Sequence record: OQ411014.1
Source: Escherichia phage EJP2
Reading direction: 5' to 3' (one strand)
Length of the DNA stretch: 64,000 nt
Each line of letters opens with the position of its first letter. The first letter of the stretch is position 1. The translations under genes were made by a program, and so were the position numbers. Below are positions 1 through 64,000 of this stretch, one piece after another. Under the pieces are notes generated by a model. That model did no database searches. It was not told the DNA's origin and worked only from the letters and a program-made list of their open reading frames with translations.

Positions 1-42
1 GTACAGGATGTACTAACTCGTGACGCTTTCAAAATTCACAAT

Positions 43-447
43 ATGATGTTCAATATAAAAGAAGTCGTACAGTGCTTATTTTATTGTTCAAAGACTATGC
101 ATGACTTCTTTCATTCGGACATGTGTGATATGTTTGTGTGCACTGTAAATCGGGATGAGTCCTTTATTATGGGTATGCCAATGTCCGTGAATGCAGAGTA
201 CAATGAGTGCGTACTTCGTAATAACCCAGGTTCCTCACCACAACGCGATTTGCACGTGAAGAAGAATACGTACTGCATCAAGGGTGATGATATCGTTATA
301 ATGTTCTTGACAAAAGGTTTCATTCTTGATAACTTTACTGTCAAAGAGAGTTATCATGATTTCAGAGTTCAAGAAGATAATCCAACCGTTATGATCTATG
401 CATCTGATATAGAGAGTTTAGCGATGGATAATCCAGGAGTGATGTAG
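43..447 (+). CDS. hypothetical protein
   Basis: 134-aa ORF in the same orientation as the downstream gene block; no recognisable motif. Confidence 0.4.
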   Translation: MMFNIKEVVQCLFYCSKTMHDFFHSDMCDMFVCTVNRDESFIMGMPMSVNAEYNECVLRNNPGSSPQRDLHVKKNTYCIKGDDIVIMFLTKGFILDNFTVKESYHDFRVQEDNPTVMIYASDIESLAMDNPGVM

Positions 448-627
448 TGAAAAAGAAAAGCCAAACTAATGTACCGGATGTTCGTAACTTCGTACACAAA
501 CATATGGAAACATTCAGTAAAGCACAGACATTCGTTGACCGTAAAAAAGACCAACGCAATGGCAAAAGAAAACATAAAGGGCAAGACTGGTAAGTCTGCC
601 CTCTTTAATTAACAACGTGAGGTTATC

Positions 628-1524
628 ATGTTTCTGAATTTCAAAGAGTACAGCCTTAAAGAATACATTGAAATGTTCAGGGCGTTCTTTAAAGACCAAA
701 GTACAGTACTGCCCTTTGAATACTCAATTGATCGGGATTATGCCAGGACTCTTGGGTATATTATCATGCACGTAGGTGGCATGACGTTCTTGACTATTAA
801 AGATAATGGTCAGTTCTACGTTACTGAAGATGATAATATAACTTATAGTTACAATCCGAGTAAAAATTCTGAAAAAATCGTTACTCCACGTATAGACGTC
901 AATAAGTTCATTTGTCCTAAGACTCTAAAATCAGAAATCACTCACAAAGTTATAGTACTGAAGAATCGTACGCACGCTAATACCGGAAACTCTATAACTG
1001 TAATGGTCAAAGACAAATACGATTATACACGTTCAGCATATAAAAATAGTCCAATAAGTAATAAGTACAGTAGTGGAGTACATAAAACATTATGTATTGC
1101 ATCTAGAATGACTATTTCTGAATACTACGATGAAAGCGAAAGTACATGCATCCAAAGTTCTATTAATATTTGGAGTGATACTCTAGCGAATTGTTATAGT
1201 ATAACATTACATGAAAATCAAGGAAAATCTGTTGGTAAGATCGGTATGAGTACTTTGCATCCAAAAAACACCAGTCGCTTTACTATTGCAGATGATATTG
1301 TACAGTCTTTGCCTGATTTATCTTTGAGTCATCTCTTTAGTAATGAAGAAATTTATTTCAAATTACTATTGACACTAGAGCCTGAAGCGTGTAGACTATT
1401 CGAATTGATTCATACTGAAAGTATTGCACTTCTGAATGAAACAATAAATGACTGTACTCCATCGGAACGGAGTCCAGTACTGAGAGATGTAATAAGAAAC
1501 TTATCTATCAAGGAAGAGGGATAA
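628..1524 (+). CDS. hypothetical protein
   Basis: 298-aa ORF; ATG preceded by GAGG; no recognisable domain. Confidence 0.55.
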   Translation: MFLNFKEYSLKEYIEMFRAFFKDQSTVLPFEYSIDRDYARTLGYIIMHVGGMTFLTIKDNGQFYVTEDDNITYSYNPSKNSEKIVTPRIDVNKFICPKTLKSEITHKVIVLKNRTHANTGNSITVMVKDKYDYTRSAYKNSPISNKYSSGVHKTLCIASRMTISEYYDESESTCIQSSINIWSDTLANCYSITLHENQGKSVGKIGMSTLHPKNTSRFTIADDIVQSLPDLSLSHLFSNEEIYFKLLLTLEPEACRLFELIHTESIALLNETINDCTPSERSPVLRDVIRNLSIKEEG

Positions 1525-1525
1525 T

Positions 1526-1828
1526 ATGTATAAACTTGCGTTCAAGGATGGAATTGCAAAATACGCAACAATGGGCAATCGTCGAGTTCCAAGGAATGCT
1601 GAAACGATAACTCACCCAGATGGGACTACTATCTACATTGTTACTGCTACTAATGAACGAATGGCTACTGAACAGATAGTACTCCAAAGTAAGTTCGACC
1701 AGTCCAAAGTAAGTGCTCCGTACTTGCATTATGCGTACACACAGGAGATACTGGATATGGAGAACCCTGATATGTTCATGTTAGTACTGTTTGAATATGA
1801 CGAATGGCATAAACAAATTTTGTATTAA
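1526..1828 (+). CDS. hypothetical small protein
   Basis: 100-aa ORF starting 2 nt after the upstream stop. Confidence 0.5.
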   Translation: MYKLAFKDGIAKYATMGNRRVPRNAETITHPDGTTIYIVTATNERMATEQIVLQSKFDQSKVSAPYLHYAYTQEILDMENPDMFMLVLFEYDEWHKQILY

Positions 1829-1845
1829 CAATCCAAAAGATTTAC

Positions 1846-1874
1846 TTGACATTGTATCTGCACTTTGATATAAT
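1846..1874 (+). promoter_or_regulatory. sigma70-type consensus promoter (TTGACA-N17-TATAAT)
   Basis: TTGACA at 1846-1851 and TATAAT at 1869-1874, 32 nt upstream of the ATG at 1906. Confidence 0.6.
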
Positions 1875-1905
1875 AGATGCACTTTACTAATAAGAGGTTT
1901 TATAA

Positions 1906-2286
1906 ATGAGTACACCTTCCGCTATTCTAAAATCAATCACTGGCGTTCTACTAATTGAGAAGAACGGTGAAGACAAGTTAGTGTGTATTGAGGACTTACG
2001 TTCTTCCAAGCACTTCAGCATCGGTCAACTATTCAATGCCATTCGCGTACTAAACAACAAGACTGTTCAACAGTACGGTGCAAAGTGGCCTCGTTCTGAT
2101 GTAGGTACTGAATGTAGTAATGATTGGCTCGCACTGAAAGCAGCGTACAAGAATTCCAATTCAGATTATGAGTTCTTGATTGAAGTATGTAATCAACTAC
2201 AAGAAACAGTACCTGAAGTTGTTGAACGTGAAAAAGTACTGAAACAATTAGAGAAGTTTCGTCACGGTACTCTAGTACTAGAATAA
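1906..2286 (+). CDS. hypothetical protein
   Basis: 126-aa ORF with RBS AAGAGG upstream. Confidence 0.55.
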   Translation: MSTPSAILKSITGVLLIEKNGEDKLVCIEDLRSSKHFSIGQLFNAIRVLNNKTVQQYGAKWPRSDVGTECSNDWLALKAAYKNSNSDYEFLIEVCNQLQETVPEVVEREKVLKQLEKFRHGTLVLE

Positions 2287-2356
2287 TATAAAATCTTTTG
2301 TTATAAACTAATCAATTCAAATCAAAAAAAATTATACGGATATAAGGAATACTAAA

Positions 2357-2683
2357 ATGGAAAATACTAAATTTGATATGTTTGCATCCCTAGAAGAACG
2401 CGAATTCGAAGTAGAAGAAGTACAAACTCTAGATGAGTCTGATATTGAACTACTAACCGCATCTGAAGATGAAGCAGAAGAAGTTGAAAAGAAACGTCCT
2501 GGTATGAACCGCATTTCTCGCAGTACTGAAGAGTACAATGAAATGATTGAAAGTTCACACTACGAAACTCTAACTCATCCTGTAAGTGGTGTTGAGTACT
2601 CTGTGAAAGTAACTGTCTTCAAACCTGAAGTGAACCCACAAGAGAATATGCGTCCTGCATACGCTTACAGTACTAACCACTAA
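2357..2683 (+). CDS. acidic hypothetical protein
   Basis: 108-aa ORF with a D/E-rich N-terminal half. Confidence 0.5.
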   Translation: MENTKFDMFASLEEREFEVEEVQTLDESDIELLTASEDEAEEVEKKRPGMNRISRSTEEYNEMIESSHYETLTHPVSGVEYSVKVTVFKPEVNPQENMRPAYAYSTNH

Positions 2684-2692
2684 GGGTATAAA

Positions 2693-3010
2693 ATGATTTA
2701 TGAAAGTGAAATAATTTATTTCGGAATTGGGATTCTTATTGCAGTAGTAGTGTACATTATGGTTATAGTTGCAGTGTTTCGATATGCATTTGCATTGAGT
2801 ACACGCAATAATGTTGATATCGATAACTATAATGTTGCACCTGGGCTACCGTTACTAGGGTCAGAAGACTTTCCGTGGATACTGACAGCGTTACTAAGTT
2901 TAGGTGGGTATTTTTTAGGACTTCAGTTAGTCATTATCGCATGGCCTCTAATGATATTCGTAATAATTCAGGTAATTATTTCATATTCTAGAAAGAAAAA
3001 CTTTTCATAA
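2693..3010 (+). CDS. small membrane protein
   Basis: 105 aa with hydrophobic segments (IGILIAVVVYIMVIVAVF and LGGYFLGLQLVIIAWPLMIFVIIQVI). Confidence 0.55.
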   Translation: MIYESEIIYFGIGILIAVVVYIMVIVAVFRYAFALSTRNNVDIDNYNVAPGLPLLGSEDFPWILTALLSLGGYFLGLQLVIIAWPLMIFVIIQVIISYSRKKNFS

Positions 3011-3017
3011 TCAAATT

Positions 3018-3048
3018 AGCACGGTACAATGTATCGTGCTATTTTTTT
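3018..3048 (+). terminator. intrinsic terminator
   Basis: stem AGCACG/CGTGCT followed by a T7 run. Confidence 0.5.
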
Positions 3049-3068
3049 AACTAAACGAAGGAGAAGCA

Positions 3069-3866
3069 ATGAGAATCAAAGATATCAAAGATTACTCTCA
3101 TGCGACGAGAGCAGAAATCATCAGTATAGCCAAAAGCATACATCCACAATTACTGAACATCATCCAGTACCGAAGCCTTCAGGACGAATCCCTGTGTGAT
3201 AATCGTCTTACTGATATGTTCAATGAACAATTGCGTTCTAAAATCGATGCATATAAAATGCAGATGAAAGCAATGCGTACTCAGTACTTAGTAGAGTTCT
3301 TCGAGGATTATCTTCTTCTCGATGAAGGTTCTCCGTACGAGCACGACATGTACTATGGAATCGATTTGAACACAGGTAAGAAGCTCTCTAAGGCTTCGGA
3401 CTTCACTAACCCTACGTACGATGTGATTTATGTTCCAGAGGTTCAGAACGTCGTTGAGTGCGTTAATGCTATGCATACGTCTCATACTGACATTCGTCCG
3501 TTCTGGAATAAGAATTCATACACGATGTACAGTACTACAGAGCAGCATCACATCTATCCGTGCAAGAACGCAGAAGAGTTCATCAAGAGTGCACGTAAAC
3601 AATTCAGTACTTTACCTCATGAAAATGCTATCATGGATTTAGTTAGTACTGCTGCTAAGGTTCGGGACTTTGATTACCCACTACACTTCGCTGCGTTATC
3701 GTCTGGTGATGAGCGTTCGGTATATAGCAGTACTGTAATGAAATCCATTCAACGTCATCAAATCTTACGTGACTTCTTAGAAAGTGTTTACAGTCCTGAT
3801 GAAGTGTACTATACTAGTTCAGTTACAGAAGATGGGACATACAAGTTCTTTCCAAGCAATTACTAA
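3069..3866 (+). CDS. hypothetical protein
   Basis: 265-aa ORF with RBS GGAG. Confidence 0.55.
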   Translation: MRIKDIKDYSHATRAEIISIAKSIHPQLLNIIQYRSLQDESLCDNRLTDMFNEQLRSKIDAYKMQMKAMRTQYLVEFFEDYLLLDEGSPYEHDMYYGIDLNTGKKLSKASDFTNPTYDVIYVPEVQNVVECVNAMHTSHTDIRPFWNKNSYTMYSTTEQHHIYPCKNAEEFIKSARKQFSTLPHENAIMDLVSTAAKVRDFDYPLHFAALSSGDERSVYSSTVMKSIQRHQILRDFLESVYSPDEVYYTSSVTEDGTYKFFPSNY

Positions 3867-3878
3867 CGAGGATATATA

Positions 3879-4736
3879 ATGCGTTTGAGATTGGTTATTT
3901 CCAGTGCAGATGATCAGTTGTGGGTTAGGCCAGCGGACAGTACTAGACGTGTTCGTCTACCATCAGTTCATGGTCATACCTTTATTGTTGAGAACAAACA
4001 ATCAACATTAGAAGAAGCCTTTCGTCTATTCATTGGTGATTATGAATGTAAGCCATTCAATGACTATCATTGCACTTATGAAGTTGTTGATATTCCTGAT
4101 GAGTACATGTTCCAGTTGGCACTATTAGGCGTTCATGAGATGGACTTCCTTGTGTACAATAACGTCACTAAGAAAATGGCAATTTGTTCAGCAGTACATT
4201 TGGCTGTTGAATATACAATGGCAACTAATTCCAAGGTAGGTTATAACCAATCTTCTTATCGTAATAGTACTGCTACTACTAACGATGTTGTATTCCAGTG
4301 GGAGTACAAAAGTGACGAGTGGAAGACTAAGAACGATGATGTTACTGTTCATACAGTACTGGATAGTACTTATGATAATATCTATCAGTACATTGAGCCT
4401 AACCTAATGGAATGGGCTTGTAGGATGTACAGTAACATTGCTGATACTTTACGTCCTAGAGTTTATGGGTTCAAGAACTGGAAAAGTAAGATTGATACAT
4501 CTGATGAACCAGTAGCGTATGAAAAGTCCTACCCGTACTATAACTTCAGTGATTTATATTTCCTGTTCAATCAGTACTGCAACGATGAAGCGATGTTTTT
4601 GTACGCACAGGATGTAATCTCCGATTCAGCAATTGAGATATTGCGTGAACTGTACTGTCATTGTCAGTTTATCAGTACTAACATTCAGGTCGGCAAGGAT
4701 TACATAAAATTCTGTGATGAAAGAAGATCACGATAA
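3879..4736 (+). CDS. hypothetical protein
   Basis: 285-aa ORF with RBS GAGG. Confidence 0.55.
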   Translation: MRLRLVISSADDQLWVRPADSTRRVRLPSVHGHTFIVENKQSTLEEAFRLFIGDYECKPFNDYHCTYEVVDIPDEYMFQLALLGVHEMDFLVYNNVTKKMAICSAVHLAVEYTMATNSKVGYNQSSYRNSTATTNDVVFQWEYKSDEWKTKNDDVTVHTVLDSTYDNIYQYIEPNLMEWACRMYSNIADTLRPRVYGFKNWKSKIDTSDEPVAYEKSYPYYNFSDLYFLFNQYCNDEAMFLYAQDVISDSAIEILRELYCHCQFISTNIQVGKDYIKFCDERRSR

Positions 4737-4737
4737 T

Positions 4738-4767
4738 TTGAGCATTCATAAAAAAATGTGATATAAT
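4738..4767 (+). promoter_or_regulatory. sigma70-type promoter with extended -10 (TGaTATAAT)
   Basis: TTGAGC 4738-4743 and TATAAT 4762-4767; nearly identical to the promoter at 58672-58701. Confidence 0.55.
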
Positions 4768-4773
4768 TAGTAC

Positions 4774-5320
4774 TACGGATGGTTAGCTATCCGTATTTTA
4801 AATTTGAATGACCAGTACTACATACTGGTACGTTTTAACCCTGATTCACTCGAAAATGTAGAGGACAGTTGAGTACGCATTCAAGTACGTTCAGCAGAAG
4901 AAACCCGTTAGGTGTAGGCATAGTTTGTACCTCCCACGGCAATGTGGCTGATTAAACCATGAAGAGTAATACGATGACTCATGGCTTGCTTATGGCATGA
5001 TAGACATATAAGGATCGCTCCTTACCAAAATGTATAAGGGAATCTTATAAATTTTTGTAGGACTGATTAGAGGCTTACCCTTGATCCGTCCAAAATTTGA
5101 AGATACAGTACAGTACTGTTTATGTGGTAATGTATTGATGCGTGCTAAGACCACGACCGTTGCATAGAAACGCGATAGGAAGAAACAGGGCAACCCGCTT
5201 CCGTTCTTAATAGAAATTCGTAACATAAAATGATGACACATACCAGCGTCAAACTTTGTTCTTCCCTCCCTGTGGGGGGATGAAAATGAATCTACAAAAC
5301 CTCGTCAAATAATAATAAGA
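4774..5320 (+). ncRNA. candidate structured noncoding RNA, copy A (unknown class)
   Basis: 740-nt gap between + genes with its own promoter and no conserved reading frame; shares blocks with the locus at 58.7 kb (CACUCGAAAAUGUAGAGG, GAAACCCGU, CACGACCGUUG, AAACAGGGCAACCCG, ACAAACCUCGUCAA); stem GGAAG/CUUCC at 5178-5202 covaries with GCUGG/CCAGC in copy B. Confidence 0.45.
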
Positions 5321-5476
5321 AAGTACTAAATCAATTAGAACGAACGCTAGTGAGTGATAATTGATTTAGTAACAGTAACGCTTCGCTAGAAGTGTTACTC
5401 GTTGTTTAAGAATAAAATAACTTAGTGAGTTTTGGTTCTTTTGTTGTTCACTAAGTCCCTATAGAGAGAATATTAG

Positions 5477-5998
5477 ATGCCAGTGAAATATAAATCCCTT
5501 GATGGTGTTGTGAAGTACAAAGATCAAATGACTGAACAGGAATTACAAGAGTTCAGTGGGTACAAAATCGAGGGCAGTGCGGCACGTATTTCATACATTG
5601 AAGAGTACAAAGACGGAGATTTACTAGGGAAAATTATCCTTAGAATGACAAAAGCCCCAATCATATTTCGGGTAGTATACAAGGGATATAATGAAATTCG
5701 GTACAATACTGGAAGTGTTTCATCTAGATATTGCAGTAATGGTGATGTTTTTTGTGGTGAAATGCTGAGATATGATATGAATGGGAAGCTACAGGTTCGG
5801 GACTTTTTGAATCTAGGCAAGAACGTAACTGATGATATTGTTACTGAATTTGGTATCTCTGATATACTACAGCATGAATTTACAGAAGAAGAGTTATTCC
5901 GACTCTATATGAAATACGATTCAGGATTTAGATTCGTATCGGAATATAATAGAACTCCTGAACACTTCGATTCAGTACTGAAGGCGTGTTTGGAATAA
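5477..5998 (+). CDS. hypothetical protein
   Basis: 173-aa ORF. Confidence 0.55.
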   Translation: MPVKYKSLDGVVKYKDQMTEQELQEFSGYKIEGSAARISYIEEYKDGDLLGKIILRMTKAPIIFRVVYKGYNEIRYNTGSVSSRYCSNGDVFCGEMLRYDMNGKLQVRDFLNLGKNVTDDIVTEFGISDILQHEFTEEELFRLYMKYDSGFRFVSEYNRTPEHFDSVLKACLE

Positions 5999-6013
5999 TA
6001 GGATATACAATTC

Positions 6014-6532
6014 ATGGATGATAAAAAATCAAAGATGGATATACACTTTTCATCTAAAGCTCAAACTTGGAATACTCCAAGAGATTTATGGAATAAAATA
6101 AATGCAGTATGGAAGTTCACTCTAGATGCTGCGTGTTTAGAAAATAGTGCCTTGTGCGAAAAGTACTTCACTCCTGAAGACGATTCATTAGAACAGGACT
6201 GGGGTGATAACATAGTATGGCTTAACCCACCCTATAACGACCTCAAGACTTGGCTATCGAAGGCAGTACAGGAATATAAGAAAGGCTCTACAGTTGTCAT
6301 TCTGGTCCCTTCTAGGACGGATACAAAGGCATTCCAGGACTATGCTTCTAAAGAATGTTCGTGTATTTGTTTTATTAAGGGAAGACTCAAGTTCTTTGAT
6401 CCAGCTAGACCACCTGATGCGAGGGCAGACCCAGCACCATTCCCTAGCTGTTTGATAGTACTGGATGATGATCTTACACAAGAGAAAATCGATTTTCTAA
6501 AAACTCTAGGTCAGGTAATGAAGAATGTCTAA
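6014..6532 (+). CDS. DNA N6-adenine methyltransferase (phage Dam-type)
   Basis: NPPY motif (VWLNPPYNDLKTW) typical of amino-methyltransferases; size fits small phage Dam family. Confidence 0.6.
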   Translation: MDDKKSKMDIHFSSKAQTWNTPRDLWNKINAVWKFTLDAACLENSALCEKYFTPEDDSLEQDWGDNIVWLNPPYNDLKTWLSKAVQEYKKGSTVVILVPSRTDTKAFQDYASKECSCICFIKGRLKFFDPARPPDARADPAPFPSCLIVLDDDLTQEKIDFLKTLGQVMKNV

Positions 6533-7064
6533 ACGCTGTGTCTTTATGTTCGGCAGAATGAACCCGTGCCACCTCGGACACGGGAAAGTATTTGAAAAAG
6601 CACTACAACTAAAGGATAATGAAACTGATGTGAAGTTGTTCCTTAGTGCTTCGTTTGATCCTAAAAAGAATCCACTACCAAGAGAAGTTCGTCAGTACTA
6701 CATATCTGAGTTCTTCCCTGAAATAAAAGATTCTATACAAGATACAAACATAAACAATTTATTTGATATAATGAAATCACTTGATACTTATTATAGTGAT
6801 GTAATATTCGTAGGTGGTTCAGACAGGGCGAGTTCCTTCCAAGAACTACTACTGAAGTACAATAACAAACAGTACTCATTCGATTCTATCAGTACTGTAC
6901 TAGCTGGAACATCAAGAGAAGAATCTATGTTCAGTTCTACTCTAATGCGTAATGCAGTACAGAAGGACGATTTCAGTACTTTCAAGATATGTCTCCCTGG
7001 GGATAATGAATACTTGAAGTACGATATGTTCGCTGGTGTAAAGAAGTACATGAAAAATATTTGA
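6525..7064 (+). CDS. HxGH-family nucleotidyltransferase (cytidylyl/adenylyltransferase-like)
   Basis: N-terminal FGRMNPCHLGHG (GxFxPxHxGH) and C-terminal SSTLMR (ISSTxxR-like) motifs; overlaps the methyltransferase gene by 8 nt. Confidence 0.55.
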   Translation: MSKRCVFMFGRMNPCHLGHGKVFEKALQLKDNETDVKLFLSASFDPKKNPLPREVRQYYISEFFPEIKDSIQDTNINNLFDIMKSLDTYYSDVIFVGGSDRASSFQELLLKYNNKQYSFDSISTVLAGTSREESMFSSTLMRNAVQKDDFSTFKICLPGDNEYLKYDMFAGVKKYMKNI

Positions 7065-7678
7065 CACCTATCTATAGCCATGATACTATATGTACATGGC
7101 TATTTCTATATGAAGGTACTATAATGAAAGCAAAAGATCTGTTTGATATGGTTCACTCCAATCGTAAGCACCAATTGAATATTAATAGATCATTCAAGTT
7201 TGGTCACATGGATGTTACATATATAAAGTCATTTGGTTCTGATTTATTCTTGGTTGAGCTTGCTCAAGCTGGTAAATCTAAACGAGTATGTGAAATAATC
7301 TATTGTCCTCTCGAAGAAGAAAATGATACTTATGTTCCAGTTAAAGTATTTGATACTAAAGTCAAATTATCCAAGACTGAAATTGAGTTTGGTTTTCCGG
7401 TGGATGAAAAATTGAAGGATACAATTCGGTTTGTTCCGACTGATTTCAAAACTCCAGCATTTGATATAGACTTCAGTACTGAAGAATCGGCTTCACAAGC
7501 TATGTTCATTCATGATTTCGACCCCAAGAACTGTGAGTACCTAATGGCGGCTACACGTGCATTACAAGAAGTGTACCACCAGCCTGGATATGGGTACATG
7601 ATTATTTCGAGTACTTCTCCGGCATTACTGTGTGATGTACTAGGGATTGAAGTCCAAGTAGGAGTATACAATGCGTGA
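7061..7678 (+). CDS. paralogous early-gene family member
   Basis: C-terminal motif SASQAMFIHDFDP matching the shared E-x-x-F-Q/S-A-S/T-h-V-x-D/E-h-D module. Confidence 0.55.
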   Translation: MTPIYSHDTICTWLFLYEGTIMKAKDLFDMVHSNRKHQLNINRSFKFGHMDVTYIKSFGSDLFLVELAQAGKSKRVCEIIYCPLEEENDTYVPVKVFDTKVKLSKTEIEFGFPVDEKLKDTIRFVPTDFKTPAFDIDFSTEESASQAMFIHDFDPKNCEYLMAATRALQEVYHQPGYGYMIISSTSPALLCDVLGIEVQVGVYNA

Positions 7679-8222
7679 TAAAGTTCAACACATATTGAAT
7701 TGTATGCAGAAGAAAGTTCACGTTCAGAATGATGTACTTGATATGCAAGTATATACAATTCTATCTTCAGAAGATGGCGTGTTTAGTTCAACTATTCGAT
7801 GCCGCAATAAAAATAGCGGTTCCTTTACTATTATGCTAAGGAAGAAGACTGAAATGATTACTGCTCCTAGTTCAGTACTGGGACAAAACGACACATACAA
7901 TACAGTTTACACTTCTCTTGCAATGAAGATGGCAATCTTCTGTACGCATGGTAATCCCCTACACATTGTTCGTGGGGATAGTACAATAGGTGATGATGTC
8001 GTTCAGGATTTGAGTGACGAAGGTTTCTTTCGCTTGTTATTGGCAGTTGACCCGAAGTATAATATCGATATAGATGGGTACAAGCAGGTTCTTGAAATGA
8101 TTTATGCATTCGAAGAAGTAGTACCTGAAGATTGGACTATTGTTATTAGCTCACCATTAGATAATTTACATTCAATAGATGTTGATTCTATCTATTCAGT
8201 ACTGAAGGATGTCGTAGTATGA
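7671..8222 (+). CDS. hypothetical protein, possible family member
   Basis: DEGFFRLLLAVDP resembles the family motif; start overlaps the upstream gene. Confidence 0.5.
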   Translation: MRDKVQHILNCMQKKVHVQNDVLDMQVYTILSSEDGVFSSTIRCRNKNSGSFTIMLRKKTEMITAPSSVLGQNDTYNTVYTSLAMKMAIFCTHGNPLHIVRGDSTIGDDVVQDLSDEGFFRLLLAVDPKYNIDIDGYKQVLEMIYAFEEVVPEDWTIVISSPLDNLHSIDVDSIYSVLKDVVV

Positions 8223-8788
8223 ATGCCGCAGAGTTTGTTAGAGCACTTGTTGGTTTAGCTAAAGTGAAAACTTATAGAGGAAATATCACTAAATCAAATT
8301 CGCATTTTGTTCCACGTAATGGTCGTGAACATCTATTCGTTGATTCATTACTCATCAAGGGTATCGATGCATATGAAGAAATATACATTTCTATAGATAT
8401 GTGTGATGGATTCTTGAATTCCATTGCAGTTCATACAAGAAATAGATATACTCATTTCTCTATGTACAGAAAAACGGCATACACAGAGTATGATAAGTAC
8501 GCAATGGAAGAAACCTCCCCAGGGCGTTTCCTTATGCTTTTTCACAATGAAATTACCGAGCGTGATTTAATCATGAATCACAAGGGTGAATTTATTGTGC
8601 ACATGGACAATGAAAGTGAAGTGTTCAGTACTTTATTAGTACATAACTTCGATATAGAAAAGTACAGAGAAATTCATGAAACCTATAAGTGCATTGATGA
8701 ACTTAAAACTGACCTCTCATTCAGTACATATGATACTAATTGTGGTCTGAATTTCGCAGCACTATATCAAATTATATGGAAGGCATAA
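8219..8788 (+). CDS. paralogous early-gene family member
   Basis: motif ESEVFSTLLVHNFD; ATGA overlap with the upstream gene. Confidence 0.55.
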   Translation: MNAAEFVRALVGLAKVKTYRGNITKSNSHFVPRNGREHLFVDSLLIKGIDAYEEIYISIDMCDGFLNSIAVHTRNRYTHFSMYRKTAYTEYDKYAMEETSPGRFLMLFHNEITERDLIMNHKGEFIVHMDNESEVFSTLLVHNFDIEKYREIHETYKCIDELKTDLSFSTYDTNCGLNFAALYQIIWKA

Positions 8789-9309
8789 TGACTGCACTAA
8801 ATGATTTCATGACTCTCAGTACTGAAATAGTATCTTCTACAAAGGGAGAAATCACAATCCCCCGTGATGATGTATATATTATACTAACACCAGGAATAGC
8901 AGAGTCCATAAAAGTATACGAAAATAATGATTCTTTACAAGTACTGTACATGCCACAAGATTATCTTTTTGTAAATTCTGATTTTACTTTACATCAATTT
9001 CCTACGTATAGTAATTTTCAACAACGTTTCCCAAGTGATAAAACAAAAGAAATAAAATACGTACAGTACGATAATAGTTTTAAAAGTCGTACTCATTTTA
9101 TCGCTTTAGAAACTGAAGAAGATATATTCAATGCTATGATAGTACATTCATTTGATATAAACGCAGCACTAGAATTGATGAGTGTATTGACTGAAGTACC
9201 GGAAGATGTAACAGGTATTATTACTATAAGAACTAAGTACAATGAAGAATTGTTACTAAAGTGCAACAGTATGATGCGAGATTATATTAGTAATAAGGAA
9301 AACACATGA
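8788..9309 (+). CDS. paralogous early-gene family member
   Basis: start moved to the ATG overlapping the upstream TAA (N-terminus MTALNDF parallels MTVLNDF of the next gene); motif EEDIFNAMIVHSFD; close paralog of 9306-9836. Confidence 0.55.
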   Translation: MTALNDFMTLSTEIVSSTKGEITIPRDDVYIILTPGIAESIKVYENNDSLQVLYMPQDYLFVNSDFTLHQFPTYSNFQQRFPSDKTKEIKYVQYDNSFKSRTHFIALETEEDIFNAMIVHSFDINAALELMSVLTEVPEDVTGIITIRTKYNEELLLKCNSMMRDYISNKENT

Positions 9310-9836
9310 CAGTACTGAATGATTTTCTTAGAGATAGTAAGTACATTATTGATAATATTGCTGAAGAAATATCTATACCATCAATGGATGAGTTGATGAT
9401 GATATCAATGGACCCTGATGGTGGGTTGGTAAAAGTATATTACGATTTTGAACTGCACGTAATGTTCATGAAAAATCATTATGAACACGCTTCTGATATG
9501 TTGACACTTTATGATTTTGGGACGCATAAAAATTACCAACAACGTTTACCAGCAAACAAATCAAAGGATATGAAACTAAGTGTTTACAATTCTGCTGGTG
9601 TTACTATTCCGACTAAGATTTCTCTTGGTTCTGAAGAGGGAATCTTTTCTGCGGAATTAGTACATGATTCCAGTACTGAAGAAGCACTTGAAGTTATGCA
9701 AGTAATTTCTGAAGTACCTGACAGTACCAAAGGAATACTTACTATAAGAAATAAGTACAACGAACGATTACTTATAAAATGTAATGTGTTATTAGAACAA
9801 TATATACATGGAGTACTGAATGCAAATATGGTATAA
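9306..9836 (+). CDS. paralogous early-gene family member
   Basis: motif EEGIFSAELVHD; internal FGTHKNYQQRLPANKSK parallels FPTYSNFQQRFPSDKTK of the previous gene. Confidence 0.6.
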   Translation: MTVLNDFLRDSKYIIDNIAEEISIPSMDELMMISMDPDGGLVKVYYDFELHVMFMKNHYEHASDMLTLYDFGTHKNYQQRLPANKSKDMKLSVYNSAGVTIPTKISLGSEEGIFSAELVHDSSTEEALEVMQVISEVPDSTKGILTIRNKYNERLLIKCNVLLEQYIHGVLNANMV

Positions 9837-10113
9837 TGTAGTACAGAAGGATTGGGATGATAATGAAAAGACAGGGATGCGTTTCATTTCTGTTATCATT
9901 TCGAATGAAACTCGTTATGTTCTACGAGCGGATAAGAATGATGGCGTATGGGAATCATCTTTGTATCCAATGGGTTACAAATATTCTTTAGATGATGTTG
10001 CAAGTCTAGCTGATTCTATGATAGACTCAGTAAAGATTATGAAGTTCCTTGAACGTCCAGAGCTAACAACGGCTGATGATGTACAGGAATTTTTGGCGAC
10101 TTTACAAGGGTAA
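9820..10113 (+). CDS. hypothetical protein
   Basis: 97-aa ORF. Confidence 0.45.
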   Translation: MQIWYNVVQKDWDDNEKTGMRFISVIISNETRYVLRADKNDGVWESSLYPMGYKYSLDDVASLADSMIDSVKIMKFLERPELTTADDVQEFLATLQG

Positions 10114-10115
10114 TT

Positions 10116-10634
10116 ATGAAACTTTCTGACTTCATTGCACGCAAAGATTCGTTCAAAAATGGCGTTTTTCATCAAGTAGAAGGTACTGACTTTACATATA
10201 TCAGTACTAGTATTGGATTGGGAGAAGCATCGAGTATCGTATCTTTTTATACAAAAGAAACACTTGCTATATGTGATTTTGTATTTTCAACTAAACATTA
10301 TAATACCACAGACAATGCAATTATGTTCGATGCAAACTCAGTGAATGATGCTTGGTGTGTATATTTTTCTTATCCAAATACAAATGAAAATATAGTATTA
10401 TTCTTGGATGATTCAGAAGATAACGAGCCACCAGTACTGGTAGATATCTCATCAGAAGCGGATATCTTCACTAAAGCAGTAGCATTCGATATAAATTGTG
10501 ATGGTATTGAAGAGTACATTTCGATTTCCAAAGCAATCGAAAAAATTGCCAAGGATTTGGGATTACCGGAATTTACTCTAGAACTTCGTCACAATAAACT
10601 GAAGGAATTTCTTGAGATATTTGAACTATGCTAA
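10116..10634 (+). CDS. paralogous early-gene family member
   Basis: motif EADIFTKAVAFDIN. Confidence 0.55.
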   Translation: MKLSDFIARKDSFKNGVFHQVEGTDFTYISTSIGLGEASSIVSFYTKETLAICDFVFSTKHYNTTDNAIMFDANSVNDAWCVYFSYPNTNENIVLFLDDSEDNEPPVLVDISSEADIFTKAVAFDINCDGIEEYISISKAIEKIAKDLGLPEFTLELRHNKLKEFLEIFELC

Positions 10635-10873
10635 TAATTGACAATTTAGACATACCTGGTGAATTCGAAGTACTCGAAGGGATTAGTATGAGTACGTTCG
10701 TAATAAAAAGTACTGAAGCGTGGGTGAAAAAACACTTGACTGAATTAGGGTTATCCGATACACTACACTTCTTTAGTTACAGTACTGGAGATTTAGTTTT
10801 AGAATCGACAAGAGCGAGGATTACGAGTTTAAGTTCTAAGCGATTTTATGTTGAATTTATGGAAGGAGAATGA
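10628..10873 (+). CDS. hypothetical small protein
   Basis: 81-aa ORF overlapping both neighbours by a few nt. Confidence 0.45.
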   Translation: MLIIDNLDIPGEFEVLEGISMSTFVIKSTEAWVKKHLTELGLSDTLHFFSYSTGDLVLESTRARITSLSSKRFYVEFMEGE

Positions 10874-11442
10874 CAATGATCAATAGTAATACTTATATGC
10901 GTTACCTACGTATGGGCGTTTCTTTAGTTCCAGTTCGTGGAAAAGATTCAGTAGACCAAGAGTTCGCATATGCGATGCCTATTGATGGTGTACAGTACGT
11001 ACTGAACGATGGTGGTATGTACGAAGATACAAATGAGTCCGAAGACATGTCTGATATGCTTCAGAACTTATTAGCAGTAGTCAATAGTGACCGTCATGAT
11101 AAAGTAAAACGCGTTACTACGTTCCTGGAAAAGAATCTACACAAAACTGTTTGGTGTGAGATTGCTTCTGGACCACAACTGGGTTTGCTATTCGGGAACG
11201 CAGATGGTACAATTTGTCAATTAGCGATGGATTTCCGTTCTCCAGAGCAGTTCCAAGAGTACCGTGCATCTATCATCGAACACTTTGCAGCACTCGGTCT
11301 TGACGAATCTAAGATTCCAGAAATTAGTCCAATGGATACATTTGTACTGATTCCTGAGAGTCCAGCATTCGAAGCACTATTCAGTACTTTCCAGTGCTTA
11401 GGGATTGAAGTAAGTCCAGCAGATGTAGATGATGAAGAATAA
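10870..11442 (+). CDS. hypothetical protein
   Basis: 190-aa ORF with acidic C-terminus. Confidence 0.5.
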   Translation: MTMINSNTYMRYLRMGVSLVPVRGKDSVDQEFAYAMPIDGVQYVLNDGGMYEDTNESEDMSDMLQNLLAVVNSDRHDKVKRVTTFLEKNLHKTVWCEIASGPQLGLLFGNADGTICQLAMDFRSPEQFQEYRASIIEHFAALGLDESKIPEISPMDTFVLIPESPAFEALFSTFQCLGIEVSPADVDDEE

Positions 11443-11493
11443 TTAGTACTGTATATGTATACACCTTTACGATAAAGTCTTAAATATCTGAAG

Positions 11494-11724
11494 GTGTATA
11501 TTGTCATAGGAGGAAAAGTTATGAAATATTCATTGATTCGTTTAGGATTATTTGTTACAGTAGTCTTAATGGTTGTGATTGGTTCAGTACTGACACAGTT
11601 ATACCCTGCGTTTATTTTACTCGCTGGGATTTTTGGTTCAGTACTGATTGGGCTGGTGGGTTGGGCTTTGCAGCTTACCATCGATGCGGAATTAGAAAAG
11701 AGGATTAAAGATAAAGATGAATGA
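11494..11724 (+). CDS. small membrane protein
   Basis: 76 aa, two hydrophobic helices, RBS GGAGG. Confidence 0.55.
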   Translation: MYIVIGGKVMKYSLIRLGLFVTVVLMVVIGSVLTQLYPAFILLAGIFGSVLIGLVGWALQLTIDAELEKRIKDKDE

Positions 11725-11876
11725 TAAAGGTGAAGAGGAAGTCTTCTGTACTGCGTGCAATCTGTACGTACAACCTGAATACAGTTCGTACTCATGTATT
11801 TCACAGTACGGTTCATCAGTGTTCTGTAAAGAACTCTGTCCTATTTGTTATAAACAATTTCGGGAATTTTTAGTCG

Positions 11877-12566
11877 ATGCAGACATTTGATAATTCAATC
11901 AACATCAGTACTGAACTATTAAAAGTACTAAAAGTGATTTATAGTTTCAGTACTGAAGAGTTGTTGAAAGTACTACCAGAGAGTGTATCTAAACGAGAAA
12001 ACGAATATAAGTGCGTTTTTGATATACAACAAGATGTACAATTTCAAGTTCAAATTAACTACAAAGACGATTTGAATTATCGCAGTACTAATATTTCCAT
12101 TCTTGATGTGCGTCGCGGCGTAACAATGAATGGGACAATTCCATGTATCTTAGCTTTAGGTACATACGCAGCGAATAAATCAGAACCATCTATCATTTGT
12201 AACTACTCCCAAAGTAAAGAATTTATGGTTCGATATCATTCATTGACCGAAAATCCTGCTTATACAAATGTCAGTACTGATGGCAATTCACTTAGAATGA
12301 ATCGAATCAAGTACTACGAGATTGATGATATTTTTGATGAAGGTGCAGTATTCCAACATTCAATTATGCATGAGTTCGACCCTAATAGTATTCTGTTATT
12401 ACAGAAGATGGTCACTGTTGGGGATTACATCAGTACTAAATGTAATTCCAATAAAATCCTTGTCTCGGCTGATGAAGATAAGTTAGATGGTCTGTTGGAT
12501 TCACTTCTAAAGATTGATGTTGTTAGTAAATTCATTTCCTTATATGAAGGTACAGAATGGTCATAG
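11877..12566 (+). CDS. paralogous early-gene family member
   Basis: motif EGAVFQHSIMHEFDP. Confidence 0.55.
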   Translation: MQTFDNSINISTELLKVLKVIYSFSTEELLKVLPESVSKRENEYKCVFDIQQDVQFQVQINYKDDLNYRSTNISILDVRRGVTMNGTIPCILALGTYAANKSEPSIICNYSQSKEFMVRYHSLTENPAYTNVSTDGNSLRMNRIKYYEIDDIFDEGAVFQHSIMHEFDPNSILLLQKMVTVGDYISTKCNSNKILVSADEDKLDGLLDSLLKIDVVSKFISLYEGTEWS

Positions 12567-13180
12567 CCAATAAAGGTTTAGAAATCATTGAAATTGCACC
12601 GGATGAAGTTCAAATGGAAGTTGAAGTAATGTATCCGTGCAACATTGAACAGTACTGCAAACAGGGATTACAGTACTTAGAAGAAATGCAAGTACTACTT
12701 GATTCTCCTGATTGTATCGATAATTATACCAAATACACAACTGTAACCAGAACTACACCAGAATTGGAATTGATTGGTATTCGATATTGCAACACACGTC
12801 TCCCATCAATTATTACTACAGTTAAATTTACTGAAGTAATGTTGCTGGAAACATTTAGATGGCCTAAAACGTTACAAAGTCATTTCAATTCAATACGTTT
12901 TGGTGAAGATGAATACATTATCATGTGTGAAGATCCTAAGTCCTACAAATATGTAGTGATGGTCGAGCAAGATGAAGTATGCACAATTGAAGATATCAGA
13001 GACGAAAGTTCTTTATTTCAGGCTTCATTAGTTTCTGAATTAGATCCGTGTATACAGGAGTATCTCATCAAACATCACGAACTGTACTTGCGTGCAATTA
13101 GTAATGAGAACAAAGAGATTACTACTCTATGTACTACTCTGGCAGGTGGTGATTACTACGCAGAGAGGCAGTACTTATGA
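12557..13180 (+). CDS. paralogous early-gene family member
   Basis: motif ESSLFQASLVSELDP. Confidence 0.55.
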   Translation: MVIANKGLEIIEIAPDEVQMEVEVMYPCNIEQYCKQGLQYLEEMQVLLDSPDCIDNYTKYTTVTRTTPELELIGIRYCNTRLPSIITTVKFTEVMLLETFRWPKTLQSHFNSIRFGEDEYIIMCEDPKSYKYVVMVEQDEVCTIEDIRDESSLFQASLVSELDPCIQEYLIKHHELYLRAISNENKEITTLCTTLAGGDYYAERQYL

Positions 13181-13716
13181 ATGCCTTAGAACATATTGTA
13201 AAATACTTCAGTACTGCACAACCTAATGGGTATGCGTTGTTTCATGCAATGTTTCATTATGAACGAGAACCACTAGCAATTGAGCGTTATTATCAAAACG
13301 AGAAAACGCACTTCTTGATTCATGTTCGGGTCGGTTCAAAGATTGAAACTCTAAAAATGTACTATAATCACAAAGAATATCCGAAGAAAATTATAATGAT
13401 TCAATCGTCACCTACAAATAGTTTTATACATTTGATGAGTAATTATAAGACACAATTTTTAGATGATGCCAATAGTAATGTGTGTATTATGGGCGTTGAG
13501 GGAAAGGAATATAACTTCAATGCATTTGATGAATGTGCATTATTCCAGGCCAGTACTGTATGTGATATTGATGTGGATTTCATTTCAAAATCTATGTTGA
13601 CATTACAGAATATTTCGGATAGTATTAGTAGTGTTGTTACCTTACAAGGAACCAAAGGTGTAATCGATGAACTTTGTAATCTCAGGATTGATTCGATTAT
13701 GCGATTAGCTTCATAG
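13177..13716 (+). CDS. paralogous early-gene family member
   Basis: motif ECALFQASTVCDIDVD. Confidence 0.55.
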   Translation: MNALEHIVKYFSTAQPNGYALFHAMFHYEREPLAIERYYQNEKTHFLIHVRVGSKIETLKMYYNHKEYPKKIIMIQSSPTNSFIHLMSNYKTQFLDDANSNVCIMGVEGKEYNFNAFDECALFQASTVCDIDVDFISKSMLTLQNISDSISSVVTLQGTKGVIDELCNLRIDSIMRLAS

Positions 13717-13771
13717 TAATAGATTCAAAAAAATTTATAAAAGTGCAAATAATCACAAGGAGTGTGAATAT

Positions 13772-14506
13772 ATGTTAGATCGTATAAAATTTGCCCAGGA
13801 GATGGCGAATGAGCTAAACAAATCAAATTTCCAAACTGTATCACCTATTATGGCTGAGTATGCTACTGCATATGCAACAGATGGAGTTCAGTGTGGACAG
13901 GCGAATATGTTAGCGGACGTGTACAGTACTGTGCAGAGTAAGCAATTCTCTGTTAAGACGTACAAAGATAAATTCGTATCTTCATTCATGAAGGGTGAGA
14001 TTGCAGAAGATCGTGAGTTCACAGATCCTATCATTGAGCGTAGGATTTCTGGGGTGGCGAATCCGAATGCTGATCCATCGTTAGTCTTTGAGGAAGTACT
14101 GAATGATATTCGAGACAATGAACGCAGAAGTCTAAACCACTACGGTATTAATTCCACTGGAACAGTACTGTTAGGATTCAGCGAAGATGATGATTATTTT
14201 TACTTTCGTCTAACTGAATATGATTATGTGTATGATGCTCCCGCTTCAGTACAAGAGAAGACCTTCACAGAACGTAGTAAAAACTACCTAAAACATACAG
14301 GAAATCGTTGCGGAATCGAATGCTACAACACTGAAGGTGTTATGGTGTACGAATGGGTTCACCCGAACAATCAGGCTTATACACGCTGTCTGAAGAAGCG
14401 GTACGACCTACGTGATGCTGATTCTATGTATTTCAAAATCAAGAAGCAGAAGTACACCAGACCTGATGATAATGCATTGTTGGATATGGTTAGTATTCAC
14501 TTCTAA
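13772..14506 (+). CDS. hypothetical protein
   Basis: 244-aa ORF with RBS AAGGAG. Confidence 0.55.
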   Translation: MLDRIKFAQEMANELNKSNFQTVSPIMAEYATAYATDGVQCGQANMLADVYSTVQSKQFSVKTYKDKFVSSFMKGEIAEDREFTDPIIERRISGVANPNADPSLVFEEVLNDIRDNERRSLNHYGINSTGTVLLGFSEDDDYFYFRLTEYDYVYDAPASVQEKTFTERSKNYLKHTGNRCGIECYNTEGVMVYEWVHPNNQAYTRCLKKRYDLRDADSMYFKIKKQKYTRPDDNALLDMVSIHF

Positions 14507-14515
14507 ATCAATTAT

Positions 14516-14545
14516 GCAGTACTGCGATTGTAGTACTGCTTTTTT
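14516..14545 (+). terminator. intrinsic terminator with AGTACT-containing arms
   Basis: GCAGTACT...AGTACTGC stem followed by a T6 run. Confidence 0.6.
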
Positions 14546-14556
14546 CTGGAGATGCT

Positions 14557-15111
14557 ATGAATAATCTTGAGTTCGTTAAACACTTGGCTAATAAAGTTGA
14601 TACAATCGCACAGAAACATATTGACACTCAAAGTTCAATACCTATAAAATTAGCGATTCCTCATGATAATATGGAACTGTTCGATAGATTCTTTTCTGTT
14701 CGAGGCCGCCACGATAAAGATAGATATCTTTTACTCGACACTGACCGGAATGCTTTTCAGTACTCAACACCTACGTTTCCTGGAATTTTCATGAAAGTGT
14801 CTGATGGATTGTACCTTACGTACTCACCACCAGATATATCACAGACTATGATTGGATTGGATTCTAGGGTATTACTATTTCAGCCACGCAATCCAAGTGA
14901 TGTATATGATCCGTATGAATTCTTGACTGAAGAAATGCACTTCCAGGCATCTACAGTACTGGATATTCCGAGCATAGAAACTCTAAGAGAAATGCTTGAT
15001 ATTGTTGAGTTTTTGATTGAAAGTGAATTCAAATTTAGATGTTCAATGGACTACGATGATTACCAGAGTATTCAGATTGGTCGTTTTTATAATTACGCAA
15101 TGCAGGAATAA
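14557..15111 (+). CDS. paralogous early-gene family member
   Basis: motif EEMHFQASTVLDIP. Confidence 0.55.
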   Translation: MNNLEFVKHLANKVDTIAQKHIDTQSSIPIKLAIPHDNMELFDRFFSVRGRHDKDRYLLLDTDRNAFQYSTPTFPGIFMKVSDGLYLTYSPPDISQTMIGLDSRVLLFQPRNPSDVYDPYEFLTEEMHFQASTVLDIPSIETLREMLDIVEFLIESEFKFRCSMDYDDYQSIQIGRFYNYAMQE

Positions 15112-15115
15112 CCAA

Positions 15116-15727
15116 ATGAAGAATCTAGATAAATTTGAAGACCTTATCAGTACTGCAAAAGCGTTCGGGTATTATAATTTCATCCAACGCTTTGGCCTCA
15201 AAGAAGAAAGTAACCGTTTCTGTAAAGTATATCGTGGTATCTGTACTGAAGATTCGGAGTATCAGTTCTTGATTGGAACTATGCGTTCTAGTGGTGGGAT
15301 TACATACATCGTTGAAGATAATAAAACAGGTGAGTACTTGAACATGTTCGCTCTTCGGGCAGAAGGTGAATCTGAACTTACTGCGATGTTTAAAGACTGG
15401 ACACGACTATCATACAAATACGATAAGTTCAACATCTACAACTACGAAACCAAGAAGATGGAAGTTGTACCGAACATTGACATGTCTGAAGATGAACATT
15501 TTCAGTTCATGCTATTGCATGATATTCCAGATTATGATACAGTACAGTCAGTACTGAAATATCATAAAGAAGTTTCACCAATGCTCAAAGAACATAAGCT
15601 ATTCAATATCATCACGTACACGATGCCTGATTTTGATTTCACAAAGATGAAAATCAAACCTGAAGTAATTGACACGTGTATGGATTTGATACCTGAATCA
15701 TCTTTATACAAACACAAGGATATATAA
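15116..15727 (+). CDS. paralogous early-gene family member
   Basis: start set to the ATG at 15116 just after the upstream stop (track ORF begins 15017); motif EDEHFQFMLLHDIP. Confidence 0.5.
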   Translation: MKNLDKFEDLISTAKAFGYYNFIQRFGLKEESNRFCKVYRGICTEDSEYQFLIGTMRSSGGITYIVEDNKTGEYLNMFALRAEGESELTAMFKDWTRLSYKYDKFNIYNYETKKMEVVPNIDMSEDEHFQFMLLHDIPDYDTVQSVLKYHKEVSPMLKEHKLFNIITYTMPDFDFTKMKIKPEVIDTCMDLIPESSLYKHKDI

Positions 15728-16866
15728 TGACTACAATGCGTGAACTATATGACGATTTGAATGCATTAGTATCTGATGCTTTCTATCACAAAGATTTCGT
15801 TAGTAAAGGCTCTGGTACGTACCGGATTTTCTCGTACCGTCTAGCGAGTGCTGCTGACTTCGAAGAACGTAATGCCCTTGAGTCACGTGGTATTATGTTC
15901 GAGATTGATGCAGATACTAAAGAGCCAATTCGTATTGCTTCTCGGACTATGAAGAAGTTTTTCAATGCAGGGGAAACCCAAGAATTACAGTTCAAGAAGG
16001 ACGTACCATTCAGTACTATCAAGTGCGTAATGCCTAAGTTGGATGGTTCTGTTATTGCAACCTTCATGGACAATGATGGAATTATTCGTACTAAATCAAA
16101 CTCTTCGTTGGAGTCTGAGCACGCGTATTACAGTACTGAAATGATTCACGCCAATGATAAGTTACACGATGCAATCATTTGTGCTGAAGCTGCTGGTTAT
16201 ACTGTAATTATGGAATTTACTTCACCTGAGTACCGGATTATTCTTCCTTACCAGAAAGATGAACTAACTGTATTGCGTATCATTCATCGTGAAAGTGGTG
16301 AAAGCATTATGGGTTCTGACTTGAAGGAGAAGTTCCCAGTACTGTATGAGTTTTCGGTATTTGGTGATAAAGACATTCATGAATCATTCCCTGTTCGCAG
16401 TACTTTAGTACAGAGTATTGCTGCTGTTCGTGAAATGGAAGAGATTGAGGGATATGTTGTAGTACTACAAGATGGCACTACATTCAAGCTCAAGACGGAT
16501 TGGTATTGCAATTTACATTTTACCAAAGATAGTATTATCATTGATTCTCGACTATTCAAGGCAGTACTGGATGGTAGTTCAGATGATTTACGTCAATTGT
16601 TTGAAAATGATGAATATGCACTAAAAAAAGTCGAAAAAATGGAAAATTTGATTTTTTTGTGCTATAATAAGTTAGAAGAGGATGTGACTACTTTTTACGA
16701 AAAGTACAAGCACCTTGATCAAAAAACGTATGCTATGAAGGTGTTGGGTGAATTATCGAAAGATATGAACCGACAAGGACTTGCATTCAACTTGTACAAT
16801 GGTAAACCTGTTGATTACAAAGAAGTACTACTAAAGTACATGAAGAACGTGTTAGAAGGATTCTGA
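15727..16866 (+). CDS. rnlA: RNA ligase 1 (T4 RnlA-like)
   Basis: N-terminal TYRIFSY...RGIMFE...RIASR.MKKFFN and the lysine motif KLDGS match my recollection of T4 Rnl1; 379 aa. Confidence 0.85.
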   Translation: MTTMRELYDDLNALVSDAFYHKDFVSKGSGTYRIFSYRLASAADFEERNALESRGIMFEIDADTKEPIRIASRTMKKFFNAGETQELQFKKDVPFSTIKCVMPKLDGSVIATFMDNDGIIRTKSNSSLESEHAYYSTEMIHANDKLHDAIICAEAAGYTVIMEFTSPEYRIILPYQKDELTVLRIIHRESGESIMGSDLKEKFPVLYEFSVFGDKDIHESFPVRSTLVQSIAAVREMEEIEGYVVVLQDGTTFKLKTDWYCNLHFTKDSIIIDSRLFKAVLDGSSDDLRQLFENDEYALKKVEKMENLIFLCYNKLEEDVTTFYEKYKHLDQKTYAMKVLGELSKDMNRQGLAFNLYNGKPVDYKEVLLKYMKNVLEGF

Positions 16867-16895
16867 CATAGTAATAGCTGAACAGGGAGTAGTTC

Positions 16896-17135
16896 ATGGC
16901 TAACAAACCGAAGTACCAATTGAAGAAGGGTGAAGTACGTACACCGGAAGAGCAGAGAAGGATTTTAGAAGAAATCGATTCTTTACAGCATGAACGCTCC
17001 CGCAAAGGAGTTAAGAAAAGTGCTAAGAGGATTGCAAACACATTTGGAGTCTCAAGTACTGCATATAAAAAGGAACGTAAGCCCAAAAAGAAAAGAGACA
17101 GAATATACGATATAGGAAGATATGCTCGTGAATGA
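16896..17135 (+). CDS. small basic protein, possible DNA-binding
   Basis: 79 aa, highly K/R-rich. Confidence 0.5.
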   Translation: MANKPKYQLKKGEVRTPEEQRRILEEIDSLQHERSRKGVKKSAKRIANTFGVSSTAYKKERKPKKKRDRIYDIGRYARE

Positions 17136-17343
17136 TACAGTTATTCTTGAAACAGTAATGTATAAAGATAAAACTTATTATGCGGTGACTAACATATCCA
17201 GTGCTCAACGCACTAAGTACGTTCAACAACTAAAGGCAGTAGGTGATACTGTCTTTGTTATTGACAATTTGTTATTCATTGATGAAATGGGTTTATTCAA
17301 TATTAGTTTATTCGACACAGAAACAGCATTTTCAATTCGCTAA
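17122..17343 (+). CDS. hypothetical small protein
   Basis: 73-aa ORF. Confidence 0.45.
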   Translation: MLVNDTVILETVMYKDKTYYAVTNISSAQRTKYVQQLKAVGDTVFVIDNLLFIDEMGLFNISLFDTETAFSIR

Positions 17344-17360
17344 CAACTAGGAGATATATC

Positions 17361-17582
17361 ATGAAAGTTCAAATTATGCATAGTGTTGTCCAGGACATGT
17401 CTGTGGTGAAGTTTAGTACTCTAAGTGATTATTTCCGTTGTATCGAATTTATGGATACTAACGGTATACTGTGGGAACCAGTGAAGTACAGTTCCAGAAA
17501 CGATACCGCTAGTATTCGCGTTGATGAGGTAGCGTTGAATAAAATTTGTAAACGATATGGAGTTCAGAAATGCCTAAACTAG
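17361..17582 (+). CDS. hypothetical small protein
   Basis: 73-aa ORF with RBS GGAG. Confidence 0.5.
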   Translation: MKVQIMHSVVQDMSVVKFSTLSDYFRCIEFMDTNGILWEPVKYSSRNDTASIRVDEVALNKICKRYGVQKCLN

Positions 17583-18499
17583 TACTGACAGTTGGATTGC
17601 CTGGGTGCGGGAAAAGTACTTGGGCTACAGAAGAAGTAAAGAAATCCAAACGCAAAACTGTCATTCTAAATCGTGATGATATTCGTGAAACGATGTTCGG
17701 TGGTAACTGGGAATATCGTTATAGTAACGAGAACGAAAAATACGTCCAGAATACTCTCGCTTTTCAAGCCCAAGAAGCAGTGAAAAATGGCTGGGATATT
17801 ATCGTTGCAAATACTAATCTCAACCCAAAAGAACAAAACATGTGGAGTACTTTTGCAAAGGAGAATTCATATACCTTAGTACATCAGGACTTCTTCAAGG
17901 AGTTCAAGAAAGGTAAATCCTTTGTGCATGATTACTTCGCAATCAATGCTTTCGTGAAACATTGTAAAGAACGTAACCTAAAACGTTTGAAGTCTGTTCA
18001 AGAAAGTGTAATTGACCAAATGGCAACTTCGTACTATTACAGTACTGTTACGCCTCCACCAGTGATTGAAGGTGATGGTCTAAAATATTACATCGTAGAT
18101 ATTGACGGAACTCTAGCACATATGTTAGATTATCGTTCACCCTATGATGAAACAAAAGTTCATCTTGATGTACCTGATGAGTTCGTAATTTCAGTACTGC
18201 ACGCTCTTGTAAAAGACCCGTCAGTACGTATTATCCTCATGAGTGGTCGTCACGTCACCTGTAAAGAGCTAACACAAGAATGGTTAGCGAAGCATTCAGT
18301 ACCGTATCATGAGCTTCATATGCGTGCTGCGGACGATGTACGAGGGGACGATGTGGTGAAATATGAGTTGTATATGCAAGAAGTATACAACAAAAACAAA
18401 CGAGTCCAAGTTGTGTTCGATGACCGTCAAAAAGTTGTGAACACATGGCGTGAGTTGCTTGGCCTCAAAACCTTCCAGGTACAGCCTGGAAATTTCTAG
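17570..18499 (+). CDS. pseT: polynucleotide 5'-kinase / 3'-phosphatase (T4 Pnk-like)
   Basis: P-loop GLPGCGKSTWA at the N-terminus, HAD phosphatase motif YIVDIDGTLA and C-terminal FDDRQKVV; 309 aa. Confidence 0.85.
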   Translation: MPKLVLTVGLPGCGKSTWATEEVKKSKRKTVILNRDDIRETMFGGNWEYRYSNENEKYVQNTLAFQAQEAVKNGWDIIVANTNLNPKEQNMWSTFAKENSYTLVHQDFFKEFKKGKSFVHDYFAINAFVKHCKERNLKRLKSVQESVIDQMATSYYYSTVTPPPVIEGDGLKYYIVDIDGTLAHMLDYRSPYDETKVHLDVPDEFVISVLHALVKDPSVRIILMSGRHVTCKELTQEWLAKHSVPYHELHMRAADDVRGDDVVKYELYMQEVYNKNKRVQVVFDDRQKVVNTWRELLGLKTFQVQPGNF

Positions 18500-18508
18500 G
18501 AGTGATAT

Positions 18509-18895
18509 ATGCTCGTAATTCGAATCGGCAACGAAGAACGTGAAATCCGACTTGTGGAAACAATTGATAGTACTCAATATTTCGTACTCAAGAATGAAGT
18601 TAGTTCTGTTTCTCTAGTTGAAGCAGTTGACGACCTTTGCATTTCTCTGTATAGTGGTGGTATTGACACACTTGAAGAAGCAATCTGGATTGAAGCTGCA
18701 TACCTATCAGAAACATATGGCGTGTGGACATTTGATGAAGTTGATACAACTAAAGAAGCTACACGCTTGACGGAGTTCATGAACGATCTGATTGATGGTG
18801 TAGAGGAAGATGATCCTTTATATCAGCACGCACATTATACGGTTCAAGAAATCCAAGAAATAATCTCAACAAATCTAAAATATAAGGAAGAATAA
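18509..18895 (+). CDS. hypothetical protein
   Basis: 128-aa acidic ORF. Confidence 0.5.
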   Translation: MLVIRIGNEEREIRLVETIDSTQYFVLKNEVSSVSLVEAVDDLCISLYSGGIDTLEEAIWIEAAYLSETYGVWTFDEVDTTKEATRLTEFMNDLIDGVEEDDPLYQHAHYTVQEIQEIISTNLKYKEE

Positions 18896-18896
18896 T

Positions 18897-19253
18897 ATGA
18901 GCATTACAGTACTATTTGGTCTAGACAACGTTGACATTTTCGATGCAGTTGCAAAAGCACAAGACGTTGATGTTGCTGGGATGGTGGTTTCTTATGGTAA
19001 CGTCCAAGGTGAAACTATCGAGATTTATGGTGAACAAACAGTACTGAAAGTTGCTAGATTAGCAGAATTCAACGGTACTGCATTGACTGTCTATACTGAC
19101 GGTACTAAAGAGTTCATCGATGTTGCTAAGTTCATTCCTGTGTGTGAGCCTGTTGCAGCAGATAAGATTGGTGAACTAGTATTTGATCAAACTGAACTAC
19201 CATTTGCTGTAGCATTAGTTCGTGGTGTTCATCGTTTAGTTCACGTAATCTAA
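18897..19253 (+). CDS. hypothetical protein
   Basis: 118-aa ORF. Confidence 0.5.
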   Translation: MSITVLFGLDNVDIFDAVAKAQDVDVAGMVVSYGNVQGETIEIYGEQTVLKVARLAEFNGTALTVYTDGTKEFIDVAKFIPVCEPVAADKIGELVFDQTELPFAVALVRGVHRLVHVI

Positions 19254-19263
19254 TTTCAAATAC

Positions 19264-19293
19264 AGTACTGCTATTGTGGCAGTACTTTTTTTG
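19264..19293 (+). terminator. intrinsic terminator with AGTACT-containing arms
   Basis: AGTACTGC...GCAGTACT stem followed by a T7 run. Confidence 0.6.
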
Positions 19294-19301
19294 AGGTATA
19301 T

Positions 19302-19544
19302 ATGAGTAGTATTCAAAAGTTCCAAATGCTTGAAGGTACTCTAAAGAGCTTCACTGAAGTTGCTAATGATATGCGTACTGCATTACTCGGAACTAAAATT
19401 CAGTTACACGATGATACTCGTGTATATGAAGTACAAAGTATTTCATGGGATTATTCTGGTTCATTGACTATTGCAATTGAAGAATTACCGCGTGCATATT
19501 CAGTGAAGCGTGTTAGTCTAAATGAAATCTCTCGTGTTCTATAA
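19302..19544 (+). CDS. hypothetical protein
   Basis: 80-aa ORF with RBS GAGG. Confidence 0.5.
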   Translation: MSSIQKFQMLEGTLKSFTEVANDMRTALLGTKIQLHDDTRVYEVQSISWDYSGSLTIAIEELPRAYSVKRVSLNEISRVL

Positions 19545-19555
19545 AGGATAATCAA

Positions 19556-19723
19556 ATGTTTACAGCAATTCTAGGTTTTGTATTCTGGTTGGCAATGGTT
19601 GGTGCAGTAGTGTTTCAGGCACAAACACAAAATCGTAAAATCGCATTTTGGGTAGTGTGTGCACTAATTGTAACTCCAGTAATCCCAGCGAGTATACTCT
19701 ACTTCTTAGGTCGAAGGAAGTGA
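19556..19723 (+). CDS. small membrane protein (55 aa; below the ORF-track length cut-off)
   Basis: ATG at 19556 after RBS AAGGA; hydrophobic MFTAILGFVFWLAMVGAVVF...; stop TGA at 19721-19723. Confidence 0.4.
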   Translation: MFTAILGFVFWLAMVGAVVFQAQTQNRKIAFWVVCALIVTPVIPASILYFLGRRK

Positions 19724-19947
19724 CACTACTATTACTGATGTATATATGTGGATTCACTTCATCAGTACTAATATCTGAGTTTGAATATCATTTATACAAT
19801 GTTGAATGTACCAGAGTGGATTATTGTTATATAATAGTGTATTCACTCCTTGGTTGGTACGTTATGATACCTTGGATTGTCATTGACAATCTTTGGAAAT
19901 ATAAAAGAAAGGGTTAATACCCTTTATTAATTACATAAGGAATTATC

Positions 19948-20298
19948 ATGAACAATGCACAAGCCCAGTCTGCATTAGGTAGTATTGAGACGTTCATAGA
20001 GTCATTGGTTCAAATAAAACAACGTGAACTTGACCGCATAACTGAGAAAGTATCTAACTTGGAAGTACAAGTAACTCCAGAAATTATGTTAGAACTTGCG
20101 TGTGTCTTTTATCACAAAGACTATGATCTTACTGATTGTAAAGTTACTAGTGTTAAAGTACATCAAGTCTTGTACACTGAAGAAGAATGTATTGGTTTTA
20201 TCTTAGTAGTACTGGTAGAAATGCCGGACGAAACTATTGACAAATATTATTTGTGTCCAGATGATATTCATAAATTGAAGTTTATTGATGAGGAATAA
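19948..20298 (+). CDS. hypothetical protein
   Basis: 116-aa ORF with RBS AAGGA. Confidence 0.5.
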   Translation: MNNAQAQSALGSIETFIESLVQIKQRELDRITEKVSNLEVQVTPEIMLELACVFYHKDYDLTDCKVTSVKVHQVLYTEEECIGFILVVLVEMPDETIDKYYLCPDDIHKLKFIDEE

Positions 20299-20300
20299 AA

Positions 20301-20729
20301 ATGAAGCTATATTGCTTAGTGAACGTAAAATGTTGTGCAATACAAGCAGGTATTCAGGCATTACACAGTACTGCAAGAATGATGCACAAGTATCACATGA
20401 ATGGTCAAGCATGGGCTAATCTTATGATTGACACTTGGATGACTCACAACGAAACTGTAGTACTCTTACAGGGTGGTGTGCACAAAACTCTACGTGATAA
20501 AGTCAATCTCCTAAATGGACAAGAAGTTATGCCATTTGATTTCTTCACTGAAGAAGATATCAATGATGCATATACTAGTATCTCCATCCTTTGCAGTACT
20601 GAAATGGTTGAGGATATGAAACGTCTTCGTGAAGAAGAAGTTACTAAAGAAGACTTAGCACAAAAATACAGTTCGTGGTCTGCTGCTGAGATTTTGGAAT
20701 TTATGGCATTTGCGAGGACAATCTCCTAA
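20301..20729 (+). CDS. hypothetical protein
   Basis: 142-aa ORF. Confidence 0.5.
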   Translation: MKLYCLVNVKCCAIQAGIQALHSTARMMHKYHMNGQAWANLMIDTWMTHNETVVLLQGGVHKTLRDKVNLLNGQEVMPFDFFTEEDINDAYTSISILCSTEMVEDMKRLREEEVTKEDLAQKYSSWSAAEILEFMAFARTIS

Positions 20730-21955
20730 TGAAATTACCTACAGAGTGGTATGTTGCTCGAAGCATGAACAGTACTGAAGAGATTTTAGGCTTTTTGGTT
20801 GATGCATCGAGTAAAACATCAAAAACGTTTGAAAGTAAGAAAGAAAAGGCTGATTACTGGGCGAGAAACCGTACTAGTAATGGTAAGCTAGAAGGGATTT
20901 ATGTTAGTAATGAACCCCAAGAAGGTTTTCAGATTGTAACCAACGTTGGTCGTTATCGTACCAAGAACGTTCTATGGCGTGTATGGCATCCAGAAGGTTT
21001 TGAGTTCGAAATCACTTCTGACAACTTCTGTGATTTACTCCAGACTAACACTATCATTGATGGTGAAATTCAGGGTAAATTATTCTTGACTTCAGATAAG
21101 AAGTTAGTGAATGAGAAAACCAAACTCTTTGCAGATCGTATTGCTAAAGAAGAAAAAGCCAATAATATCAATGCTTCAGTAAAAGAATTGAAAATTGGTC
21201 AAGGCATTCGTATTGAAACTGTATCCAAAAGTACATCACCTGATTTTATCTATATGGGTAAAGTGCACTGTATCAGTACTCATGCTAATTACAAATACCG
21301 TATCAAAGATAAGAGTTCCTTAGTACACGTACTGAAACGTGTAATTGATGGTGCGTACTTCTTGACTGCAAAGATTACTCACGACTTTATTCGTGTTGAT
21401 CAGTACGATGTAAAAATCACACCAGCAGAAGTGTGCAAAGAAGTGAATGCATATTTCAAAGATGTATTTGACTATAACAATGCAGCTATGACACATCTAT
21501 GTCCGGTGTATACCTATGTTACTCCGTTGTGTGTGAGTCCAAAGCCATTCAAGAAAGATGACATGCACATTGAATTCACACAAGTTCCTGGTAATAGTAT
21601 TACCCGTTTCGATGGTTCTACACAGATTCGTTATGAACAAGACGGTGAACAGTACTGGGTATTTGGATATCTACGTCCATCCAAAAACACTTCATACGAT
21701 TCACACGTTTATAATATTGTGTTGACAACTAGTACTGGTGCAACTAAAATCTTCATGCGTAAATGCACAGTGAACGAACATGGTGTACTCAACCCCAATG
21801 CTGAATTGGGTAACATGTATAACTTCACGTACTGCACCGAATTTTATTCACCATGCAGTCGGCATATGCCAACATCTGAACTCGATGGCAAGAAGTGTTT
21901 AGTTCGGATTGATATTCCAGAATTTCTTGAAGTTGGACATTACACACTAAAATAA
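20729..21955 (+). CDS. hypothetical protein
   Basis: 408-aa ORF; ATGA overlap with the upstream gene. Confidence 0.55.
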   Translation: MKLPTEWYVARSMNSTEEILGFLVDASSKTSKTFESKKEKADYWARNRTSNGKLEGIYVSNEPQEGFQIVTNVGRYRTKNVLWRVWHPEGFEFEITSDNFCDLLQTNTIIDGEIQGKLFLTSDKKLVNEKTKLFADRIAKEEKANNINASVKELKIGQGIRIETVSKSTSPDFIYMGKVHCISTHANYKYRIKDKSSLVHVLKRVIDGAYFLTAKITHDFIRVDQYDVKITPAEVCKEVNAYFKDVFDYNNAAMTHLCPVYTYVTPLCVSPKPFKKDDMHIEFTQVPGNSITRFDGSTQIRYEQDGEQYWVFGYLRPSKNTSYDSHVYNIVLTTSTGATKIFMRKCTVNEHGVLNPNAELGNMYNFTYCTEFYSPCSRHMPTSELDGKKCLVRIDIPEFLEVGHYTLK

Positions 21956-21965
21956 GGATATTACT

Positions 21966-23381
21966 ATGAGCGTACTTTCTATTTTGACTGAACTAAAAGA
22001 CAATGCATCTATTCTGGTCAAAAAAGACATTCTCAATAAAAACAAGGACGATGCAGTACTGCAACGTGTTCTCAAACTAGCTTTAGACCCAGGAATTGTA
22101 AGTGGTTATAAGAAGCTACCGAATCCCTTCGTTAGTGAAACTAAGTACACACTCAACGAAGCACTAAATCAGCTTGATGATATCTACACTCGTAAGTACA
22201 CTGGTCATGCTGGACGTGACCACATTGCACAAATCCTAGGTTCAGTCACTGAAGATGACCGTGAAGTTATCCGTCGAGTACTGACTAAGGACTTAGAGTG
22301 TGGTGCTAGTGATAAGATTGTGAACGATGTATTTGGTAAAGGTTTTGTCAAAGATGAACCGTATATGCGTTGTTCATTGATTGATCATAAAACTGCAAAA
22401 AACATCAACTTCGATGGTTATGGTTATGCTGTCTCTGAAGTAAAAATGGACGGCACTTACCTGAACCACGTAGTCATCAACAATGCACTAACATCCTCAT
22501 CCAGAAATGGTAAACTATATGATTTTCTTGGTTGTCGTGACTTAGAAATGAGTGGGGTTGCTGGAATCATTCAGAAAAATGATCCACGTTTCAGTTCTGG
22601 TGTAGTTTTCATGGGAGAAGGTTTAGTACTAGACACTGATGGCACTATTCTTCCACGAACAACTGGTAATGGGATCATCCAAAAAGCGGGTAAAGATTCC
22701 ATAACATCGTTCGAAGCTATGCGGGTAGTCTTTGTATTATGGGACGTTGTTCCATATGATGCATTCTGTAATGGTTTTTGGGATGTGAAACGCAAAGAGC
22801 GTCGTGAAATACTTGAAAGTGCAATCAACGAATTCGATAGTGAATTTGTACGTATGGTTGAGTACCGTAAAGTAAAAAATCTAAAAGAAGCATTTGATTA
22901 TAACACTGAACTCATGAACAAGGGTGAAGAAGGTTCAGTACTGAAATGTGAAGATGGTGTTTGGAAATCACACACTTCTCCTAAGCAATTGAAAATGAAA
23001 CTGAAAATGCAAATTGATTTACGCATTGTAGGATTCAATGAAGGGGATAAGAAACGTAAAGGCTGTTTGGGTTCTTTACAACTTGAAAGTGATTGTGGTA
23101 CATTGAAAGTGAATGTAGGTACTGGTATCAAAGAGAAAGATGCCGAATGGACATTCAAAAGTATCTGGGAAAAACGTTTTGAACTATTGAATAAGATTGT
23201 CACTGTTGAGGCAAATGAAATCGTAGTTGATAAACGTACTGGAGAACCATCACTATTTTTGCCAGTGTTTGTTGAATTTAGATTTGACAAGGACACATGT
23301 GACACGTATACTCGTATCTTAGAAATTCGAGAAAGTGCTGTTGAGGTATTTGCAAACAGTATTGTTAGTTCTTTATTGTAA
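21966..23381 (+). CDS. ATP-dependent DNA ligase
   Basis: adenylation motif I KMDG (SEVKMDGTY); 471 aa, similar in size to T4 gp30. Confidence 0.7.
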   Translation: MSVLSILTELKDNASILVKKDILNKNKDDAVLQRVLKLALDPGIVSGYKKLPNPFVSETKYTLNEALNQLDDIYTRKYTGHAGRDHIAQILGSVTEDDREVIRRVLTKDLECGASDKIVNDVFGKGFVKDEPYMRCSLIDHKTAKNINFDGYGYAVSEVKMDGTYLNHVVINNALTSSSRNGKLYDFLGCRDLEMSGVAGIIQKNDPRFSSGVVFMGEGLVLDTDGTILPRTTGNGIIQKAGKDSITSFEAMRVVFVLWDVVPYDAFCNGFWDVKRKERREILESAINEFDSEFVRMVEYRKVKNLKEAFDYNTELMNKGEEGSVLKCEDGVWKSHTSPKQLKMKLKMQIDLRIVGFNEGDKKRKGCLGSLQLESDCGTLKVNVGTGIKEKDAEWTFKSIWEKRFELLNKIVTVEANEIVVDKRTGEPSLFLPVFVEFRFDKDTCDTYTRILEIRESAVEVFANSIVSSLL

Positions 23382-23451
23382 GATAACATTCGTTCCAGTA
23401 CTGAATACGTTATAAAATTTCTAAAATGTTTACCTAATATTAGAAGGGCAA

Positions 23452-23856
23452 ATGAAACCAATATCTAAGGCGACGTTGATGATGTACAAGGATGTACTGT
23501 ACATCACAGCCAAATCAACAAGCATTCAATCTCCAGGGATGGGTCTGTTCTCGGTGCAACGAAGATCAATTTTGTATTATGATTTTTTTGCAGAATTTGA
23601 TTTTGTTGATGCGTCGCTGACGATACATAAAACACGACACGGTTCAGTAAACGATACATTTGATAATTGTCTTGACAACTGCCAGATTGATGGTGTAAAG
23701 TATGTCCTATCAAACGGACTAAGAGCACCATCTCTTGCAGATTTCAGATGTTCTCAAGTTTTCTATGCAGAAGTGCTTGACGAGAACAATAAGTTGAATT
23801 ACAATACTCTTCTTGGTGCACTTCTGGTTGAACAGAATCGCTGGAAAGATATCTAA
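23452..23856 (+). CDS. hypothetical protein
   Basis: 134-aa ORF. Confidence 0.5.
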   Translation: MKPISKATLMMYKDVLYITAKSTSIQSPGMGLFSVQRRSILYYDFFAEFDFVDASLTIHKTRHGSVNDTFDNCLDNCQIDGVKYVLSNGLRAPSLADFRCSQVFYAEVLDENNKLNYNTLLGALLVEQNRWKDI

Positions 23857-23863
23857 AAAATGC

Positions 23864-23891
23864 TTGACAATCTAGAATAATGTGGTATAAT
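23864..23891 (+). promoter_or_regulatory. sigma70-type promoter with extended -10
   Basis: TTGACA 23864-23869 and TGgTATAAT ending at 23891, upstream of the ClpP gene. Confidence 0.6.
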
Positions 23892-23941
23892 AGTTGCACT
23901 TAGTACGAAATTCTAATTGATAATCGAAAAGGAAATAAAAT

Positions 23942-24634
23942 ATGTTTCATAACTCTATCAAAGCCAATGCATACGAAGAACCAACCAACATGACTATTCC
24001 AATCGTTGTTGAACAGACTCATAATGGTGAGCGTTCTTATGATTTACCATCTCGTTTGATGAACTCTCGTATCATCATGGTTGATACTGATTTCAACGAC
24101 CAGATGGCATATGTAATCAAAATGCAGTTGCTGTGGCTTGATAGTCAAAGTGCAGACCCAATCACTATGTACATCAACTCCCCTGGTGGTTCAGTACATG
24201 CTGGTTTAGGTATTGCTGATGTAGTTGCGAACCTTCGCTCTCCAGTACGCACTATCGTTATGGGTATGGCTGCATCGATGGGTTGTTACATGCAAAGTAC
24301 TATGGGTACTCCTGGTCTGCGTCTAGCAGGTAAACGTGCACAAATCATGGCACACCAAGTATCTTCTGGTACACAAGGTCTGATTCTAGACCAAGAGATT
24401 TCTCTGAATCATAGTAAGCGTTTGAACAAACTCTTGACTGAAGAGATTGCTGAAGCAGTAGGTATGCCGATTGAACAATTCCTTATTGACTGTAACCGCG
24501 ATTTGTGGTTAAATGCTGAAGAAGCATTGAACTACGGCACTAAAGGTTTCATCGATGGTATCTATCTGGGTAAACAAAACGAACAAGGCCAACTACTTGT
24601 CCAACGTCGTGGTGGTGTTGAGGAATGGGTGTAA
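23942..24634 (+). CDS. clpP: ClpP-family serine protease
   Basis: INSPGGSVHAG and catalytic-serine motif GMAASMG. Confidence 0.8.
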   Translation: MFHNSIKANAYEEPTNMTIPIVVEQTHNGERSYDLPSRLMNSRIIMVDTDFNDQMAYVIKMQLLWLDSQSADPITMYINSPGGSVHAGLGIADVVANLRSPVRTIVMGMAASMGCYMQSTMGTPGLRLAGKRAQIMAHQVSSGTQGLILDQEISLNHSKRLNKLLTEEIAEAVGMPIEQFLIDCNRDLWLNAEEALNYGTKGFIDGIYLGKQNEQGQLLVQRRGGVEEWV

Positions 24635-24921
24635 TGAGTAAAGTTCTAGTAAGGGGTGGCAACGCCCCTGATAATGCAGAAGTGCTGGATGATGCAGAAT
24701 TCATTCGTCTATGTTACAGTACTATCAAAGATAAGACTGTAGAGCTAGAGAACAGTACTGAAAGTTCTCAAGTCCTAGATGCATTATCAGATATTCTCGA
24801 ATTGAGTATGTCTATCATTCAAAAAGAAAACATTACTGCACAGAATTTATTTGCACACGCAATGAATCGTCGTAATGTTGAAGGTAGTTTTCTGGATAAA
24901 AAAGCAATCACTAAGGAGTAA
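24625..24921 (+). CDS. hypothetical protein
   Basis: 98-aa ORF overlapping the clpP stop. Confidence 0.5.
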   Translation: MGVMSKVLVRGGNAPDNAEVLDDAEFIRLCYSTIKDKTVELENSTESSQVLDALSDILELSMSIIQKENITAQNLFAHAMNRRNVEGSFLDKKAITKE

Positions 24922-24927
24922 TTTACT

Positions 24928-25371
24928 ATGAACGAACAACAACAGCGACAACAAGGTTACGATTTCTACTTCACCAACCAGTCCCTAACTGTAGAACAAC
25001 TAAAGCAACAGAGTACGTTCTTCCGTTTAGGTTATCGTGCAGCACAAGCTGATGTAGCGAAGAAAGCTAACAAAGCATTCCCAACTACCCTATATGATGT
25101 TCCACAGCGTGCAGAGCGTTTCAACGCTACATGGAACGACATTCTAGCAGCTACACGTAAACCACGTATGCGTAAGCTCCACGCTGACCATATGGCTCCA
25201 GTACTGTATACTCTAATCAAACACGTAGAGCTACAGAAAGATGAAATCTATCGCTATGCTGATGTTGTACGTCTAGTCGAAGAAGGTTTCGATAAGATTC
25301 TTCAAATCGGTGTTGATGAAGGTATCTTGACAGCACACGATTGTAAGCAGTATAATTACGTTCCTAAGTGA
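24928..25371 (+). CDS. hypothetical protein
   Basis: 147-aa ORF, Q-rich N-terminus. Confidence 0.5.
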   Translation: MNEQQQRQQGYDFYFTNQSLTVEQLKQQSTFFRLGYRAAQADVAKKANKAFPTTLYDVPQRAERFNATWNDILAATRKPRMRKLHADHMAPVLYTLIKHVELQKDEIYRYADVVRLVEEGFDKILQIGVDEGILTAHDCKQYNYVPK

Positions 25372-25378
25372 ATACCAC

Positions 25379-25402
25379 AGGCCACTTAATTGTGGCCTTT
25401 TT
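25379..25402 (+). terminator. intrinsic terminator
   Basis: stem AGGCCAC/GTGGCCT followed by a T run. Confidence 0.6.
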
Positions 25403-25420
25403 AATATAAGGAGAATCAAT

Positions 25421-26212
25421 ATGAAATTTATGATTATGTCCGACACACACGGTTCCAACGATTTCATTCCAGAGGGTGATTACAGCGATGTAGTACTGAT
25501 TATTCCTGGTGACTTCGATGAAGCTAAACGACCACGTTTCCGTACTAAGATTGAATCTCTGTGTAAGCAGTTTAAGGAAGTAGTACTGGTTCCTGGCAAT
25601 CATGAGTACTACGGTTCTAATATTCACAAAGTACATAAGATTTTGAAAGAAATGAATTTTGAGATTCCCAATTTCTCATTCCTGCAAAACGACTACATTT
25701 ACATTGGTGATGTATTGATTGTCGGTGCTACACTGTGGACTGATTACGACAGAAGTAATGCCCTAGTGAAGTTCGATGCAAAGATGAAGATGAATGATTA
25801 CAAACACATTCGTCATGGTACTGAAGCTGAACCGTGGAAGACTAAACTCACAGTAGAAGATGTAGAGTACATGCATCACATTTCGAAGAAATATATCAAG
25901 ATGCTGATTGACACAGAGCGTGAACTCGTACATAATGATATCAAGGTTGTGGTAGTAACACATCACGCACCAAGTTATCAGAGTGTTTCTCCACGTTACA
26001 AGAATGATTCACTGAATGGTTGTTACTGTTCTGATATGGATCAGTACGTAGCTGATACAAAAGCGGACTTCTGGATTCATGGACACGTACATGATAACTT
26101 CGATTATTATATCGATAAGACTCGTGTTCTGTGCAACCCAAGAGGCTATGCGTCATCTATTGGAGTTCATGAAAATAAAAACTTCAATGCAAACTATATT
26201 TTTGAGGTATAA
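25421..26212 (+). CDS. calcineurin-like metallophosphoesterase
   Basis: motifs SDTHGS, GDFDE, GNHEYY, THHAP and GHVHDN. Confidence 0.7.
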   Translation: MKFMIMSDTHGSNDFIPEGDYSDVVLIIPGDFDEAKRPRFRTKIESLCKQFKEVVLVPGNHEYYGSNIHKVHKILKEMNFEIPNFSFLQNDYIYIGDVLIVGATLWTDYDRSNALVKFDAKMKMNDYKHIRHGTEAEPWKTKLTVEDVEYMHHISKKYIKMLIDTERELVHNDIKVVVVTHHAPSYQSVSPRYKNDSLNGCYCSDMDQYVADTKADFWIHGHVHDNFDYYIDKTRVLCNPRGYASSIGVHENKNFNANYIFEV

Positions 26213-26214
26213 TA

Positions 26215-26808
26215 ATGAAGATTCGTGAGTTCACAGAACAAGAACAAGCTGCAATGCGTTTTGTGTTGCAGGATCGAGTACTGATCTGTAAAGGCATCTT
26301 TGATAAGATGGAAGAACGTCTACGTGAAGCATATGCTAACTACGTTCGTGATTTCAAATATTCATTCTGGAATCCATTCACTTTCAAACCAGTGAAAGAA
26401 TATAATTTCAGGCGAATGCTGATGGGTGATCTGTACTACAAATGGGCTAACCATCGTTATAGTATAGAGGATACTCTTATGGAGTACTTCCCGAAAGGTA
26501 CAGTACTGAATATTATGTACACTGATTCGTTTACACCGCCACATAATTTTGTACTGGATGTAGATAATCGTCTACGTAAAGTTGTGGAATGGGCTTACTG
26601 GTATGTAATTCGTTCTCCAGAAGATTTGGACTTCGGGCGTTTAGTACTGTCCTATGCGAAAGAGCCGTATGAGTTCTCACCAGAAGATGTACTGCGTTAT
26701 CGCAATCTGGAACGTTCGTACAAAGCTATCAGTAAAGAATGGGAAGAAATTCAGGGCATTTACGAGGGTTTCAAAGATGCAGTACACACTGTCGATTCAG
26801 AAAAGTAA
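26215..26808 (+). CDS. hypothetical protein
   Basis: 197-aa ORF. Confidence 0.5.
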   Translation: MKIREFTEQEQAAMRFVLQDRVLICKGIFDKMEERLREAYANYVRDFKYSFWNPFTFKPVKEYNFRRMLMGDLYYKWANHRYSIEDTLMEYFPKGTVLNIMYTDSFTPPHNFVLDVDNRLRKVVEWAYWYVIRSPEDLDFGRLVLSYAKEPYEFSPEDVLRYRNLERSYKAISKEWEEIQGIYEGFKDAVHTVDSEK

Positions 26809-27310
26809 AGAAGTACTTTATGATTTCCAGAACTTTATGATTCTGGCTGCTAAAGTACATACTCTTGCTATTCGCCGTTTGGATGATATGTACAACAAGT
26901 ACTTGAAGAGTGGGTACAATCATTGGTTCCGTGACAAGTACACATATGAAGAGTTCTTGAATGCGATTACGTTCAATACTACAATTGAAGTATTTGAACA
27001 CACAATGCATAATTTACCATTCAAACATATCAAACCAAAGAATTGGTCGTACTTTCTAAAAACCAGAACTATCAAGAAACTCACAAAGATGAGTGATGAG
27101 TCAATCGTGGAAGGTGTTTATGTAGTGACTAATGCGTGTGCAATCATGCAATACATGACACTAATCACTGACGTTACTGGTTTCTTGCGTAGGATTGAGT
27201 TGTATTCTAATTCAATGCCATATACAATTGACGACAACGATGTTCGACTGTACAATAAAGTTGTTGCAATGAACTGCAAGATGGCTACTGTTGTGGGGAA
27301 ATATAAATGA
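26654..27310 (+). CDS. hypothetical protein (start uncertain)
   Basis: track ORF overlaps the upstream gene extensively; the true start is probably an internal ATG near 26776-26834. Confidence 0.4.
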   Translation: MRKSRMSSHQKMYCVIAIWNVRTKLSVKNGKKFRAFTRVSKMQYTLSIQKSKEVLYDFQNFMILAAKVHTLAIRRLDDMYNKYLKSGYNHWFRDKYTYEEFLNAITFNTTIEVFEHTMHNLPFKHIKPKNWSYFLKTRTIKKLTKMSDESIVEGVYVVTNACAIMQYMTLITDVTGFLRRIELYSNSMPYTIDDNDVRLYNKVVAMNCKMATVVGKYK

Positions 27311-27819
27311 AACTAAAAGAACTCGACGTTGCCAGTACTCTAATTTGGATTTCAAATTTAGATAAGGTAGCTAAGGTATATAACTTAGCACTTGCTTATC
27401 ATAAAGAAATCACAGATAAAGCTGAACGTGAATTCGAAGAACATTATAGTAGTAAGTGGTTTTATCGTACCTTCACCAATGCGAATGATTATAAGAACGC
27501 ATGGTATGAAGATGATGGTAAGCACTATACTTTTGGGTGGATATTGGGTATCTTTGAATTGAGCAAGATGACAGTACTACCAGATGAGTTTCCAGAGTTA
27601 GCTAATCAATTGGCTGCTGATTGGGCTACTGGTTATCCAACTAAGTTGGAGCGTACAATCACTGCTTGGTCTAAATATGCAAAGCGACCCTTTGAAATTA
27701 CTACAGAAGATTTGACTTTGTATTTTGAATTCAAAGCGTGGCACTCTCTACTAAAAGAACTAACTACAGCTTTGGGGATTTATGATGAAGCACTCGACTT
27801 GGATGAAGATTGCATGTGA
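27307..27819 (+). CDS. hypothetical protein
   Basis: 170-aa ORF. Confidence 0.5.
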   Translation: MKLKELDVASTLIWISNLDKVAKVYNLALAYHKEITDKAEREFEEHYSSKWFYRTFTNANDYKNAWYEDDGKHYTFGWILGIFELSKMTVLPDEFPELANQLAADWATGYPTKLERTITAWSKYAKRPFEITTEDLTLYFEFKAWHSLLKELTTALGIYDEALDLDEDCM

Positions 27820-28258
27820 CGTAGCAGATGAGAGTAAGTGTATCTCTCATCACGTTGGTGCAGTTATAGTAAACAATGACAGGATTGTCAGTACTGGATA
27901 CAATGGCACACCACCTAAGCAGCCTAATTGCTGTGATGTGAATGCTCATCTGGTACACGACAAGACCTTACAACAATGGGTATCTGATGATGCTAAGGTA
28001 GAGCATCATCACTGGAGTCAATTACATGAGATTCATGCTGAGATGAATGCGTTATTGTATTCTTCTCCGAAGGATCGTATTGGGGCAACTCTTTACAGTA
28101 CTCTACAGCCGTGCTATACTTGCTCTTTATTGATTGCTGCTAGTGGTATCACTAAAGTGATTTATGAGAAGGGATATCCACGAACTCCACCTGAAGCTAC
28201 TTCAGTACTGGAACAGGCGGGTATTGAAATTATCAAGTTTTCTGACTTAGGGGAATAA
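27782..28258 (+). CDS. cd: dCMP deaminase (cytidine/deoxycytidylate deaminase family)
   Basis: zinc-binding motifs HAEMNAL and PCYTCS. Confidence 0.7.
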   Translation: MMKHSTWMKIACDVADESKCISHHVGAVIVNNDRIVSTGYNGTPPKQPNCCDVNAHLVHDKTLQQWVSDDAKVEHHHWSQLHEIHAEMNALLYSSPKDRIGATLYSTLQPCYTCSLLIAASGITKVIYEKGYPRTPPEATSVLEQAGIEIIKFSDLGE

Positions 28259-28260
28259 GT

Positions 28261-28527
28261 ATGATTTACATTATCCTTGGTGTCATCACTATGGCTATCA
28301 CAATTCTTCTTCTTATTGTTGGTGATAAGGTTGGTGTAGTAGAAGAGCCTCCTGGATTGGTTCGGAATTATGAAGTGCGATTTGAACCATCCAATAACAA
28401 GTACTATCTTGTGAATGTACTACCTAAGAAAGAAGTACCTGTAACGAATTGGTACGGGAAGAGAATCATGTATAAGGATATGATCCTAGCGGATTATGTT
28501 CGTGAAAAAATGAATTCTGTGAAATGA
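28261..28527 (+). CDS. small membrane protein
   Basis: N-terminal hydrophobic helix IYIILGVITMAITILLLIV. Confidence 0.5.
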   Translation: MIYIILGVITMAITILLLIVGDKVGVVEEPPGLVRNYEVRFEPSNNKYYLVNVLPKKEVPVTNWYGKRIMYKDMILADYVREKMNSVK

Positions 28528-28530
28528 AAA

Positions 28531-28557
28531 AAGGAGCCATATGGCTCCTTTTCTTTT
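28531..28557. terminator. bidirectional intrinsic terminator
   Basis: palindrome AAGGAGCCAT/ATGGCTCCTT flanked by an A run on one side and a T run on the other. Confidence 0.65.
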
Positions 28558-28661
28558 AGAAAACAATTTAATATCTGGATAATCATTTCAGTCCTTTAAC
28601 ATAATCCCACTGCGGCGGGATATTGGTTTGACATATCAAATTATCCCTAAATGTATTAATT

Positions 28662-29081
28662 TTATTCGTCATCTTTGTTGACAAAATCCAAATCTAGTAC
28701 ACTAGGTGGTGGTACATTACAAAAATATAAATCCCACGGTTTGTAGATTGATTCACCTGAACTTAACTTAATTTTGTGCGTTTGAAATGAAGTAACAAAT
28801 GCTTGATCTATTCGCATAAAAAATGTATTCTTACCAAGCAATGTAGACAGTACTGAATCAGATGCACTTGTGTCCAAGTACTGACCATCTTTATCAGTAT
28901 ATGTCAATCTGATAAAGCTGAAAATATTACCATCAGTGTCAACTAAATCAAAGGTGTTATCAGAGCGTTGTCTGAAAATATTGATGTTGTTTTTGATTAC
29001 ACCATTAATGTTTGCAACTGGGACACAGAATCCACCAATACTAAAAGGTAGTTCACCTCTACCTGCAATCACTTTTGCCAT
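28662..29081 (-). CDS. hypothetical protein, N-terminal paralog of the 29920-30576 gene
   Basis: one of only two convincing minus-strand genes; N-terminal region alignable with the Ig-like protein at 29920-30576. Confidence 0.55.
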   Translation of the reverse strand: MAKVIAGRGELPFSIGGFCVPVANINGVIKNNINIFRQRSDNTFDLVDTDGNIFSFIRLTYTDKDGQYLDTSASDSVLSTLLGKNTFFMRIDQAFVTSFQTHKIKLSSGESIYKPWDLYFCNVPPPSVLDLDFVNKDDE

Positions 29082-29238
29082 ACTATATCCTTTTATAAAA
29101 AACTGGTCATAAAATGACCTACATAATATTTATGTTACTTGTTCATTTTTTGTACAGCTAATGCTAAATAAATTTATATTGACACTGATAAGCAAACATG
29201 CTAGAGTAATCATCTTACACATTCATTGTAGAGGGTAT

Positions 29239-29853
29239 ATGAAAAAAATTCCATTAGAATTGTTACAGATATTTCTTATCTGGTTGCTATGTACTGTTCC
29301 CAGTTCAGCAGAAAGTTTGTCCAGTACTATCTTTAGAGATAAAGAGAATATTGTTCATTTTGGTGCTCCAGTTTCATTCGAGGCATATAGCAAATTACTG
29401 AAAATGTATAAGATAAAACCATTTTCTGAAATTAGACTCACCAGTAATGGTGGAGAATATGATGCTGGTATGAAGATTGCTCACTTAGTTTACACCAATG
29501 ACATATCAGTCTTTGTTCCAAAGTACTGTGCAAGTGCATGTACATTTATATTTTTTGGAGCTAGGGTTGAGCACCGTGACATTGCACCAACGGCAATGTT
29601 GGGATTACATAATGTGTCGTTTGGTATGAACAACTCAACGGGTGAAGACGCGAATAACTCGTCGATAACAGTCAAGGAGGCACTTGATTTTGCACAAGAA
29701 GCAGTTGTAAGATCAGGAATGATGATTTCATTCTATTCTGCGAATGGGATACCAAGTGATGTACTACTTCAAGTATCACAAACATATGGTCAAGGTATCA
29801 TAAATGTGCAACGGGCTGACTTAGTTCGTTGGGGTGCAATACAAGCGAAATAA
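29239..29853 (+). CDS. secreted protein with possible ClpP/SppA-like fold
   Basis: start set at the ATG after RBS AGAGGG; signal-peptide-like MKKIPLELLQIFLIWLLCTVPSSA; TSNGGEYDAG and CASACTF loosely resemble ClpP motifs. Confidence 0.45.
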   Translation: MKKIPLELLQIFLIWLLCTVPSSAESLSSTIFRDKENIVHFGAPVSFEAYSKLLKMYKIKPFSEIRLTSNGGEYDAGMKIAHLVYTNDISVFVPKYCASACTFIFFGARVEHRDIAPTAMLGLHNVSFGMNNSTGEDANNSSITVKEALDFAQEAVVRSGMMISFYSANGIPSDVLLQVSQTYGQGIINVQRADLVRWGAIQAK

Positions 29854-29878
29854 AAAAGGAGCCTAAAGGCTCCTTTTT
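29853..29878. terminator. bidirectional intrinsic terminator
   Basis: AGGAGCC-TAAA-GGCTCCT with flanking A5 and T5 runs. Confidence 0.65.
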
Positions 29879-29919
29879 GAATGTTTAATATCAAACCACA
29901 ATAAAAAAGTGGTTAACTT

Positions 29920-30576
29920 TTACGCCCCCAAAATAGTAACATTACATTGTGCAGTAAAATTACCATCAACACTAGTTGCTGTTATAATAGCATTCCCAGC
30001 CAACAAACCAGTGACCAGACCAGAATCAGAAACTGAAGCTACTGTTGGTTCGGAAGATTCCCACAGTACTGATTGGTTTGTAGCATCCTCTGGTGTGAAA
30101 ATTGGCGTGAGTTGGTCAGTTTCACCTGTCTGAATAGAAGATGTTACTTTATTCAATGCAAGACCAGTAACATACACTGAACGATCACGTTGACTTGCAT
30201 AAGAATTAAGATAAAATGATGAACCATCGCCTAGGATGATTTTATTTAAGAATAGTTTTATTGCAAAACCGACCAGTTCATCTTTTTCTGGATCATATAC
30301 CTTAATACAAAATTTACCAGGGTCAAGTTTAGCAGCAAGTTCTTCATCGGTATCACTTAGCAATAACGGTTGTTTGTTCTTATCCAAAGCTGTTATTTGA
30401 AGAAATTCATATAGTGAATCACCAGTTTTGGATTGCAAGTCAAACATGATAGTACTTCTCTGTTTTGATATATTAATAGTAGTTAGTTCTGTACCATCTT
30501 TCAATACGGCAGCGTTGACATTTATACCCGAAATATCGAACGGAAATTGGTCGCGGCGAGCAATTGGTTTACCCAT
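29920..30576 (-). CDS. Ig-like (Big_2-type) domain protein, possible virion decoration or adhesin
   Basis: C-terminal ~70 aa match the Big_2 pattern (SVLWESSEPTVASVSDSGLVTGLLAGNAIITATSVDGNFTAQCNVTI). Confidence 0.6.
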   Translation of the reverse strand: MGKPIARRDQFPFDISGINVNAAVLKDGTELTTINISKQRSTIMFDLQSKTGDSLYEFLQITALDKNKQPLLLSDTDEELAAKLDPGKFCIKVYDPEKDELVGFAIKLFLNKIILGDGSSFYLNSYASQRDRSVYVTGLALNKVTSSIQTGETDQLTPIFTPEDATNQSVLWESSEPTVASVSDSGLVTGLLAGNAIITATSVDGNFTAQCNVTILGA

Positions 30577-30633
30577 TGTAACCTCCTTATAGTTTACAAT
30601 TTTAAATATTTATCCATAATGTGCTAAAAAAAC

Positions 30634-30663
30634 TTGCACATTCCAAGATAATACTGATATAAT
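30634..30663 (+). promoter_or_regulatory. sigma70-type promoter with extended -10
   Basis: TTGCAC 30634-30639 and TGaTATAAT ending at 30663. Confidence 0.55.
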
Positions 30664-30716
30664 AGACTCATCCAACGCGAAGTTGGTGTAAACAAACTAC
30701 TAAGAGGACTTAGACA

Positions 30717-31790
30717 ATGAAAAACGAAAACGTATATGTATACATCGGACGCTTCCAGCCAGCACATAAAGGCCACGAAGCAGTACTTGAAAATGCAATC
30801 AAAAAAGCTGACCGTGTTGTTATTCTAGTGGGTAGTGCTGAACAAGCTCGTTCCCCTAAGAACCCGTTCACCTTTGAAGAACGCCAAAAAGTACTGGACG
30901 GTATCACAACTCGTCTTGCACAAGATGAATGGGCGAAAGGTCGCCGTGTGATGATCGACATCCTACCTGTACATGACTTCGTATACAACAACCAGAAATG
31001 GCTCATGGAAGTTCAAGAACAAGTTCGTTCCTGCACTAAAAGTGAAAACATTACTCTAACTGGTTGTCGTAAACATGGCGATGATAGTACTTTCTATCTT
31101 GAGTTCTTCCCTCAGTGGAATCAAGATTTCATTACAGAAACTACACAAGAAGATGTTGGTATCAATGCCACTCAACTACGTAACCAATTCTTCAGTACTA
31201 AACAAGTACCTGAACAAAATGTACTTACTCCTGAAACTGTAGAGTTCCTTGAGAAGTTCAGCGTAGAAAAGAAAGATGTACTAGATTACCTAGTGAAAGA
31301 ACATGCTTTTACTACAAAATATAAAGCAGACATGAAGAAACAACTACCATTTGACACAATCCCATTCCTGACTGGTGATAGTCTGATTGTCTGTGCAGGT
31401 CATGTTCTTGTAGGTATTCGTCGCTCTGAACCAGGCAAAGGTCAGTACTGTCTACCTGGTGGGTTCTTCGATGCATGGAAAGATAAAGATCAAGTTGATA
31501 CTGCTTTACGTGAACTCAAAGAAGAAACCAAAATTGATGTACCAATGAATAAACTACGCGGTTCTATTGAACGTGTAGAAGAGTTTGGTGACTTTGACCG
31601 TGACCCACGCTGGCGTGTAATCACTAAGTGCATCTACATCAAACTTGACGGTACTAAACTACCTAAAGTAAAAGGCTCAGATGATCTCAAAGGTTGCTTC
31701 TGGATGCCTATGACTGAAATTGCTAAAAATCGTGCTAACTTCTTTGTTGATCACGTTTCCATCATTGACACGTTCTTAGGAATCCTGTAA
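30717..31790 (+). CDS. natV: bifunctional NMN adenylyltransferase / Nudix hydrolase (NadM-Nudix, NatV-like)
   Basis: N-terminal YIGRFQPAHKGH (HxGH) and a C-terminal Nudix box (...ALRELKEETKI). Confidence 0.75.
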   Translation: MKNENVYVYIGRFQPAHKGHEAVLENAIKKADRVVILVGSAEQARSPKNPFTFEERQKVLDGITTRLAQDEWAKGRRVMIDILPVHDFVYNNQKWLMEVQEQVRSCTKSENITLTGCRKHGDDSTFYLEFFPQWNQDFITETTQEDVGINATQLRNQFFSTKQVPEQNVLTPETVEFLEKFSVEKKDVLDYLVKEHAFTTKYKADMKKQLPFDTIPFLTGDSLIVCAGHVLVGIRRSEPGKGQYCLPGGFFDAWKDKDQVDTALRELKEETKIDVPMNKLRGSIERVEEFGDFDRDPRWRVITKCIYIKLDGTKLPKVKGSDDLKGCFWMPMTEIAKNRANFFVDHVSIIDTFLGIL

Positions 31791-31791
31791 T

Positions 31792-32331
31792 ATGAATGTA
31801 ATTTCTCTGACTCCAGGTTTGAAAGCAGACTTGGATGCAGTAAAGGAAAGTAAGTACAATAAGATAACTAGCTGTACTGAACTAATCTTGAGTACTGATG
31901 GTTATTCTGAATGTAATCAATTGTTCGTTGATGCACTTCAACACATTGATAAAAAACTGTATCTAACCGATTTTCTTTATCTTATTCAGAGAACGTGGAT
32001 TAGCAATGCACAAAACAGAAATCACCTGAATTCAGGTGAAAGTACTTCAAGCTATGGTTATTGGAAATATAACTTCGCTGGAGTATCATCGGATACTTTA
32101 TACATTACGAACTATGTTCCGTCTGGAAATATCAGAATTGTCGATTCAGTACAACATTATGAATATTATGATATTGACACGGAAAAGCCAAGTCTGTATA
32201 CTATATCCGATATCGTAATTAGAAATGAAAAGACATTGTTCAACATGGTATTTCCAACGACTACTAAACTGTTTTCGAAGGAATACATGAAGTTCACAAT
32301 TCCATTGTCTCTGATTATGAACAACCAATAA
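31792..32331 (+). CDS. hypothetical protein
   Basis: 179-aa ORF between the two NAD salvage genes. Confidence 0.5.
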   Translation: MNVISLTPGLKADLDAVKESKYNKITSCTELILSTDGYSECNQLFVDALQHIDKKLYLTDFLYLIQRTWISNAQNRNHLNSGESTSSYGYWKYNFAGVSSDTLYITNYVPSGNIRIVDSVQHYEYYDIDTEKPSLYTISDIVIRNEKTLFNMVFPTTTKLFSKEYMKFTIPLSLIMNNQ

Positions 32332-32379
32332 GAACGCGGAGTTCTTATATAACATCAACTACCAAAGAGGTAATATAAA

Positions 32380-33852
32380 ATGCAAAACGTAAATTTCATC
32401 CTAAACGCAGATAGTTACAAGCACTCTCATTTACTAATGATGAAAGAAGGTGTTCAAGCTCTTGAATCAAACATCATTGCTCGTAAACCATCTAAATTCA
32501 CCAGTCATGTAGTTATGATGGGTCTTCAGATTTTCGTTCAGGAATATCTGGATATCACAATTACTGCGGCTGATATCGATGAAGCAGAGATTGAAACAAA
32601 CGAACGTGGTGATGATTTTGACCGCGACTTCTGGGAACACATCGTGAATGTACACAAAGGTAAACTACCTTTACATATCCGTGCTATCCCTGAAGGTACA
32701 GTAGTTCCAGTTGGTATGCCGTTGGTTCGCTCCTTCAGTACTGACCCACGTACTATGGTACTCGCTAGTTTCGTCGAAACTCAATTACAACGTGCAATCT
32801 GGTTCCAAACTACTGTTGCATCTAATGCTCGCAGTATCAAGGAATTTCTTGCTGATACTATGGAACGTCATGCTGGTCATCGCTTTGTGGATTATCATCT
32901 ACATAACTTCGGCTGTCGTGGTGCAAGTTCCTATGAAACAGCAATGCTCGCAGGTGTAGCTCATGCCGCTCTATTCAGTGGCTCTGACTGCCTATTAGCA
33001 AACCGTAGTATCAAATACTACTACAATACTACTAAACCATATGTTAGTAGTGTTATGGCGAGTGAACACAGTGCTACATGTTCTAACTCCGATGCAGACA
33101 AGCGTGATGATTCAGCAATGGCGTTGAAGATGGTTCGCCTATGGGAAAAGAAAGTAGATAAGTTCATTGCTAATGGTTCAGTTGGTGCACCCCCAATTGT
33201 TTCTGTAGTAATCGATACTTATGATGCTTATCGCTTTGTTCGTGAGTTCATCGGTACTCGTCTAAAATCTACAATCGAAGAGATTGCAGCTAAATGTCCA
33301 AGTGCTAAACTAGTAATGCGTCCTGATAGTGGTAATCCACTAACTATGCCAATCGAAATCGTATCTATCCTTATGGAGAAATTCGGTTCAGTACTGAATG
33401 CTAATGGCATGAAAGTACTTCCATCTTTCATTGGTGTTCTTCAGGGCGACGGAGTTTCAGAAAGTTCAATCCGTGAAATCGTCCACAACCTAGAGAAAAA
33501 GAACTACTCTCTAGAGAATCTAATCTTTGGTATGGGTGGTAAAAACTCCCACGTCGAAGGTGGTCGTGATGCATATTCTTTCGCCCAGAAAGGTTGTGCA
33601 CAGCAACTAGCTGATGGTACTTGGGAAGATTTGTTCAAAGATCCTATTACTGACGTTGGGAAAAAATCCCTTCGTGGTCGTGTAACTACTTACTTGTGCA
33701 AAGAAAGTGGGAAGATGATGGCTGAACGAATCGAACTACAAGAAGTAAATCCTTTCTTAGAAGATATGATGGTTGACATTTTTGTAAATGGTGATATCAT
33801 GAATCTAAGCTCTTTTGATGATGTACGTGCTCGTGCGAACAAGGGATTGTAA
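32380..33852 (+). CDS. nadV: nicotinamide phosphoribosyltransferase (NAMPT/NadV)
   Basis: 490 aa; N-terminal NADSYKHSH and overall pattern match the NAMPT family. Confidence 0.8.
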   Translation: MQNVNFILNADSYKHSHLLMMKEGVQALESNIIARKPSKFTSHVVMMGLQIFVQEYLDITITAADIDEAEIETNERGDDFDRDFWEHIVNVHKGKLPLHIRAIPEGTVVPVGMPLVRSFSTDPRTMVLASFVETQLQRAIWFQTTVASNARSIKEFLADTMERHAGHRFVDYHLHNFGCRGASSYETAMLAGVAHAALFSGSDCLLANRSIKYYYNTTKPYVSSVMASEHSATCSNSDADKRDDSAMALKMVRLWEKKVDKFIANGSVGAPPIVSVVIDTYDAYRFVREFIGTRLKSTIEEIAAKCPSAKLVMRPDSGNPLTMPIEIVSILMEKFGSVLNANGMKVLPSFIGVLQGDGVSESSIREIVHNLEKKNYSLENLIFGMGGKNSHVEGGRDAYSFAQKGCAQQLADGTWEDLFKDPITDVGKKSLRGRVTTYLCKESGKMMAERIELQEVNPFLEDMMVDIFVNGDIMNLSSFDDVRARANKGL

Positions 33853-33860
33853 TATCAATG

Positions 33861-33884
33861 GGGAGTCTTAGTACTCCCTTTTTT
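33861..33884 (+). terminator. intrinsic terminator
   Basis: stem GGGAGT/ACTCCC followed by a T6 run. Confidence 0.55.
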
Positions 33885-33895
33885 GCGAGGTTTAT

Positions 33896-34534
33896 ATGTG
33901 GTCTAAAGTAAAAGATAATCTAGATGCGTACATTATCCCACTACACGATGTGGTATGGCTACGAGATGAAGTACGTAAGGCAATGACCGAAGGTTATGCG
34001 TTTCCAGCAGAAGAAGATGAAATTCAAAAAGATGCATCAGTAGTTTCTGATGAAATGATTATCGGTTATCCAGATCCAGAAAATGAAAATATGTTCATGT
34101 TTGGATTCAAAGATGATGATTGTCTGGACGACCAAAGTATCATTGACCACATTACACATCGCTGTTGGGAAGATATTAGTGAAGCTGGTATTGTTTCATT
34201 TGGTGAAATGGAAAGTTTTTCAGCAGTTGTGTATAATGAAGATGTTCCAAATTTCCGTAAGCACAAGACAGAAGTGGATAACTTCCTAACTCATTTGATT
34301 GGTCGATCTATTGTTAGTGATGAGCCATCATTCCTCAATAACACTGCGGAATGTAAAGAATTCATCTTAGAACGATATGATTATGAAAATATGAAACGTA
34401 CTGCGACGAATAAGTGGGGCAACTTCAATTATCGTTTATTTGAAAATGATGAAGGAGATGTCGTGACAATCGTTACATACAATGCTAAACTGATCTCCTA
34501 CTATAACTTCAGATACAAAGACGAGGATCTATAA
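33896..34534 (+). CDS. hypothetical acidic protein
   Basis: 212-aa ORF. Confidence 0.5.
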   Translation: MWSKVKDNLDAYIIPLHDVVWLRDEVRKAMTEGYAFPAEEDEIQKDASVVSDEMIIGYPDPENENMFMFGFKDDDCLDDQSIIDHITHRCWEDISEAGIVSFGEMESFSAVVYNEDVPNFRKHKTEVDNFLTHLIGRSIVSDEPSFLNNTAECKEFILERYDYENMKRTATNKWGNFNYRLFENDEGDVVTIVTYNAKLISYYNFRYKDEDL

Positions 34535-34535
34535 A

Positions 34536-34748
34536 ATGGTTTTGACTTATCTTTTCATGTTCGGTATGTACGCAGTAACCACTGGTTGTGCATGGTTCCT
34601 GACTTCAATTACATTCATTGGTTGGGCCAATCGTGAAGGTAAAATCAAATACGGCTTGTGGTTCCGTGAGTTCAGTCCTTTTGTAGTACCACTATGGATT
34701 ACAACTATTGTAATTTATATTCTCATCCCAGTAGTATTCTTGGGTTGA
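34536..34748 (+). CDS. small membrane protein
   Basis: 70 aa, two hydrophobic helices. Confidence 0.5.
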   Translation: MVLTYLFMFGMYAVTTGCAWFLTSITFIGWANREGKIKYGLWFREFSPFVVPLWITTIVIYILIPVVFLG

Positions 34749-34788
34749 CATTACAGTACTGTTCAAGATTTTCTAATAAGGATTATAT

Positions 34789-35391
34789 ATGACTTGTATT
34801 ATCGCTTTTACTGATGGTAAATCATCCTTCATCGCAGGTGACAAACTAGGTTCCAACGGCTTTACTAAATCAGTAATGGTTGAACCAAAAGTCTTTGAGA
34901 AAGAGTTTCATCGTGTTAGTACCAATGATGAAGGTACTGTGCGGACGCGTGAAACGATGGCACTCGGTTATACTACGTCATTTCGTATGGGACAACTTCT
35001 GTCTTACAATCTAGTACTGCCTGACCAAGATGCGAATCAATCCTTCAGTCAGTACCTGGTTCAGAAAGTAATTCCACTTATTCGTCATATGTTCAAAGAT
35101 GAATGGGGTGCACGTGATAGCTCACAAGATATTGGTGGTGGTCAGTTCATTATTCTGCATAACCACACTATCTACGAAGTTCAAGGTGACTTCTCAGTAC
35201 TGCAACCTAAGACACAAATTACTGCTGTAGGTTCAGGTACTTACCATGCAATTGCAGCTATGCAAGCACTACAAAGTGTTTCATCTGATACTAAGAAAGA
35301 TCTACTACATTACGTACCAACGATTTTTGATATTGTCAGTACTAATGTAACTTCAGTATCTGCTGAACATGATGTATTGCATTACAAATAA
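34789..35391 (+). CDS. Ntn-hydrolase, HslV/proteasome-beta-like
   Basis: N-terminus MTCIIAF with Thr2 as the candidate nucleophile, followed by SFIAGDKLGS, resembling the HslV start TTIV...AGDGQ. Confidence 0.45.
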   Translation: MTCIIAFTDGKSSFIAGDKLGSNGFTKSVMVEPKVFEKEFHRVSTNDEGTVRTRETMALGYTTSFRMGQLLSYNLVLPDQDANQSFSQYLVQKVIPLIRHMFKDEWGARDSSQDIGGGQFIILHNHTIYEVQGDFSVLQPKTQITAVGSGTYHAIAAMQALQSVSSDTKKDLLHYVPTIFDIVSTNVTSVSAEHDVLHYK

Positions 35392-35582
35392 TGGTTGATA
35401 TATTTTTCATTGTAATGATGATGCTTGGTGTATTCGGGTTGATTGCAATTACCCGAATCACTGATAGACCATACACAGATAACATTGAACGCGTTTGTAT
35501 GTTTCTACTAAGTACTATAATGTTGGTTATCGTTGGTGTAGTAGGTTCTATGTTTGCAGAACTAATTCTAATTGCGTACTGA
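35391..35582 (+). CDS. small membrane protein
   Basis: 63 aa, hydrophobic. Confidence 0.45.
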   Translation: MVDIFFIVMMMLGVFGLIAITRITDRPYTDNIERVCMFLLSTIMLVIVGVVGSMFAELILIAY

Positions 35583-35605
35583 TGTACGCTTTTTAAGGAG
35601 TACTT

Positions 35606-35839
35606 ATGGACTTAGCAGATTTGGTTTATGTTGTATCGTTAGTACTGTACGGTATTTGTATAGTACTGACTATGTTAGAATGGAGTACTTGGAGTGATGG
35701 TTTCAAAGAACTAAATGGTGAGTTTACCTCTAAATACTATGCAATTAGTTATTTTATCATGAAGTTAGGTATGATTGGAATGTATGGTATTTTGGGATAT
35801 CTATTCTACTTCTTACCTGAACATATGAGATTATTTTAG
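35606..35839 (+). CDS. small membrane protein
   Basis: 77 aa, hydrophobic. Confidence 0.45.
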   Translation: MDLADLVYVVSLVLYGICIVLTMLEWSTWSDGFKELNGEFTSKYYAISYFIMKLGMIGMYGILGYLFYFLPEHMRLF

Positions 35840-35849
35840 GAGATATAAA

Positions 35850-36281
35850 ATGGCAGGAAAAGGATATTGCAGCCTAAAACTTGATAAAGCACAAGCAAAG
35901 GAATTGAAACGGATTTTAAAAATCGGTGGCGTTGAATGCTTAGACCCTTCGGATTTGCATTGTACTTTAATGTACGATGAAAGTAATCCTAACATCAAAA
36001 TGCTCAAGAACACAAAGACTTATAAAGCTAAAGTAACTGGTGTTAGTAAATTGGGTGATGCGATTGTATTGGATTTGGAATCCCCTGGCATCAAGAAACG
36101 TCATCAGGAATTGAAGAATGCTGGTTATAAGCACTCATTCCCTGAATTGAAAATTCATATGAGCATCAACTACGATCCAAAAAGTACTGATAAGGATTTA
36201 CTAGAACTCTTTATCAAATTGAAGGGTATTCCTTCAGTACTGATATTTGGTAATGAAAAATTTGAATCTCTAAAGCCGTAA
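35850..36281 (+). CDS. 2H phosphoesterase superfamily protein (LigT/CPDase-like)
   Basis: two H-x-T/S-x motifs (LHCTLMY and IHMSINY) with typical spacing. Confidence 0.5.
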   Translation: MAGKGYCSLKLDKAQAKELKRILKIGGVECLDPSDLHCTLMYDESNPNIKMLKNTKTYKAKVTGVSKLGDAIVLDLESPGIKKRHQELKNAGYKHSFPELKIHMSINYDPKSTDKDLLELFIKLKGIPSVLIFGNEKFESLKP

Positions 36282-36291
36282 GGAGTATATA

Positions 36292-37050
36292 ATGGACGTG
36301 AATAAATTTCTTGACAACAAAGGACAAAAGCGTCTGTTAGTACTAACTGGTGCGGGTTTCAGTGCGGAATCTGGAGTTAGTACATTTCGTGATGCAGAAG
36401 ATGCCCTATGGGAAGGTGTGAAGATTAACGATGTATGTAACATTGCGAGCTTAGGCTTTAAGTACGCACAAGTACATGCATTCTACAACACACTAAGAAC
36501 TATCATCAAGGACAAAGAGCCTAACGAAGCACACTATGAAATTAGCGTTATGGAGTCAATGTACGGGGATAACTTCCTACACATGACTGCTAATATCGAT
36601 GATTTATATGAGCGTGCTGGTGGCACTGCTATGCACCTTCATGGCAACATCAAAGAAGTCATTGAGAACTATTCAATGGCACATAACGACTTTACAGTAC
36701 TGGATGTTGGATATGAAGTTTATATTCCAAAGGAAGGTGTATTTGCTAAACCTAATGTAGTATTCATTGGTGAATCAGAGCGTTATGTGAATAACCAGCG
36801 TATTCCGTTGTATGAAGAACGAAATAAAGTACTGGCATCCTTGACAGACTTAGATACCGTTGTTATCATTGGTTCATCGGATACAATCCTGAAGTGGAGT
36901 TCGTTGGTTGGTTTAGGCACACCAGCTTATACCATCAACATCAACACAAGAAAGAATGACACTGACTGGGCGTTCGATAAGAAGATTTACAAGCCAGTAA
37001 CTAAAGCGTTATTGGAATTGAGGGAGTTAGTTCTTACACGGATGGGATAG
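36292..37050 (+). CDS. Sir2-family NAD-dependent deacylase / ADP-ribosyltransferase
   Basis: NAD-binding motif GAGFSAESGVSTFRD and catalytic HG motif (HLHGN); no zinc-ribbon cysteines seen. Confidence 0.75.
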   Translation: MDVNKFLDNKGQKRLLVLTGAGFSAESGVSTFRDAEDALWEGVKINDVCNIASLGFKYAQVHAFYNTLRTIIKDKEPNEAHYEISVMESMYGDNFLHMTANIDDLYERAGGTAMHLHGNIKEVIENYSMAHNDFTVLDVGYEVYIPKEGVFAKPNVVFIGESERYVNNQRIPLYEERNKVLASLTDLDTVVIIGSSDTILKWSSLVGLGTPAYTININTRKNDTDWAFDKKIYKPVTKALLELRELVLTRMG

Positions 37051-37059
37051 GAGTGAGTT

Positions 37060-37614
37060 ATGGATTTTACAGAGATACCATTCGGACAACGCAGTGAAAG
37101 ATTTGACTGTGCGTTCGTTTGGATCTACGCTAAGAATTGCACACCATACAAGGATTATCCATATAATGATATTCCTAACGTATCTTTAGTACTGACAGAG
37201 TTACGCTTTGATGGTCTAATGGGTGCGGTTGGTGGAGCAGTTGAGGATGATGATCCTTCATTGGAAGTGGCAGTGCAACGTGAAGCCTTAGAGGAAATAA
37301 ACTTTTCTCTTGACATTACTAATCTGAAACCGTTATTATCATTACGTTCCCCATACGGAGCACATAACCATAGTTTCTCGTACGAAGTACAGTACGATGA
37401 GCTACTAGAGATTCGGAACAACGCATACAAAGGTGCTCACTTCAGTGCTGAAAATGCGGGTGTAAATCTGATTCACGTATGTCGCTATACGAAGGGAAGA
37501 GGGAACGAATGTGGTTACAATAACATTCTTACACAGAATTTTATTGGCACATCCAAACTGGAACTAGAGCGTTTAGTTCATAATGAAAATTTACTAATAA
37601 ATTACCTTGCATAA
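37060..37614 (+). CDS. Nudix hydrolase
   Basis: Nudix box GAVGGAVEDDDPSLEVAVQREALEEINF. Confidence 0.65.
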   Translation: MDFTEIPFGQRSERFDCAFVWIYAKNCTPYKDYPYNDIPNVSLVLTELRFDGLMGAVGGAVEDDDPSLEVAVQREALEEINFSLDITNLKPLLSLRSPYGAHNHSFSYEVQYDELLEIRNNAYKGAHFSAENAGVNLIHVCRYTKGRGNECGYNNILTQNFIGTSKLELERLVHNENLLINYLA

Positions 37615-37624
37615 AGGATAAAAT

Positions 37625-37957
37625 ATGTATAAGATGTTTATAGACGACCTTCGGGATGCAGAGAAGCATTACCCAAATGAAGGATTCATCGTCACAAGGA
37701 CTTACAATGAAGCTGTACAGTACGTACAAGAACATGGTCTACCTAGTTTTGTTTCATTCGACCATGACTTGGGCGACACTGACAGTACTGATGAGAAGAC
37801 TGGATATTCTTTTGCTAAGTTCCTCATCGAGTACATGATTGATAACGATTTGCGGGAACCGTTTGAGTACTTTATTCACAGTGCTAATCCAGTTGGTGCA
37901 GAGAATATCAAACAGTACTTGCAAAATGGGTTCAACTTTATCCAAGGGCAAGCATGA
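37625..37957 (+). CDS. hypothetical protein
   Basis: 110-aa ORF. Confidence 0.5.
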   Translation: MYKMFIDDLRDAEKHYPNEGFIVTRTYNEAVQYVQEHGLPSFVSFDHDLGDTDSTDEKTGYSFAKFLIEYMIDNDLREPFEYFIHSANPVGAENIKQYLQNGFNFIQGQA

Positions 37958-38244
37958 AAGTAATAACATTTATTCTGATTTTGATTGTTGTTGTTGGTAT
38001 TCGCCTTAAAATAGCGGAGAACCAATACAACACTGAAAGACTGAATATTACGAAAGAATCTGGAACAGTAGTTGCAACTGGACAATGCAACAAATACACT
38101 TGTGCTTACTCTGTAAAAACCTCTAGTGGTTCTACAGTGAACAGTACTGGTGACACTCCGGTAAGTCTCGGTCAAATCGTATACCGTGAATGCTGGGAAG
38201 AAAGGGTCAGGGGTCCGCGTTGTTACGTAGACTTTAGACCATAA
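37954..38244 (+). CDS. small secreted or membrane protein
   Basis: N-terminal hydrophobic MKVITFILILIVVVGI and several cysteines. Confidence 0.45.
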   Translation: MKVITFILILIVVVGIRLKIAENQYNTERLNITKESGTVVATGQCNKYTCAYSVKTSSGSTVNSTGDTPVSLGQIVYRECWEERVRGPRCYVDFRP

Positions 38245-38269
38245 AACACTATCATGAAAAGGGAATTTT

Positions 38270-39724
38270 ATGAAAAAATATGCTATTGATACAAACGTAC
38301 TTCTAAGCGATCCAAACGCAGCAACCGCTTTCAAAGGTGCTACAGTGGTTCTACCATTTACAGTACTGGAAGAAATGGACTCCATCAAGAGTCGTGGTGT
38401 TGACGTTAGCCGTGATGCACGTGTAGCAATTCGCAATATCAGTAACATCCTGGAAGACGCGTCTCATGAAGAGATTAGTACTACTGGGGTTGATATGTCC
38501 AAACTACATCCACATTTAGATTCCGACAGTCGTCTAATGATTGTTACATCTGAAGAAGCTGAAGCACTTCTACGTGTTGCAGGTATTGATAAGTCCGATG
38601 CTGAACTTACAAAAGTTGCTACACTAATGAACAGTACTGTACCGGATGACAAGATTATTCTTGTTGCTCTAGCTACAGAATCAGTACTGGTTACTCGTGA
38701 TATCAACATGCGTATCAAAGCTATGGCTTATGGTGTTGAAGTTCAGGACTATCGTAGTGATGTTACTATTTCCGATTCTGACCTACTACATATTGGGAAC
38801 CACAAACTAGAGTTTTCGTTCTGGGATACCATTGCGGATCGTGGTTTAGAAGTTTTCAGTACTAAAGAAGGTCGTAACACTTATCAACTAATTGCTAAAG
38901 ATGCAATTCAGGATCTACTACCAGAAAATCTATGCGTTGGTGACTATCTATATGATGACACTGATTTGCTAATGGTATATGATGGAGAAGGTGATCGTGA
39001 GTTCTCTGATGGTGAAGTTGATGACACAGTGTACTCCGTGTTCATTGATGTTGGTCAACACAGTGCAATGCGTACTAAGATTTGGGATATCAAAGCTAAG
39101 AACGTGAAACAAGCAATGGCAATCAACAGTATTCTTGACCCTAATGTTCACTTGACAGTACTGTTAGGTTCTGCGGGTACAGGTAAGACTTTGATTACTC
39201 TAGCATGTGCACTAGAACTAACATTAGAGAAGCGTCAGTACGATAAAGTTATTTTCTCTAAAACCCAAGACTCACAGTTTGATGAAATTGGTTTCTTACC
39301 AGGAACCGAAATGGAAAAAATGCTTCCGAATTGTGGACCTGCACTGGATGCATTGGAATTCCTTCACAAAGATGATGCTAACCCTCAAGGTTCAATTGAA
39401 GAAATCATCAAACGTAATGTTGTACAATTCAAAGCACTGAACTTTATTCGTGGACGTTCGTTTACCAATACAATTCTAGTTGTTGATGAATTCCAAAACA
39501 TTACTCCGGCTCAAGCTAAAACTATCTTGACACGGGCAGGAATGAACTGTAAAGTTATCATCATGGGTAACTTAGCACAGATTGATAGTAAGTTTATCAG
39601 TTCTGTAAACAGCGGTTTGACCTATGTAGTTGAGAAGTTCAAAGATTGGGAAGGTTGTCGTATCATCGAACTCGAAGGTGTTGTACGTTCTGCACTAGCT
39701 GAATTCGCTGAAGAAAATATGTAA
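38270..39724 (+). CDS. phoH: PIN-domain / PhoH-like ATPase fusion (PhoH2-type)
   Basis: N-terminal PIN-like YAIDTNVLLSDP; Walker A LLGSAGTGKT and conserved PhoH C-terminal region. Confidence 0.8.
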   Translation: MKKYAIDTNVLLSDPNAATAFKGATVVLPFTVLEEMDSIKSRGVDVSRDARVAIRNISNILEDASHEEISTTGVDMSKLHPHLDSDSRLMIVTSEEAEALLRVAGIDKSDAELTKVATLMNSTVPDDKIILVALATESVLVTRDINMRIKAMAYGVEVQDYRSDVTISDSDLLHIGNHKLEFSFWDTIADRGLEVFSTKEGRNTYQLIAKDAIQDLLPENLCVGDYLYDDTDLLMVYDGEGDREFSDGEVDDTVYSVFIDVGQHSAMRTKIWDIKAKNVKQAMAINSILDPNVHLTVLLGSAGTGKTLITLACALELTLEKRQYDKVIFSKTQDSQFDEIGFLPGTEMEKMLPNCGPALDALEFLHKDDANPQGSIEEIIKRNVVQFKALNFIRGRSFTNTILVVDEFQNITPAQAKTILTRAGMNCKVIIMGNLAQIDSKFISSVNSGLTYVVEKFKDWEGCRIIELEGVVRSALAEFAEENM

Positions 39725-39757
39725 TATATTGGGGGAGTTTCAATACTCCCCATTCAT

Positions 39758-39967
39758 TTGGACAGTACTATGAGTTTAGATTTGAACTTAGTTCGACACG
39801 CACTGTCACGGTTTGATTGGGCTGATACATTATTTTCGTTAGCTGAACAATCATTATCAACGGTTCCGGCTGATAACACTGACAGGCTTAAGCGTTTGTC
39901 GTTGTTATACAAAACACAAGCCTTAGTGAATCATGACAGAATTTTGAATAGAAGAAAAATGTTATAA
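39758..39967 (+). CDS. hypothetical small protein
   Basis: 69-aa ORF. Confidence 0.4.
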   Translation: MDSTMSLDLNLVRHALSRFDWADTLFSLAEQSLSTVPADNTDRLKRLSLLYKTQALVNHDRILNRRKML

Positions 39968-39971
39968 ATTA

Positions 39972-40001
39972 TTGAGACAAAACTCAATACTATGATATAA
40001 T
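39972..40001 (+). promoter_or_regulatory. sigma70-type promoter with extended -10
   Basis: TTGAGA 39972-39977 and TGaTATAAT ending at 40001. Confidence 0.55.
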
Positions 40002-40031
40002 AGATACATCAACAACAAAGAGGAAATAAAC

Positions 40032-40280
40032 ATGGAACAGAATAAAAAAGAAGCTCAAAACTCCCGTCGCGTAGCAATGGATAAACTATCCGCTCTAACA
40101 GAACTCAAGAAACTACGTCGTGACGGTATCCTAACTCGTCAACAGTTCCGTCGTGAAGTATGGGACAAAGGTCTACAAACTGGCGTGAAAGGTGTTCCAG
40201 AAATCACTGCTTTCGAAGTTGTGAAAGTAGATGGTAAGAAAGCACTAACCGTTCAAGTTCGTCCTTGGGGTCGTATCTGA
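40032..40280 (+). CDS. hypothetical basic protein
   Basis: 82 aa with RBS AGAGGA. Confidence 0.5.
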   Translation: MEQNKKEAQNSRRVAMDKLSALTELKKLRRDGILTRQQFRREVWDKGLQTGVKGVPEITAFEVVKVDGKKALTVQVRPWGRI

Positions 40281-40369
40281 AACGGGCATATTCTAAACAA
40301 TTTTGATAAATAACATTACAAGAATAATAATAAAGTTATTTAACTCCATGTTGTTTAGTTATACTTTCC

Positions 40370-40396
40370 AGCCCACTAATTTAGTGGGCTTTTTTT
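40370..40396 (+). terminator. intrinsic terminator
   Basis: AGCCCACTA...TAGTGGGCT stem followed by a T6 run. Confidence 0.65.
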
Positions 40397-40409
40397 ATGT
40401 GGTGACTAT

Positions 40410-41108
40410 ATGAATTTCGAACAGACAGTACTGAAAGCTGTTAGAGAACACGTAATATACTTCAGTGGTTACAGTACTTTTAGGGGGTATTACATCGTTG
40501 GTTCATTCATGCAATGTAAACGTTGTATCTTCATGGAACCTAAAGATATAGATGTAATTATTGTAACCAATGAGAAAGAAGAAATAGGTGAAAAGGAATA
40601 TAGTTTCTTCATTGAAGAAGCTGATAACATTGAAGTTAATGTTACAGTACTGACACCTGTTGAAAACCTAAATTCTATAATCAGACTCGAACCAAAGTAC
40701 TTTGATTCATTCTGTTCATCTAAGTCTCTTGAATGGGACATTGATGGTATTCGTAATATTTCTAATTCTGAAATCAGGTCTAAGGTCATGAAGTTCTCTG
40801 ACTTAGCTTTCAACAAAGGCAAAAAGAAACTCACCATAGAAAAAGATTACGATGAAGAATTAGGACTCAAGAATATTTGTCATGCTTATCGTTTTCTGAT
40901 TGATGCTATCCGGTTCTATTACCCATCTACACCTATGTTAGAGAAAGAGATGATGGACTTAGGTTATAGCAAGTACCGCAATCGGGTTTATAAAATTTAC
41001 AAAAATACGCAAGGTACACTTGACGATAAGTACCAAGCTATGGTAAAGTACGCTAAACCTGAATACAACAGGATGTGTTCAGAGTTTAGGAAATTGTTCC
41101 CTCGATAA
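40410..41108 (+). CDS. putative nucleotidyltransferase-fold protein
   Basis: VGSF...(x14)...DIDVIIV resembles the minimal Pol-beta-type GS...DxD motif. Confidence 0.35.
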   Translation: MNFEQTVLKAVREHVIYFSGYSTFRGYYIVGSFMQCKRCIFMEPKDIDVIIVTNEKEEIGEKEYSFFIEEADNIEVNVTVLTPVENLNSIIRLEPKYFDSFCSSKSLEWDIDGIRNISNSEIRSKVMKFSDLAFNKGKKKLTIEKDYDEELGLKNICHAYRFLIDAIRFYYPSTPMLEKEMMDLGYSKYRNRVYKIYKNTQGTLDDKYQAMVKYAKPEYNRMCSEFRKLFPR

Positions 41109-41119
41109 AAGGAGTTTAT

Positions 41120-41410
41120 ATGCAATACAGACCACTATACGACCATGTTCTTGCTAAACAGATTGTTCATGAAGCTAAGAGTTCTTTTGGTATCATCCTG
41201 AACAGTACTGGTGTAGAAGAGACAACTACTGCTACTGTTGTTGCAGTTGGTACTGGGTCGAAGAATAGCCTAGGGAAAGTTATTCCAGTTGGTGTAAACG
41301 TAGGTGATGTGGTATCATTCAGTCCTGATGCTGCTGTTCATCGTGTTACACTAGATGGTACTGAATATCTTGTTATGCGTAAAGATTGCATCTTAGGCGT
41401 ACAGGAATAA
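41120..41410 (+). CDS. groES: co-chaperonin GroES (Cpn10) homolog
   Basis: 96 aa; RPL.D.VL.K...GIIL...VVAVG.G...V.VGD.V.F pattern characteristic of GroES. Confidence 0.7.
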   Translation: MQYRPLYDHVLAKQIVHEAKSSFGIILNSTGVEETTTATVVAVGTGSKNSLGKVIPVGVNVGDVVSFSPDAAVHRVTLDGTEYLVMRKDCILGVQE

Positions 41411-41426
41411 CATAAAGGGAGCCATT

Positions 41427-41798
41427 ATGGTTCCCTATTTTTATGAGGTCAATATAATGAACGTGAATACCAGTACTGAACGATTGAAAATTTACGAAAC
41501 ACTAGAACGATATCTTGATATTGATGAAGTTAGTCCACAATATATTATTGACATTTTACAAAAACACGTCGATAATAATCCAGGAAAATGCCTTGTATGT
41601 TATTGCAACGAAGATATGTTAGAAATAACTGCTTCACACTTGGAAACTGATGAAGAATATAACGCCAGACAAAACTTTATCCAACAGCAGCAAGAACGAA
41701 AAGAAACTGAAAAACACATGAAAGCACTGATGAAGAAGTCATCACTCAGTACTGAAGAAAAAGCACTCCTAATCAAATACATTGAGGAAAACAAATGA
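41427..41798 (+). CDS. hypothetical protein
   Basis: 123-aa ORF. Confidence 0.5.
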   Translation: MVPYFYEVNIMNVNTSTERLKIYETLERYLDIDEVSPQYIIDILQKHVDNNPGKCLVCYCNEDMLEITASHLETDEEYNARQNFIQQQQERKETEKHMKALMKKSSLSTEEKALLIKYIEENK

Positions 41799-42568
41799 AT
41801 CGTGAAAAGATGCTTTATCATGCAAAAGAAAAGGGTTGTTTGAATTTTGATATCTACACAATGAAACGTGAAACACGTGATAACCTGGACTTCCTTTTGG
41901 ATGGTGACTTTTTAGATTTCAAAACAGACAGTGCATTCGGTAATGATCGCAACAGTAAATGGCAGGAATACGTAATCACCAATAGGGGTATTGCATTACT
42001 GGGAGTGTATCGTCTTGAGTATGCACATCTCAATGAACGTGATACTGAAAAACATATCGGTCGCATCGAACAACTTCGTGAATTACTTGATGTTGTTGAT
42101 GTAAAGCTAACTGATATTGAATATGCATTTACGAATAACCAACGTAAATCAGTGAACTACATGAACACCAACTATCCTACTGGTGCAAGTACATTAGTTC
42201 ACAAGATAAAAGAACAAGAAAAAAGTGTTGACACAACTCCCAATGATGAGCTATCATTACTCTCGTTGTTTGAGTTCAGTACTGAATTAGGTAAAAAAGG
42301 TTCCAGTACTAAACGCTCTGACGATTATGTCCTGAAGAAGTGTATGGAAGAACTTGGTGAGTTAGCTCTTGAAGTTACTATCAGTCAAGGTGAATCCTAC
42401 AAAGAACCAGGCAAAGATGGTGTCAAAGGTGAAGCAGTAGATTTAGCGATTTGTGCACTTGACATGTTCGCATTACAATGTAATAATATGAGTCCAGACG
42501 AGATAGAACGTGAGTTCTTGACTTATATGACAACTAAAGTGAATAAGTGGAGAAATACTCTAAAATGA
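41795..42568 (+). CDS. hypothetical protein
   Basis: 257-aa ORF with ATGA overlap. Confidence 0.5.
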   Translation: MNREKMLYHAKEKGCLNFDIYTMKRETRDNLDFLLDGDFLDFKTDSAFGNDRNSKWQEYVITNRGIALLGVYRLEYAHLNERDTEKHIGRIEQLRELLDVVDVKLTDIEYAFTNNQRKSVNYMNTNYPTGASTLVHKIKEQEKSVDTTPNDELSLLSLFEFSTELGKKGSSTKRSDDYVLKKCMEELGELALEVTISQGESYKEPGKDGVKGEAVDLAICALDMFALQCNNMSPDEIEREFLTYMTTKVNKWRNTLK

Positions 42569-42843
42569 GTAACACTAACAGTACTATCAAAGTTGAATGG
42601 TATGATAAAGTTACTGAAGTTCGTGCTCAGTGGGAGAATAATCATTTTATCTCTGACGGCGGGTTAGCTGGGCGAATCTACTTCAGTGATGAGTTCAATC
42701 AAGAATGGAGTGCTGGTGAACCTAAGTATTCAGTACTCCACGATGATGGACAATCTTCAGTAGTAGAGTTCGATGAAGAATGTGAGGAATTTGTTTCTGT
42801 TCAATCACATTTACCAATTATCTATTACAACAAAGAGAAATAA
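42547..42843 (+). CDS. hypothetical protein
   Basis: 98-aa ORF. Confidence 0.45.
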   Translation: MEKYSKMSNTNSTIKVEWYDKVTEVRAQWENNHFISDGGLAGRIYFSDEFNQEWSAGEPKYSVLHDDGQSSVVEFDEECEEFVSVQSHLPIIYYNKEK

Positions 42844-43037
42844 TGAAAAAAGTTCTTGCAGTACTGCTATCTACTATGATAGTATCTTGTTCTGCTCCTG
42901 ATGTTAAACCTGGTGAAGCATACCAGGTTTATCCTGGACTGGTACAATTACAAATGCAGGGTGCAACGTACTCTTGTCATGAAATTCACGAAGATAATAC
43001 TCTATCTTTAATGTGTCGCAAAAACCGAATGAGGTAA
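42843..43037 (+). CDS. small lipoprotein
   Basis: signal peptide plus lipobox (MKKVLAVLLSTMIVSCSA). Confidence 0.5.
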   Translation: MKKVLAVLLSTMIVSCSAPDVKPGEAYQVYPGLVQLQMQGATYSCHEIHEDNTLSLMCRKNRMR

Positions 43038-43043
43038 TATAAC

Positions 43044-43376
43044 ATGAAAACTTCCGTACTAATTGCAGTTGATACCAGTGGTGAATACAACAACGAACAC
43101 ACCAAGAGTCGAGTACTGGACATTCTTCGTAACCTGTGTCCTCGTTCTAATGTTGATTTGATTACTTTCGATGCTGATGGTATTCTGCAATGGGATATTC
43201 CGGTGTTCCTTGAAAATAACATCGTCGGTTACGAAACCAAATCCGATTTCATGAGCATCCTTGAATATATGGATGAAACTGATTATGACCGTCAATTCAT
43301 TTTAGTTGAAAATTTTGATGGACTTCAAGACACAATTGATGTATATTCTCTGAAAACACACGGCTTTGTAGCCTAA
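43044..43376 (+). CDS. hypothetical protein
   Basis: 110-aa ORF. Confidence 0.5.
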   Translation: MKTSVLIAVDTSGEYNNEHTKSRVLDILRNLCPRSNVDLITFDADGILQWDIPVFLENNIVGYETKSDFMSILEYMDETDYDRQFILVENFDGLQDTIDVYSLKTHGFVA

Positions 43377-43420
43377 AAAATAAACAACTTAGTAAATAAT
43401 TTCATATAGGAAAACAATAA

Positions 43421-43594
43421 ATGAGCAATACAAATAAACCCCTACTGTGTGGTCACTGTTCCAAAACACTGGGTGAACATAATTCCGTTGACGCAGGGTG
43501 TCCAATTCAAGTAGGGAAACTGGTCGTGGCTTTCAGTAAATCAAAGAAATTCACTGAACATGCTCCTATTGCTAAAATGGAATTCTTTTACTAA
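43421..43594 (+). CDS. small cysteine-containing protein (57 aa; below track cut-off)
   Basis: ATG at 43421 and TAA at 43592-43594; CGHC...GC motif; weak RBS. Confidence 0.3.
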   Translation: MSNTNKPLLCGHCSKTLGEHNSVDAGCPIQVGKLVVAFSKSKKFTEHAPIAKMEFFY

Positions 43595-43741
43595 CTAACA
43601 AATGAAGTACTATAAGCCGTGCCGCTGGGTAATATCAGCATAAGACCGTACGCGACAGAAGCTAATACAGAGAGTCCCTACTCGGTATACCATCCTCTCT
43701 GGGCGATAGTACTTCACCCTTTAATTACAAGGAGTGCAGTG

Positions 43742-44380
43742 ATGAAAGACTTCAAAGATATGACCACATCAGATAAGTACTGGTACATCATCGAACATCC
43801 GGCGTTCATGAATGATGAGTTCGTTTCAGTAAACATCTGTGTTGAACCACAAAACGTATGCCCCATTACTGAACGTATCGAGAATTACAAACCACTGAAT
43901 ACTAAAGTTCAGTACTGGATAGAGTTCTGTCCTCCGTATAAAGATTCGTACACTAATAACAAATTCGTACAATCACACGATACTGATTGTGATTGTGGTG
44001 GTTGGACGTATGAAGAAGCAATCGATAATCTCTTCGATTTGGTTATCGAGAAGTACGGCTCTTACACCGACGAAGACCTAAAAACTAAAATGGGTGAAGT
44101 TTTTGGGACTACCAAACCAGTAATTTGGAAACGCAGCGTTGAGGATCGTGTCCAGGCACTACTCAAACAGCGTACATCAAATAAAGTAGAAGACCCGTTG
44201 GAATTCACTTTCTTAGAAAAAGATATCAAAAATCTAAAAGGTACACTCCATGCCTTGACTGAACATCGAAAGACTGCTAATATAGATTCATACAGTGAAA
44301 TTGACGATTGCATTCAGAATTGTAAAGTAGATATATCTATTCTGGAAGCATCATTAAAAATCGGAATGATGATTGAATGA
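43742..44380 (+). CDS. hypothetical protein
   Basis: start moved to the ATG following RBS AAGGAG (track ORF begins 43619). Confidence 0.5.
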   Translation: MKDFKDMTTSDKYWYIIEHPAFMNDEFVSVNICVEPQNVCPITERIENYKPLNTKVQYWIEFCPPYKDSYTNNKFVQSHDTDCDCGGWTYEEAIDNLFDLVIEKYGSYTDEDLKTKMGEVFGTTKPVIWKRSVEDRVQALLKQRTSNKVEDPLEFTFLEKDIKNLKGTLHALTEHRKTANIDSYSEIDDCIQNCKVDISILEASLKIGMMIE

Positions 44381-44751
44381 ATCCCAAATTAGAACGATTG
44401 GTAAATGAATTACGTACCCTGCCACCTTTGGAGTTAGATGAAGGTGCAGGGCGTAGACGTTATCGTGTTATTGCACGTGCACTTGATAAGCGTGGACGTG
44501 TGATTTGTACCAGAACTAACACGTATAAAACGTCACATCCAGTACAGAAGCATTTCGCGTTAAAGGTTGGTCGTCCTGATGCAATCTTTTTGCACGCTGA
44601 AATTTCAGTACTACTCTCTGCAAAACAGGATGTTCATACACTCCTTATTGCTAGAATCGATAGTAATGGTAATCCCGCTCTCGCTAAACCTTGCGAGATT
44701 TGTTCTATCGCAATTCAGCAATACGGTGTAAAAGAAATTATCCATACATAA
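44377..44751 (+). CDS. cytidine/dCMP deaminase-family zinc enzyme
   Basis: HAEISVL and PCEICS zinc-binding motifs; 124 aa. Confidence 0.55.
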   Translation: MNPKLERLVNELRTLPPLELDEGAGRRRYRVIARALDKRGRVICTRTNTYKTSHPVQKHFALKVGRPDAIFLHAEISVLLSAKQDVHTLLIARIDSNGNPALAKPCEICSIAIQQYGVKEIIHT

Positions 44752-44760
44752 GGAAGTACA

Positions 44761-45318
44761 ATGACTATTATCGTGAATTTAGTAGGTGGTCCGTGCTGTG
44801 GAAAAAGTACTACTGCTGCTGGACTATTCAGTACTATGAAACTTCAAACAACTAACAAGGTTGAACTTGTTACTGAAGTTATCAAAGACCATGTGTACGA
44901 TGAGAACAAAGGTGCAATGCAAGACCAGGTTCTTCTTACTGCTGAACAGAATCACCGATTCAAACGTTTAGATGGTAAAGTTGATTTTGTAATCTCGGAC
45001 GCTTCCCTTTTGAACGCAATCGTGTATAATCAGTTCTACAATCAAAACAAAGATATCAGTACTGAACTATCTCGTAAACTATTCGAGAAGTACGATAACG
45101 TTGTATTCTTCCTTCCACGTAAGCCTCAATATGATGCATACGGACGTACACAGTCAGAAGAAGATGCACGTTTCATCGATGAACTTTTCGAGAGTGTGTT
45201 CTGGGAATATTCTATTCCTTTCATTGATATGCGTGAATATACTCACGATGTTCTTCCAGAAAAGATTCTTGAGAAACTTCAAGAGAAATTTGGCAATACT
45301 GTAACCCTACGAGGCTAA
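44761..45318 (+). CDS. P-loop nucleoside/nucleotide kinase-like protein
   Basis: N-terminal Walker A VGGPCCGKSTT; 185 aa. Confidence 0.45.
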   Translation: MTIIVNLVGGPCCGKSTTAAGLFSTMKLQTTNKVELVTEVIKDHVYDENKGAMQDQVLLTAEQNHRFKRLDGKVDFVISDASLLNAIVYNQFYNQNKDISTELSRKLFEKYDNVVFFLPRKPQYDAYGRTQSEEDARFIDELFESVFWEYSIPFIDMREYTHDVLPEKILEKLQEKFGNTVTLRG

Positions 45319-45319
45319 T

Positions 45320-45502
45320 ATGAAAACAATCTTCAGTAAAGAGTACGATGGAGAAGATCTTTACGATCTAAATCGTGATATCAGTGAAGCACTGGATGAA
45401 CGATTCAATACGTTAGTAGGTTCAATCCCTACTGATGAAAATGGTATTCAAGAAGGTAAATTCATTGTAACAGTAAAGTGGACTGCACACGAGGATGACT
45501 AA
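45320..45502 (+). CDS. hypothetical small protein
   Basis: 60-aa ORF. Confidence 0.4.
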   Translation: MKTIFSKEYDGEDLYDLNRDISEALDERFNTLVGSIPTDENGIQEGKFIVTVKWTAHEDD

Positions 45503-45945
45503 TGCTTCAGTACTGTGATGGTATAGAGGTTAGTCACTATATAGAATCCAGAATACACAAGTATGATTTCTTAGGTTTTCTACCATTGATTGATGTGGAC
45601 GGTCTTGAGTACTATACTGTTGAAAACAAAGGTAGATTGAGTGATATTTTTGCACGTGTTTCTCCTGTTATTGGTGAGGAATCGGACATGATTACTGAAC
45701 TTGAGTATTGGTTCACTCAACCGATTCCCCAAGATGCACGAGAAGAACGAAAGTTATATCATGAATATTATCGTGATGAATTTATAAAACGCTTGCAAGA
45801 ATGGAAATACTGTGTTAGATTCTTAGGGTGCGACGACGCTGATTACTTCATGCGTTTCAAAAACAAGGAACATGCTCTGGAGTTCCTAAATACCGTCAGT
45901 TCGTTTGACGAAATATATAATCATGAACATTCAATGATGTGGTAA
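45502..45945 (+). CDS. hypothetical protein
   Basis: 147-aa ORF. Confidence 0.5.
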   Translation: MLQYCDGIEVSHYIESRIHKYDFLGFLPLIDVDGLEYYTVENKGRLSDIFARVSPVIGEESDMITELEYWFTQPIPQDAREERKLYHEYYRDEFIKRLQEWKYCVRFLGCDDADYFMRFKNKEHALEFLNTVSSFDEIYNHEHSMMW

Positions 45946-45955
45946 GGAAAATATA

Positions 45956-46369
45956 ATGGCTAATACTATTGCAATGAAAAACACAACCACTGGTGAAATC
46001 CGTAATGGTTTCACTGGTTTCTCTTGGACAACCCTGTTCTTCTGGGCTTTCCCAGCAATCTTCCGAATGGACTTTGTTACATTCATCGTGGTGTTCCTAG
46101 TAACACTAGTACTGTCAGCTACTACCATGTTCGGTGGTGCTATCCTAGTAATCGTATGGGCGTTCCTGTACAACCGTTACTACACCATTAGTCTTATCCG
46201 AAAGGGTTACAAGTTCAATGGTACTCACGAAGAGAACAAAGCAGCAGCAATGATTCTCAGGATTGAACTAAATGCTAATAACTGTCTAACTACTGAACCA
46301 GTACCACAAACTCCAGCACCTGCACCAGTTGCACAACCTGAAGTTCAGGGAGAACCAGTACAGAAATAA
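45956..46369 (+). CDS. membrane protein
   Basis: two hydrophobic helices and a proline-rich C-terminus. Confidence 0.5.
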   Translation: MANTIAMKNTTTGEIRNGFTGFSWTTLFFWAFPAIFRMDFVTFIVVFLVTLVLSATTMFGGAILVIVWAFLYNRYYTISLIRKGYKFNGTHEENKAAAMILRIELNANNCLTTEPVPQTPAPAPVAQPEVQGEPVQK

Positions 46370-46380
46370 TCCTCTCTAAG

Positions 46381-46405
46381 AGCGTCCTTTATGGACGCTT
46401 TTTTC
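46381..46405 (+). terminator. intrinsic terminator
   Basis: AGCGTCC-TTTAT-GGACGCT followed by a T6 run. Confidence 0.65.
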
Positions 46406-46526
46406 GTTTTATGTTAATGAAATATAACAGTACTAATATTGATTTAGGTCAACGTATTTTGGGCTTCATGGACGTATAATTCTTCTCAATGGATGTAAAT
46501 AATTTACTAATAACAAGGAGAAGAAT

Positions 46527-48332
46527 ATGAAACATGATAAACTATACGCAGATGTGAACGATTTCTTGAGTCAGAGTAATCCTGATATTCTACAAGAGAA
46601 TGCTAACAAAGATTCCAAAATGGTGAATACTCACAGGGATTTACTCGCTGGGATACTTTCCAAACACTTCGCAGAGGAAGTTATCTCAGATGATTTGATG
46701 AAGTGGCATACTGAAGGTTATGGTCATATTCATGATTTAGATTACTACATTAGCCCGTTGACTAACTGTTGTTTAGTGAACTATCAAGAGATGCTAGAGA
46801 ATGGTTTCAAATTGGGTAATGCACAAGTTGGTTCCCCTAATAGCATTGGTGTAGCGTGTACAGTACTGACACAGATAGTACTGGCAGTTTCAGCTTCACA
46901 GTACGGTGGACAGTCCTTAGCTCACATTGATGCCGGATTAGCTCCGTATGTTCGGAAATCTCACGAACGTCTATTGAAGGAACAAGAAAAGTATAATCTA
47001 CCAGATGAATACGTTACTTCTGCTCTTGAGAAGGAAGTGTATGATTCTATGCAAGCAGTACTGTACCAAGTGAATACCATCACAAGTTCCAATGGACAAA
47101 CGCCTTTTATATCTATTAGCTTAGGTTTGGACACTTCTGTGTATGGTCGGATGATTACTTCTGCGTACTTGAAAGTTCATGAGAAAGGTCTAGGTAAAGA
47201 TGGTACTACTCCTGTATTCCCTAAAGTTATTTTCTTTTTGGATGAAGGTACTAACTTCAAGCCTAATGACCCAAATTACGATCTAAAGGTACAAGCGATG
47301 CAATGTGCATCAAAACGCATCTATCCTGACTTTGTTTCAGTACCGAAGAATAAAGAAGTAACTGGCAGTACAAGTACAGCAGTAACACCTATGGGTTGTC
47401 GTTCTTTCCTGTCACAATGGAAAAACGATGACGGTACTGAACAATACAACGGTCGCTTCAACTTAGGTGTAGTATCCATCAACTTACCGCTAATTGCTCT
47501 TGAAAGTCCGTCAGAAGAGGATTTCTATAGTAATGTGCGTCATCATATGGATATTGCATTCAGAGCACAGATGAACCGTGTAGAGCGTCTAAAGAGCATG
47601 AAAGCGAAGCAGAACCCTACACTTTTCATGGAAGGGGCAATTGCTCGTCTAAAAGCAGATGACACTATCGAAGAGCTATTTTATGATGGTTATGCGAGTA
47701 TTAGTATTGGATATGTCGGTTTAGCTGAATGTTCAGACATTTTACGTTCAGGACTGGATAAAGATTTTTGTGTAGAAATCCTGACCTTTATGAAAAATAT
47801 TTGTAATTCCTATACTGAAAACTCCAAAATCGCTTTTAGTCTGTACGGTACACCTGCGGAGTCATTATGCTACAAATTTGCGAAATGTATCGAGAAAAAG
47901 CATCCTTCAGTACTGAAACGTGATTTTATCACTAACTCATTCCATCAACCAGTTTGGGTGGATAGTACTCCATTTGAGAAGTTCAAATACGAAGAAGGGT
48001 TCTCTTTGCTCAGTAATGGTGGTAATATCAGTTACGTTGAAACTCCTAACCTTGCACAGAATATGAAGGCTCTAGAAGGTATTATTGACTATGCTTATCA
48101 CAGAATCCATTATTTTGGAATCAACCAGCCTGTTGACAGATGTTATGCTTGTCAGTTCAATGGTGAGTTCAAAGTAGATAAAAATGGGTTTCATTGTCCA
48201 CAATGTAATAACCGAGACGAAACGAAGATGTCTGTCATTAGACGTGTTTCTGGGTACTTGAGTTCTCCTAATAGCCGTCCTTTCAACAAAGGTAAGCAAC
48301 AGGAAGTAATTGTAAGGGTAAAACATAAATGA
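46527..48332 (+). CDS. nrdD: anaerobic ribonucleoside-triphosphate reductase (class III RNR)
   Basis: 601 aa; C-terminal zinc ribbon (CYACQ...HCPQC) and glycyl-radical motif RRVSGYL. Confidence 0.85.
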   Translation: MKHDKLYADVNDFLSQSNPDILQENANKDSKMVNTHRDLLAGILSKHFAEEVISDDLMKWHTEGYGHIHDLDYYISPLTNCCLVNYQEMLENGFKLGNAQVGSPNSIGVACTVLTQIVLAVSASQYGGQSLAHIDAGLAPYVRKSHERLLKEQEKYNLPDEYVTSALEKEVYDSMQAVLYQVNTITSSNGQTPFISISLGLDTSVYGRMITSAYLKVHEKGLGKDGTTPVFPKVIFFLDEGTNFKPNDPNYDLKVQAMQCASKRIYPDFVSVPKNKEVTGSTSTAVTPMGCRSFLSQWKNDDGTEQYNGRFNLGVVSINLPLIALESPSEEDFYSNVRHHMDIAFRAQMNRVERLKSMKAKQNPTLFMEGAIARLKADDTIEELFYDGYASISIGYVGLAECSDILRSGLDKDFCVEILTFMKNICNSYTENSKIAFSLYGTPAESLCYKFAKCIEKKHPSVLKRDFITNSFHQPVWVDSTPFEKFKYEEGFSLLSNGGNISYVETPNLAQNMKALEGIIDYAYHRIHYFGINQPVDRCYACQFNGEFKVDKNGFHCPQCNNRDETKMSVIRRVSGYLSSPNSRPFNKGKQQEVIVRVKHK

Positions 48333-48799
48333 ACTACCAAACTATCGTAATTGATGATATGGTGAACGGTGAGGGCATTCGCTGCTCTCTGTTCGTCAGT
48401 GGGTGCAGTCATGGCTGTGAAGGGTGTTTCAACGAAAAAGCGTGGGATTATCGCTCTGGATTTGAATACACTACCAGTACTGAAGAATGTATCCTAGAAG
48501 AGCTTCAGAAGGATTATGTGAGTGGTTTATCGCTATTAGGTGGTGATCCACTCATGCCGAAGAACATTATTGAGGTAATTGCTCTTTGTAAGAAAGTAAA
48601 GGAACAATTCCCAAATAAGACCATTTGGTGCTGGAGTGGGTACACTTTAGAGGAAATCCAAGAGAATCATGCTAAGGACGTATTACAGTACTTAGATGTT
48701 CTTGTGGATGGAAAGTTCGACTTAGAGAAGTATGACAGTACTGTTCAGTTCAGGGGTTCGAGTAATCAACGAATTCTGTATAAAGGTACTGACTTTTGA
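48329..48799 (+). CDS. nrdG: anaerobic RNR activating enzyme (radical SAM)
   Basis: cysteine cluster GCSHGCEGCF; ATGA overlap with nrdD. Confidence 0.8.
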   Translation: MNYQTIVIDDMVNGEGIRCSLFVSGCSHGCEGCFNEKAWDYRSGFEYTTSTEECILEELQKDYVSGLSLLGGDPLMPKNIIEVIALCKKVKEQFPNKTIWCWSGYTLEEIQENHAKDVLQYLDVLVDGKFDLEKYDSTVQFRGSSNQRILYKGTDF

Positions 48800-48803
48800 A
48801 TAT

Positions 48804-48826
48804 AGGCTCCTTTATGGAGCCTTTTC
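48804..48826 (+). terminator. intrinsic terminator
   Basis: AGGCTCC-TTTAT-GGAGCCT followed by a T run. Confidence 0.65.
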
Positions 48827-48840
48827 TATTATAAAGGAGG

Positions 48841-48848
48841 TATAAATA
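48841..48848 (+). promoter_or_regulatory. T4-late-promoter-like TATAAATA box
   Basis: exact TATAAATA 34 nt upstream of the fibre-like gene start. Confidence 0.3.
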
Positions 48849-48881
48849 AGTTATCGGATATCTATAACTAAGGGATATGAA

Positions 48882-51581
48882 ATGACTAAAAGAATTTATG
48901 GAGGCTTAGACGTTACTCATAACGTAACAGTTCAGGGCAAAAGGACAGTACAAGGTATCAATAATCAAGTATTCGATGCGAATGGTGATATGAAGATTAA
49001 TACCTATACTCAACAGGAATTACTCGATATTGTTAGCTTAATGCCAATATCACACTACGGTACTCACAACTACTTACCTGCTGGTGTTAGTGGGGACTTT
49101 AATGGTGCAGCGGAGAACCCAGCACAACGTAGAAACAAAATCCTACTGGAGAACGATGGTACACTAGTAATGCTACGTGCTGGTACAAACGGCAGTGTAG
49201 AAGGTTTATTCTATGCTTACCTACCAAATGCACTATCAGTTACTGATTTAGGTAGAGGTGTAAACACTGGTCGTCAGTACAAGCCAGGTTATTTTGGTAG
49301 TACTAAAACTGCTTTCGGTTTGTATAATACAGATGAGAACATTCTTCTAGGAAGATATTCTGATTCGTCAAATGGCAGTACTGGATGGTTTATTTCCATT
49401 ACTAACGGAACACTAGATGACACACAACATAATGGTTTCTTCTTGAATGCTTATACTGATATTGCCCCTCAAGGTGGTGTTGAATATGCAATGATGGCAG
49501 AAGATGGTTCAATTTACGTATTCAGTGTAGATACAAGTAATAACGAATTTAATATTGCAGTTGTTAGAGTTACTTTCAATTTGACGAATAAAACTTACAC
49601 AGCGTCAAGAATCACTGGTTGGACAACCAAGACGTTCTATAATACTACATATTCAGCAGATACTAATATTGTAGTGACGAAGAAAGTAAACTCAACTAAT
49701 ATCGCTGATAAGCCATATATGTACGTTCCGAATGGACTACTTGGTTTAGGTGTATACATGACGTCAATTGACTTGTGTGTAGCACAACAGCCAGGTACAC
49801 AGAACTTCCGCTTTAGAGTTAATGGTGATGCGTGGGCTACTATGGCAACGTATAATACCAGACCACAGCACAGTTATAGTTTCAACTTCAATATGAGTAC
49901 TAAACAATGTACGCTGGATGCAGGGAATGACATTGGTTCAAACGCAGCACCATTTATTGTTACTAATACAGGTTCACAATTAATTGCTTCTGGTAACGTA
50001 ATCAACCAAGATGATTTATATAATCACGGTGGGTGGAGAAACATTTATAGTTCTTACTATTACTTGGATATTGGTACAGTATTCTGTACTACGAGTCCTA
50101 ACTTGTCAGAACCATTGGGGATTGAAAAAGCAACATACCCAGCACAAAGTGTTTACAGTATGCTTAACGTAAGAGCAGTCAATGCATCAGCATTCAATAA
50201 AGGGAATCTTGGTCCTTCGTTCGGTTCAGCAGTTGGTTCTTACATTAACGGCGTAGAATTACTACCAGGTAACAGTACTAAACAATTCTCTCGTTCTTCT
50301 GGTACTGGTGCATTTAGACCATCATATGCAGTACATGCTGCTTCACCTACCTTTACGTTTAAATCTCTTTCAAGAGGTACAATGAAAGGTTATGAGCCTA
50401 CTGCTGAACGTGATTTCATTACAGATAATATAAACAACCGTATTTTCATTAGTACTGTATCTGGTTCGAATGTTACGACAAATGGTGGGATTTTCATGGT
50501 TGGTCAACGTTATTCACAGTCTTTGTCATTTGACAAACATGGTGTTGGTACTGGAACAATCTCGGTCACTGATTCAGTACTGGTAAATTTCAGAAATTCT
50601 GAATATGCAAAAGTACCTGCTTCATGGAATCTTTCTACAGCAGCAACTAAAGATATGACACTATTTGTTCCACAACAAACTGATATTCCTGCTTTTGTAA
50701 TGTTAAGTACTGTTACTACTGGAAATAAAAACTATATTAAGATTGTGGAAGTGAACGTTAATACCAGAAGTGGTAATATTACTTCAATTAGTTTTAAGCG
50801 TAATGTAATTGAAAACGTTTATGGTGATAGTTTTACACCAAATGGTGCTGGTGGTTTTGCTTCATCTTCTGTAGGTTTAACAATATATGATGGCGGTTCG
50901 TTCTACTTTATTGGTGGTTCAGATCCTTTATCTCACCCAACAATTGGCAATACGAATACACATCAATTCAGAGCTATTGTTACTAAAAGTACTGCACAAT
51001 TTGACAGCTTTATTATTTCAGGTTCACATGCTAGTTATGAACAGGGTATTCAACCTGCTGCTCTTCCTGGTATTGGCTTTGGGTATTTCCAAGCAATTGA
51101 CTACTCAAACAAAATGACATTCCAGAAATGTGGTACTACTGTTGCTGAATATAATGCATGGACAGCAATTGGTGATCCAATTAACGTAGTTTCACAAGAC
51201 GTTGCACAAGGATTTGTTGTTTACTTCAACGAAGAAACACCAGTAATGCTCAGTGGTAAGTCATTTACGATGCCAGTTCAAAGTGTTGATTTGAAAACTA
51301 TTAAAGCTAACCCAGCGAATACGACATTCCACATTTATGTGAGAATGAACCAAGGTAATGCAGAATATCATATAACTACTGAAGTTATTTCCGAAACTGG
51401 TAGTACTGCATATAACGTATTCTGGATTGGTACTGTTACTACGGATGCTATCCAAATCTCGACTATTAATGTATTCAAGCGTTCTCGTTTGGATGTATTT
51501 GGTGCATCACTTGAACCAACCGGATCATCATTCCCAGTGAGTTATGGTCTACCATCAGGCAACGGAACAATTAACTGGTAA
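48882..51581 (+). CDS. tail fibre / receptor-binding-like structural protein
   Basis: 899 aa, S/T/N/G/Y-rich and poor in charged residues; C-terminal ~110 aa module shared with the next two genes. Confidence 0.6.
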   Translation: MTKRIYGGLDVTHNVTVQGKRTVQGINNQVFDANGDMKINTYTQQELLDIVSLMPISHYGTHNYLPAGVSGDFNGAAENPAQRRNKILLENDGTLVMLRAGTNGSVEGLFYAYLPNALSVTDLGRGVNTGRQYKPGYFGSTKTAFGLYNTDENILLGRYSDSSNGSTGWFISITNGTLDDTQHNGFFLNAYTDIAPQGGVEYAMMAEDGSIYVFSVDTSNNEFNIAVVRVTFNLTNKTYTASRITGWTTKTFYNTTYSADTNIVVTKKVNSTNIADKPYMYVPNGLLGLGVYMTSIDLCVAQQPGTQNFRFRVNGDAWATMATYNTRPQHSYSFNFNMSTKQCTLDAGNDIGSNAAPFIVTNTGSQLIASGNVINQDDLYNHGGWRNIYSSYYYLDIGTVFCTTSPNLSEPLGIEKATYPAQSVYSMLNVRAVNASAFNKGNLGPSFGSAVGSYINGVELLPGNSTKQFSRSSGTGAFRPSYAVHAASPTFTFKSLSRGTMKGYEPTAERDFITDNINNRIFISTVSGSNVTTNGGIFMVGQRYSQSLSFDKHGVGTGTISVTDSVLVNFRNSEYAKVPASWNLSTAATKDMTLFVPQQTDIPAFVMLSTVTTGNKNYIKIVEVNVNTRSGNITSISFKRNVIENVYGDSFTPNGAGGFASSSVGLTIYDGGSFYFIGGSDPLSHPTIGNTNTHQFRAIVTKSTAQFDSFIISGSHASYEQGIQPAALPGIGFGYFQAIDYSNKMTFQKCGTTVAEYNAWTAIGDPINVVSQDVAQGFVVYFNEETPVMLSGKSFTMPVQSVDLKTIKANPANTTFHIYVRMNQGNAEYHITTEVISETGSTAYNVFWIGTVTTDAIQISTINVFKRSRLDVFGASLEPTGSSFPVSYGLPSGNGTINW

Positions 51582-51590
51582 GGAGAAATT

Positions 51591-52178
51591 ATGCCATTAC
51601 AATACAGAACGGACGTGAACGCAGCAGGACAAATTAAAGTACAGAATAAAACAACTGGTGTTTCTATTACATCAGGTAACGGTCAAGTATATTCTACAAC
51701 ATCTGCGGGGGCGATTACGTTCCCAGTACTGACAACTGATGATGTGGATTATATTACACTTGAATTACCACTCTCTCAGTTCGGAGAATTGTATGAGAAT
51801 ACTAGTCTTAATATTACAAGTACTGGTTTAGTACTGAAGTTTAATAGAATAATTCCACTCTTCATGAGTGGGATTTACTACGATGTTCCAGTTCAGAACA
51901 TCACAGCACAAGCTGCAACGTCAGGTACAGCAACATATTATGTGTATGTTAAACTAGAACTTGGTGCACCAAAATATTTCATCTCCAGAACAGAAGGTGT
52001 TGAGAACGAAATAACCATGTTCATAGGTACTATCACAGTAAGTACTACCACAATAACAGCAATCAATATTAACAAAGTTTCCAGATTCGGTACATACAGA
52101 CCGAGTACTACACAGAAAGGTTCTTCTTTCCCTGTCAGTACTGGACACCCTTCACAAACTGGTTCAATTAACTGGTAA
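51591..52178 (+). CDS. short paralog carrying only the fibre C-terminal module
   Basis: 195 aa; C-terminus RFGTYRPSTTQKGSSFPVSTGHPSQTGSINW matches the endings of both flanking large proteins. Confidence 0.55.
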   Translation: MPLQYRTDVNAAGQIKVQNKTTGVSITSGNGQVYSTTSAGAITFPVLTTDDVDYITLELPLSQFGELYENTSLNITSTGLVLKFNRIIPLFMSGIYYDVPVQNITAQAATSGTATYYVYVKLELGAPKYFISRTEGVENEITMFIGTITVSTTTITAININKVSRFGTYRPSTTQKGSSFPVSTGHPSQTGSINW

Positions 52179-52187
52179 GGAAATAAC

Positions 52188-54941
52188 ATGTCATCTAAAA
52201 GAGTAATAGGTTCAGTTGAGTTTTTAAGTAACTTAGCTGTAAATGGGAAATACGCAATGCGTTCCTTTAATGGTGTCAATCCAGATGCCAATACTGGTAT
52301 AATCACTTATCCATTTTATACCAGAGAAGAAGTTCAGAAGATTCTCGATATACTCCCTGTTTCACGTATAGGTGAAATGGACTATCTACCACCGAACGTA
52401 AGTGGTTCCTTTAGTGGAGCTACTTCATTCTCGAATGATCGCAGAGTTCAGCCATGTATTATTGAAGATGATGGTACAGCCGTAATTATTCGCCCTGGTA
52501 CGAATGGTAGTCAGTTTGATTTTTATTATGCTTACATCCGTAACGTCAGAAATATCCCAACTCTAACACAAAGTGATATTGTTCAGACGAATACCAGATA
52601 TCACCCATCATATCTTACTAGTACTCAAAAGATTGAACAATTTTACGGTACTGATGGATATGATCTTCTTTGGTACAGAGTTTCTGACTCAGTTAATAGT
52701 TCAAACTATTTTGCAATTACATTAACTAACGGTTCCTTTAACGTAGTAGGTCACCAACATGCTCTTATTCCACAAACATCTATGCCTAATTTCACACCAG
52801 CATATGCTCATATCGTGAATGGTTCAGTATACATGTGGGGCTATGACAGTACTTTAGGTTCAGGTAGAGCATTGAAGTTATACACTATCCCAACTAGTTC
52901 GTTGCGTTCTGGTGTTACTACTGGTTTAACTGCTGTCACTGGATTTAATGGAAAAACTATCAACGGTAATGCTTATACAGCAGCCAGTACTGCTAGGATT
53001 TATGATACATATGCAAGTACTACCAGTACTGCTGATTGCTTAATTCAATACACGTCTAACATGTATTCTCCTGAATATCACGACTACGCCATCTCCAATG
53101 CAATGGCGGCTGGTAATGCTGATAATACACAGATTCGTTTCACTATGTTCCCTACATATCGTTACGGTTCTGCGTATGGTTTTAGTGGTATATTCATGTA
53201 CGCAATTAGTTTAGTCTATAATATCAGTACTAAAACATTTACGTACGATACTACATCTTTAGGTAAAATTGTGGTGAATGCTACACTAAATGGTTCTACA
53301 ATGACCTATACAGAAACTGCTAACCCATATTTGGTTGATGCAACTTCATGGCGTGGTTTTGGTGCAAGTCTAGGTAACTGTGGAACAATCTGTCAAGCAG
53401 GTGATGGTTTCATGGTGAGTACTCGCTCTCGTTGGGCAAGTTCTGCTCCTTACGGTGTCAGTACTTCTAAGATTAATAACTTTACTTCTCAATTCGATTC
53501 TATTAAAATGACTGGTAGAAGTGTTACTGCAAATACTCAACTATTTGCTAACCCAATCTACGGTTCTGCAATTGGTGAGAACTTGATGGGTCCACGTCTG
53601 TTAAGTAAAACTCGTATGATTCTTGCATGTTCAGGTACATACGATGGTGTATCCAACGCAAGCTATGACAATACTGTAGTTGCGGACTTCGGTACTGATT
53701 CGAACTTCTCATACAAGTCAATGACTCAAGGTACACTTACTGGGTATGCACCACAAACGTATCGTAAATTCGCTAATAATGACAACTTCAGACTATCAGA
53801 ATTAGTAACACTAATGGACAGTACTGGTAATGTTCAAGCAAGTAGTACTGCATTCATCGAGAACGTTAAGTACACTGGTGGGATTGGTATTAACCCTGAT
53901 ACACTTGAATACACTGGCAGTACTGTTAATATGTCCAATGCAGTTATCCAATCACTTAAACAAGGTATTGCAACTTCTGCTGGTATTCCATTGAATACAA
54001 GTTTGCTTACAGTGTATTACATTCCTGATACATCATATTGCAATCACCAAGCAGTACTAATGGTTCGTAATCCTGATAACACTGGCGTTGTAGTACTAGC
54101 TGAAATGAATTTAACTACAAGTACTTCTGGAAGTACAATTACTGTTACTGGTGGTTCTGTAATAAGAACTTTCGTTCAGAACAGACCAAATATTACTTCA
54201 GTAAATGGTGGGAACTACGCTCGTAACGTTGGTGTTTGTGCTGGTAAATTCAGTGGTTTTAATTACCTTAGTGTTCACTCAGCGAATAACTTTGGTGTTC
54301 CTGGTGATGCAAGGTCTTATTCGTTCTTTGCAAAAGTTAAGGGTGGTGCTATAGTATCACAGAGAATCGATGAGTCCTATTATTCACAGACATATGGCAG
54401 GACTGGTGGTTTCCTACCAGGGAAAGGTTTCGGTTATTATGATAACTCAGTGAGTGATTACCAGACCAAATCCGTGTTCCAACTCTTCGGTACTACTGAA
54501 GCACAGATGGATGCACTAATTGCTGGTACTGGAACATCAACACCTGTTGTTGTTATGTCTCAAGAAGTTCCTGAAGGTTTTAGTGTTTACTTTACACAAG
54601 AACTACCAGTATTCTTAGGTGGTATGTACGATAAGCTACCAATCCAGACAGTTGATTTGAGAACTATCAAAGCTGATCCATCCAATACTACTTTCTATAT
54701 CTACGTATCAATGGATAGAAGTAAAGGTGAAGCATCATACGTTATCAGTACTGCACTCTTGGATGAAACTCTAACCAGAGCATTCATTGGTACTATTGTG
54801 ACTATTGATGCAGGTATTGACCGGATTGATGCAGAGAAGGTAACACGCTTCTTGACTTACAGACCAAGTACTTACAAGAGGGGTTCTGCAATCCCTGCGA
54901 GTACTGGTGTTCCATCTGGGACTGGTTCACGCTGGCATTAA
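52188..54941 (+). CDS. tail fibre / receptor-binding-like structural protein
   Basis: 917 aa; shares VDL(K/R)TIKA(N/D)P...TTF(H/Y)IYV and C-terminal motifs with 48882-51581. Confidence 0.6.
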   Translation: MSSKRVIGSVEFLSNLAVNGKYAMRSFNGVNPDANTGIITYPFYTREEVQKILDILPVSRIGEMDYLPPNVSGSFSGATSFSNDRRVQPCIIEDDGTAVIIRPGTNGSQFDFYYAYIRNVRNIPTLTQSDIVQTNTRYHPSYLTSTQKIEQFYGTDGYDLLWYRVSDSVNSSNYFAITLTNGSFNVVGHQHALIPQTSMPNFTPAYAHIVNGSVYMWGYDSTLGSGRALKLYTIPTSSLRSGVTTGLTAVTGFNGKTINGNAYTAASTARIYDTYASTTSTADCLIQYTSNMYSPEYHDYAISNAMAAGNADNTQIRFTMFPTYRYGSAYGFSGIFMYAISLVYNISTKTFTYDTTSLGKIVVNATLNGSTMTYTETANPYLVDATSWRGFGASLGNCGTICQAGDGFMVSTRSRWASSAPYGVSTSKINNFTSQFDSIKMTGRSVTANTQLFANPIYGSAIGENLMGPRLLSKTRMILACSGTYDGVSNASYDNTVVADFGTDSNFSYKSMTQGTLTGYAPQTYRKFANNDNFRLSELVTLMDSTGNVQASSTAFIENVKYTGGIGINPDTLEYTGSTVNMSNAVIQSLKQGIATSAGIPLNTSLLTVYYIPDTSYCNHQAVLMVRNPDNTGVVVLAEMNLTTSTSGSTITVTGGSVIRTFVQNRPNITSVNGGNYARNVGVCAGKFSGFNYLSVHSANNFGVPGDARSYSFFAKVKGGAIVSQRIDESYYSQTYGRTGGFLPGKGFGYYDNSVSDYQTKSVFQLFGTTEAQMDALIAGTGTSTPVVVMSQEVPEGFSVYFTQELPVFLGGMYDKLPIQTVDLRTIKADPSNTTFYIYVSMDRSKGEASYVISTALLDETLTRAFIGTIVTIDAGIDRIDAEKVTRFLTYRPSTYKRGSAIPASTGVPSGTGSRWH

Positions 54942-54954
54942 TTTAAACTCAATT

Positions 54955-54983
54955 GAGGTTGTCTATTGACAGCCTCTTTTTTT
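54955..54983 (+). terminator. intrinsic terminator
   Basis: GAGGTTGTC-TATT-GACAGCCTC followed by a T7 run. Confidence 0.65.
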
Positions 54984-54994
54984 CTTGATATAAT
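54966..54994 (+). promoter_or_regulatory. sigma70-type promoter overlapping the terminator
   Basis: TTGACA 54966-54971 lies in the terminator stem; TGaTATAAT ends at 54994. Confidence 0.5.
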
Positions 54995-55021
54995 GTTTAG
55001 ACTCATGGAAGGAGGAAAATT

Positions 55022-55333
55022 ATGCAATACAGAACACCAGTACTGATCAATCGATACAAAAGTAAAGACTTTGATGTTTACATTGGTCGTGGGACAAAAT
55101 GGGGAAACCCGTTCCCAATCGATGAAGCATGTGGTCAAACTCGCCTAATCGTTATTGAAATGTACAGACACCAAATGTATGAATGGCTAGAAAATGGAAC
55201 CATCACTGTTCAGGATATTTTGGATTTATCGGGAAAAACCATTGCATGTTCTTGTGCACCAAAGGCATGTCATGGAGATATAATCATAGAGGTATTCAAT
55301 GAAATAGTGAGTATGATGAATGCAGGAACATAA
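55022..55333 (+). CDS. DUF4326-like protein
   Basis: YIGRGTKWGNPF motif near the N-terminus, as I recall for DUF4326 proteins. Confidence 0.45.
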   Translation: MQYRTPVLINRYKSKDFDVYIGRGTKWGNPFPIDEACGQTRLIVIEMYRHQMYEWLENGTITVQDILDLSGKTIACSCAPKACHGDIIIEVFNEIVSMMNAGT

Positions 55334-55721
55334 AATATATGACATCATTAAAACTCTTAAAACTTGTAAGAGAGTAACATTATCTGAAAAAGTTTACTGC
55401 GGTTTAAATGATAAAAAGTGTATCATGTTCGATTGTATAGATGATGGTGAATCCAGCATTAGTATTGCTAGTCCTAAGAATCCTAATGGTGATTTTATCT
55501 TCTGTACAGTTACTGATGAACTTGAATTTGTACTCGTCAAGAGTGATGGTGCACAATCTGAAATCTTAGACTTGAGTACTGAAGATAGATTCTTTCAACG
55601 AAGTTTACTCTTTGACTTATCATTAACCTATGATGAGTATCAATCAGTACTTCATAATTTCAACAAATTTTATAACGGACTAATCAGTACTGTTATAATC
55701 TATTCAACCGAGGTCATATAA
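55320..55721 (+). CDS. hypothetical protein
   Basis: 133-aa ORF. Confidence 0.5.
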   Translation: MQEHKIYDIIKTLKTCKRVTLSEKVYCGLNDKKCIMFDCIDDGESSISIASPKNPNGDFIFCTVTDELEFVLVKSDGAQSEILDLSTEDRFFQRSLLFDLSLTYDEYQSVLHNFNKFYNGLISTVIIYSTEVI

Positions 55722-56968
55722 TGTCAAAAAATATGCTCGAAAATATCATCGTAAAACACTACGCTGGTAGTATCGCTTATGGTACAAATACTCCCTTATC
55801 AGATGTTGATTTCCGTGGAATCTTTATGGCTCCAAAGGAATTCATCTTGTCTCCGTTCGTAAACGTAGGGGAAGCATCTGATTCAAAAGAAGAAGATACT
55901 AAATTCTACGAACTCAATAAGTTCATGAAACTAAATGTCGATGCGAACCCGAATATCCTCGAAACACTATGGGTCGATGATGAACACATCGTTGAAAGTA
56001 CTGAAATGTACCAACATCTTCGCAAGCACAGAAGTGAACTACTAAGTAATAAGATTGCATTTACTTATACTGGATTCGCATATAACCAAGTTCACCGCAT
56101 GAGCAACCATAATGGCTGGATGGATAAAGAGAGAATTGCTGAACGCAGACTCAATGAAATCATCGAAAAACATCCTTGTATTGAAGTGAAAGAGTGGATG
56201 TACGAATATTTCCCTCATTATGTCATTGACCGGATTGACTTCTCTAATGTAAAAGGTTATAGTGATGATGTTGATTTGGACTTGGATAAGTTCTTGCGTG
56301 ATAGTTCTCTGCAACTGATCAGTACTAAATCCTTAGCACAGCATCACTTCGTGCGTTTAGTACATAATTACTTACCACAGAAAGTACTTGACCGTGATTT
56401 CAACTTAGCTCATTTCAATACGAATCATGAACTAATTCACTACGGTGATAATATCTTTGCAGTAGTTCCAACTCAGGGGAAATCGAAAGTACTTTCAGTA
56501 CATAACGATTTAGTTTGGGATTCAAAGAAAGAACGTACTCCTGAAGAACTAAAAGTACTTCCATCTTTGATTGTGAAATTCAATCGCAAAGAATATGAAG
56601 AACTGAATGATAAACGCAAGCACTATCACAAGTGGAAAGAGAACCGTAACAGTATTCGTGCTGAACTGGAGTCAAAGAATGGCTTCGATACTAAGCACGC
56701 AATGCACGTGGTTCGTTTATTACGTACAGCAAAAGAAGCACTGTTGACTGGTGTCATCAACGTCAAACGTCCTGATGCGGAAGAATTACTTGCAATCCGT
56801 AATGGTGCTTGGACATATGAAGAAATGATGAAGTACTTTGAATCTGAATCTAAATTAGTAATGAACTTAGGTAAAACATCAAAAGTACTTCCATCGTCCC
56901 CAAACCGTAAACTAGCAACTCAATTAGTACTAGACTTACGTGAGATGCATTGGAAACAAGGAAAATAA
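55721..56968 (+). CDS. Pol-beta-superfamily nucleotidyltransferase
   Basis: N-terminal YAGSIAYGTNTPLSDVDFRGIF (GS...SDxD motif); 415 aa. Confidence 0.55.
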   Translation: MSKNMLENIIVKHYAGSIAYGTNTPLSDVDFRGIFMAPKEFILSPFVNVGEASDSKEEDTKFYELNKFMKLNVDANPNILETLWVDDEHIVESTEMYQHLRKHRSELLSNKIAFTYTGFAYNQVHRMSNHNGWMDKERIAERRLNEIIEKHPCIEVKEWMYEYFPHYVIDRIDFSNVKGYSDDVDLDLDKFLRDSSLQLISTKSLAQHHFVRLVHNYLPQKVLDRDFNLAHFNTNHELIHYGDNIFAVVPTQGKSKVLSVHNDLVWDSKKERTPEELKVLPSLIVKFNRKEYEELNDKRKHYHKWKENRNSIRAELESKNGFDTKHAMHVVRLLRTAKEALLTGVINVKRPDAEELLAIRNGAWTYEEMMKYFESESKLVMNLGKTSKVLPSSPNRKLATQLVLDLREMHWKQGK

Positions 56969-56969
56969 T

Positions 56970-57122
56970 ATGCCTGAACTACAGAAACATATTGACGCTA
57001 TCATTGAACTTTACTTCAACGAAAAAGATACAGTAAAGCGTTATGAAATTGCAGCAGAAGTACAACATGCACTAGATGAAGCACGTCAAGCTACTGTTCA
57101 TAAAATCACTAAAGGCAAATAA
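56970..57122 (+). CDS. hypothetical small protein
   Basis: ATG at 56970 after RBS AAGGAA; 50 aa. Confidence 0.4.
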   Translation: MPELQKHIDAIIELYFNEKDTVKRYEIAAEVQHALDEARQATVHKITKGK

Positions 57123-57129
57123 CGAAAAA

Positions 57130-57154
57130 GGCCCAGATTATTCTGGGCTTTTTT
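57130..57154 (+). terminator. intrinsic terminator
   Basis: GGCCCAGA-TTAT-TCTGGGCT followed by a T6 run. Confidence 0.65.
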
Positions 57155-57198
57155 ATGTGCTAAATATTTGTACATTCATCATCAACACGGAGGTACAT

Positions 57199-57555
57199 AT
57201 GGGTGTATTCACGAAGTACTGGAAACTTGCTTCAGTACTTATTCTGTTACTAGGCTCATTCTATTCAGGGTGGTACGTAAAGACTCTAAAGGATGGTTAT
57301 GAACAGAATATTGTTAAAGAAGTAAAACAAGAAGTACAGGGTGCATTAAAGGAAGTAAAAGAACAGAACTACCAAAACTACTTAAACACGAAAGAGTATT
57401 TGGATTCTAAACAAATCAATGTAATCAAAGAAAAGATTCCAGTTATCATTGAGAAAGAAAAAGAGATATACTTCCAGTACTGTTTAGAAGAGGAAGGAGT
57501 AGAGGCTCTACGTATTCTACGTGAGAACTCAAGAATTGCGAGAGGTATGAAATGA
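57199..57555 (+). CDS. i-spanin (Rz-like), candidate
   Basis: start set at the ATG after RBS GGAGG; N-terminal transmembrane helix then a charged coiled-coil-like region; overlaps the lipoprotein gene. Confidence 0.5.
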   Translation: MGVFTKYWKLASVLILLLGSFYSGWYVKTLKDGYEQNIVKEVKQEVQGALKEVKEQNYQNYLNTKEYLDSKQINVIKEKIPVIIEKEKEIYFQYCLEEEGVEALRILRENSRIARGMK

Positions 57556-57875
57556 AAAAGTTAATCCTTAGTATTGTATTCGCTTGTACAGTACTTCTAT
57601 GTGGTTGTGCACCAAAAGCATTAGTAACAATGGAAGCACCTATACTGGAGACTGATTCTAAGTTCCTGGAGCGTTGTACTGCTGATACACCAGTACCGGA
57701 AAATCCTTACATTGATAAAGACGGGAAGAAGCTATACAATGGTATTTCCAGCATGGAAGCCTTTCAAAAATGGCAAACAGTATATGATGATTGTGCACTC
57801 AAACATGATGCACTAATAAATGTTATACTAGAATTGCAAAAAAATCGTACAGTACTATTGAAGAAAGAACATTGA
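57552..57875 (+). CDS. o-spanin (Rz1-like outer-membrane lipoprotein), candidate
   Basis: signal peptide with lipobox (VLLCGC); ATGA overlap with the preceding gene. Confidence 0.5.
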   Translation: MKKLILSIVFACTVLLCGCAPKALVTMEAPILETDSKFLERCTADTPVPENPYIDKDGKKLYNGISSMEAFQKWQTVYDDCALKHDALINVILELQKNRTVLLKKEH

Positions 57876-57927
57876 TGTATTATACTCAGGGGGTCCAATA
57901 TCGGATTCCCTTTTTTATGGAGCAAAT

Positions 57928-58293
57928 ATGACAACTAAAATTTTCCCTCAGAGTCTTATGAAGGATCTATCTTACGGTTACGGTACTACTAAGGTCATGG
58001 GTGATTATAATGAAAAGACTGATTCCTTCGCACCGGATATCGAATATGAAGTCTTACACAATGAACAGTGTAATACTACTCGTTGGAACAGTGTTCATGA
58101 TTTAGTTTTTCTTGACAAGAGTACTGGGAAAACGTATCATACACAGTATGAAGTTGGTCTTACCGAATCGCAGTATTTGAGTGCATTTGACTATGATAAA
58201 GAAGGTGTCGAATGTACTGAAGTACAAACGTGGGAAGAGCAAGTTACCTATACAGTGTTAAAATGGCGGGATAAAAATGATTCAAGATATTGA
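57928..58293 (+). CDS. hypothetical protein
   Basis: 121-aa ORF. Confidence 0.5.
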   Translation: MTTKIFPQSLMKDLSYGYGTTKVMGDYNEKTDSFAPDIEYEVLHNEQCNTTRWNSVHDLVFLDKSTGKTYHTQYEVGLTESQYLSAFDYDKEGVECTEVQTWEEQVTYTVLKWRDKNDSRY

Positions 58294-58666
58294 TTTTTCT
58301 AATTTGGAATACGTCAGTGCAGTCAAAAATATCAGTACTGAAGATGATATCAAATACGTTACTACTACGATTACGTTCTTGCGTAAAGAAGATAGTATTG
58401 CTCATCTAACTGGACTTGAGAAGACTTTCGCTGAACTCAAATTACAAGAAGAATCAAAGTACATCAAACTTGCTTCGGTGTACACTACGGTTGAAGATGT
58501 TATCCAGAAAGATGAGCCAATTAAGGTGATTTTTTCTGGGATAAATAAAAAGTACCGGCAGGTTACTCGTTCTGAAACGGATGAGAACATGCACATTATT
58601 CTGAATGACATTCAGTTCGTAGATATGGTTTTTGACCGTTCTGAAAATAAACATGTTTACATGTAG
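58277..58666 (+). CDS. hypothetical protein
   Basis: 129-aa ORF. Confidence 0.5.
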   Translation: MIQDIDFSNLEYVSAVKNISTEDDIKYVTTTITFLRKEDSIAHLTGLEKTFAELKLQEESKYIKLASVYTTVEDVIQKDEPIKVIFSGINKKYRQVTRSETDENMHIILNDIQFVDMVFDRSENKHVYM

Positions 58667-58671
58667 TATTT

Positions 58672-58701
58672 TTGAGATGAATGAAAATTTTGTGATATAA
58701 T
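58672..58701 (+). promoter_or_regulatory. sigma70-type promoter with extended -10 (TGTGATATAAT)
   Basis: TTGAGA 58672-58677 and TATAAT 58696-58701; near-identical to the promoter at 4738-4767. Confidence 0.55.
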
Positions 58702-58707
58702 GTATAG

Positions 58708-59235
58708 TACGGATAACACCTATGTTGAATGTCTTTGATAAACAGAACCTGATCCACTCGAAAATGTAGAGGGCAGATGAGTAGAACATTCACTACGAAG
58801 TGCAAATGAAACCCGTCAGTAATAAAGCGTAAGTGCGGTCATACAAACGAGACGTAAGACACACGCGACACGGCAAAGCGGCACTATAAAAGCGATAAGA
58901 AAACATATTCGCTCTTGATAGACTTATGAGGCATACTCACCCAGTTGAAAGGGAGTCTCTTTACGGAGAGACAGCAGTATTTGTTGCTGAATTAGCAAGT
59001 ACTGTAAGCGTGTGAGGAACACGACCGTTGTATGCAGACTGTAGTAGCTGGAAACAGGACAACCCGCCAGCGTTGCTACTTTTATTTGTACGGGAAAGAT
59101 CCGTCCAAAAAGTAGTGAATCTACAAATTCAGATTGGTAAGACTACCAGCGTCAGGATATTCCTGATTTTTTTTCGGCCCTCCCTTGTGGGGGGATGGAA
59201 TTGGATCAACAAACCTCGTCAAGTATAATATGAAT
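58708..59235 (+). ncRNA. candidate structured noncoding RNA, copy B (unknown class)
   Basis: 688-nt intergenic gap with promoter; shares sequence blocks with locus A and the covarying stem GCUGG/CCAGC at 59047-59071; the only ORF (59028-59228) starts with TTG and its frame is not conserved in copy A. Confidence 0.45.
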
Positions 59236-59354
59236 AGTATTAGTACTTAATAATTCAAATGAATTGAGAGATATGAGATGAGCGATAGCGAAATCGAATA
59301 TGTCTCAATTCTTGGCTTACGCAGTAAGCCAACGAAACATTACAGGAGCTTATC

Positions 59355-59765
59355 ATGAGTCAGTTAGAACCAATTGTAGGATCTTATAATATTTTCTTCA
59401 AAGATACCAATGTAACACCAAGCAGTTCATATAACCAAAATACACGTGTAAGTACTTACACAATTGAGCATTTAAGTACTGGCAAGAATTTCAGTACTGA
59501 ATACGGGAAGTACGTCCAGAAGAACTCCGATTGTTTTCAGCTATTTCGTAACTCCCCACGTCAAGATATTTTACTAATCACAAACGAAGTGGAGTTCCGT
59601 CAAAGATCTCTTGATTTCCCTAATGCAGTTCATTATACTATTAGTGATATCGACTTCATCAAAGTACTTGTTCATTACGACGAAGTATCAAAGGTAAGTA
59701 CTTTTGAGGATTTGTCTTTTGATGAAGTAATTGCACTCAAGGATAAACTATATGAAAGCAAGTGA
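59355..59765 (+). CDS. hypothetical protein
   Basis: 136-aa ORF with RBS AGGAG. Confidence 0.55.
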   Translation: MSQLEPIVGSYNIFFKDTNVTPSSSYNQNTRVSTYTIEHLSTGKNFSTEYGKYVQKNSDCFQLFRNSPRQDILLITNEVEFRQRSLDFPNAVHYTISDIDFIKVLVHYDEVSKVSTFEDLSFDEVIALKDKLYESK

Positions 59766-60291
59766 ACTAGCTGCGATTCTACTCAAGAATCCAGATATGG
59801 AAGTATATACGGAGAATCATCATTATGACAGTTATGATAATGACTCTTATTTCACTACAGAAAAAGTAGATTCAGTAGTACTGTCACCTGATGGTCTTTT
59901 CTTGAATTTCAAAACTATTGACACGGATACTGCACTGAAGACTCCAATGAGTAAACCGAAGTTGCATACGTTCCGTATAAAACTAAAAGATGGTGAGTAC
60001 TTTAGGATTCCAGAGAGTTACCACACTCTCAGTACTTTGATTGATTTCGAAGTTGAAGGTCATATGGTATTTTATGTGTCATGGCATGATGACTGGTGGA
60101 TTTTAGCACCTGAAGATACAGAAGATGAGTTCGTAAAAGAAAAAATATCTTATTCTTCATCTACACATTACACTCCAGATGATGTAGAATGTGTTCAGAT
60201 AATTACTGCACTAGATGATAAGTGGGAACCAATCTACACTGACTTCACTTTGCAAGATGCCATTGAATTTGCCAATAGGAATACTAAATGA
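59752..60291 (+). CDS. hypothetical protein, paralog of the 60288-60782 gene
   Basis: start set to MKASELAAILLKNPDMEVY, which parallels MKAKDLIDLLKNDPEQELY of the next gene. Confidence 0.5.
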   Translation: MKASELAAILLKNPDMEVYTENHHYDSYDNDSYFTTEKVDSVVLSPDGLFLNFKTIDTDTALKTPMSKPKLHTFRIKLKDGEYFRIPESYHTLSTLIDFEVEGHMVFYVSWHDDWWILAPEDTEDEFVKEKISYSSSTHYTPDDVECVQIITALDDKWEPIYTDFTLQDAIEFANRNTK

Positions 60292-60782
60292 AAGCTAAAG
60301 ACCTAATCGATTTACTAAAAAATGATCCAGAACAAGAACTATACGTGCAGCTTTCCCGAACAACTTCATGGGATGAAGATTACTGTACTGCTCATGTAGT
60401 GACTGATATTGAGATGACTCCATCTGGTATTTTCATTGAGTATGACTATCATAGTGCTAAGTCTGTAAAGATGCCAGCAGATGCACCATATGTCGGAGCT
60501 TTCCGTATCTTCCTGAAAAATGGTGAAGAATTCATTCCTAATGAAGTAGAAGATTTCTGGCCTAGTATTTTTGATTTTGGTTACTACGCATCATACAAAA
60601 CTGACAACGAATGTGTTGTACTGGAGTATAGTGAAGAATGTCAATACAATCCTGATAAAGTTGTCAGTACTGTAGATGATGTAGATCGTGTTGAAGTTGT
60701 AACTAGCGTTCAAGGATGGAAAACAGAATGGACATCTATGACGTTCCAGGAAGCATTCGAGTTTATGACGAATCTAGAGTAA
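60288..60782 (+). CDS. hypothetical protein, paralog of the 59752-60291 gene
   Basis: N- and C-termini align with the upstream gene; ATGA overlap. Confidence 0.5.
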   Translation: MKAKDLIDLLKNDPEQELYVQLSRTTSWDEDYCTAHVVTDIEMTPSGIFIEYDYHSAKSVKMPADAPYVGAFRIFLKNGEEFIPNEVEDFWPSIFDFGYYASYKTDNECVVLEYSEECQYNPDKVVSTVDDVDRVEVVTSVQGWKTEWTSMTFQEAFEFMTNLE

Positions 60783-61144
60783 ATCCGTTCGTACTAGAAG
60801 ATATGCTGTGTAAGTACTTTGAATTCAACATGTACAATAAAGAAAAATTGGCCCCTTGGGACGAAAGATGTTTGTTCGAAATATTGAGGCATAATTTTGA
60901 AGATGAACGCAGTCTATATGATACAGTACTGAAGTTAGTTGATATACTTAGTTCTACATTTGACGAACAGGTATTTGTGGCTTCATACCCAAGTAATTAT
61001 AGTGCTGTAGTTCATCCAAATGTTGTTTACCTTGATGAATTTGCATTCGGAAGAACATATCCAGAATGCAAAATTATCATTGCGTTCAACTATATGAATG
61101 TTGATGTTTCTTATAATGGTGTCCTTAGATATATAGTAAGATGA
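60716..61144 (+). CDS. hypothetical protein (start uncertain)
   Basis: track ORF overlaps the upstream gene by 67 nt; the true start is probably internal. Confidence 0.4.
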   Translation: MENRMDIYDVPGSIRVYDESRVNPFVLEDMLCKYFEFNMYNKEKLAPWDERCLFEILRHNFEDERSLYDTVLKLVDILSSTFDEQVFVASYPSNYSAVVHPNVVYLDEFAFGRTYPECKIIIAFNYMNVDVSYNGVLRYIVR

Positions 61145-61178
61145 TAAATATTCTATATCATTATATGAGGATTATTTT

Positions 61179-61625
61179 ATGAGCGATTTTGATGCAGCAG
61201 TAGATATGCGTAACATACTGGATTACATGGATGATACAGTACAAGAGAACGGTTCTTCTGAACTACTTGAGTTCGTTGAGGATTGTATCTTTTTGGAATC
61301 ATTGAGTCACCACTGGCACTTACAGTGTAAGATTTATTCCAAACATATGGAACTCGATGAACTATACAAAGAAATTGGTGAATACGTTGATTCCTTCATT
61401 GAAGGACTAATGAGTACTCGTGGTGTTCTACCTATGGTATCGGAGAAGCAATACTTCTTCGTAGGATTAGATCAATGTATTCCAGTACTGGAACAGTACG
61501 TACAACAAGCTAAAGTCATCCATGAGATGTTAGCTGCTGAAGATGATTTCGGTTCAGTGAATAGTATTGAAGACATTATTAGTTTTCTAGAACGTACTCT
61601 TTACAAACTGAAGTGTCTAGACTAA
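61179..61625 (+). CDS. hypothetical protein
   Basis: 148-aa ORF. Confidence 0.5.
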   Translation: MSDFDAAVDMRNILDYMDDTVQENGSSELLEFVEDCIFLESLSHHWHLQCKIYSKHMELDELYKEIGEYVDSFIEGLMSTRGVLPMVSEKQYFFVGLDQCIPVLEQYVQQAKVIHEMLAAEDDFGSVNSIEDIISFLERTLYKLKCLD

Positions 61626-61633
61626 AATACAAA

Positions 61634-61655
61634 GGACGCACAATGCGTCCTTTTT
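61634..61655 (+). terminator. intrinsic terminator
   Basis: GGACGCA-CAA-TGCGTCC followed by a T5 run. Confidence 0.65.
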
Positions 61656-61672
61656 CTATATGAGGATTTTAT

Positions 61673-62020
61673 ATGAGTGAAACACGTGTAATCTATGGCT
61701 TGATTGCAGAACTAAATTCACCTGTTGATTACGATGAAGAGATTGACCGCATCTCTGACAGTACTCTAAGTCTGAACTACAATGGTACATTAGTGTATAT
61801 GGTTCAAGAAGAACTAGAGTCATATGAATTTGGTTTGCTAATTTCTACTAAGCAATATGGCGATAAAGACAAGTTCCTTGCACTATGCAAAGAAGCAAAT
61901 CTTGATGTCAATCCTGACAGTACTGACATTTTCTGCGTACAATGGTATGACGGGGTAGATTGTCCTTTGGATTGTACCAGCATTGAAGAATATAGAGCGT
62001 ATCGTACCGGTGCTAAATAG
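61673..62020 (+). CDS. hypothetical protein
   Basis: 115-aa ORF with RBS GAGGA. Confidence 0.5.
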   Translation: MSETRVIYGLIAELNSPVDYDEEIDRISDSTLSLNYNGTLVYMVQEELESYEFGLLISTKQYGDKDKFLALCKEANLDVNPDSTDIFCVQWYDGVDCPLDCTSIEEYRAYRTGAK

Positions 62021-62056
62021 TATTATATCAATACTACTCTATAAGGAGATAATAAA

Positions 62057-62281
62057 ATGCAAGCTAACGATTTGTCTGGTAAAATTGTCACTGAAGGTGA
62101 CGTAGTAGCTTATGGACATGACAATGGAAGTACTTTAGAACTAGGTAAAGTATATAAGATTACGCCTAAGAAAGTTTGGATGTATCCTATTCAGGATGGT
62201 GTAGTACAGTTCCTGTGCAAACAGTGCCGTGATTGGAGGCGAGTGGTAAAGGTTGAGAATTTCTATAATCGAGATAAATGA
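62057..62281 (+). CDS. hypothetical small protein
   Basis: 74 aa with RBS AAGGAG. Confidence 0.5.
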   Translation: MQANDLSGKIVTEGDVVAYGHDNGSTLELGKVYKITPKKVWMYPIQDGVVQFLCKQCRDWRRVVKVENFYNRDK

Positions 62282-62516
62282 GATTTATGAAGAATACCGA
62301 GACGTGTGGCGTAATGCTGATTACAGTATAGTACGCCGCAAACGTCTACTGGAATTATTTGATAAGGGTCTTGTAATTGTGGTGAACACGAAGCATTGTC
62401 CACAACTAAAACAGGATGCGGATTTGAAAAAGTTGCTCAAGGATGGTAAACTAGAACAGTTCAATATCAGAGAGAGTAAGAATTTCAAGAGGACATATCT
62501 AAGAAGGAAGCCATGA
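62253..62516 (+). CDS. hypothetical small protein
   Basis: 87-aa ORF. Confidence 0.4.
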   Translation: MRISIIEINEIYEEYRDVWRNADYSIVRRKRLLELFDKGLVIVVNTKHCPQLKQDADLKKLLKDGKLEQFNIRESKNFKRTYLRRKP

Positions 62517-62517
62517 T

Positions 62518-63072
62518 ATGGCAAAACTACAATTTACATATGCAGCAATGAATTGCGGTAAAAGTACTGCACTATTACAAACAGCTTATAACCTAAGTAA
62601 TATTGGAAAGAAAGTACAATACTACACATCAGCACTTGATGACCGATATGGTTATGGTAAAATTACTTCCAGAATTGGTCTGTCCGAAGAAGCTATGGTC
62701 ATTCCTAAAGATGACTTTTCAGTACTGAATGATATCATTACTGATTACAATGAAGGTACTGAACCTTTTGCAATTTTCGTTGATGAATGTCAGTTCTTGA
62801 ATACAAATCAGATTGACAAATTGGCGTATATCGCTGATAATTGCAATGTAGCCGTATATTGTTATGGACTCAGGACTGATTACAGTGGTGTACTCTTTGA
62901 GGGTTCTAAACGTCTCTTTGAGTTAGCTGATGACTTACATGAGCTAAGTAACAACTGTCAATGTGGTGCTAAGGCTACGATGACAAAGCGACTAAATGAC
63001 AGTACTGAACAAGTACTGATTGGTGATAATGACATGTATCAATGCGTATGCAGAGCGTGTCACAAGAAATAA
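62518..63072 (+). CDS. tk: thymidine kinase
   Basis: P-loop MNCGKST and C-terminal zinc-binding cysteines (CQCGAKAT...CVCRAC). Confidence 0.8.
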   Translation: MAKLQFTYAAMNCGKSTALLQTAYNLSNIGKKVQYYTSALDDRYGYGKITSRIGLSEEAMVIPKDDFSVLNDIITDYNEGTEPFAIFVDECQFLNTNQIDKLAYIADNCNVAVYCYGLRTDYSGVLFEGSKRLFELADDLHELSNNCQCGAKATMTKRLNDSTEQVLIGDNDMYQCVCRACHKK

Positions 63073-63081
63073 GGACAACAT

Positions 63082-63330
63082 ATGATTAGTTACAAAGACA
63101 TTATCTTTGCAGTACTGAAGCGTTTCAAAAATGAAGTACTTGATGAGTTTGATGACCGTACTCTGTTCAAACTATTAGCGTACTGTACTGCTGCATTTGT
63201 AGTATTCTCTTTTGTACCAGGGTGGGCTATTGTTGTTGCACTTCTGATTGGTTGGGTTACTTACATCGTTGACCGTTCACAAGACGCAAAGACTTGGGCT
63301 GAACATGAAAAAGATGTTGACGAAGAATAA
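63082..63330 (+). CDS. small membrane protein
   Basis: 82 aa with a central hydrophobic helix. Confidence 0.5.
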   Translation: MISYKDIIFAVLKRFKNEVLDEFDDRTLFKLLAYCTAAFVVFSFVPGWAIVVALLIGWVTYIVDRSQDAKTWAEHEKDVDEE

Positions 63331-63350
63331 AAAATAACATACACTTAAAA

Positions 63351-63376
63351 GGTGCTACAGATGTAGTGCCTTTTTT
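63351..63376 (+). terminator. intrinsic terminator
   Basis: GGTGCTA...TAGTGCC stem (two G-U pairs) followed by a T6 run. Confidence 0.55.
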
Positions 63377-63390
63377 CTTAGGAGAGTACT

Positions 63391-63870
63391 ATGTGGTTAT
63401 TTCTATTTTGTTTGATAATGGCATTTGCAACAGTGCAATTGTTCTTTGAGATGGTACATTCTGGTGTATTCGGAGATAGATTGTACTTCAAGGTGAAGTT
63501 TATTGGATTTGATGTAAACACTGAGCGTTCACAGGTGATCCGTACATTAATAATGATGTATCATTCTGGTAAGTACAAAATTGAACTGAACAAGCAGACA
63601 TTATATTTCATCCAAGAAGGCGAGAACAGTACTGAATACATTGTGGAGTGCTTACATGTAAGTGATGTGAATTCATATAAGTACGGACGTTTTGCTGGTA
63701 TTACTAGTACTACAATGGATAACCGAGGCATAATTGATTTCGACACTCGGATGATGTTGTATGATATTGTTGCTGAAGCAAAAGAGCCTGAACCACCAGC
63801 AGATGTTCCAACTTACCAGTACTCAAACTTGAAAGGTTTCTTTGCCCCTAAACAGGATATCGAATTATGA
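63391..63870 (+). CDS. hypothetical protein with N-terminal hydrophobic segment
   Basis: 159-aa ORF with RBS GGAGAG. Confidence 0.5.
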   Translation: MWLFLFCLIMAFATVQLFFEMVHSGVFGDRLYFKVKFIGFDVNTERSQVIRTLIMMYHSGKYKIELNKQTLYFIQEGENSTEYIVECLHVSDVNSYKYGRFAGITSTTMDNRGIIDFDTRMMLYDIVAEAKEPEPPADVPTYQYSNLKGFFAPKQDIEL

Positions 63871-64000
63871 TTATTGAATATGTAATTGCAATGTGTACTG
63901 CGAGTGCTGTAGCACCGTTGGGTTCTTATATTCTGTACCAGAATCGTGAAGTTATTTCGCGTAAACTGGGTAAACTCTTCGGTACTAAAAAGCTGATTGA

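Follow-up and report, generated by a model that had tools for sequence, protein, structure and literature searches.

The question raised by this locus is why one palindromic hexamer, AGTACT, is so frequent in the genome of a jumbo phage. The window analyzed is a stretch of 64,000 nucleotides from Escherichia phage EJP2 (OQ411014.1) and belongs to the Rak2/GAP32/121Q/BF clade of jumbo myoviruses. A literature search found no published description of AGTACT enrichment in these phages.

Excess of AGTACT at the level of DNA

The window contains 283 copies of AGTACT (4.42 per kb; mean spacing about 224-226 bp), which ranks first among the 4096 hexamers; the largest gap free of it is 899 bp (23397-24296). 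The number expected is 21 from base composition and 24, 63 and 130 from Markov models of order 1, 2 and 3, respectively. The initial annotation had proposed an excess of 5-10-fold and had asked for Markov-3 and codon-shuffled controls, for the positional distribution and for a survey of related genomes. Its estimate is right for codon-aware nulls, while over base composition the excess is stronger, ∼13-fold. In the called ORFs, 261 copies were found compared with 65 ± 7 after synonymous-codon shuffling (z = 28) and 33 ± 6 after codon permutation (z = 41). When all hexamers were compared with a null, AGTACT (z = 30.7) was the sole strong positive outlier, every unrelated hexamer having z ≤ 9.5. 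Copies occur across the whole window, with 36, 40, 33, 31, 31, 30, 40 and 42 in successive segments of 8 kb. Among the local counts given earlier, those for 10.0-11.0 kb (5) and 48.9-50.0 kb (3) were reproduced, but the first 3 kb holds 11 copies instead of 7.

The signal resides in DNA rather than in protein. Density is equal in non-coding (4.0 per kb) and coding DNA (4.46 per kb), codon-aware nulls fail to explain the excess, and all three codon frames are used, as first noticed: in plus-strand genes, 126 copies read AGT ACT, 94 xxA GTA CTx and 30 xAG TAC Txx. Codon or amino-acid preference is thus insufficient, as had been argued. The proteome is itself skewed by the motif, Ser-Thr dipeptides occurring at 1.9 times expectation. 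The codons AGT, ACT and GTA are favoured in the window ORFs, a preference that is mostly a product of the motif because 130 of the 178 Ser-Thr dipeptides are encoded as AGTACT. The gene with the highest density is:

11877-12566, + strand: densest gene for AGTACT, 8 copies in 690 bp (11.6 per kb)

The motif has a GTAC core with A/T immediately outside. Its flanks are mirror images, with C at -1 in 56% and G at +1 in 54% of copies and, farther out, T at -3/-4 and A at +3/+4; C-1 and G+1 tend to be found together (odds ratio 2.6, p = 1e-4). In the lineage of the window the motif extends to CAGTACTG and, more weakly, to TTCAGTACTGAA (10 of the 283 copies). CAGTACTG, which contains AGTACT, is the top-ranked octamer with 102 copies, 96 of them in ORFs compared with 10 after synonymous-codon shuffling and 1.7 after codon permutation. 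Conservation ends ∼6 bp out on each side. One-off variants occur at 1.69 (outer positions), 1.56 (inner positions) and 1.07 (G2/C5) times the null; the transition variants AATACT/AGTATT are the least enriched (0.99), and none of the neighbour classes compared with the null is depleted. Among 4-bp palindromes only GTAC is strongly over-represented (3.2), and GATC is depleted (0.38). The contrast with restriction-site avoidance that had been drawn is right, since the window lacks 26 of the 64 palindromic hexamers altogether and the others, AGTACT apart, average 0.46 of expectation.

Two terminator hairpins had been described as carrying AGTACT on both arms, and both proved real:

14516-14545, + strand: terminator-like hairpin, GCAGTACTGC, loop GATT, GTAGTACTGC, then TTTTTT
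19264-19293, + strand: terminator-like hairpin, AGTACTGCTA, loop TTG, TGGCAGTACT, then TTTTTTT

The first, between ORFs 13772-14506 and 14557-15111, has a fold energy of -16 kcal/mol, a T-run abutting the stem and AGTACT at 14518 and 14532. The second, between ORFs 18897-19253 and 19302-19544, has a fold energy of -18 kcal/mol and AGTACT at 19264 and 19281.

Maintained density, turnover and even spacing in the clade

Among the phages sampled, every one whose ligase shares 55% or more identity with that of the window is enriched in AGTACT, at 5-13 times expectation (pooled, 2740 copies versus 286 expected in 858 kb), and GCGC is absent (0 copies versus 814 expected in the same 858 kb). AGTACT ranks as the commonest hexamer in these relatives too. 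Extrapolation gives about 1000-1500 AGTACT per phage genome. Neither AGTACT enrichment nor GCGC absence was found in the more remotely related phages PA5oct (287 kb) and XacN1 (385 kb), which under-represent AGTACT, or in a 50-kb sample of E. coli, which has 0.06 AGTACT and 6.8 GCGC per kb compared with 4.4 and 0 in the window. The Xanthomonas phage XaC1 has the same AGTACT density as other clade members. The hosts of the clade include both Enterobacterales and Xanthomonas, an indication that the reader is encoded by the phage.

Density has been maintained across the clade though about three quarters of the sites have moved. AGTACT is found at homologous positions in 12-29% of cases between most subclades (44% between GAP32 and BF), and of 118 site columns, 80 hold a site in a single phage. 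The share of sites conserved is 60-78%, versus 38-49% for control hexamers. Synonymous third-position change within the motif, compared with the same codons elsewhere, is 12% versus 28.5% for ACT, 11% versus 30% for GTA and 3.4% versus 14% for AGT, a reduction of 2.3-4.2-fold. Synonymous one-off 'pre-sites' match a full motif in the sister phage in 53-57% of cases, versus 23-30% for the same codon changes elsewhere. When GAP32 and CBB were compared with BF as outgroup, 11 of 448 one-off neighbours had become full sites, about the background rate, with no preference for transitions in these small numbers; losses (40) exceeded gains, although numbers are small and parsimony is biased here. Differences between relatives at sites are substitutions, indels amounting to 3.6% at sites versus 3.1% at random hexamers.

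The sites are also evenly spaced. The coefficient of variation of spacing, 0.856 when pooled (n = 1935), was below the random null in each of the 17 loci; long gaps, those of more than 3 times the mean, occur at 0.5-0.74 of expectation, and per-gene dispersion is 0.74. At distances below 150 bp the pair correlation is 0.66-0.9, and at greater distances it is 1.0; this short-range deficit could partly arise because two neighbouring copies can pair, so that hairpins are avoided. No periodicity other than 3 bp was found. Even spacing favours selection over a repair process, without proving it. The suggestion that the site is selected for is thus supported by synonymous constraint, pre-site pairing, maintained density and even spacing.

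A candidate reader and competing explanations

We believe, with a probability of roughly 0.55, that AGTACT serves as a signal in double-stranded DNA, kept by selection and recognised by a phage factor. This signal would be genome-wide in Rak2-like jumbo phages and its reader a two-fold symmetric (dimeric) phage-encoded protein. Natural selection would hold about one site per 230-500 bp and keep long gaps few, while single sites would drift and new ones be fixed wherever protein constraints permit. Our best guess for the reader would be a clade-universal adenine methyltransferase:

6014-6532, + strand: gene for a Dam-family N6-adenine DNA methyltransferase, 172 aa (PF05869, E = 1.4e-28)

The enzyme matches TIGR01712 below the equivalog cut-off, and its C-terminal ∼45 aa are unmatched. 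Full-length homologues occur in 71 phage records; among the sampled matches the full-length ones are all clade members, and the other phages listed match residues ∼8-126 only. The gene is syntenic in all annotated relatives and encodes the only DNA-modifying enzyme that was found in every motif-bearing phage, from which we infer that it is a candidate reader or writer of AGTACT. The depletion of GATC makes it improbable that this is the sequence the enzyme protects. The clade has hundreds of further core genes that are just as universal. A literature search found no methylome data for these phages; the RaK2 paper describes resistance to methylation-sensitive enzymes and a cytosine methylation. 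At the syntenic spot BF lacks a C5-cytosine methyltransferase, and none was detected in the BF, Yen9, Munch and XaC1 groups, which keep 2.6-3.9 AGTACT per kb.

An unlikely but serious alternative is functionless molecular drive, in which methylation-dependent or sequence-biased mismatch repair, or very-short-patch-like repair, turns near-cognate sequences into AGTACT and restores copies that have been damaged. This is Elhai's model for cyanobacterial HIP1 (GCGATCGC; PMC4390886). Like AGTACT, HIP1 is short and palindromic and greatly exceeds its expected frequency, in every frame of genes and in intergenic DNA alike (reported at tens to hundreds of times expectation; AGTACT, ∼13 times). The extensions of both are palindromic, the one-off variants of both are commonest at the outer positions, and both co-occur with orphan DNA methyltransferases. 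Drive would also fit the low enrichment of AATACT/AGTATT, the expected top decay products, as if these were repaired back, and it fits site conservation and synonymous constraint as well as selection does. However, drive predicts random or clumped spacing, and every locus shows under-dispersion and a 150-bp exclusion zone. All one-off neighbour classes are undepleted, the measured conversion of neighbours to the motif is at the background rate without preference for transitions, and the C5-cytosine methyltransferase that T:G repair requires is undetected in the four groups named above; in the phage clade, such an enzyme is dispensable for the AGTACT trait. A non-exhaustive search saw no Vsr- or MutH-like gene. 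HIP1 is moreover a G+C-rich cellular octamer at about 1 per kb, whereas AGTACT is an A+T-rich viral hexamer with a GTAC core at about 4 per kb. We found no test of HIP1 spacing in the literature; for AGTACT the spacing is even.

It is more doubtful that AGTACT is an architectural or topological site, preferred by a DNA-condensing protein or the phage type II topoisomerase, whose dense, even placement would aid the replication and disentangling of a 350-kb chromosome and its spooling around the inner body of the capsid. Type II topoisomerases cut with a 4-bp stagger and have dyad-symmetric preferences. A symmetric core with graded flanks would suit such proteins, and a site every 150-250 bp or so, together with the exclusion zone, resembles one per coverage unit, but we know of no sequence-specific binding by DNA-condensing proteins or the phage topoisomerase. 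Besides an inner body, virions of the clade contain 'DNA condensation' proteins and a subunit of topoisomerase II (PMC7247149), and RaK2 encodes the gp39/gp52 topoisomerase II. Against this, spacing periodicity is absent except at 3 bp, and PA5oct and XacN1 lack the motif, so genome size alone does not require AGTACT.

A Chi-like attenuator is improbable. A helicase-nuclease of phage or host would degrade linear DNA and stop at the motif, so that host DNA is digested but the ends and replication intermediates of the phage are spared. Chi (RecBCD/AddAB) is likewise over-represented, and through it a nuclease recognises DNA as self, telling host from foreign. The contrast in AGTACT frequency between host and phage is large, selection for short maximal gaps would be expected if each degradation event removes the DNA up to the next site, and a RecB-family PD-(D/E)XK exonuclease and several helicases are among the gene products of the clade; GCGC absence would fit a cutter that opens entry points in host DNA only. 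Known Chi sequences, however, are asymmetric, orientation-dependent, co-oriented with replication and found about once per 4.5 kb, whereas AGTACT is a perfect palindrome found once per 0.23 kb, about 20 times the density of Chi in E. coli. Xanthomonas RecBCD recognises a different Chi, and therefore the nuclease would have to be phage-encoded.

It is highly improbable that phage DNA titrates or activates SlmA, the host nucleoid-occlusion factor, and thereby controls host cell division. The SlmA site GTGAGTACTCAC is a palindrome whose central six bases are AGTACT (consensus and position-by-position tolerances, PMC3020112), most clade members infect hosts that possess SlmA, a dimeric helix-turn-helix protein, and many phages block FtsZ. 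The outer determinants G1, T2 and purine 3 are nevertheless scarce, with 45 half-sites versus 92 expected in the enterobacterial phages, so that SlmA-type flanks occur at half of expectation. The base next to the phage motif is C or A, not the G of SlmA, and the outer GT/AC is lacking; at -1, the consensus G is in every lineage the least frequent flank (0.02-0.13). XaC1, a phage of Xanthomonas, is equally dense, and there are about 50 SlmA sites per E. coli genome compared with the extrapolated number of AGTACT per phage genome. The full pattern was found in none of the other loci and once in the window:

59448-59459, no strand assigned: GTAAGTACTTAC, sole copy matching the full SlmA pattern GTRAGYRCTYAC (pattern from PMC3020112)

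If anything, the phages avoid creating true SlmA sites.

We give almost no credence to an artefact of composition, codon usage, amino-acid usage or word avoidance, to a mobile palindromic element or to an RNA-level signal: favoured codons AGT, ACT and GTA would suit an artefact, but codon-aware nulls (z = 28-41) and equal non-coding density reject it; the indel frequencies above and conservation ending ∼6 bp out reject a mobile element; and although strand alone is not decisive for RNA, nearly all genes being on one strand, a perfect palindrome with mirror-image flanks is not expected of such a signal.

Relation to known systems and a possible role

Uptake sequences (USS in Haemophilus, DUS in Neisseria) are also very frequent short words that occur in all frames, skew peptide content, double as terminators in inverted pairs and are maintained by a process on DNA, not protein. 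USS are reportedly evenly spaced, as Karlin et al. are said to have found in 1996. USS and DUS differ in being asymmetric and in acting via a competence receptor and recombination, whereas a lytic phage has no uptake step; AGTACT is a perfect palindrome and 4-5 times denser. The Dam site GATC, with its readers MutH and SeqA, is a palindrome found about every 240 bp that serves as strand or self mark, and a Dam-family enzyme is present here too. In E. coli, however, GATC is near random frequency and needed no enrichment, whereas it is depleted in the phage, and no MutH or SeqA homologue was seen. Restriction-site avoidance concerns the same class of words in the same genome, which lacks GCGC along with 26 of the 64 palindromic hexamers; the sign is reversed for AGTACT (the ScaI site), the one palindrome to have been driven up.

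One version of the selected signal, possible but tentative, is a methyl self-mark. AGTACT sites would be dense methyl marks that tag phage DNA as self. Such a mark requires a reader that profits from density, and we know of none in the clade. The absence of GCGC may, we speculate, be a complementary trait by which phage DNA escapes a GCGC-directed nuclease able to shred host DNA. The hydroxymethylcytosine of T4 offers a functional analogy only, in that phage enzymes are able to distinguish phage from host DNA during host shut-off and DNA breakdown. T4 carries its modified base at every cytosine, whereas the Rak2-like clade, which is without the hmC pathway (PMC3622015, PMC5259590), would have to use sequence words.

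Excess of AGTACT in the window and its relatives

The initial annotation had noted by eye a strong over-representation of the palindrome AGTACT and had proposed k-mer counts and a survey of related genomes as checks. We counted 283 copies in the 64-kb window, which bears out that impression and ranks AGTACT first among all 4096 hexamers. Base composition predicts 21 copies, giving a 13-fold excess, and Markov models of order 1, 2 and 3 predict 24, 63 and 130 copies, respectively; the higher-order expectations are inflated by the motif's own sub-words. When a null was computed for all 4096 hexamers, AGTACT reached z = 30.7 and the other strong positives were its sub-words or flanks. The top octamer in the window is the palindromic extension CAGTACTG, with 102 copies versus <1 expected, and the commonest decamers are CAGTACTGAA/TTCAGTACTG. 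Called ORFs contain 92% of the AGTACT copies. These 261 copies compare with 65 ± 7 after synonymous-codon shuffling within genes and 33 ± 6 after codon permutation, while the octamer CAGTACTG occurs 96 times in ORFs versus 10 and 1.7 under the same two nulls. Hence none of the composition, dinucleotide, Markov and codon-aware nulls accounts for the excess.

AGTACT was found in all three codon frames (126, 94 and 30 copies), at 4.46/kb in coding and 4.0/kb in non-coding DNA, and at 30 to 42 copies per 8-kb bin of the window. In the window proteome the dipeptides Ser-Thr, Gln-Tyr and Val-Leu are present at 1.87, 1.68 and 1.40 times expectation, and AGTACT encodes 130 of the 178 Ser-Thr dipeptides. 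The proteome has been pulled along by the motif, so that the dipeptide excess is an effect and not a cause. Since, in addition, all frames are used and the non-coding density is equal, an amino-acid preference is rejected as the cause; the earlier view that codon or amino-acid preference is unlikely to explain a motif present in all frames is upheld. Two terminator hairpins that the initial annotation described as built from AGTACT are real (14516-14545 and 19264-19293), and arise because paired copies of a self-complementary word anneal to each other.

The window shares synteny with the Rak2-like jumbo myoviruses (the Rak2/GAP32/121Q/BF clade), of which Erwinia phage Hallingskeid is the nearest (megablast cover 4%, ligase identity 68%). 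The relatives sampled were Hallingskeid, GAP32, CBB, Munch, BF, pEa_SNUABM_50, XaC1, 121Q, TH47, RaK2, fHe-Yen9-04 and eight IMG/VR contigs. All of them showed the excess, at 1.8 to 4.4/kb or 5-13 times expectation, and AGTACT was the top hexamer in all but four short or low-density contigs. Pooled clade DNA (858 kb) contained 2740 copies versus 286 expected. Phages whose ligase is only ~31% identical lacked the excess, and outside the clade the word was under-represented, with 1 copy versus 8.4 expected in PA5oct and 0 versus 6.3 in XacN1, two remoter jumbo relatives, and 3 versus 11.6 (0.06/kb) in a 50-kb sample of E. coli K-12. Thus a word that tends to be avoided by relatives and by a host has become enriched in the clade. 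Phages bearing the motif infect Erwinia, Cronobacter, Pectobacterium, Salmonella, Klebsiella, Serratia, Yersinia, Escherichia and Xanthomonas, and such a breadth of hosts suggests that the cause is encoded by the phages and not by their hosts. The finding is real and common to the whole clade, and the full-text literature searched contained no report of AGTACT or GTAC enrichment, or of GCGC absence, in these phages.

The other palindromes behave differently from AGTACT. Of the 64 palindromic hexamers, 26 do not occur in the window, for example AAGCTT, CTGCAG, GGATCC, GGTACC, GTCGAC and GAGCTC. A z below -2 was obtained for 25 palindromes, compared with 7% of non-palindromic hexamers, and palindromic hexamers except AGTACT occur on average at 0.46 of expectation. 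The contrast that the initial annotation drew with restriction-site avoidance therefore stands, and AGTACT, being over-represented 13-fold, has the opposite sign to a restriction-avoided palindrome. GTAC is the sole strongly over-represented 4-bp palindrome, and GATC is depleted to 0.38. GCGC does not occur at all in the window (77 expected) or in the pooled clade DNA, where 814 copies would be expected in 858 kb; the GCGC-free sequences comprise the window and clade loci L001-L022, L026, L029-L034, L036, L038 and L059. Normal levels were found in PA5oct, XacN1, the phages with ~31% identical ligases and E. coli (6.8/kb in the 50-kb sample). The inverse frequencies of AGTACT and GCGC make the two words near-perfect discriminators of phage and host DNA. 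That GCGC is wholly missing from phages of many host genera suggests that the phages encode a nuclease directed at GCGC, or that some other selective agent is just as universal. TTAA is also scarce, at 0.21 of expectation in the window, 0.13 in Hallingskeid and ~0.7 in GAP32, BF and XaC1, and the rarest hexamers relative to expectation in the window are A/T-only words with TTAA or TpA (TATTTA, ATTAAA, AATTAA, TTTAAA).

Anatomy, spacing and turnover of the motif

Among the 690 GTAC tetramers, the outward neighbour is A/T in 59% of half-sites, followed by C/G in 38%. The flanks of AGTACT are mirror images of each other, with C at -1 in 56% and G at +1 in 54% of sites, T at -3/-4 and A at +3/+4. 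C at -1 and G at +1 also occur together more often than independently (odds ratio 2.6, p = 1e-4), and conservation past ±6 bp was not found. Mirrored flanks and the co-occurrence of C-1 with G+1 are what a reader of double-stranded DNA with two-fold symmetry would leave, and are not the mark of a signal at the RNA or protein level. The best explanation, to which we assign a probability of about 0.55, is that AGTACT is a signal in double-stranded DNA, kept by selection and read by a symmetric factor that the phage encodes. The flank preference is specific to lineages: C at -1 reaches 0.55-0.58 in the window and Hallingskeid, 0.42-0.49 in 121Q, TH47 and RaK2, 0.35 in GAP32 and CBB, and 0.27 (with A at ~0.4) in BF, Yen9, Munch and XaC1, while G at -1 is rare in every lineage. 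The outer specificity of the hypothetical reader has thus evolved. The words GTTC and GAAC, which differ from GTAC by one central transversion, occur at ~1.7-2.2 times expectation in the window and in the clade loci L002 and L005, with equal frame counts for GTTC in the window (147/133/129); they are raised in clade phages and not clearly so in PA5oct.

The closest anatomical match is HIP1, the highly iterated palindrome of cyanobacteria (PMC4390886). Like HIP1, AGTACT lies far above composition genome-wide, occurs in coding DNA (all frames) and non-coding DNA, and has core extensions that stay palindromic (CAGTACTG and the longer, weaker TTCAGTACTGAA). HIP1-type abundance would also call for a methyltransferase that recognises the palindrome or its core; in the AGTACT clade a Dam-family methyltransferase is universal and may be such an enzyme. 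The likeness in anatomy favours the chief alternative to a selected signal, a drive of the type proposed by Elhai in which methylation-dependent biased repair makes the motif abundant; we consider it unlikely. HIP1-type one-off variants are biased towards outer positions. For AGTACT the outer positions are the highest at 1.69 times the null, but the inner ones are also raised (1.56), and G2/C5 stand at 1.07. No neighbour class is drained, which weakens the case for repair drive.

The spacing of sites also weakens the case for such a drive. Mutational processes and heterogeneity produce clumping, not regularity. The coefficient of variation of inter-site distances was below the random-placement null in 17 of 17 loci (pooled 0.856 over 1935 spacings; 0.81 in the window, z = -3.2), and very short spacings were under-represented, as were gaps greater than three times the mean, the latter at 0.5-0.74 of expectation. 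AGTACT counts per gene were likewise under-dispersed (0.74). The all-pairs correlation of sites was 0.66-0.9 under ~150 bp and 1.00 above, and showed no helical or nucleosome-like periodicity except that of 3 bp. The shortest-range deficit may in part reflect hairpin avoidance. The regular spacing of the sites is the main evidence that density itself is under selection, which it favours more than proves.

Comparison of relatives showed that individual sites turn over under constraint. In ~83%-identical pairs, 60-78% of AGTACT sites were kept compared with 38-49% of control hexamers, and the differences at sites were substitutions, not indels. Synonymous third positions changed much less often within the motif than where these codons lie elsewhere, for ACT (12% versus 28.5%), GTA (11% versus 30%) and AGT (3.4% versus 14%), with p-values of 1e-4 to 1e-8 that are somewhat overstated since every pair was counted in both directions. 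Synonymous one-off pre-sites matched a full motif in the sister phage in 53-57% of cases, compared with 23-30% for the same codon changes elsewhere. Across subclades, codon-aligned orthologues shared 12-29% of sites in most pairs (44% for GAP32-BF), and 80 of 118 site columns in genes common to six phages were private to one phage. Low positional sharing together with stable density shows that the motif is regenerated all the time, and is not a relic or a set of unchanging positions. Parsimony with GAP32 and CBB and BF as outgroup gave a loss of 17% per branch compared with 33% expected for a neutral hexamer, and neighbour-to-motif gains of 11/448, about background. The latter rate is not raised as a repair drive would have it, but the polarised result is weak evidence because events are few and parallel gains would count as losses.

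The low positional sharing, with density still kept, excludes a relic of an ancestral burst. Spread as a 6-bp insertion or mobile element is excluded by the substitutional differences between relatives, and a REP/MITE-like element (an inserted, mostly intergenic unit of more than ~20 bp) by the location of 92% of sites in ORFs and the end of conservation at ±6 bp. In mobile genes, a CBB HNH endonuclease gene that GAP32 lacks (L029 11252-11860) contains no AGTACT in 609 bp versus ~2.5 expected from the local density, and the RaK2 homing-endonuclease genes (L031 18149-19882 and 38039-39748) have a normal density of 2.9-3.5/kb; different ages of the genes may account for this.

Candidate readers

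Candidate reader in the window
6014-6532, Dam-family adenine methyltransferase gene (PF05869)

Of the DNA-modifying enzymes, the Dam-family one alone was found in all clade members, and 71 phage records contain a full-length homologue. Neither the phage N6-adenine methyltransferase model nor the listed homologues from phages outside the clade match its C-terminal ~45 residues, and there is no solved structure for any relative. Depletion of GATC and excess of GTAC are compatible with a GTAC-type target for the enzyme. The version of the selected-signal reading that we prefer, in which the motif would be a methyl self-mark, is unproven and tentative.

Other modifying enzymes are patchy in the clade. 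RaK2, GAP32, CBB, the 121Q group and Hallingskeid have a C5-cytosine methyltransferase. Its absence from the syntenic position in BF excludes it as the cause of the trait, and none was detected in the groups of Yen9, Munch and XaC1. That this enzyme is dispensable also weakens the case for repair drive. Its presence correlated with C at -1 in ~11 phages, but contig 3300031417_000002 (gene present, C = 0.27) broke the correlation, so it does not explain the C/G extension either. An N6_N4 methyltransferase, considered because AGTACT might be the target of a ScaI-methylase-like enzyme, is confined to the GAP32/CBB/BF/Yen9/Kaldavass/XbC2 subclade and absent from the syntenic position in the window, and cannot be the general cause; Mom-family modification is excluded likewise, being confined to the RaK2 group. 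The clade's methyltransferase set is thus a mosaic. Between the genes for a 917-aa structural protein and an RlaP-type nucleotidyltransferase, CBB (L036 2967-7620) carries eight genes, Thg1 and the N6_N4 methyltransferase among them, and the window (54941-55721) has two small ORFs only. RaK2 DNA is described as resistant to methylation-sensitive enzymes in the published account (PMC3622015), and the literature searched yielded no methylome.

Pfam scans of 30 window ORFs revealed no sequence-specific DNA-binding protein. The Dam-family gene lies in a run of ~15 consecutive ORFs of 170-230 aa at 5477-13716, many with stop/start overlaps, and comparable runs occur in every relative. The run also encodes a CTP_transf_like nucleotidyltransferase; three other ORFs tested had no Pfam match. 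A conserved 173-aa ORF upstream of the methyltransferase gene, with 27-39% identity between phages, matched no family.

We also observed a conserved non-coding element of ~500 nt, with at least two paralogous copies per genome.

Copies of the non-coding element
4803-5310, + strand, window copy
58726-59226, + strand, window copy
L002 15153-15656, copy in another locus
L004 15302-15798, copy in another locus
L003 15547-16050, copy in another locus
L005 13717-14265, copy in another locus
L029 15863-16335, copy in CBB
L036 12300-12786, copy in CBB
L032 31363-31823, copy in a further locus

No DNA in the region is better conserved than the first copy, which has 77-93% identity to relatives compared with 30-70% for proteins, and is preceded by an extended -10 promoter (TGaTATAAT). 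The consensus fold contains long-range helices with 78 pairs, 23 of which show compensatory changes. The element matched no Rfam family and no tRNA, and most records leave it unannotated. A large structured RNA of this clade, so far undescribed, is its likely identity.

Comparison with known signals and significance

Chi and the uptake sequences (USS/DUS) are functional analogues of the motif, but they are asymmetric. Chi is skewed in orientation with replication, which is impossible for AGTACT as its own reverse complement; uptake sequences are 9-12-mers read by a competence receptor, whereas AGTACT is a palindromic hexamer/octamer in a lytic phage. The SlmA-binding sequence is a 12-bp pattern, GTRAGYRCTYAC, with G1, T2, A4 and G5 required, and the host SlmA site GTGAGTACTCAC has its core in common with the phage motif (PMC3020112). 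Only 1 of the 283 window sites has the full pattern (GTAAGTACTTAC at 59448-59459). On AGTACT sites, SlmA-type GTR flanks occurred 45 times versus 92 expected in enterobacterial clade phages and at expectation in XaC1, a Xanthomonas phage that also carries the motif. With these flanks disfavoured and no phage homologue of SlmA, we reject the reading of AGTACT sites as SlmA sites; the halving may reflect avoidance of true ones.

A two-word self/non-self sequence code, in which a genome free of GCGC and evenly saturated with AGTACT (~3-4/kb) takes the place of a genome-wide modified base like the hmC of T4, seems to us rather improbable. If true, phage enzymes could destroy or ignore host DNA and act on phage DNA through sequence words alone. 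This would be a new host-takeover strategy, able to reshape codon choice and dipeptide content over a 350-kb genome.

The ~60 jumbo phages sequenced in this clade, which include several candidates for phage therapy or biocontrol, carry a very strong and previously unremarked signature: one palindrome is now the commonest hexamer, and GCGC and two dozen other palindromes have been erased. DNA-level signals can bend protein sequence, which is relevant to codon-based host prediction, phage recoding and synthesis, and k-mer-based classification. The motif is a tractable viral counterpart of the long-unsolved cyanobacterial HIP1 problem, and the signature provides an experimental handle on the means by which a phage that has neither hmC nor another wholesale base replacement tells apart, protects or organises a 350-kb chromosome.

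Follow-up and report, generated by a model that had tools for sequence, protein, structure and literature searches.

The window analysed here is a 64,000-nt stretch of the genome of Escherichia phage EJP2 (OQ411014.1), whose relatives by BLASTN are the Rak2/121Q group of jumbo myoviruses (~350 kb). Two of its intergenic gaps are the subject of this report. Locus A is a 740-nt gap (4738-5476) flanked by an open reading frame (ORF) of 285 aa ending at 4736 and one of 173 aa starting at 5477, and locus B (58670-59354) lies in a gap bounded by an ORF end at 58666 and an ORF start at 59355. The genes flanking locus A are unrelated to those flanking locus B. The loci themselves are paralogues, each of which consists of a sigma-70-type promoter with an extended -10 element, a core of ~500 nt, and then a smaller structured 3' domain. 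A preliminary description of locus A had given its size as ~0.5 kb, which holds for the core; since the core is followed by a second structured domain, the full transcript is probably longer.

The promoter of locus A (4738-4767, plus strand) consists of a -35 element TTGAGC (4738-4743), a spacer of 18 nt and an extended -10 element TGaTATAAT (4759-4767), matching the consensus at 10 of 12 positions with the TG; it lies exactly where it had been described, and a near-identical promoter precedes locus B (TTGAGA-N18-TGaTATAAT, 58672-58701, plus strand; 11 of 12 with the TG). The TATAAT hardly varies in an alignment of 46 copies, where it marks the 5' edge. In the CBB paper, promoters were described that combine a TGAAACG -35-like box with a classic -10 element, and this form of the box is found in many copies of the family, the two copies in the window having TTGAGC and TTGAGA instead.

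The paralogue proposed at 58.7 kb was confirmed by a profile search, which found exactly two copies in the window and none elsewhere in it, while related genomes hold four to five. Among the blocks said to be shared, CACTCGAAAATGTAGAGG has two exact occurrences in the window (4847 and 58755; 0.01 expected), AAACAGGRCAACCCG is found at 5183 and 59052, and the remaining ones line up in the pairwise alignment of the two loci. Identity between A and B is 58% over 456 aligned columns, and 21 modelled pairs are changed on both sides and still paired. The helices with such double-sided differences include the compensatory stem on which the preliminary description relied, GGAAG/CUUCC (5178-5182 with 5198-5202) in A and GCUGG/CCAGC (59047-59051 with 59067-59071) in B. 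It is real: this stem (helix 18) is 100% paired among 46 family members, with both sides changing in four of its five pairs. Single-sequence folding gave minimum-free-energy z-scores of -4.8 for A and -6.0 for B.

The expectation that the element is non-coding was borne out. On the plus strand, the gap of locus A contains no ORF that reaches 30 aa. When 46 homologues were compared, the longest ORF measured anywhere between 36 and 130 aa, on one strand or the other, and no frame kept its position, strand or phase across the set. Curated records (Munch, 121Q, BF, and GAP32) leave the regions empty, while automated ones call tiny ORFs.

The claim that no known RNA family fits was also sustained. 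No Rfam 15 family reached its gathering threshold anywhere in the window, and permissive searches (E<10 for both loci; E<1 for an island copy and for the 3' domain of locus B) returned only chance matches of 11-22 bits. The unmatched families include GOLLD, ROOL, OLE, HEARO, raiA, RNase P, tmRNA, 6S, group I and II introns, and C4 antisense RNA, and ARAGORN found no tRNA or tmRNA gene in the window. A group I intron interrupts a gene and is built around a P3-P7 pseudoknot core. This candidate was rejected, the element being intergenic with its own promoter, having a different helix order and showing no Rfam match to Intron_gpI. The related phage PA5oct has ncRNAs defined by RNA-seq; nhmmer at maximum sensitivity detected no homology of the element to 001, 002, and 004 of these, and the invariant motifs are absent from them, so no expression evidence can be borrowed from that phage. 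In the literature searched, which includes Rak2-like phage genome papers and surveys of large structured RNAs, we found no description of the element, the supplement of a survey of 10,006 candidate viral RNAs (PMC10690425) being outside our search. The RNA family appears to be undescribed. The preliminary description had named a confident Rfam hit and a conserved reading frame among the findings that would refute it, and neither was obtained.

Covariation and the predicted fold

RNAalifold on 30 copies gave 73 base pairs, with compensatory double changes in 46, and mutual information together with a stem scan added three long-range pairings (PKa, PKb, and PKc). The resulting model of 98 pairs in 20 helices was scored on a separate alignment of 46 diverse copies. 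Standard pairs fill 90.4% of the cells, as against 71.7% in shuffled alignments (0 of 500 reaching the observed value) and 39-44% when the partners are slid by one to three columns. The covariation score is 0.49, compared with 0.18 after shuffling and 0.11 or less with slid partners, and 76 of the 98 pairs are changed on both sides (59.6 shuffled; 40-46 slid). The alignments from which the model was built are related to the one scored, and phylogeny is not taken into account by the shuffles; sliding the partners is the fairer control, and its outcome is decisive as well. The 339 G-U cells favour the plus strand, on which 90.4% of the cells are paired versus 84.7% when read on the opposite strand, and the promoters and terminators agree with this strand. 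The structured RNA that had been proposed from two copies is thus strongly supported by covariation, and the three pseudoknots are supported by mutual information and pair counts. As modelled, the core of each gene is made of about 20 helices joined by three long-range pseudoknots, and more than 70 of its nucleotides are invariant, many of them within joining regions. Two further pairings were discarded: a closing helix (5' UGAC/3' GUCA) suggested by RNAalifold, which clashes with the better-supported PKa and hairpin h2, and a candidate helix 10 (5004-5007 with 5030-5033), which pairs in only 52% of cells.

The core of locus A extends from 4804 to 5308, and all of the features given here for this locus are on the plus strand. 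It is preceded, from about +1, by a terminator-like hairpin (4774-4799; UACGGAUGG/CUAUCCGUA, then UUUU), which is present only in A- and B-type copies; orthologous hairpins at this site differ in sequence in the multiple alignment. The core opens with the 5' strand of PKa (UUGAAUG, 4804-4810; helix 1, 89% paired, double-sided change in six of seven pairs), whose partner is at 4878-4884. There follow a variable hairpin CCAGUA/UACUGG (4812-4828; helix 2), which covaries in all six pairs and is 72% paired in a region that aligns poorly, and a hairpin that contains the shared block at 4847 and has the conserved loop GAAAAUGUA (4841-4868; helix 3, 92% paired, seven of eight pairs covarying). The short stem GUA/UAC (4873-4888; helix 4) is 100% paired, as U-A, A-U, and C-G types, and its loop CAUUCAA (4878-4884) supplies the 3' strand of PKa. 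A domain closed by UCAGC/GCUGA (4891-4951; helices 5-8) contains CCGU/ACGG and a peripheral hairpin, in place of which other paralogues have a larger insert, and it is followed by the variable hairpin CCAUG/UAUGG (4957-4995; helix 9, 95% paired, five of five pairs covarying).

The middle of the core is occupied by a conserved joining region (5000-5041), GAUAGACAUAUAAGG-hairpin-UACC...UAUAAGGGA with an invariant AAGGGA, whose inner hairpin is partly supported (helices 11-12), and by a movable module, GAUCCGUCCAAAAUUUGA, which alignments place at a mid position in locus A (5083-5100). A long hairpin (5106-5137; helix 13, 90.5% paired, 12 of 13 pairs covarying) carries the 5' strand of PKb in its loop (5119-5124), and a hairpin CGUG/CACG (5141-5155; helix 15) separates it from the 5' strand of PKc (GUUGC, 5159-5163; helix 16, 100% paired). 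The partner of the latter, GCAAC (5190-5194), is in the loop of the compensatory stem described above, and the variable pair of PKc occurs as C-G, U-A, and A-U. That stem (5178-5202) and a hairpin at 5205-5214 are enclosed in a domain closed by CGCGA/UCGUA (5171-5222; helices 17-19, 97-100% paired, 12 of 13 pairs covarying), just after which comes the 3' strand of PKb (CAUAAA, 5224-5229; helix 14, 96% paired, six of six pairs covarying).

The last ~80 nt of the core form a tail, in which the only supported structure is a C-run/G-run hairpin, CCUCCC-UGU-GGGGGG (5265-5279; helix 20, 96% paired, only C-G/U-G changes), followed by the conserved AUGAAAAU. It lies between two repeats, R1 (ACCAGCGUCAA, 5242-5252) and R2 (ACCUCGUCAA, 5299-5308), the second of which ends the core in the alignments. 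R1 has the form A-Y-C-A-N-C-G-U-C-A-R and R2 the form A-Y-C-N-C-G-U-C-A-R, and the two vary in step: they share the same pyrimidine at Y in all 82 unique copies, and in RaK2-type copies both change C to G and G to U jointly. The tail repeats therefore covary by identity, not complementarity, and no Watson-Crick partner column for either was found in the alignment.

In most copies a second covarying domain begins 30-60 nt past the core, in the form GAAUUGAG, a hairpin with the loop GAACGnAGUGA, and AAUUC, then UUGAC-hairpin-GGCAA. The related hairpin in locus A (5329-5368) has the loop GAACGAACGCUAGUGAG, a motif that recurs downstream of most copies and is absent elsewhere on the plus strand of the window. 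The motifs of this domain were tested as a general genome repeat and are not one. A terminator-like hairpin of 11 bp followed by CGUUGUUUAA (5374-5409) is the probable 3' end of the locus A transcript.

The same helices make up the core of locus B (58725-59222), and the features listed here are again on the plus strand. PKa pairs 58725-58731 with 58787-58793, PKb pairs 58987-58992 with 59127-59132, and PKc pairs 59027-59031 with 59059-59063. The movable module is at a late position (59098-59112), R1 and R2 are at 59145-59155 and 59213-59222, a terminator-like hairpin with a U-run is internal (59151-59167), and the C/G hairpin is at 59180-59194. The 3' domain (59261-59332) consists of a GAAUUGAGA/UCUCAAUUC stem round an inner hairpin, then the hairpin UUGGCUUAC-GCA-GUAAGCCAA.

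Family alignments showed a fixed core around which modules have been exchanged or moved. The GAUCCGUCCAAAAUUUGA block is mid-chain in A-type copies; in the B type it comes after a GAAAC...CAACCCGC hairpin, and both sites are occupied in some copies. Such swapping of peripheral modules around a fixed core is, in our reading, typical of large ribozymes and ornate RNAs. Copies of the B, C, and D types contain terminator-like hairpins internally and those of the A type have them at the 5' end, and a stringent terminator lies within 220 nt downstream of 20 of the 82 copies. C- and D-type copies have strong terminators downstream, and in BF/XbC2-type A copies a hairpin comes next and then a fresh TTGTATAAT promoter.

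Carriers of the family

The family was searched with nhmmer profiles, without a full-length covariance model. The closest deposited relative is Erwinia phage Hallingskeid (82-87% identity over the loci), and all 70 matching phage records, whose names begin with Escherichia, Klebsiella, Salmonella, Erwinia, Serratia, Yersinia, Cronobacter, Pectobacterium, or Xanthomonas, carry multiple copies, mostly four to five with the locus A query and one to five with the locus B query. A pattern of invariant motifs (GACCGTTG-N12-24-GAAACNGNNCAACCCG) matched 52 times in IMG/VR, on contigs of 16 kb to ~378 kb, most of them ~350 kb or fragments of such phages, 86 times in metagenomes, and five times in 100,044 species genomes. 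A profile search over all retrieved sequences yielded ~155 copies of the family.

Every paralogue has its own place in the genome, and this place matches across several genera. The A type is found at ~24-35 kb, with a Dam methyltransferase gene two genes downstream of it, and the B type at ~93-99 kb, with matched positions in BF, GAP32, CBB, Yen9-04, XbC2, and the pEa phages. Within a genome, successive copies are separated by tens of kilobases and all co-oriented, at ~30, 93, 174, and 259 kb in BF and at ~35, 99, 261, and 341 kb in GAP32, and in jumbo phages the element stands at the head of long same-strand gene blocks.

Three of the five pattern matches in species genomes proved to be true copies in a profile search. 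Full-length single copies of the RNA are found in integrase-bearing islands of Enterobacterales chromosomes, so that copy number tracks replicon size (four to five per 350 kb versus one per island). In Silvania hatchlandensis, the RNA is the only nucleotide similarity to deposited phages within the surrounding 8 kb. A large serine recombinase gene is followed by the RNA on the same strand and by a convergent gene for a CI-like repressor (HTH plus S24 peptidase), beyond which lie a 286-aa ORF, an LprI-like ORF, a resolvase gene, DarT with an ADP-ribosylglycohydrolase, and a GajB-like UvrD helicase. This copy has its own promoter (TGAAAC-N17-TATACT), and a palindromic terminator-like hairpin can be read from the sequence between the RNA and the upstream integrase gene. 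The promoter is conserved in every genomic context of the family.

At 13 loci the RNA was found beside an integrase gene, a CI-like repressor gene, or both, the CI-like gene being convergent in 10 and the integrase gene nearby in 10; these 10 convergent island copies have no same-strand gene after the RNA. The island integrases are of the tyrosine or serine type, and in one locus a chromosomal CorC gene lies just past the integrase gene. Matches were found in two of 5,426 complete E. coli genomes. The E. coli copy examined is full-length (394 bits) and lies in an ~11-kb island between ffs and ybaA, with an integrase gene disrupted by IS3 and the candidate defence system PDC-M45. PGAP leaves a 1.4-kb gap at this copy unannotated. 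In both islands examined, defence genes are close to the RNA. The island proteins had no informative PHROG or NCBIfam match and no homologue in deposited phages.

Possible roles of the RNA

We conclude, with a probability of roughly 95%, that A and B are both genes of a single, new family of large non-coding RNAs, roughly 0.5-0.65 kb long and each transcribed independently, although transcription and the transcript ends remain undemonstrated. The conclusion stands on what was observed directly, namely conservation, covariation, strand, promoter motifs, distribution, and the absence of coding.

What these RNAs do can only be inferred. Our preferred reading, to which we give about an even chance, is that of a stand-alone folded particle acting in trans, by analogy with GOLLD and ROOL; there are no data on a partner or an activity. 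The host RNA polymerase would transcribe the RNA strongly, the RNA would fold by itself into a compact particle, and the particle would act on a component of the host or the phage, as a scaffold, a decoy, or possibly a catalyst. This reading is favoured by the complexity of the fold, by joining regions that are invariant, by peripheral modules that can be swapped, and by the horizontal movement of promoter and RNA as a unit. A leader or riboswitch would call for a conserved class of downstream genes in its transcription unit, and there is none: A and B precede different genes. The convergent island arrangement, unrelated neighbour genes, downstream terminators, and fresh promoter all speak against such a role. 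Some of our findings nevertheless fit a role in cis or at the level of DNA better than a purely trans one, namely the matching positions of the paralogues, the scaling of copy number, and the tail repeats that covary by identity.

The strongest rival is a replication-origin module, in which a structured primer RNA, such as ColE1 RNA II or the R-loop transcripts of T4 oriF and oriG, would remain hybridised to the template with its 3' part and prime the leading strand; jumbo genomes would need several origins and islands one. The scaling of copy number with replicon size, the dispersed and co-oriented copies in BF and GAP32, and the retention of every paralogue at its own matching position across genera are as this proposal predicts. 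So are the distance of ~500 nt from the promoter to the tail, the invariant G6 run that faces a C-run near the 3' end in helix 20, tail repeats that are iteron-like and change by identity in 82 of 82 copies, the lack of any linked protein gene found, and the location of copies in the island backbone beside integrase and repressor genes. Copy-number tracking, position retention, the G-run/C-run, and the iteron-like repeats fit a primer or origin better than they fit a trans role. ColE1 RNA II resembles the new RNA in length (~0.5 kb), in its strong promoter, in the importance of its fold, in a G-run/C-run near the 3' end, and in the lack of a dedicated protein gene. On the other hand, three pseudoknots and more than 70 invariant nucleotides far exceed the needs of any known primer RNA and form a tertiary structure far more elaborate than that of RNA II, the covarying RNA continues as a further structured domain downstream of the core for 30-150 nt past the presumed priming site, no antisense regulator corresponding to RNA I was detected, and no origin has been mapped. 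GC skew is positive throughout, and neither 4.7 nor 58.7 kb shows an inflection, although this is a weak test where the skew of a phage follows transcription. On balance we consider an origin module unlikely, but it is the rival to be taken most seriously.

Considerably less plausible is a cis-acting transcription element, whose nascent RNA would modify its own polymerase, as in HK022 put-like antitermination, or control read-through downstream. The element is always directly downstream of a promoter, it heads long same-strand gene blocks in jumbo phages, and its terminator-like hairpins, internal in types B, C, and D and 5'-terminal in type A, would be in keeping with such control; put is likewise a promoter-proximal structured RNA with more than one copy per phage genome. 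In the islands, however, the element faces the 3' end of the CI-like gene and has nothing to control, A-type copies are followed by a new promoter and C- and D-type copies by strong terminators, and the genes downstream are unrelated between paralogues. Moreover, put has ~70 nt and two stem-loops, whereas the new RNA, with ~500 nt and three pseudoknots, is some seven times its size.

A small conserved peptide, or a plain DNA repeat with no role at the RNA level, is largely refuted and can be almost disregarded: automated annotations do place tiny minus-strand ORFs here, GGGGGGAUG does resemble a ribosome-binding site plus start codon, and the tail repeats could be DNA binding sites, but no ORF is conserved, the AUG of the putative peptide is AUA, AUU, or AUC in several copies and its frame shifts between copies, and a DNA repeat does not predict compensatory changes in 76 of 98 pairs.

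More speculatively, the RNA may be a shared functional link between Rak2-like jumbo phages and the defence-type islands of Enterobacterales, an idea that we hold to be doubtful but of which two versions are not excluded. In one, it would be an origin or primer RNA or another cis element, copied by satellite-like islands as a means of exploiting or sensing the jumbo phage. In the other, it would be a new natural ribozyme or self-assembling particle that is deployed against the host or by phage and island against each other.

The family among large structured RNAs

Ornate RNAs of the GOLLD/ROOL kind, taken as a functional kind and not by homology, are further marked by self-assembly into a homo-oligomeric RNA-only complex. 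The new RNA meets those criteria of this kind that can be read from sequence, being longer than 400 nt, rich in covarying helices with pseudoknots, non-coding, and encoded as a stand-alone gene in phages and integrated mobile elements. GOLLD and ROOL have been proposed to act in trans as self-folding particles. The new RNA shares with GOLLD (Rfam RF01998) and ROOL (RF03087) the size class of ~0.5-0.8 kb, many helices, pseudoknots, conserved joining regions, stand-alone genes carried by lytic phages and integrated elements, and an unknown function. It matches neither model in sequence or structure, and it differs from them in its hosts and carriers (Enterobacterales and Rak2-like jumbo phages, as opposed to Lactobacillales or rumen organisms), in having no adjacent tRNA genes, and in its four to five diverged paralogues at fixed positions per jumbo genome. 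Natural non-circular permutations have been described in other non-coding RNA families (PMC10085705), and the GAUCCGUCCAAAAUUUGA block with its hairpin, at two alternative chain positions in different paralogues, is reminiscent of these. Unlike in those families, the permutation is here an observation from alignments only, and some copies have the block at both positions.

For annotation, the family means that current pipelines leave gaps of 0.7 kb empty or insert spurious small ORFs. To our knowledge, few well-supported new classes of RNA from bacteria or phages exceed 400 nt and have multiple pseudoknots. OLE, GOLLD, ROOL, raiA, and HEARO each led to unexpected biology or to an unprecedented RNA architecture. 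Because the new family is present in the cultured phages 121Q, PBECO4, Munch, and RaK2, whose hosts are E. coli, Salmonella, and Klebsiella, it is far more tractable than GOLLD or ROOL, and its fixed set of paralogues, the relocated peripheral module, the co-changing tail repeats, and its presence in defence-type islands offer routes to its function.

Architecture 3' of the core and within the tail

A second conserved structured domain lies 3' of the ~500-nt RNA core at 59261-59332 in locus B and at 5329-5368 in locus A, and it is also present downstream of most members of the RNA family. The outer stem of this domain is GAAUUGAG/..AAUUC; its inner hairpin carries the loop GAACGnAGUGA, and its terminal hairpin covaries. 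It did not figure in the preliminary description.

The tail, that is, the last ~80 nt of the core, contains two direct repeats, which are located at 5242-5252 and 5299-5308 in locus A and at 59145-59155 and 59213-59222 in locus B. These repeats vary by identity in all of the unique copies (82/82), behaving similarly to iterons in this respect, while a search for a complementary partner of the repeats found none. One conserved module occupies different chain positions in the two paralogues, 5083-5100 in A versus 59098-59112 in B, and is found at both positions in some RNA copies. Through this relocation, a peripheral element is naturally permuted.

Genomic surroundings of the two loci

Downstream of locus B lies a tandem array of paralogues: the three consecutive genes at 59355-60782 (136, 186, and 164 aa) each match phrog_18200, a PHROG without known function. 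The interval 6014-7064, which lies two genes downstream of locus A, holds a Dam-type N6-adenine methyltransferase gene and a cytidylyltransferase-like one; this neighbourhood is kept in six of the six deposited A-type loci (copies in the same genome position in Rak2/121Q-like jumbo phages) examined.

The palindrome AGTACT (e.g., at 4769, 4814, 5112, and 5322) occurs 283 times in the 64 kb, against ~24 expected, 13-fold above base composition, a count matched by none of 100 shuffles. The sites are evenly spaced, ~190 bp apart, over the whole length of the window, in which neither GGTACC nor CGTACG was enriched. The AGTACT excess is a genome-wide signal, the meaning of which is unknown.

Range of the RNA family

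Pseudomonas phage PA5oct (MK797984), a distantly related jumbo phage, highly expresses ncRNA001, 002, and 004 (records L138-L140). Because none of these three showed homology to the RNA family, the abundant non-coding RNAs of PA5oct are its own and distinct from the family.

Single full-length copies of the RNA were found in integrase-bearing chromosomal islands of Enterobacterales, such as those of Silvania hatchlandensis (L168, NZ_JAMGZK010000045, 7650-8360, minus strand) and Escherichia coli LR-29-1 (L259, NZ_AP027515, 6958-7543), and in the further island records L169, L172, L189-L191, L196, L202, L214, L216, L233, L245, and L256. A CI-like repressor gene is convergent with the RNA in 10 island copies, and defence genes (DarT with a glycohydrolase, a GajB-like helicase, and PDC-M45) lie near the RNA in the two islands examined. 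Given these full-length island copies, the range of the RNA family extends beyond jumbo phages.

Follow-up and report, generated by a model that had tools for sequence, protein, structure and literature searches.

The window, a stretch of 64,000 nucleotides (64 kb) analyzed here as a whole, matched Escherichia phage EJP2, a Rak2-like jumbo phage of "group 2.2." It harbors two consecutive genes, the first encoding a Dam-family N6-adenine methyltransferase and the second a stand-alone nucleotidyltransferase of the HIGH superfamily (Table 1). The methyltransferase was found to be 100% identical to the EJP2 protein annotated as "DNA modification methyltransferase," whereas a megablast of positions 5400–7700 against the phage collection gave no match. 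The second ORF begins with an ATG at position 6525 and the first terminates with a TAA at 6530–6532; the overlap reads ATGTCTAA, which confirms the 8-nt overlap described in the first-pass annotation. An AGG is present 9 nt upstream of the nucleotidyltransferase ATG, within the methyltransferase gene. Rfam and tRNA scans of positions 4600–7300 and of the whole window gave no match.

Table 1. Features of the gene pair, its upstream neighbor and the NAD-related genes of the window
Feature	Position	Strand	Basis or remark
Upstream gene, phrog_16210	5477..5998	+	ends 15 nt before the methyltransferase gene
Dam-family (PF05869) N6-adenine methyltransferase, 172 aa	6014..6532	+	ORF, Pfam, PHROG, alignment, AF2
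Start/stop overlap ATGTCTAA, 8 nt	6525..6532	+	read from sequence
Stand-alone nucleotidyltransferase of the HIGH superfamily (probable adenylyltransferase), 179 aa	6525..7064	+	ORF, Pfam, PHROG, AF2, Foldseek, hhalign
NadM-type NMN adenylyltransferase fused to Nudix	30717..31790	+	PF01467 5e-12, PF00293 5.5e-13, GRFQPAHKGH
Nicotinamide phosphoribosyltransferase (Nampt/NadV)	32380..33852	+	PF04095 3.5e-27, PF18127 1e-13

The two genes are adjacent in seven group 2.2 phages, namely, the EJP2 window, Munch, 121Q, Hallingskeid, CBB, XbC2, and pEa_SNUABM_19. The orthologous genes overlap by 8 nt in Munch and Hallingskeid, as in the window, and by 4 nt in 121Q, whereas CBB, XbC2, and pEa_SNUABM_19 show gaps of 21, 18, and 39 nt, respectively (range, 18–40 nt). 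A gene similar in size to that of phrog_16210 occupies the upstream position in all six relatives. The earlier suggestion that the two ORFs are probably co-translated is plausible but not specific to them: about one third of the gene junctions in the window overlap (∼31 of 95 among adjacent plus-strand ORFs), and hence the overlap of this pair says little, and the orthologues in CBB, XbC2, and pEa_SNUABM_19 are separated by gaps.

Methyltransferase family and substrate

The assignment of the first ORF as a Dam-type N6-adenine methyltransferase with an NPPY motif was borne out by profile searches. Against the Pfam Dam profile PF05869 (cut-off, 28.1 bits), the protein scored 100.1 bits with an E of 1.4e-28, covering 142 of the 169 profile positions, and it also matched the PHROG family phrog_111, "DNA methyltransferase" (4e-52), whereas the equivalog cut-off of TIGR01712 (phage_N6A_met) was missed (84.8 against 97.05 bits), the match covering residues 16–131 only. 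Motif IV, NPPY, lies within WLNPPYN at nt 6224–6235 (residues 71–74). The homologues share a conserved N-terminal block, W.TP...F.LD.AC, presumed to be the AdoMet-binding region. Residues N71, P73, Y74, D38, P22, and F35 were invariant across 30–32 homologues, and alignments A3 and A4 showed P22, D38, N71, P73, Y74, R101, G123, and R124 to be invariant together with an APFPS block. The AlphaFold2 (AF2) model had a pLDDT of 87.7. Neither the window protein nor any of 120 homologues carried additional domains, and a sequence search of the PDB returned only noise. Two candidate models were considered and set aside. Non-specific adenine methylases of the Hia5/M.EcoGII type differ in their motifs, as Hia5 carries DPPY at residue 194 and a conserved FxGxG AdoMet motif in comparison with NPPY at residue 71 in the window protein, and Hia5 is taken here to be a different methyltransferase class. 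The Phytophthora DAMT, considered as a characterized example of PF05869, belongs to a different domain family.

The PF05869 family includes bona fide DNA Dams, and its phage members from T1, HP1, and VT2/933W are GATC DNA methylases. The best reading of the locus, with roughly an even chance of being right, is a GATC-specific Dam-like DNA methylase placed beside an unrelated adenylyltransferase, i.e., two ordinary enzymes kept adjacent by inherited gene order. DNA is most likely the substrate and GATC the target. The enzyme would methylate GATC in replicating phage DNA and thereby keep the genome fully Dam-methylated, which could serve an anti-restriction or self-marking function like that of other phage-encoded orphan Dams. 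Indirect evidence comes from Erwinia phage Hallingskeid, in which the orthologous methyltransferase, CDS_0623, shares 72% identity with the window protein. A nanopore comparison of native with amplified (WGA) Hallingskeid DNA showed GATC to be the sole site of 6mA and CCWGG to carry 5mC, and the phage encodes exactly two methyltransferases, although the GATC methylation may stem entirely from host Dam according to the authors (PMC11780129). The DNA of the Asteriusvirus fEgEco12 was cut as predicted by EcoRI, HindIII, ClaI, NsiI, and other enzymes (PMC13070987); as these include m6A-sensitive enzymes, bulk or non-specific adenine modification is excluded in that phage. In the window, GATC occurs at 0.38 of its expected frequency, a depletion that is odd if the phage protects those very sites.

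Alternatively, the protein could be an RNA (or nucleotide) adenine-N6 methyltransferase that acts on tRNA, rRNA, or the 5′ ends of mRNA, either of the phage or of the host, and the nucleotidyltransferase might participate; this is rather unlikely but is the main rival reading. A Foldseek search with the AF2 model placed PCIF1/CAPAM clearly first and as the best solved-structure neighbor (TMq 0.64–0.69; E 4e-6 to 5e-5), followed by the RNA m6A enzymes RlmJ and KsgA, while the DNA methylase M.TaqI reached a TMq of only 0.46. The 42%-identical orthologue AMM43637.1 (CBB_72) was placed in a small family of its own, with PCIF1 as nearest relative, that may methylate RNA (Iyer et al., 2021). The small size of the protein (172 aa), which lacks a distinct target-recognition domain, and the RNA-repair enzymes Rnl1 and PNKP encoded in the clade are in line with an RNA substrate. 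The two Hallingskeid motifs are also those of Dam and Dcm in E. coli, and the authors note that host methylases could account for them (PMC11780129). However, PF05869 has no member with a solved structure, and therefore the PCIF1 match may reflect merely the nearest available relative of the whole family. An RNA substrate also sits poorly with the PF05869 fit itself (100 bits over most of the profile), with the absence of the helical and cap-binding parts of PCIF1 from the window protein (TMt 0.26), and with the homologues at 45–52% identity, which are ordinary phage "Dam" genes placed among DNA-metabolism genes. The methyltransferase family sits at the boundary between DNA Dams and PCIF1.

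The AGTACT palindrome

An AGTACT-containing motif had earlier been reported as enriched, and the counts agree: AGTACT occurs 283 times in the window against 21 expected (13-fold), and CAGTACTG is enriched about 140-fold. AGTACT is enriched 8–16-fold in all seven clade members carrying the methyltransferase. The first-pass annotation had speculated that the methyltransferase target relates to this motif; taken at its most specific, the enzyme would write m6A in the AGTACT/CAGTACTG palindrome. Highly iterated palindromes are linked to methyltransferases in cyanobacteria (HIP1), and the window methyltransferase carries the only motif IV of the amino-methyltransferase type in the 64 kb. AGTACT was not enriched in three phages with the nucleotidyltransferase only, and in a low-GC relative, where no nucleotidyltransferase gene adjoins that of the methyltransferase, CAGTACTG is present in 14 copies against 0.1 expected. 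The proposal nevertheless finds no support in Hallingskeid, where only GATC and CCWGG were modified in the nanopore data (PMC11780129) despite the 72%-identical methyltransferase. The 8.5 kb of Hallingskeid examined held 44 AGTACT sites (16-fold enrichment), a density that would amount to well over a thousand in the whole genome, and hence a motif-level signal should be obvious. Moreover, two other phage types (L012 and L013) with 47–52%-identical methyltransferases showed no AGTACT enrichment, the correlation of AGTACT with the methyltransferase is drawn from one clade and confounded by phylogeny, and protective methylation would leave the enrichment of the sites unexplained. The use of homologues from outside the clade as a break of this correlation was itself set aside: L012 and L013 lack the enrichment and L014 shows it, and the comparison is confounded because L014 is a syntenic relative. 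It is thus very unlikely that the methyltransferase modifies AGTACT/CAGTACTG, and it probably does not write or explain the palindrome iterated across the clade. The literature searched had nothing useful on AGTACT or CAGTACTG as motifs of jumbo phages, or on the restriction of RaK2 or GAP32 DNA.

Nucleotidyltransferase family and acceptor

The second ORF had been described as an HxGH/ISSTxxR-type nucleotidyltransferase, and this description held in profile searches, which gave PF01467 (CTP_transf_like; 26.7 bits, cut-off 21; E 7e-6) and phrog_3041, "cytidyltransferase" (4e-48), the family being phrog_3041/phrog_395. The protein carries the motif FGRMNPCHLGHG with HLGH at nt 6570–6581 (residues 16–19), KNPLP at residues 48–52, GSDR at residues 98–101, and SSTLMR at nt 6933–6950 (residues 137–142); H19, S137, and R142 were invariant in 40 sequences. 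All structural neighbors of its AF2 model (pLDDT 93.1) belong to the HIGH superfamily, the matches being NadM, PPAT, archaeal NMNAT, and NadD with TM-scores of 0.57–0.67 and 13–22% identity. All 49 significant Foldseek neighbors were adenylyltransferases. No cytidylyltransferases of the GCT/CCT type were found among the best 50 Foldseek matches, and 1coz gave an E of 0.36 with the family profile. The "cytidyl" label derives only from the name of the Pfam family, and some orthologues are mislabeled "ribonucleotide reductase A." A literature search for "cytitidyltransferase" yielded nothing useful. Judged from the model and its neighbors, the protein is most likely an ATP-using adenylyltransferase rather than a cytidylyltransferase. 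The family is near-universal in T4-like cyanophages, occurs in many jumbo phages, and comprises about 2,650 cluster representatives.

The nucleotidyltransferase would transfer the adenylyl group of ATP to a small phosphorylated acceptor molecule; were this NMN or NaMN, it would act as an auxiliary enzyme of NAD+ synthesis. The genes for Nampt and NadM-Nudix form an NAD+ salvage pair, and the presence of the NadM-Nudix gene agrees with what had been noted for this DNA before. The phage therefore already has an NMNAT, an observation that speaks against NMN as the acceptor. The notion of a "second NMNAT-like enzyme" stands at the level of the superfamily, with NadM first in the Foldseek search (TMq 0.65–0.67), but not as a specific assignment, as PPAT/CoaD was essentially tied (0.57–0.64 at similar E-values) and the NMNAT cut-offs were far from reached (12.9–16.9 bits against 112–397). 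NMN/NaMN is weakly favored as the single most likely acceptor. An hhalign comparison with the N-terminus of the window NadM gave a probability of 94% (E 1e-7; 61 columns), and the two proteins share the motifs GR(M/F)(N/Q)PxHxGH and KNP(L/F). Among 40 family members, sub-threshold matches fell on models of NMN/NaMN adenylyltransferases (16, 15, and 12 members), PPAT (8), and FAD synthase (5); none of the 40 surpassed E 6e-6 to 9e-8 or reached a curated family cut-off.

There is nearly an even chance that the enzyme is not an NMNAT and that its acceptor is another compound, e.g., 4′-phosphopantetheine, FMN, a phosphorylated sugar or polyol, or, as in TmcAL, a carboxylate. PPAT was the best PDB sequence match (E 0.002), and its structures were as close as those of NadM, although the TIGR01510 (PPAT) cut-off was missed (19.2 against 103.3 bits). 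FAD-synthase models were likewise matched by the family, and the top PDB match of the profile search was the TmcAL-family protein MJ0951 (E 6e-6) over two short stretches. As a means of choosing the subfamily, this profile search was discarded, its matches being weak (E 1e-3 to 6e-6) and distributed over PPAT, NadD, and TmcAL. The fusion partners in 60 long homologues also fit an acceptor other than NMN, as most are domains with no assigned function (DUF5824 in 11 of 60) and Acb1, a P-loop kinase, and NT5C occur as single cases. The same holds for the detection of a homologue in virions of cyanophage S-SZBM1 and for the location of the PA5oct gene among structural genes. The gene is carried by T4-like cyanophages, which to our knowledge usually have no NAD salvage genes, and this too counts against an NMN acceptor. 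On the other hand, NMN/NaMN adenylyltransferase models were matched by more family members than those of any other class, the GRxxPxHxGH and KNP(L/F) motifs are as in the phage's own NadM, and NadM is the top structural neighbor.

The gene pair in context and comparison with known systems

The two genes would lie side by side by inherited gene order within the Rak2-like group 2.2 phages and not as one machine, and their functions are presumably independent. Translational coupling, and hence co-expression, is possible with the 8-nt overlap, which does not imply a shared pathway. A functionally coupled, co-translated module, in which one enzyme supplies substrate or cofactor to the other or both modify the same nucleic acid, is quite improbable. 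It would account for the same-order adjacency in seven of seven clade members, kept down to 42–44% identity of the methyltransferase and 30–38% of the nucleotidyltransferase, for the start/stop overlap of 4–8 nt in four of the seven, and for a promoter-like element whose position behind the nucleotidyltransferase stop codon points to a unit boundary; adjacency kept across such deep divergence could reflect functional coupling. However, the wider block is also syntenic, with the similar-sized upstream gene in seven of seven and a downstream order in Munch equal to that of the window (RNA ligase, kinase, DNA ligase, Clp protease, NadM-type adenylyltransferase, and phosphoribosyltransferase), and hence the adjacency is not specific to the pair. 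The overlap has been lost in three lineages, and overlaps are generic in the window. Each gene also occurs without the other: the nucleotidyltransferase with no methyltransferase in PA5oct, cyanophage S-SM2, and a marine contig, and the methyltransferase with no nucleotidyltransferase within 10 kb on either side in three contigs. Co-occurrence of both was not found in the neighborhoods examined outside the clade, and 60 long nucleotidyltransferase homologues contained neither a PF05869 domain nor a fusion of the two genes.

A further proposal, considered highly improbable, would replace the DNA Dam and unrelated metabolic enzyme by a conserved two-enzyme RNA- or nucleotide-modifying module of the group 2.2 phages, consisting of a PCIF1-like mini-methyltransferase and a HIGH adenylyltransferase. 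Such a module might, for example, assemble a cap-like 5′ structure or a dinucleotide that contains adenosine, such as an NAD-type cap, and methylate it at N6, or it might modify tRNAs of the phage.

Synteny, gene structures, motifs, and the assignments to families and folds are direct observations, whereas GATC as the target, DNA as the substrate, ATP as the donor, the acceptor, and the independence of the two functions are inferred. Both genes are already annotated in EJP2, GAP32, CBB, 121Q, Munch, and other phages, each within a large known family, and the EJP2 paper discusses neither of them. The pair is ordinary and as such matters little; the iterated palindrome, for which the methyltransferase is probably not the explanation, is the more interesting feature. 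The phage "cytidyltransferase," which looks like an adenylyltransferase, is a reasonable biochemical target given the interest in NAD+ reconstitution by phages.

Among known systems, the phage orphan Dams of PF05869/TIGR01712 (T1, HP1, and Stx-phage) resemble the window methyltransferase in the family profile, the NPPY motif, a length of ∼170 aa, being phage-encoded, and lacking a partner endonuclease. The T1-like and Stx-phage Dams aligned to it by tblastn over residues 19–125 only, with 31–34% identity, and therefore their specificity is not transferable. The C-terminal GRLKF...APFPS...LT.EK...LG of the window protein is common to the homologues in alignments A3 and A4 but did not align to these Dams by tblastn. 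PCIF1/CAPAM, the eukaryotic cap-specific adenosine-N6 RNA methyltransferase, shares the catalytic core fold at 11–14% sequence identity; it spans ∼700 aa (crystallized constructs, 467–494 aa), and its WW and helical cap-binding domains are absent from the window protein.

The nucleotidyltransferase resembles the NMNAT domain of NadM (Synechocystis/Francisella NadM-Nudix and archaeal NMNAT) in its top Foldseek match, 2qjo, and in the GRxxPxHxGH and KNP(L/F) motifs, but it has no Nudix domain and aligned by profile over 61 columns. With PPAT/CoaD, it shares the minimal size of ∼160–180 aa, the best PDB sequence match, and the structural similarity given above, whereas GSDR and KYNG..Y.F, conserved in alignment A2, had no identical counterpart in one PPAT alignment, which showed RGLR in place of GSDR. 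The window protein is a direct member of the phage "cytitidyltransferase" family (phrog_3041/395; T4-GC 190; GAP32, CBB, and 121Q), the annotated orthologues of which are 30–68% identical to it.

The gene pair and its conservation

The overlapping genes reported in the first-pass annotation, a Dam-family methyltransferase (ORF1) followed by a nucleotidyltransferase (ORF2), are real and were correctly read, the ORF coordinates, the motifs, and the 8-nt overlap being exactly as described there; the NadM-Nudix gene it named is also present. The ATG of ORF2 lies within the final codons of ORF1 (ATGTCTAA), with an AGG 9 nt upstream. ORF1 matched Pfam PF05869 "Dam" (E 1.4e-28, 100 bits; gathering score 28) and the PHROG profile phrog_111 (4e-52), and ORF2 matched PF01467 "CTP_transf_like" (7e-6, 26.7 bits; gathering score 21) and phrog_3041 "cytidyltransferase" (4e-48). 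Both families are large and known, and the pair is already annotated in related phages; in EJP2, the ORF1 product is annotated as "DNA modification methyltransferase" (100% identity). EJP2 (OQ411014) is a Rak2-like jumbo phage whose closest relative is Salmonella phage Munch, and neither gene is discussed in the paper describing it (PMC10213699).

Coordinates of the gene pair and of other features in the window
Feature	Position	Strand	Remarks
ORF1, Dam-family methyltransferase	6014-6532	+	172 aa; WLNPPYN
ORF2, nucleotidyltransferase	6525-7064	+	179 aa; FGRMNPCHLGHG and SSTLMR
NadM-Nudix gene	30717-31790	+	the "first" NMNAT of the first-pass annotation
Nampt gene	32380-33852	+	forms an NAD+ salvage set with NadM-Nudix
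Gap without long + strand ORF	4737-5476		~740 bp, upstream of the phrog_16210 gene and the pair
Promoter-like site	4738-4767		start of the gap
Terminator-like hairpin	4774-4795		start of the gap
Sigma-70-like promoter match	7061-7123		good; TTGACA, 17 nt, TACTAT, with TG; begins at the ORF2 stop codon
Back-to-back ORFs, each ~180 aa	7671-8222, 8219-8788, 8740-9309, 9306-9836		
Auxiliary genes	within 15727-18499, 21966-23381, 30717-33852, 38270-39724		T4 Rnl1-type RNA ligase, PNKP kinase-phosphatase, ATP-dependent DNA ligase, NadM-Nudix and Nampt, PIN-PhoH fusion

The order methyltransferase–nucleotidyltransferase is conserved in 7/7 members examined of the Rak2-like clade, all of which also carry an upstream ORF sized like the phrog_16210 gene of the window. 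The phages sharing the pair all fall in the "group 2.2" that Iyer et al. 2021 defined among jumbo phages (PMC7824862). The junction is an overlap of 8 nt in Munch and Hallingskeid and of 4 nt in 121Q, and a gap of 21 nt in CBB, 18 nt in XbC2, and 39 nt in pEa_SNUABM_19, where the ORF upstream of the nucleotidyltransferase is the methyltransferase (44% identity). The earlier proposal that the two genes are probably co-translated is plausible in view of the 8-nt overlap, yet overlaps are common in the window (about 31 of 95 neighboring + strand ORFs, 12 of these by 4 nt) and three of the relatives have gaps instead. Both co-expression and translational coupling of the pair are plausible.

The adjacency itself is inherited gene order, since a wider block (RNA ligase, kinase, DNA ligase, Clp protease, NadM-type adenylyltransferase, and phosphoribosyltransferase) is collinear between Munch and the window. 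Outside the clade the genes occur separately: the nucleotidyltransferase is present with no methyltransferase nearby in PA5oct, cyanophage S-SM2, and a marine contig, and three metagenomic phage contigs with a 45–52%-identical methyltransferase have no nucleotidyltransferase within 10 kb on either side. None of 60 multi-domain nucleotidyltransferase homologs carries a Dam domain, their fusion partners being DUF5824 (11 cases), DUF6321, DUF6267, and, in one case each, Acb1, a P-loop kinase, and NT5C; PF05869 is the sole precomputed Pfam domain in all 120 methyltransferase homologs listed. Nothing points to a shared pathway, and there is no sign of functional coupling.

The gap upstream of the pair, which gave no Rfam or tRNA matches, has a counterpart of 600–700 bp at the equivalent position in Munch, 121Q, and CBB. 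Downstream, the promoter match at the nucleotidyltransferase stop suggests that a transcription-unit boundary may follow the pair, and the start codon of the next gene is most likely ATG 7124, behind GAAGG, rather than the mechanically listed TTG 7061. At least the last two of the back-to-back ORFs look paralogous by eye, with a common C-terminal TIR(T/N)KYNE.LL.KCN; in Munch, a similar array of 170–210-aa ORFs occupies the region upstream of the pair.

The nucleotidyltransferase and its acceptor

The nucleotidyltransferase was found by tblastn in 560 phage records, with identities of 68% (Munch, SE_PL, 7t3, PHA46, and fENko-Kae01), 57% (Hallingskeid), 48% (Asteriusvirus, i.e., 121Q, PBECO4, and others), 38% (XbC2), 34% (PA5oct), 30% (pEa_SNUABM_19), and 28–38% (about 460 T4-like cyanophages). 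At E ≤ 1e-3, an exhaustive search returned 2,658 cluster representatives, many of them carrying long extensions at the C-terminus. Orthologs carry conflicting labels (e.g., KM507819, 121Q gene 418; MK773491, 7t3; MH791411; PP777464; PQ471515), namely "ribonucleotide reductase A"/"NrdB," which is clearly wrong, "phosphopantetheine adenylyltransferase," "hypothetical protein," and "cytitidyltransferase," a misspelling propagated among records. LC-MS of purified cyanophage S-SZBM1 virions revealed a homolog (PMC9146016), and that of PA5oct (212750-213322) is flanked by genes of MS-confirmed structural proteins; hence, some family members may be packaged in virions.

The family signature comprises FGRxNP(P/x)(H/T)xGH, KNPL, GSDR, KYNG..Y.F, and SA(S/T)xxR. 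Foldseek comparison of the very confident AlphaFold model (pLDDT 93.1) gave as neighbors archaeal NMNAT (TMq 0.67; 1m8j), the NMNAT domain of NadM (0.65–0.67; 2qjo), PPAT/CoaD (0.57–0.64; several PDB entries), and NadD (about 0.55–0.61; several PDB entries), all at 13–22% identity. As no GCT/CCT-type cytidylyltransferase was among the best 50 matches, the "cytidyl" label reflects only the Pfam name, and the predicted fold makes an adenylyltransferase more likely than a cytidylyltransferase.

As regards the acceptor, the best PDB sequence match was PPAT (E 0.002), the family profile gave weak PDB matches to MJ0951/TmcAL, NadD, and PPAT, and all NCBIfam matches fell far under their cut-offs. The first-pass description of a second NMNAT-like enzyme is partly supported, at the level of the superfamily, but not as a family assignment. 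Alignment by hhalign with the N-terminus of the phage's own NadM gave a probability of 94% (E 1e-7; common motifs GR(M/F)(N/Q)PxHxGH and KNP(L/F)). Among 40 family members, sub-threshold matches were to NMN/NaMN adenylyltransferase models in 16, 15, and 12, to PPAT in 8, and to FAD synthase in 5. Together with the NadM alignment, this tally leans toward NMN/NaMN, which we regard from these profile comparisons as a possible, not a probable, acceptor. Two distinct NMNATs have been described in some jumbo phages (Iyer et al. 2021; PMC7824862). The acceptor of this widespread phage "cytidyltransferase" is worth an experiment.

The AGTACT palindrome and the methyltransferase target

AGTACT occurs 283 times in the window vs. 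21 expected (13-fold), and the extended palindrome CAGTACTG 102 times vs. 0.7. The sites, some within the pair (e.g., 6162, 6457, 6694, 6871, 6891, and 6975), are spread evenly, occur in all three codon phases, and are about as dense in non-coding (3.9 per kb) as in coding DNA (4.5 per kb), and their number (254) is four-fold above that in synonymous-codon shuffles (62 ± 6.5). Only 32% of positions are shared with Munch at 70% nucleotide identity, indicating that the density is kept up through turnover. Enrichment is 8–16-fold in Munch, 121Q, Hallingskeid, CBB, XbC2, and pEa_SNUABM_19 and was not seen in PA5oct, S-SM2, and the marine contig. It follows the clade and with it the methyltransferase, although the correlation represents only one phylogenetic event. 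The enrichment is missing from two unrelated phage types whose methyltransferases are 47–52% identical. A low-GC relative (Logan contig SRR20950739, 1-20492, 26% GC) shares gene order with the window (Dam, DNA ligase, metallophosphatase, Clp, and dCMP deaminase) and has a 45%-identical methyltransferase with no adjoining nucleotidyltransferase; the full octamer accounts for 14 of its 16 AGTACT sites, 132-fold over expectation.

The experimental data most relevant to the target are the methylome of Erwinia phage Hallingskeid, in which the methyltransferase of the pair (DMFGBAAK_CDS_0623) shares 72% identity with the ORF1 product. Comparison of native and amplified nanopore signal identified only GATC (6mA) and CCWGG (5mC) as modified, AGTACT not being among the motifs; exactly two methyltransferases are predicted in this phage, and its authors noted that host Dam and Dcm could account for the modification (PMC11780129). 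Extrapolating from the density in the 8.5 kb examined, the Hallingskeid genome should hold well over a thousand AGTACT sites. The earlier speculation linking the methyltransferase to AGTACT is therefore not supported, being contradicted by what are the sole methylome data bearing on it, and m6A writing at this motif is very improbable. Digests of Asteriusvirus fEgEco12 with EcoRI, HindIII, ClaI, NsiI, and six more enzymes agree with in-silico patterns (PMC13070987), which rules out adenine modification in bulk or without sequence specificity. For an enzyme acting on DNA, the target would most likely be GATC. This calls for caution, as GATC is depleted in the window (0.38 of expectation), the protein falls below the TIGR01712 equivalog cut-off, and T1-like Dams are alignable only across its catalytic two thirds.

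Other short palindromes are avoided to an extreme degree: GCGC is absent (77 expected) and was not found in any sampled stretch of related phages, TTAA is at 0.21 of expectation, and about 27 of 64 palindromic hexamers, AAGCTT, CTGCAG, GGATCC, and GAGCTC among them, are wholly missing from the window. This suggests heavy type II restriction selection on largely unmodified DNA. No literature on the AGTACT/CAGTACTG iterated palindrome was found; this clade-wide palindrome, with the extreme avoidance of others, is the unexplained feature and merits its own follow-up.

Fold and substrate of the methyltransferase

The aligned methyltransferase family has a conserved core of W.TP...F.LD.(A/C), NPPY, LxPxRTDT, FxKGRLKF, and APFPS. 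No solved structure of a PF05869 protein was found in the PDB. The nearest solved fold to the confident AlphaFold model (pLDDT 87.7) is that of PCIF1/CAPAM (TMq 0.64–0.69, E 4e-6), a cap-specific m6Am RNA methylase, well ahead of RlmJ, KsgA, and M.TaqI (each ≤0.49), although the match may merely mirror what the PDB offers. It reproduces the remark of Iyer et al. 2021 that AMM43637.1 represents a distinct small-Dam family, belonging to subgroup 2.2, that is closest to PCIF1 and may methylate RNA (PMC7824862). AMM43637.1 is CBB_72, the ortholog of ORF1, and adjoins the "cytitidyltransferase" CBB_73. The substrate, GATC in DNA or RNA, is worth an experiment. Characterized PF05869 members (T1, HP1, and VT2), on the other hand, are DNA Dams that act on GATC.
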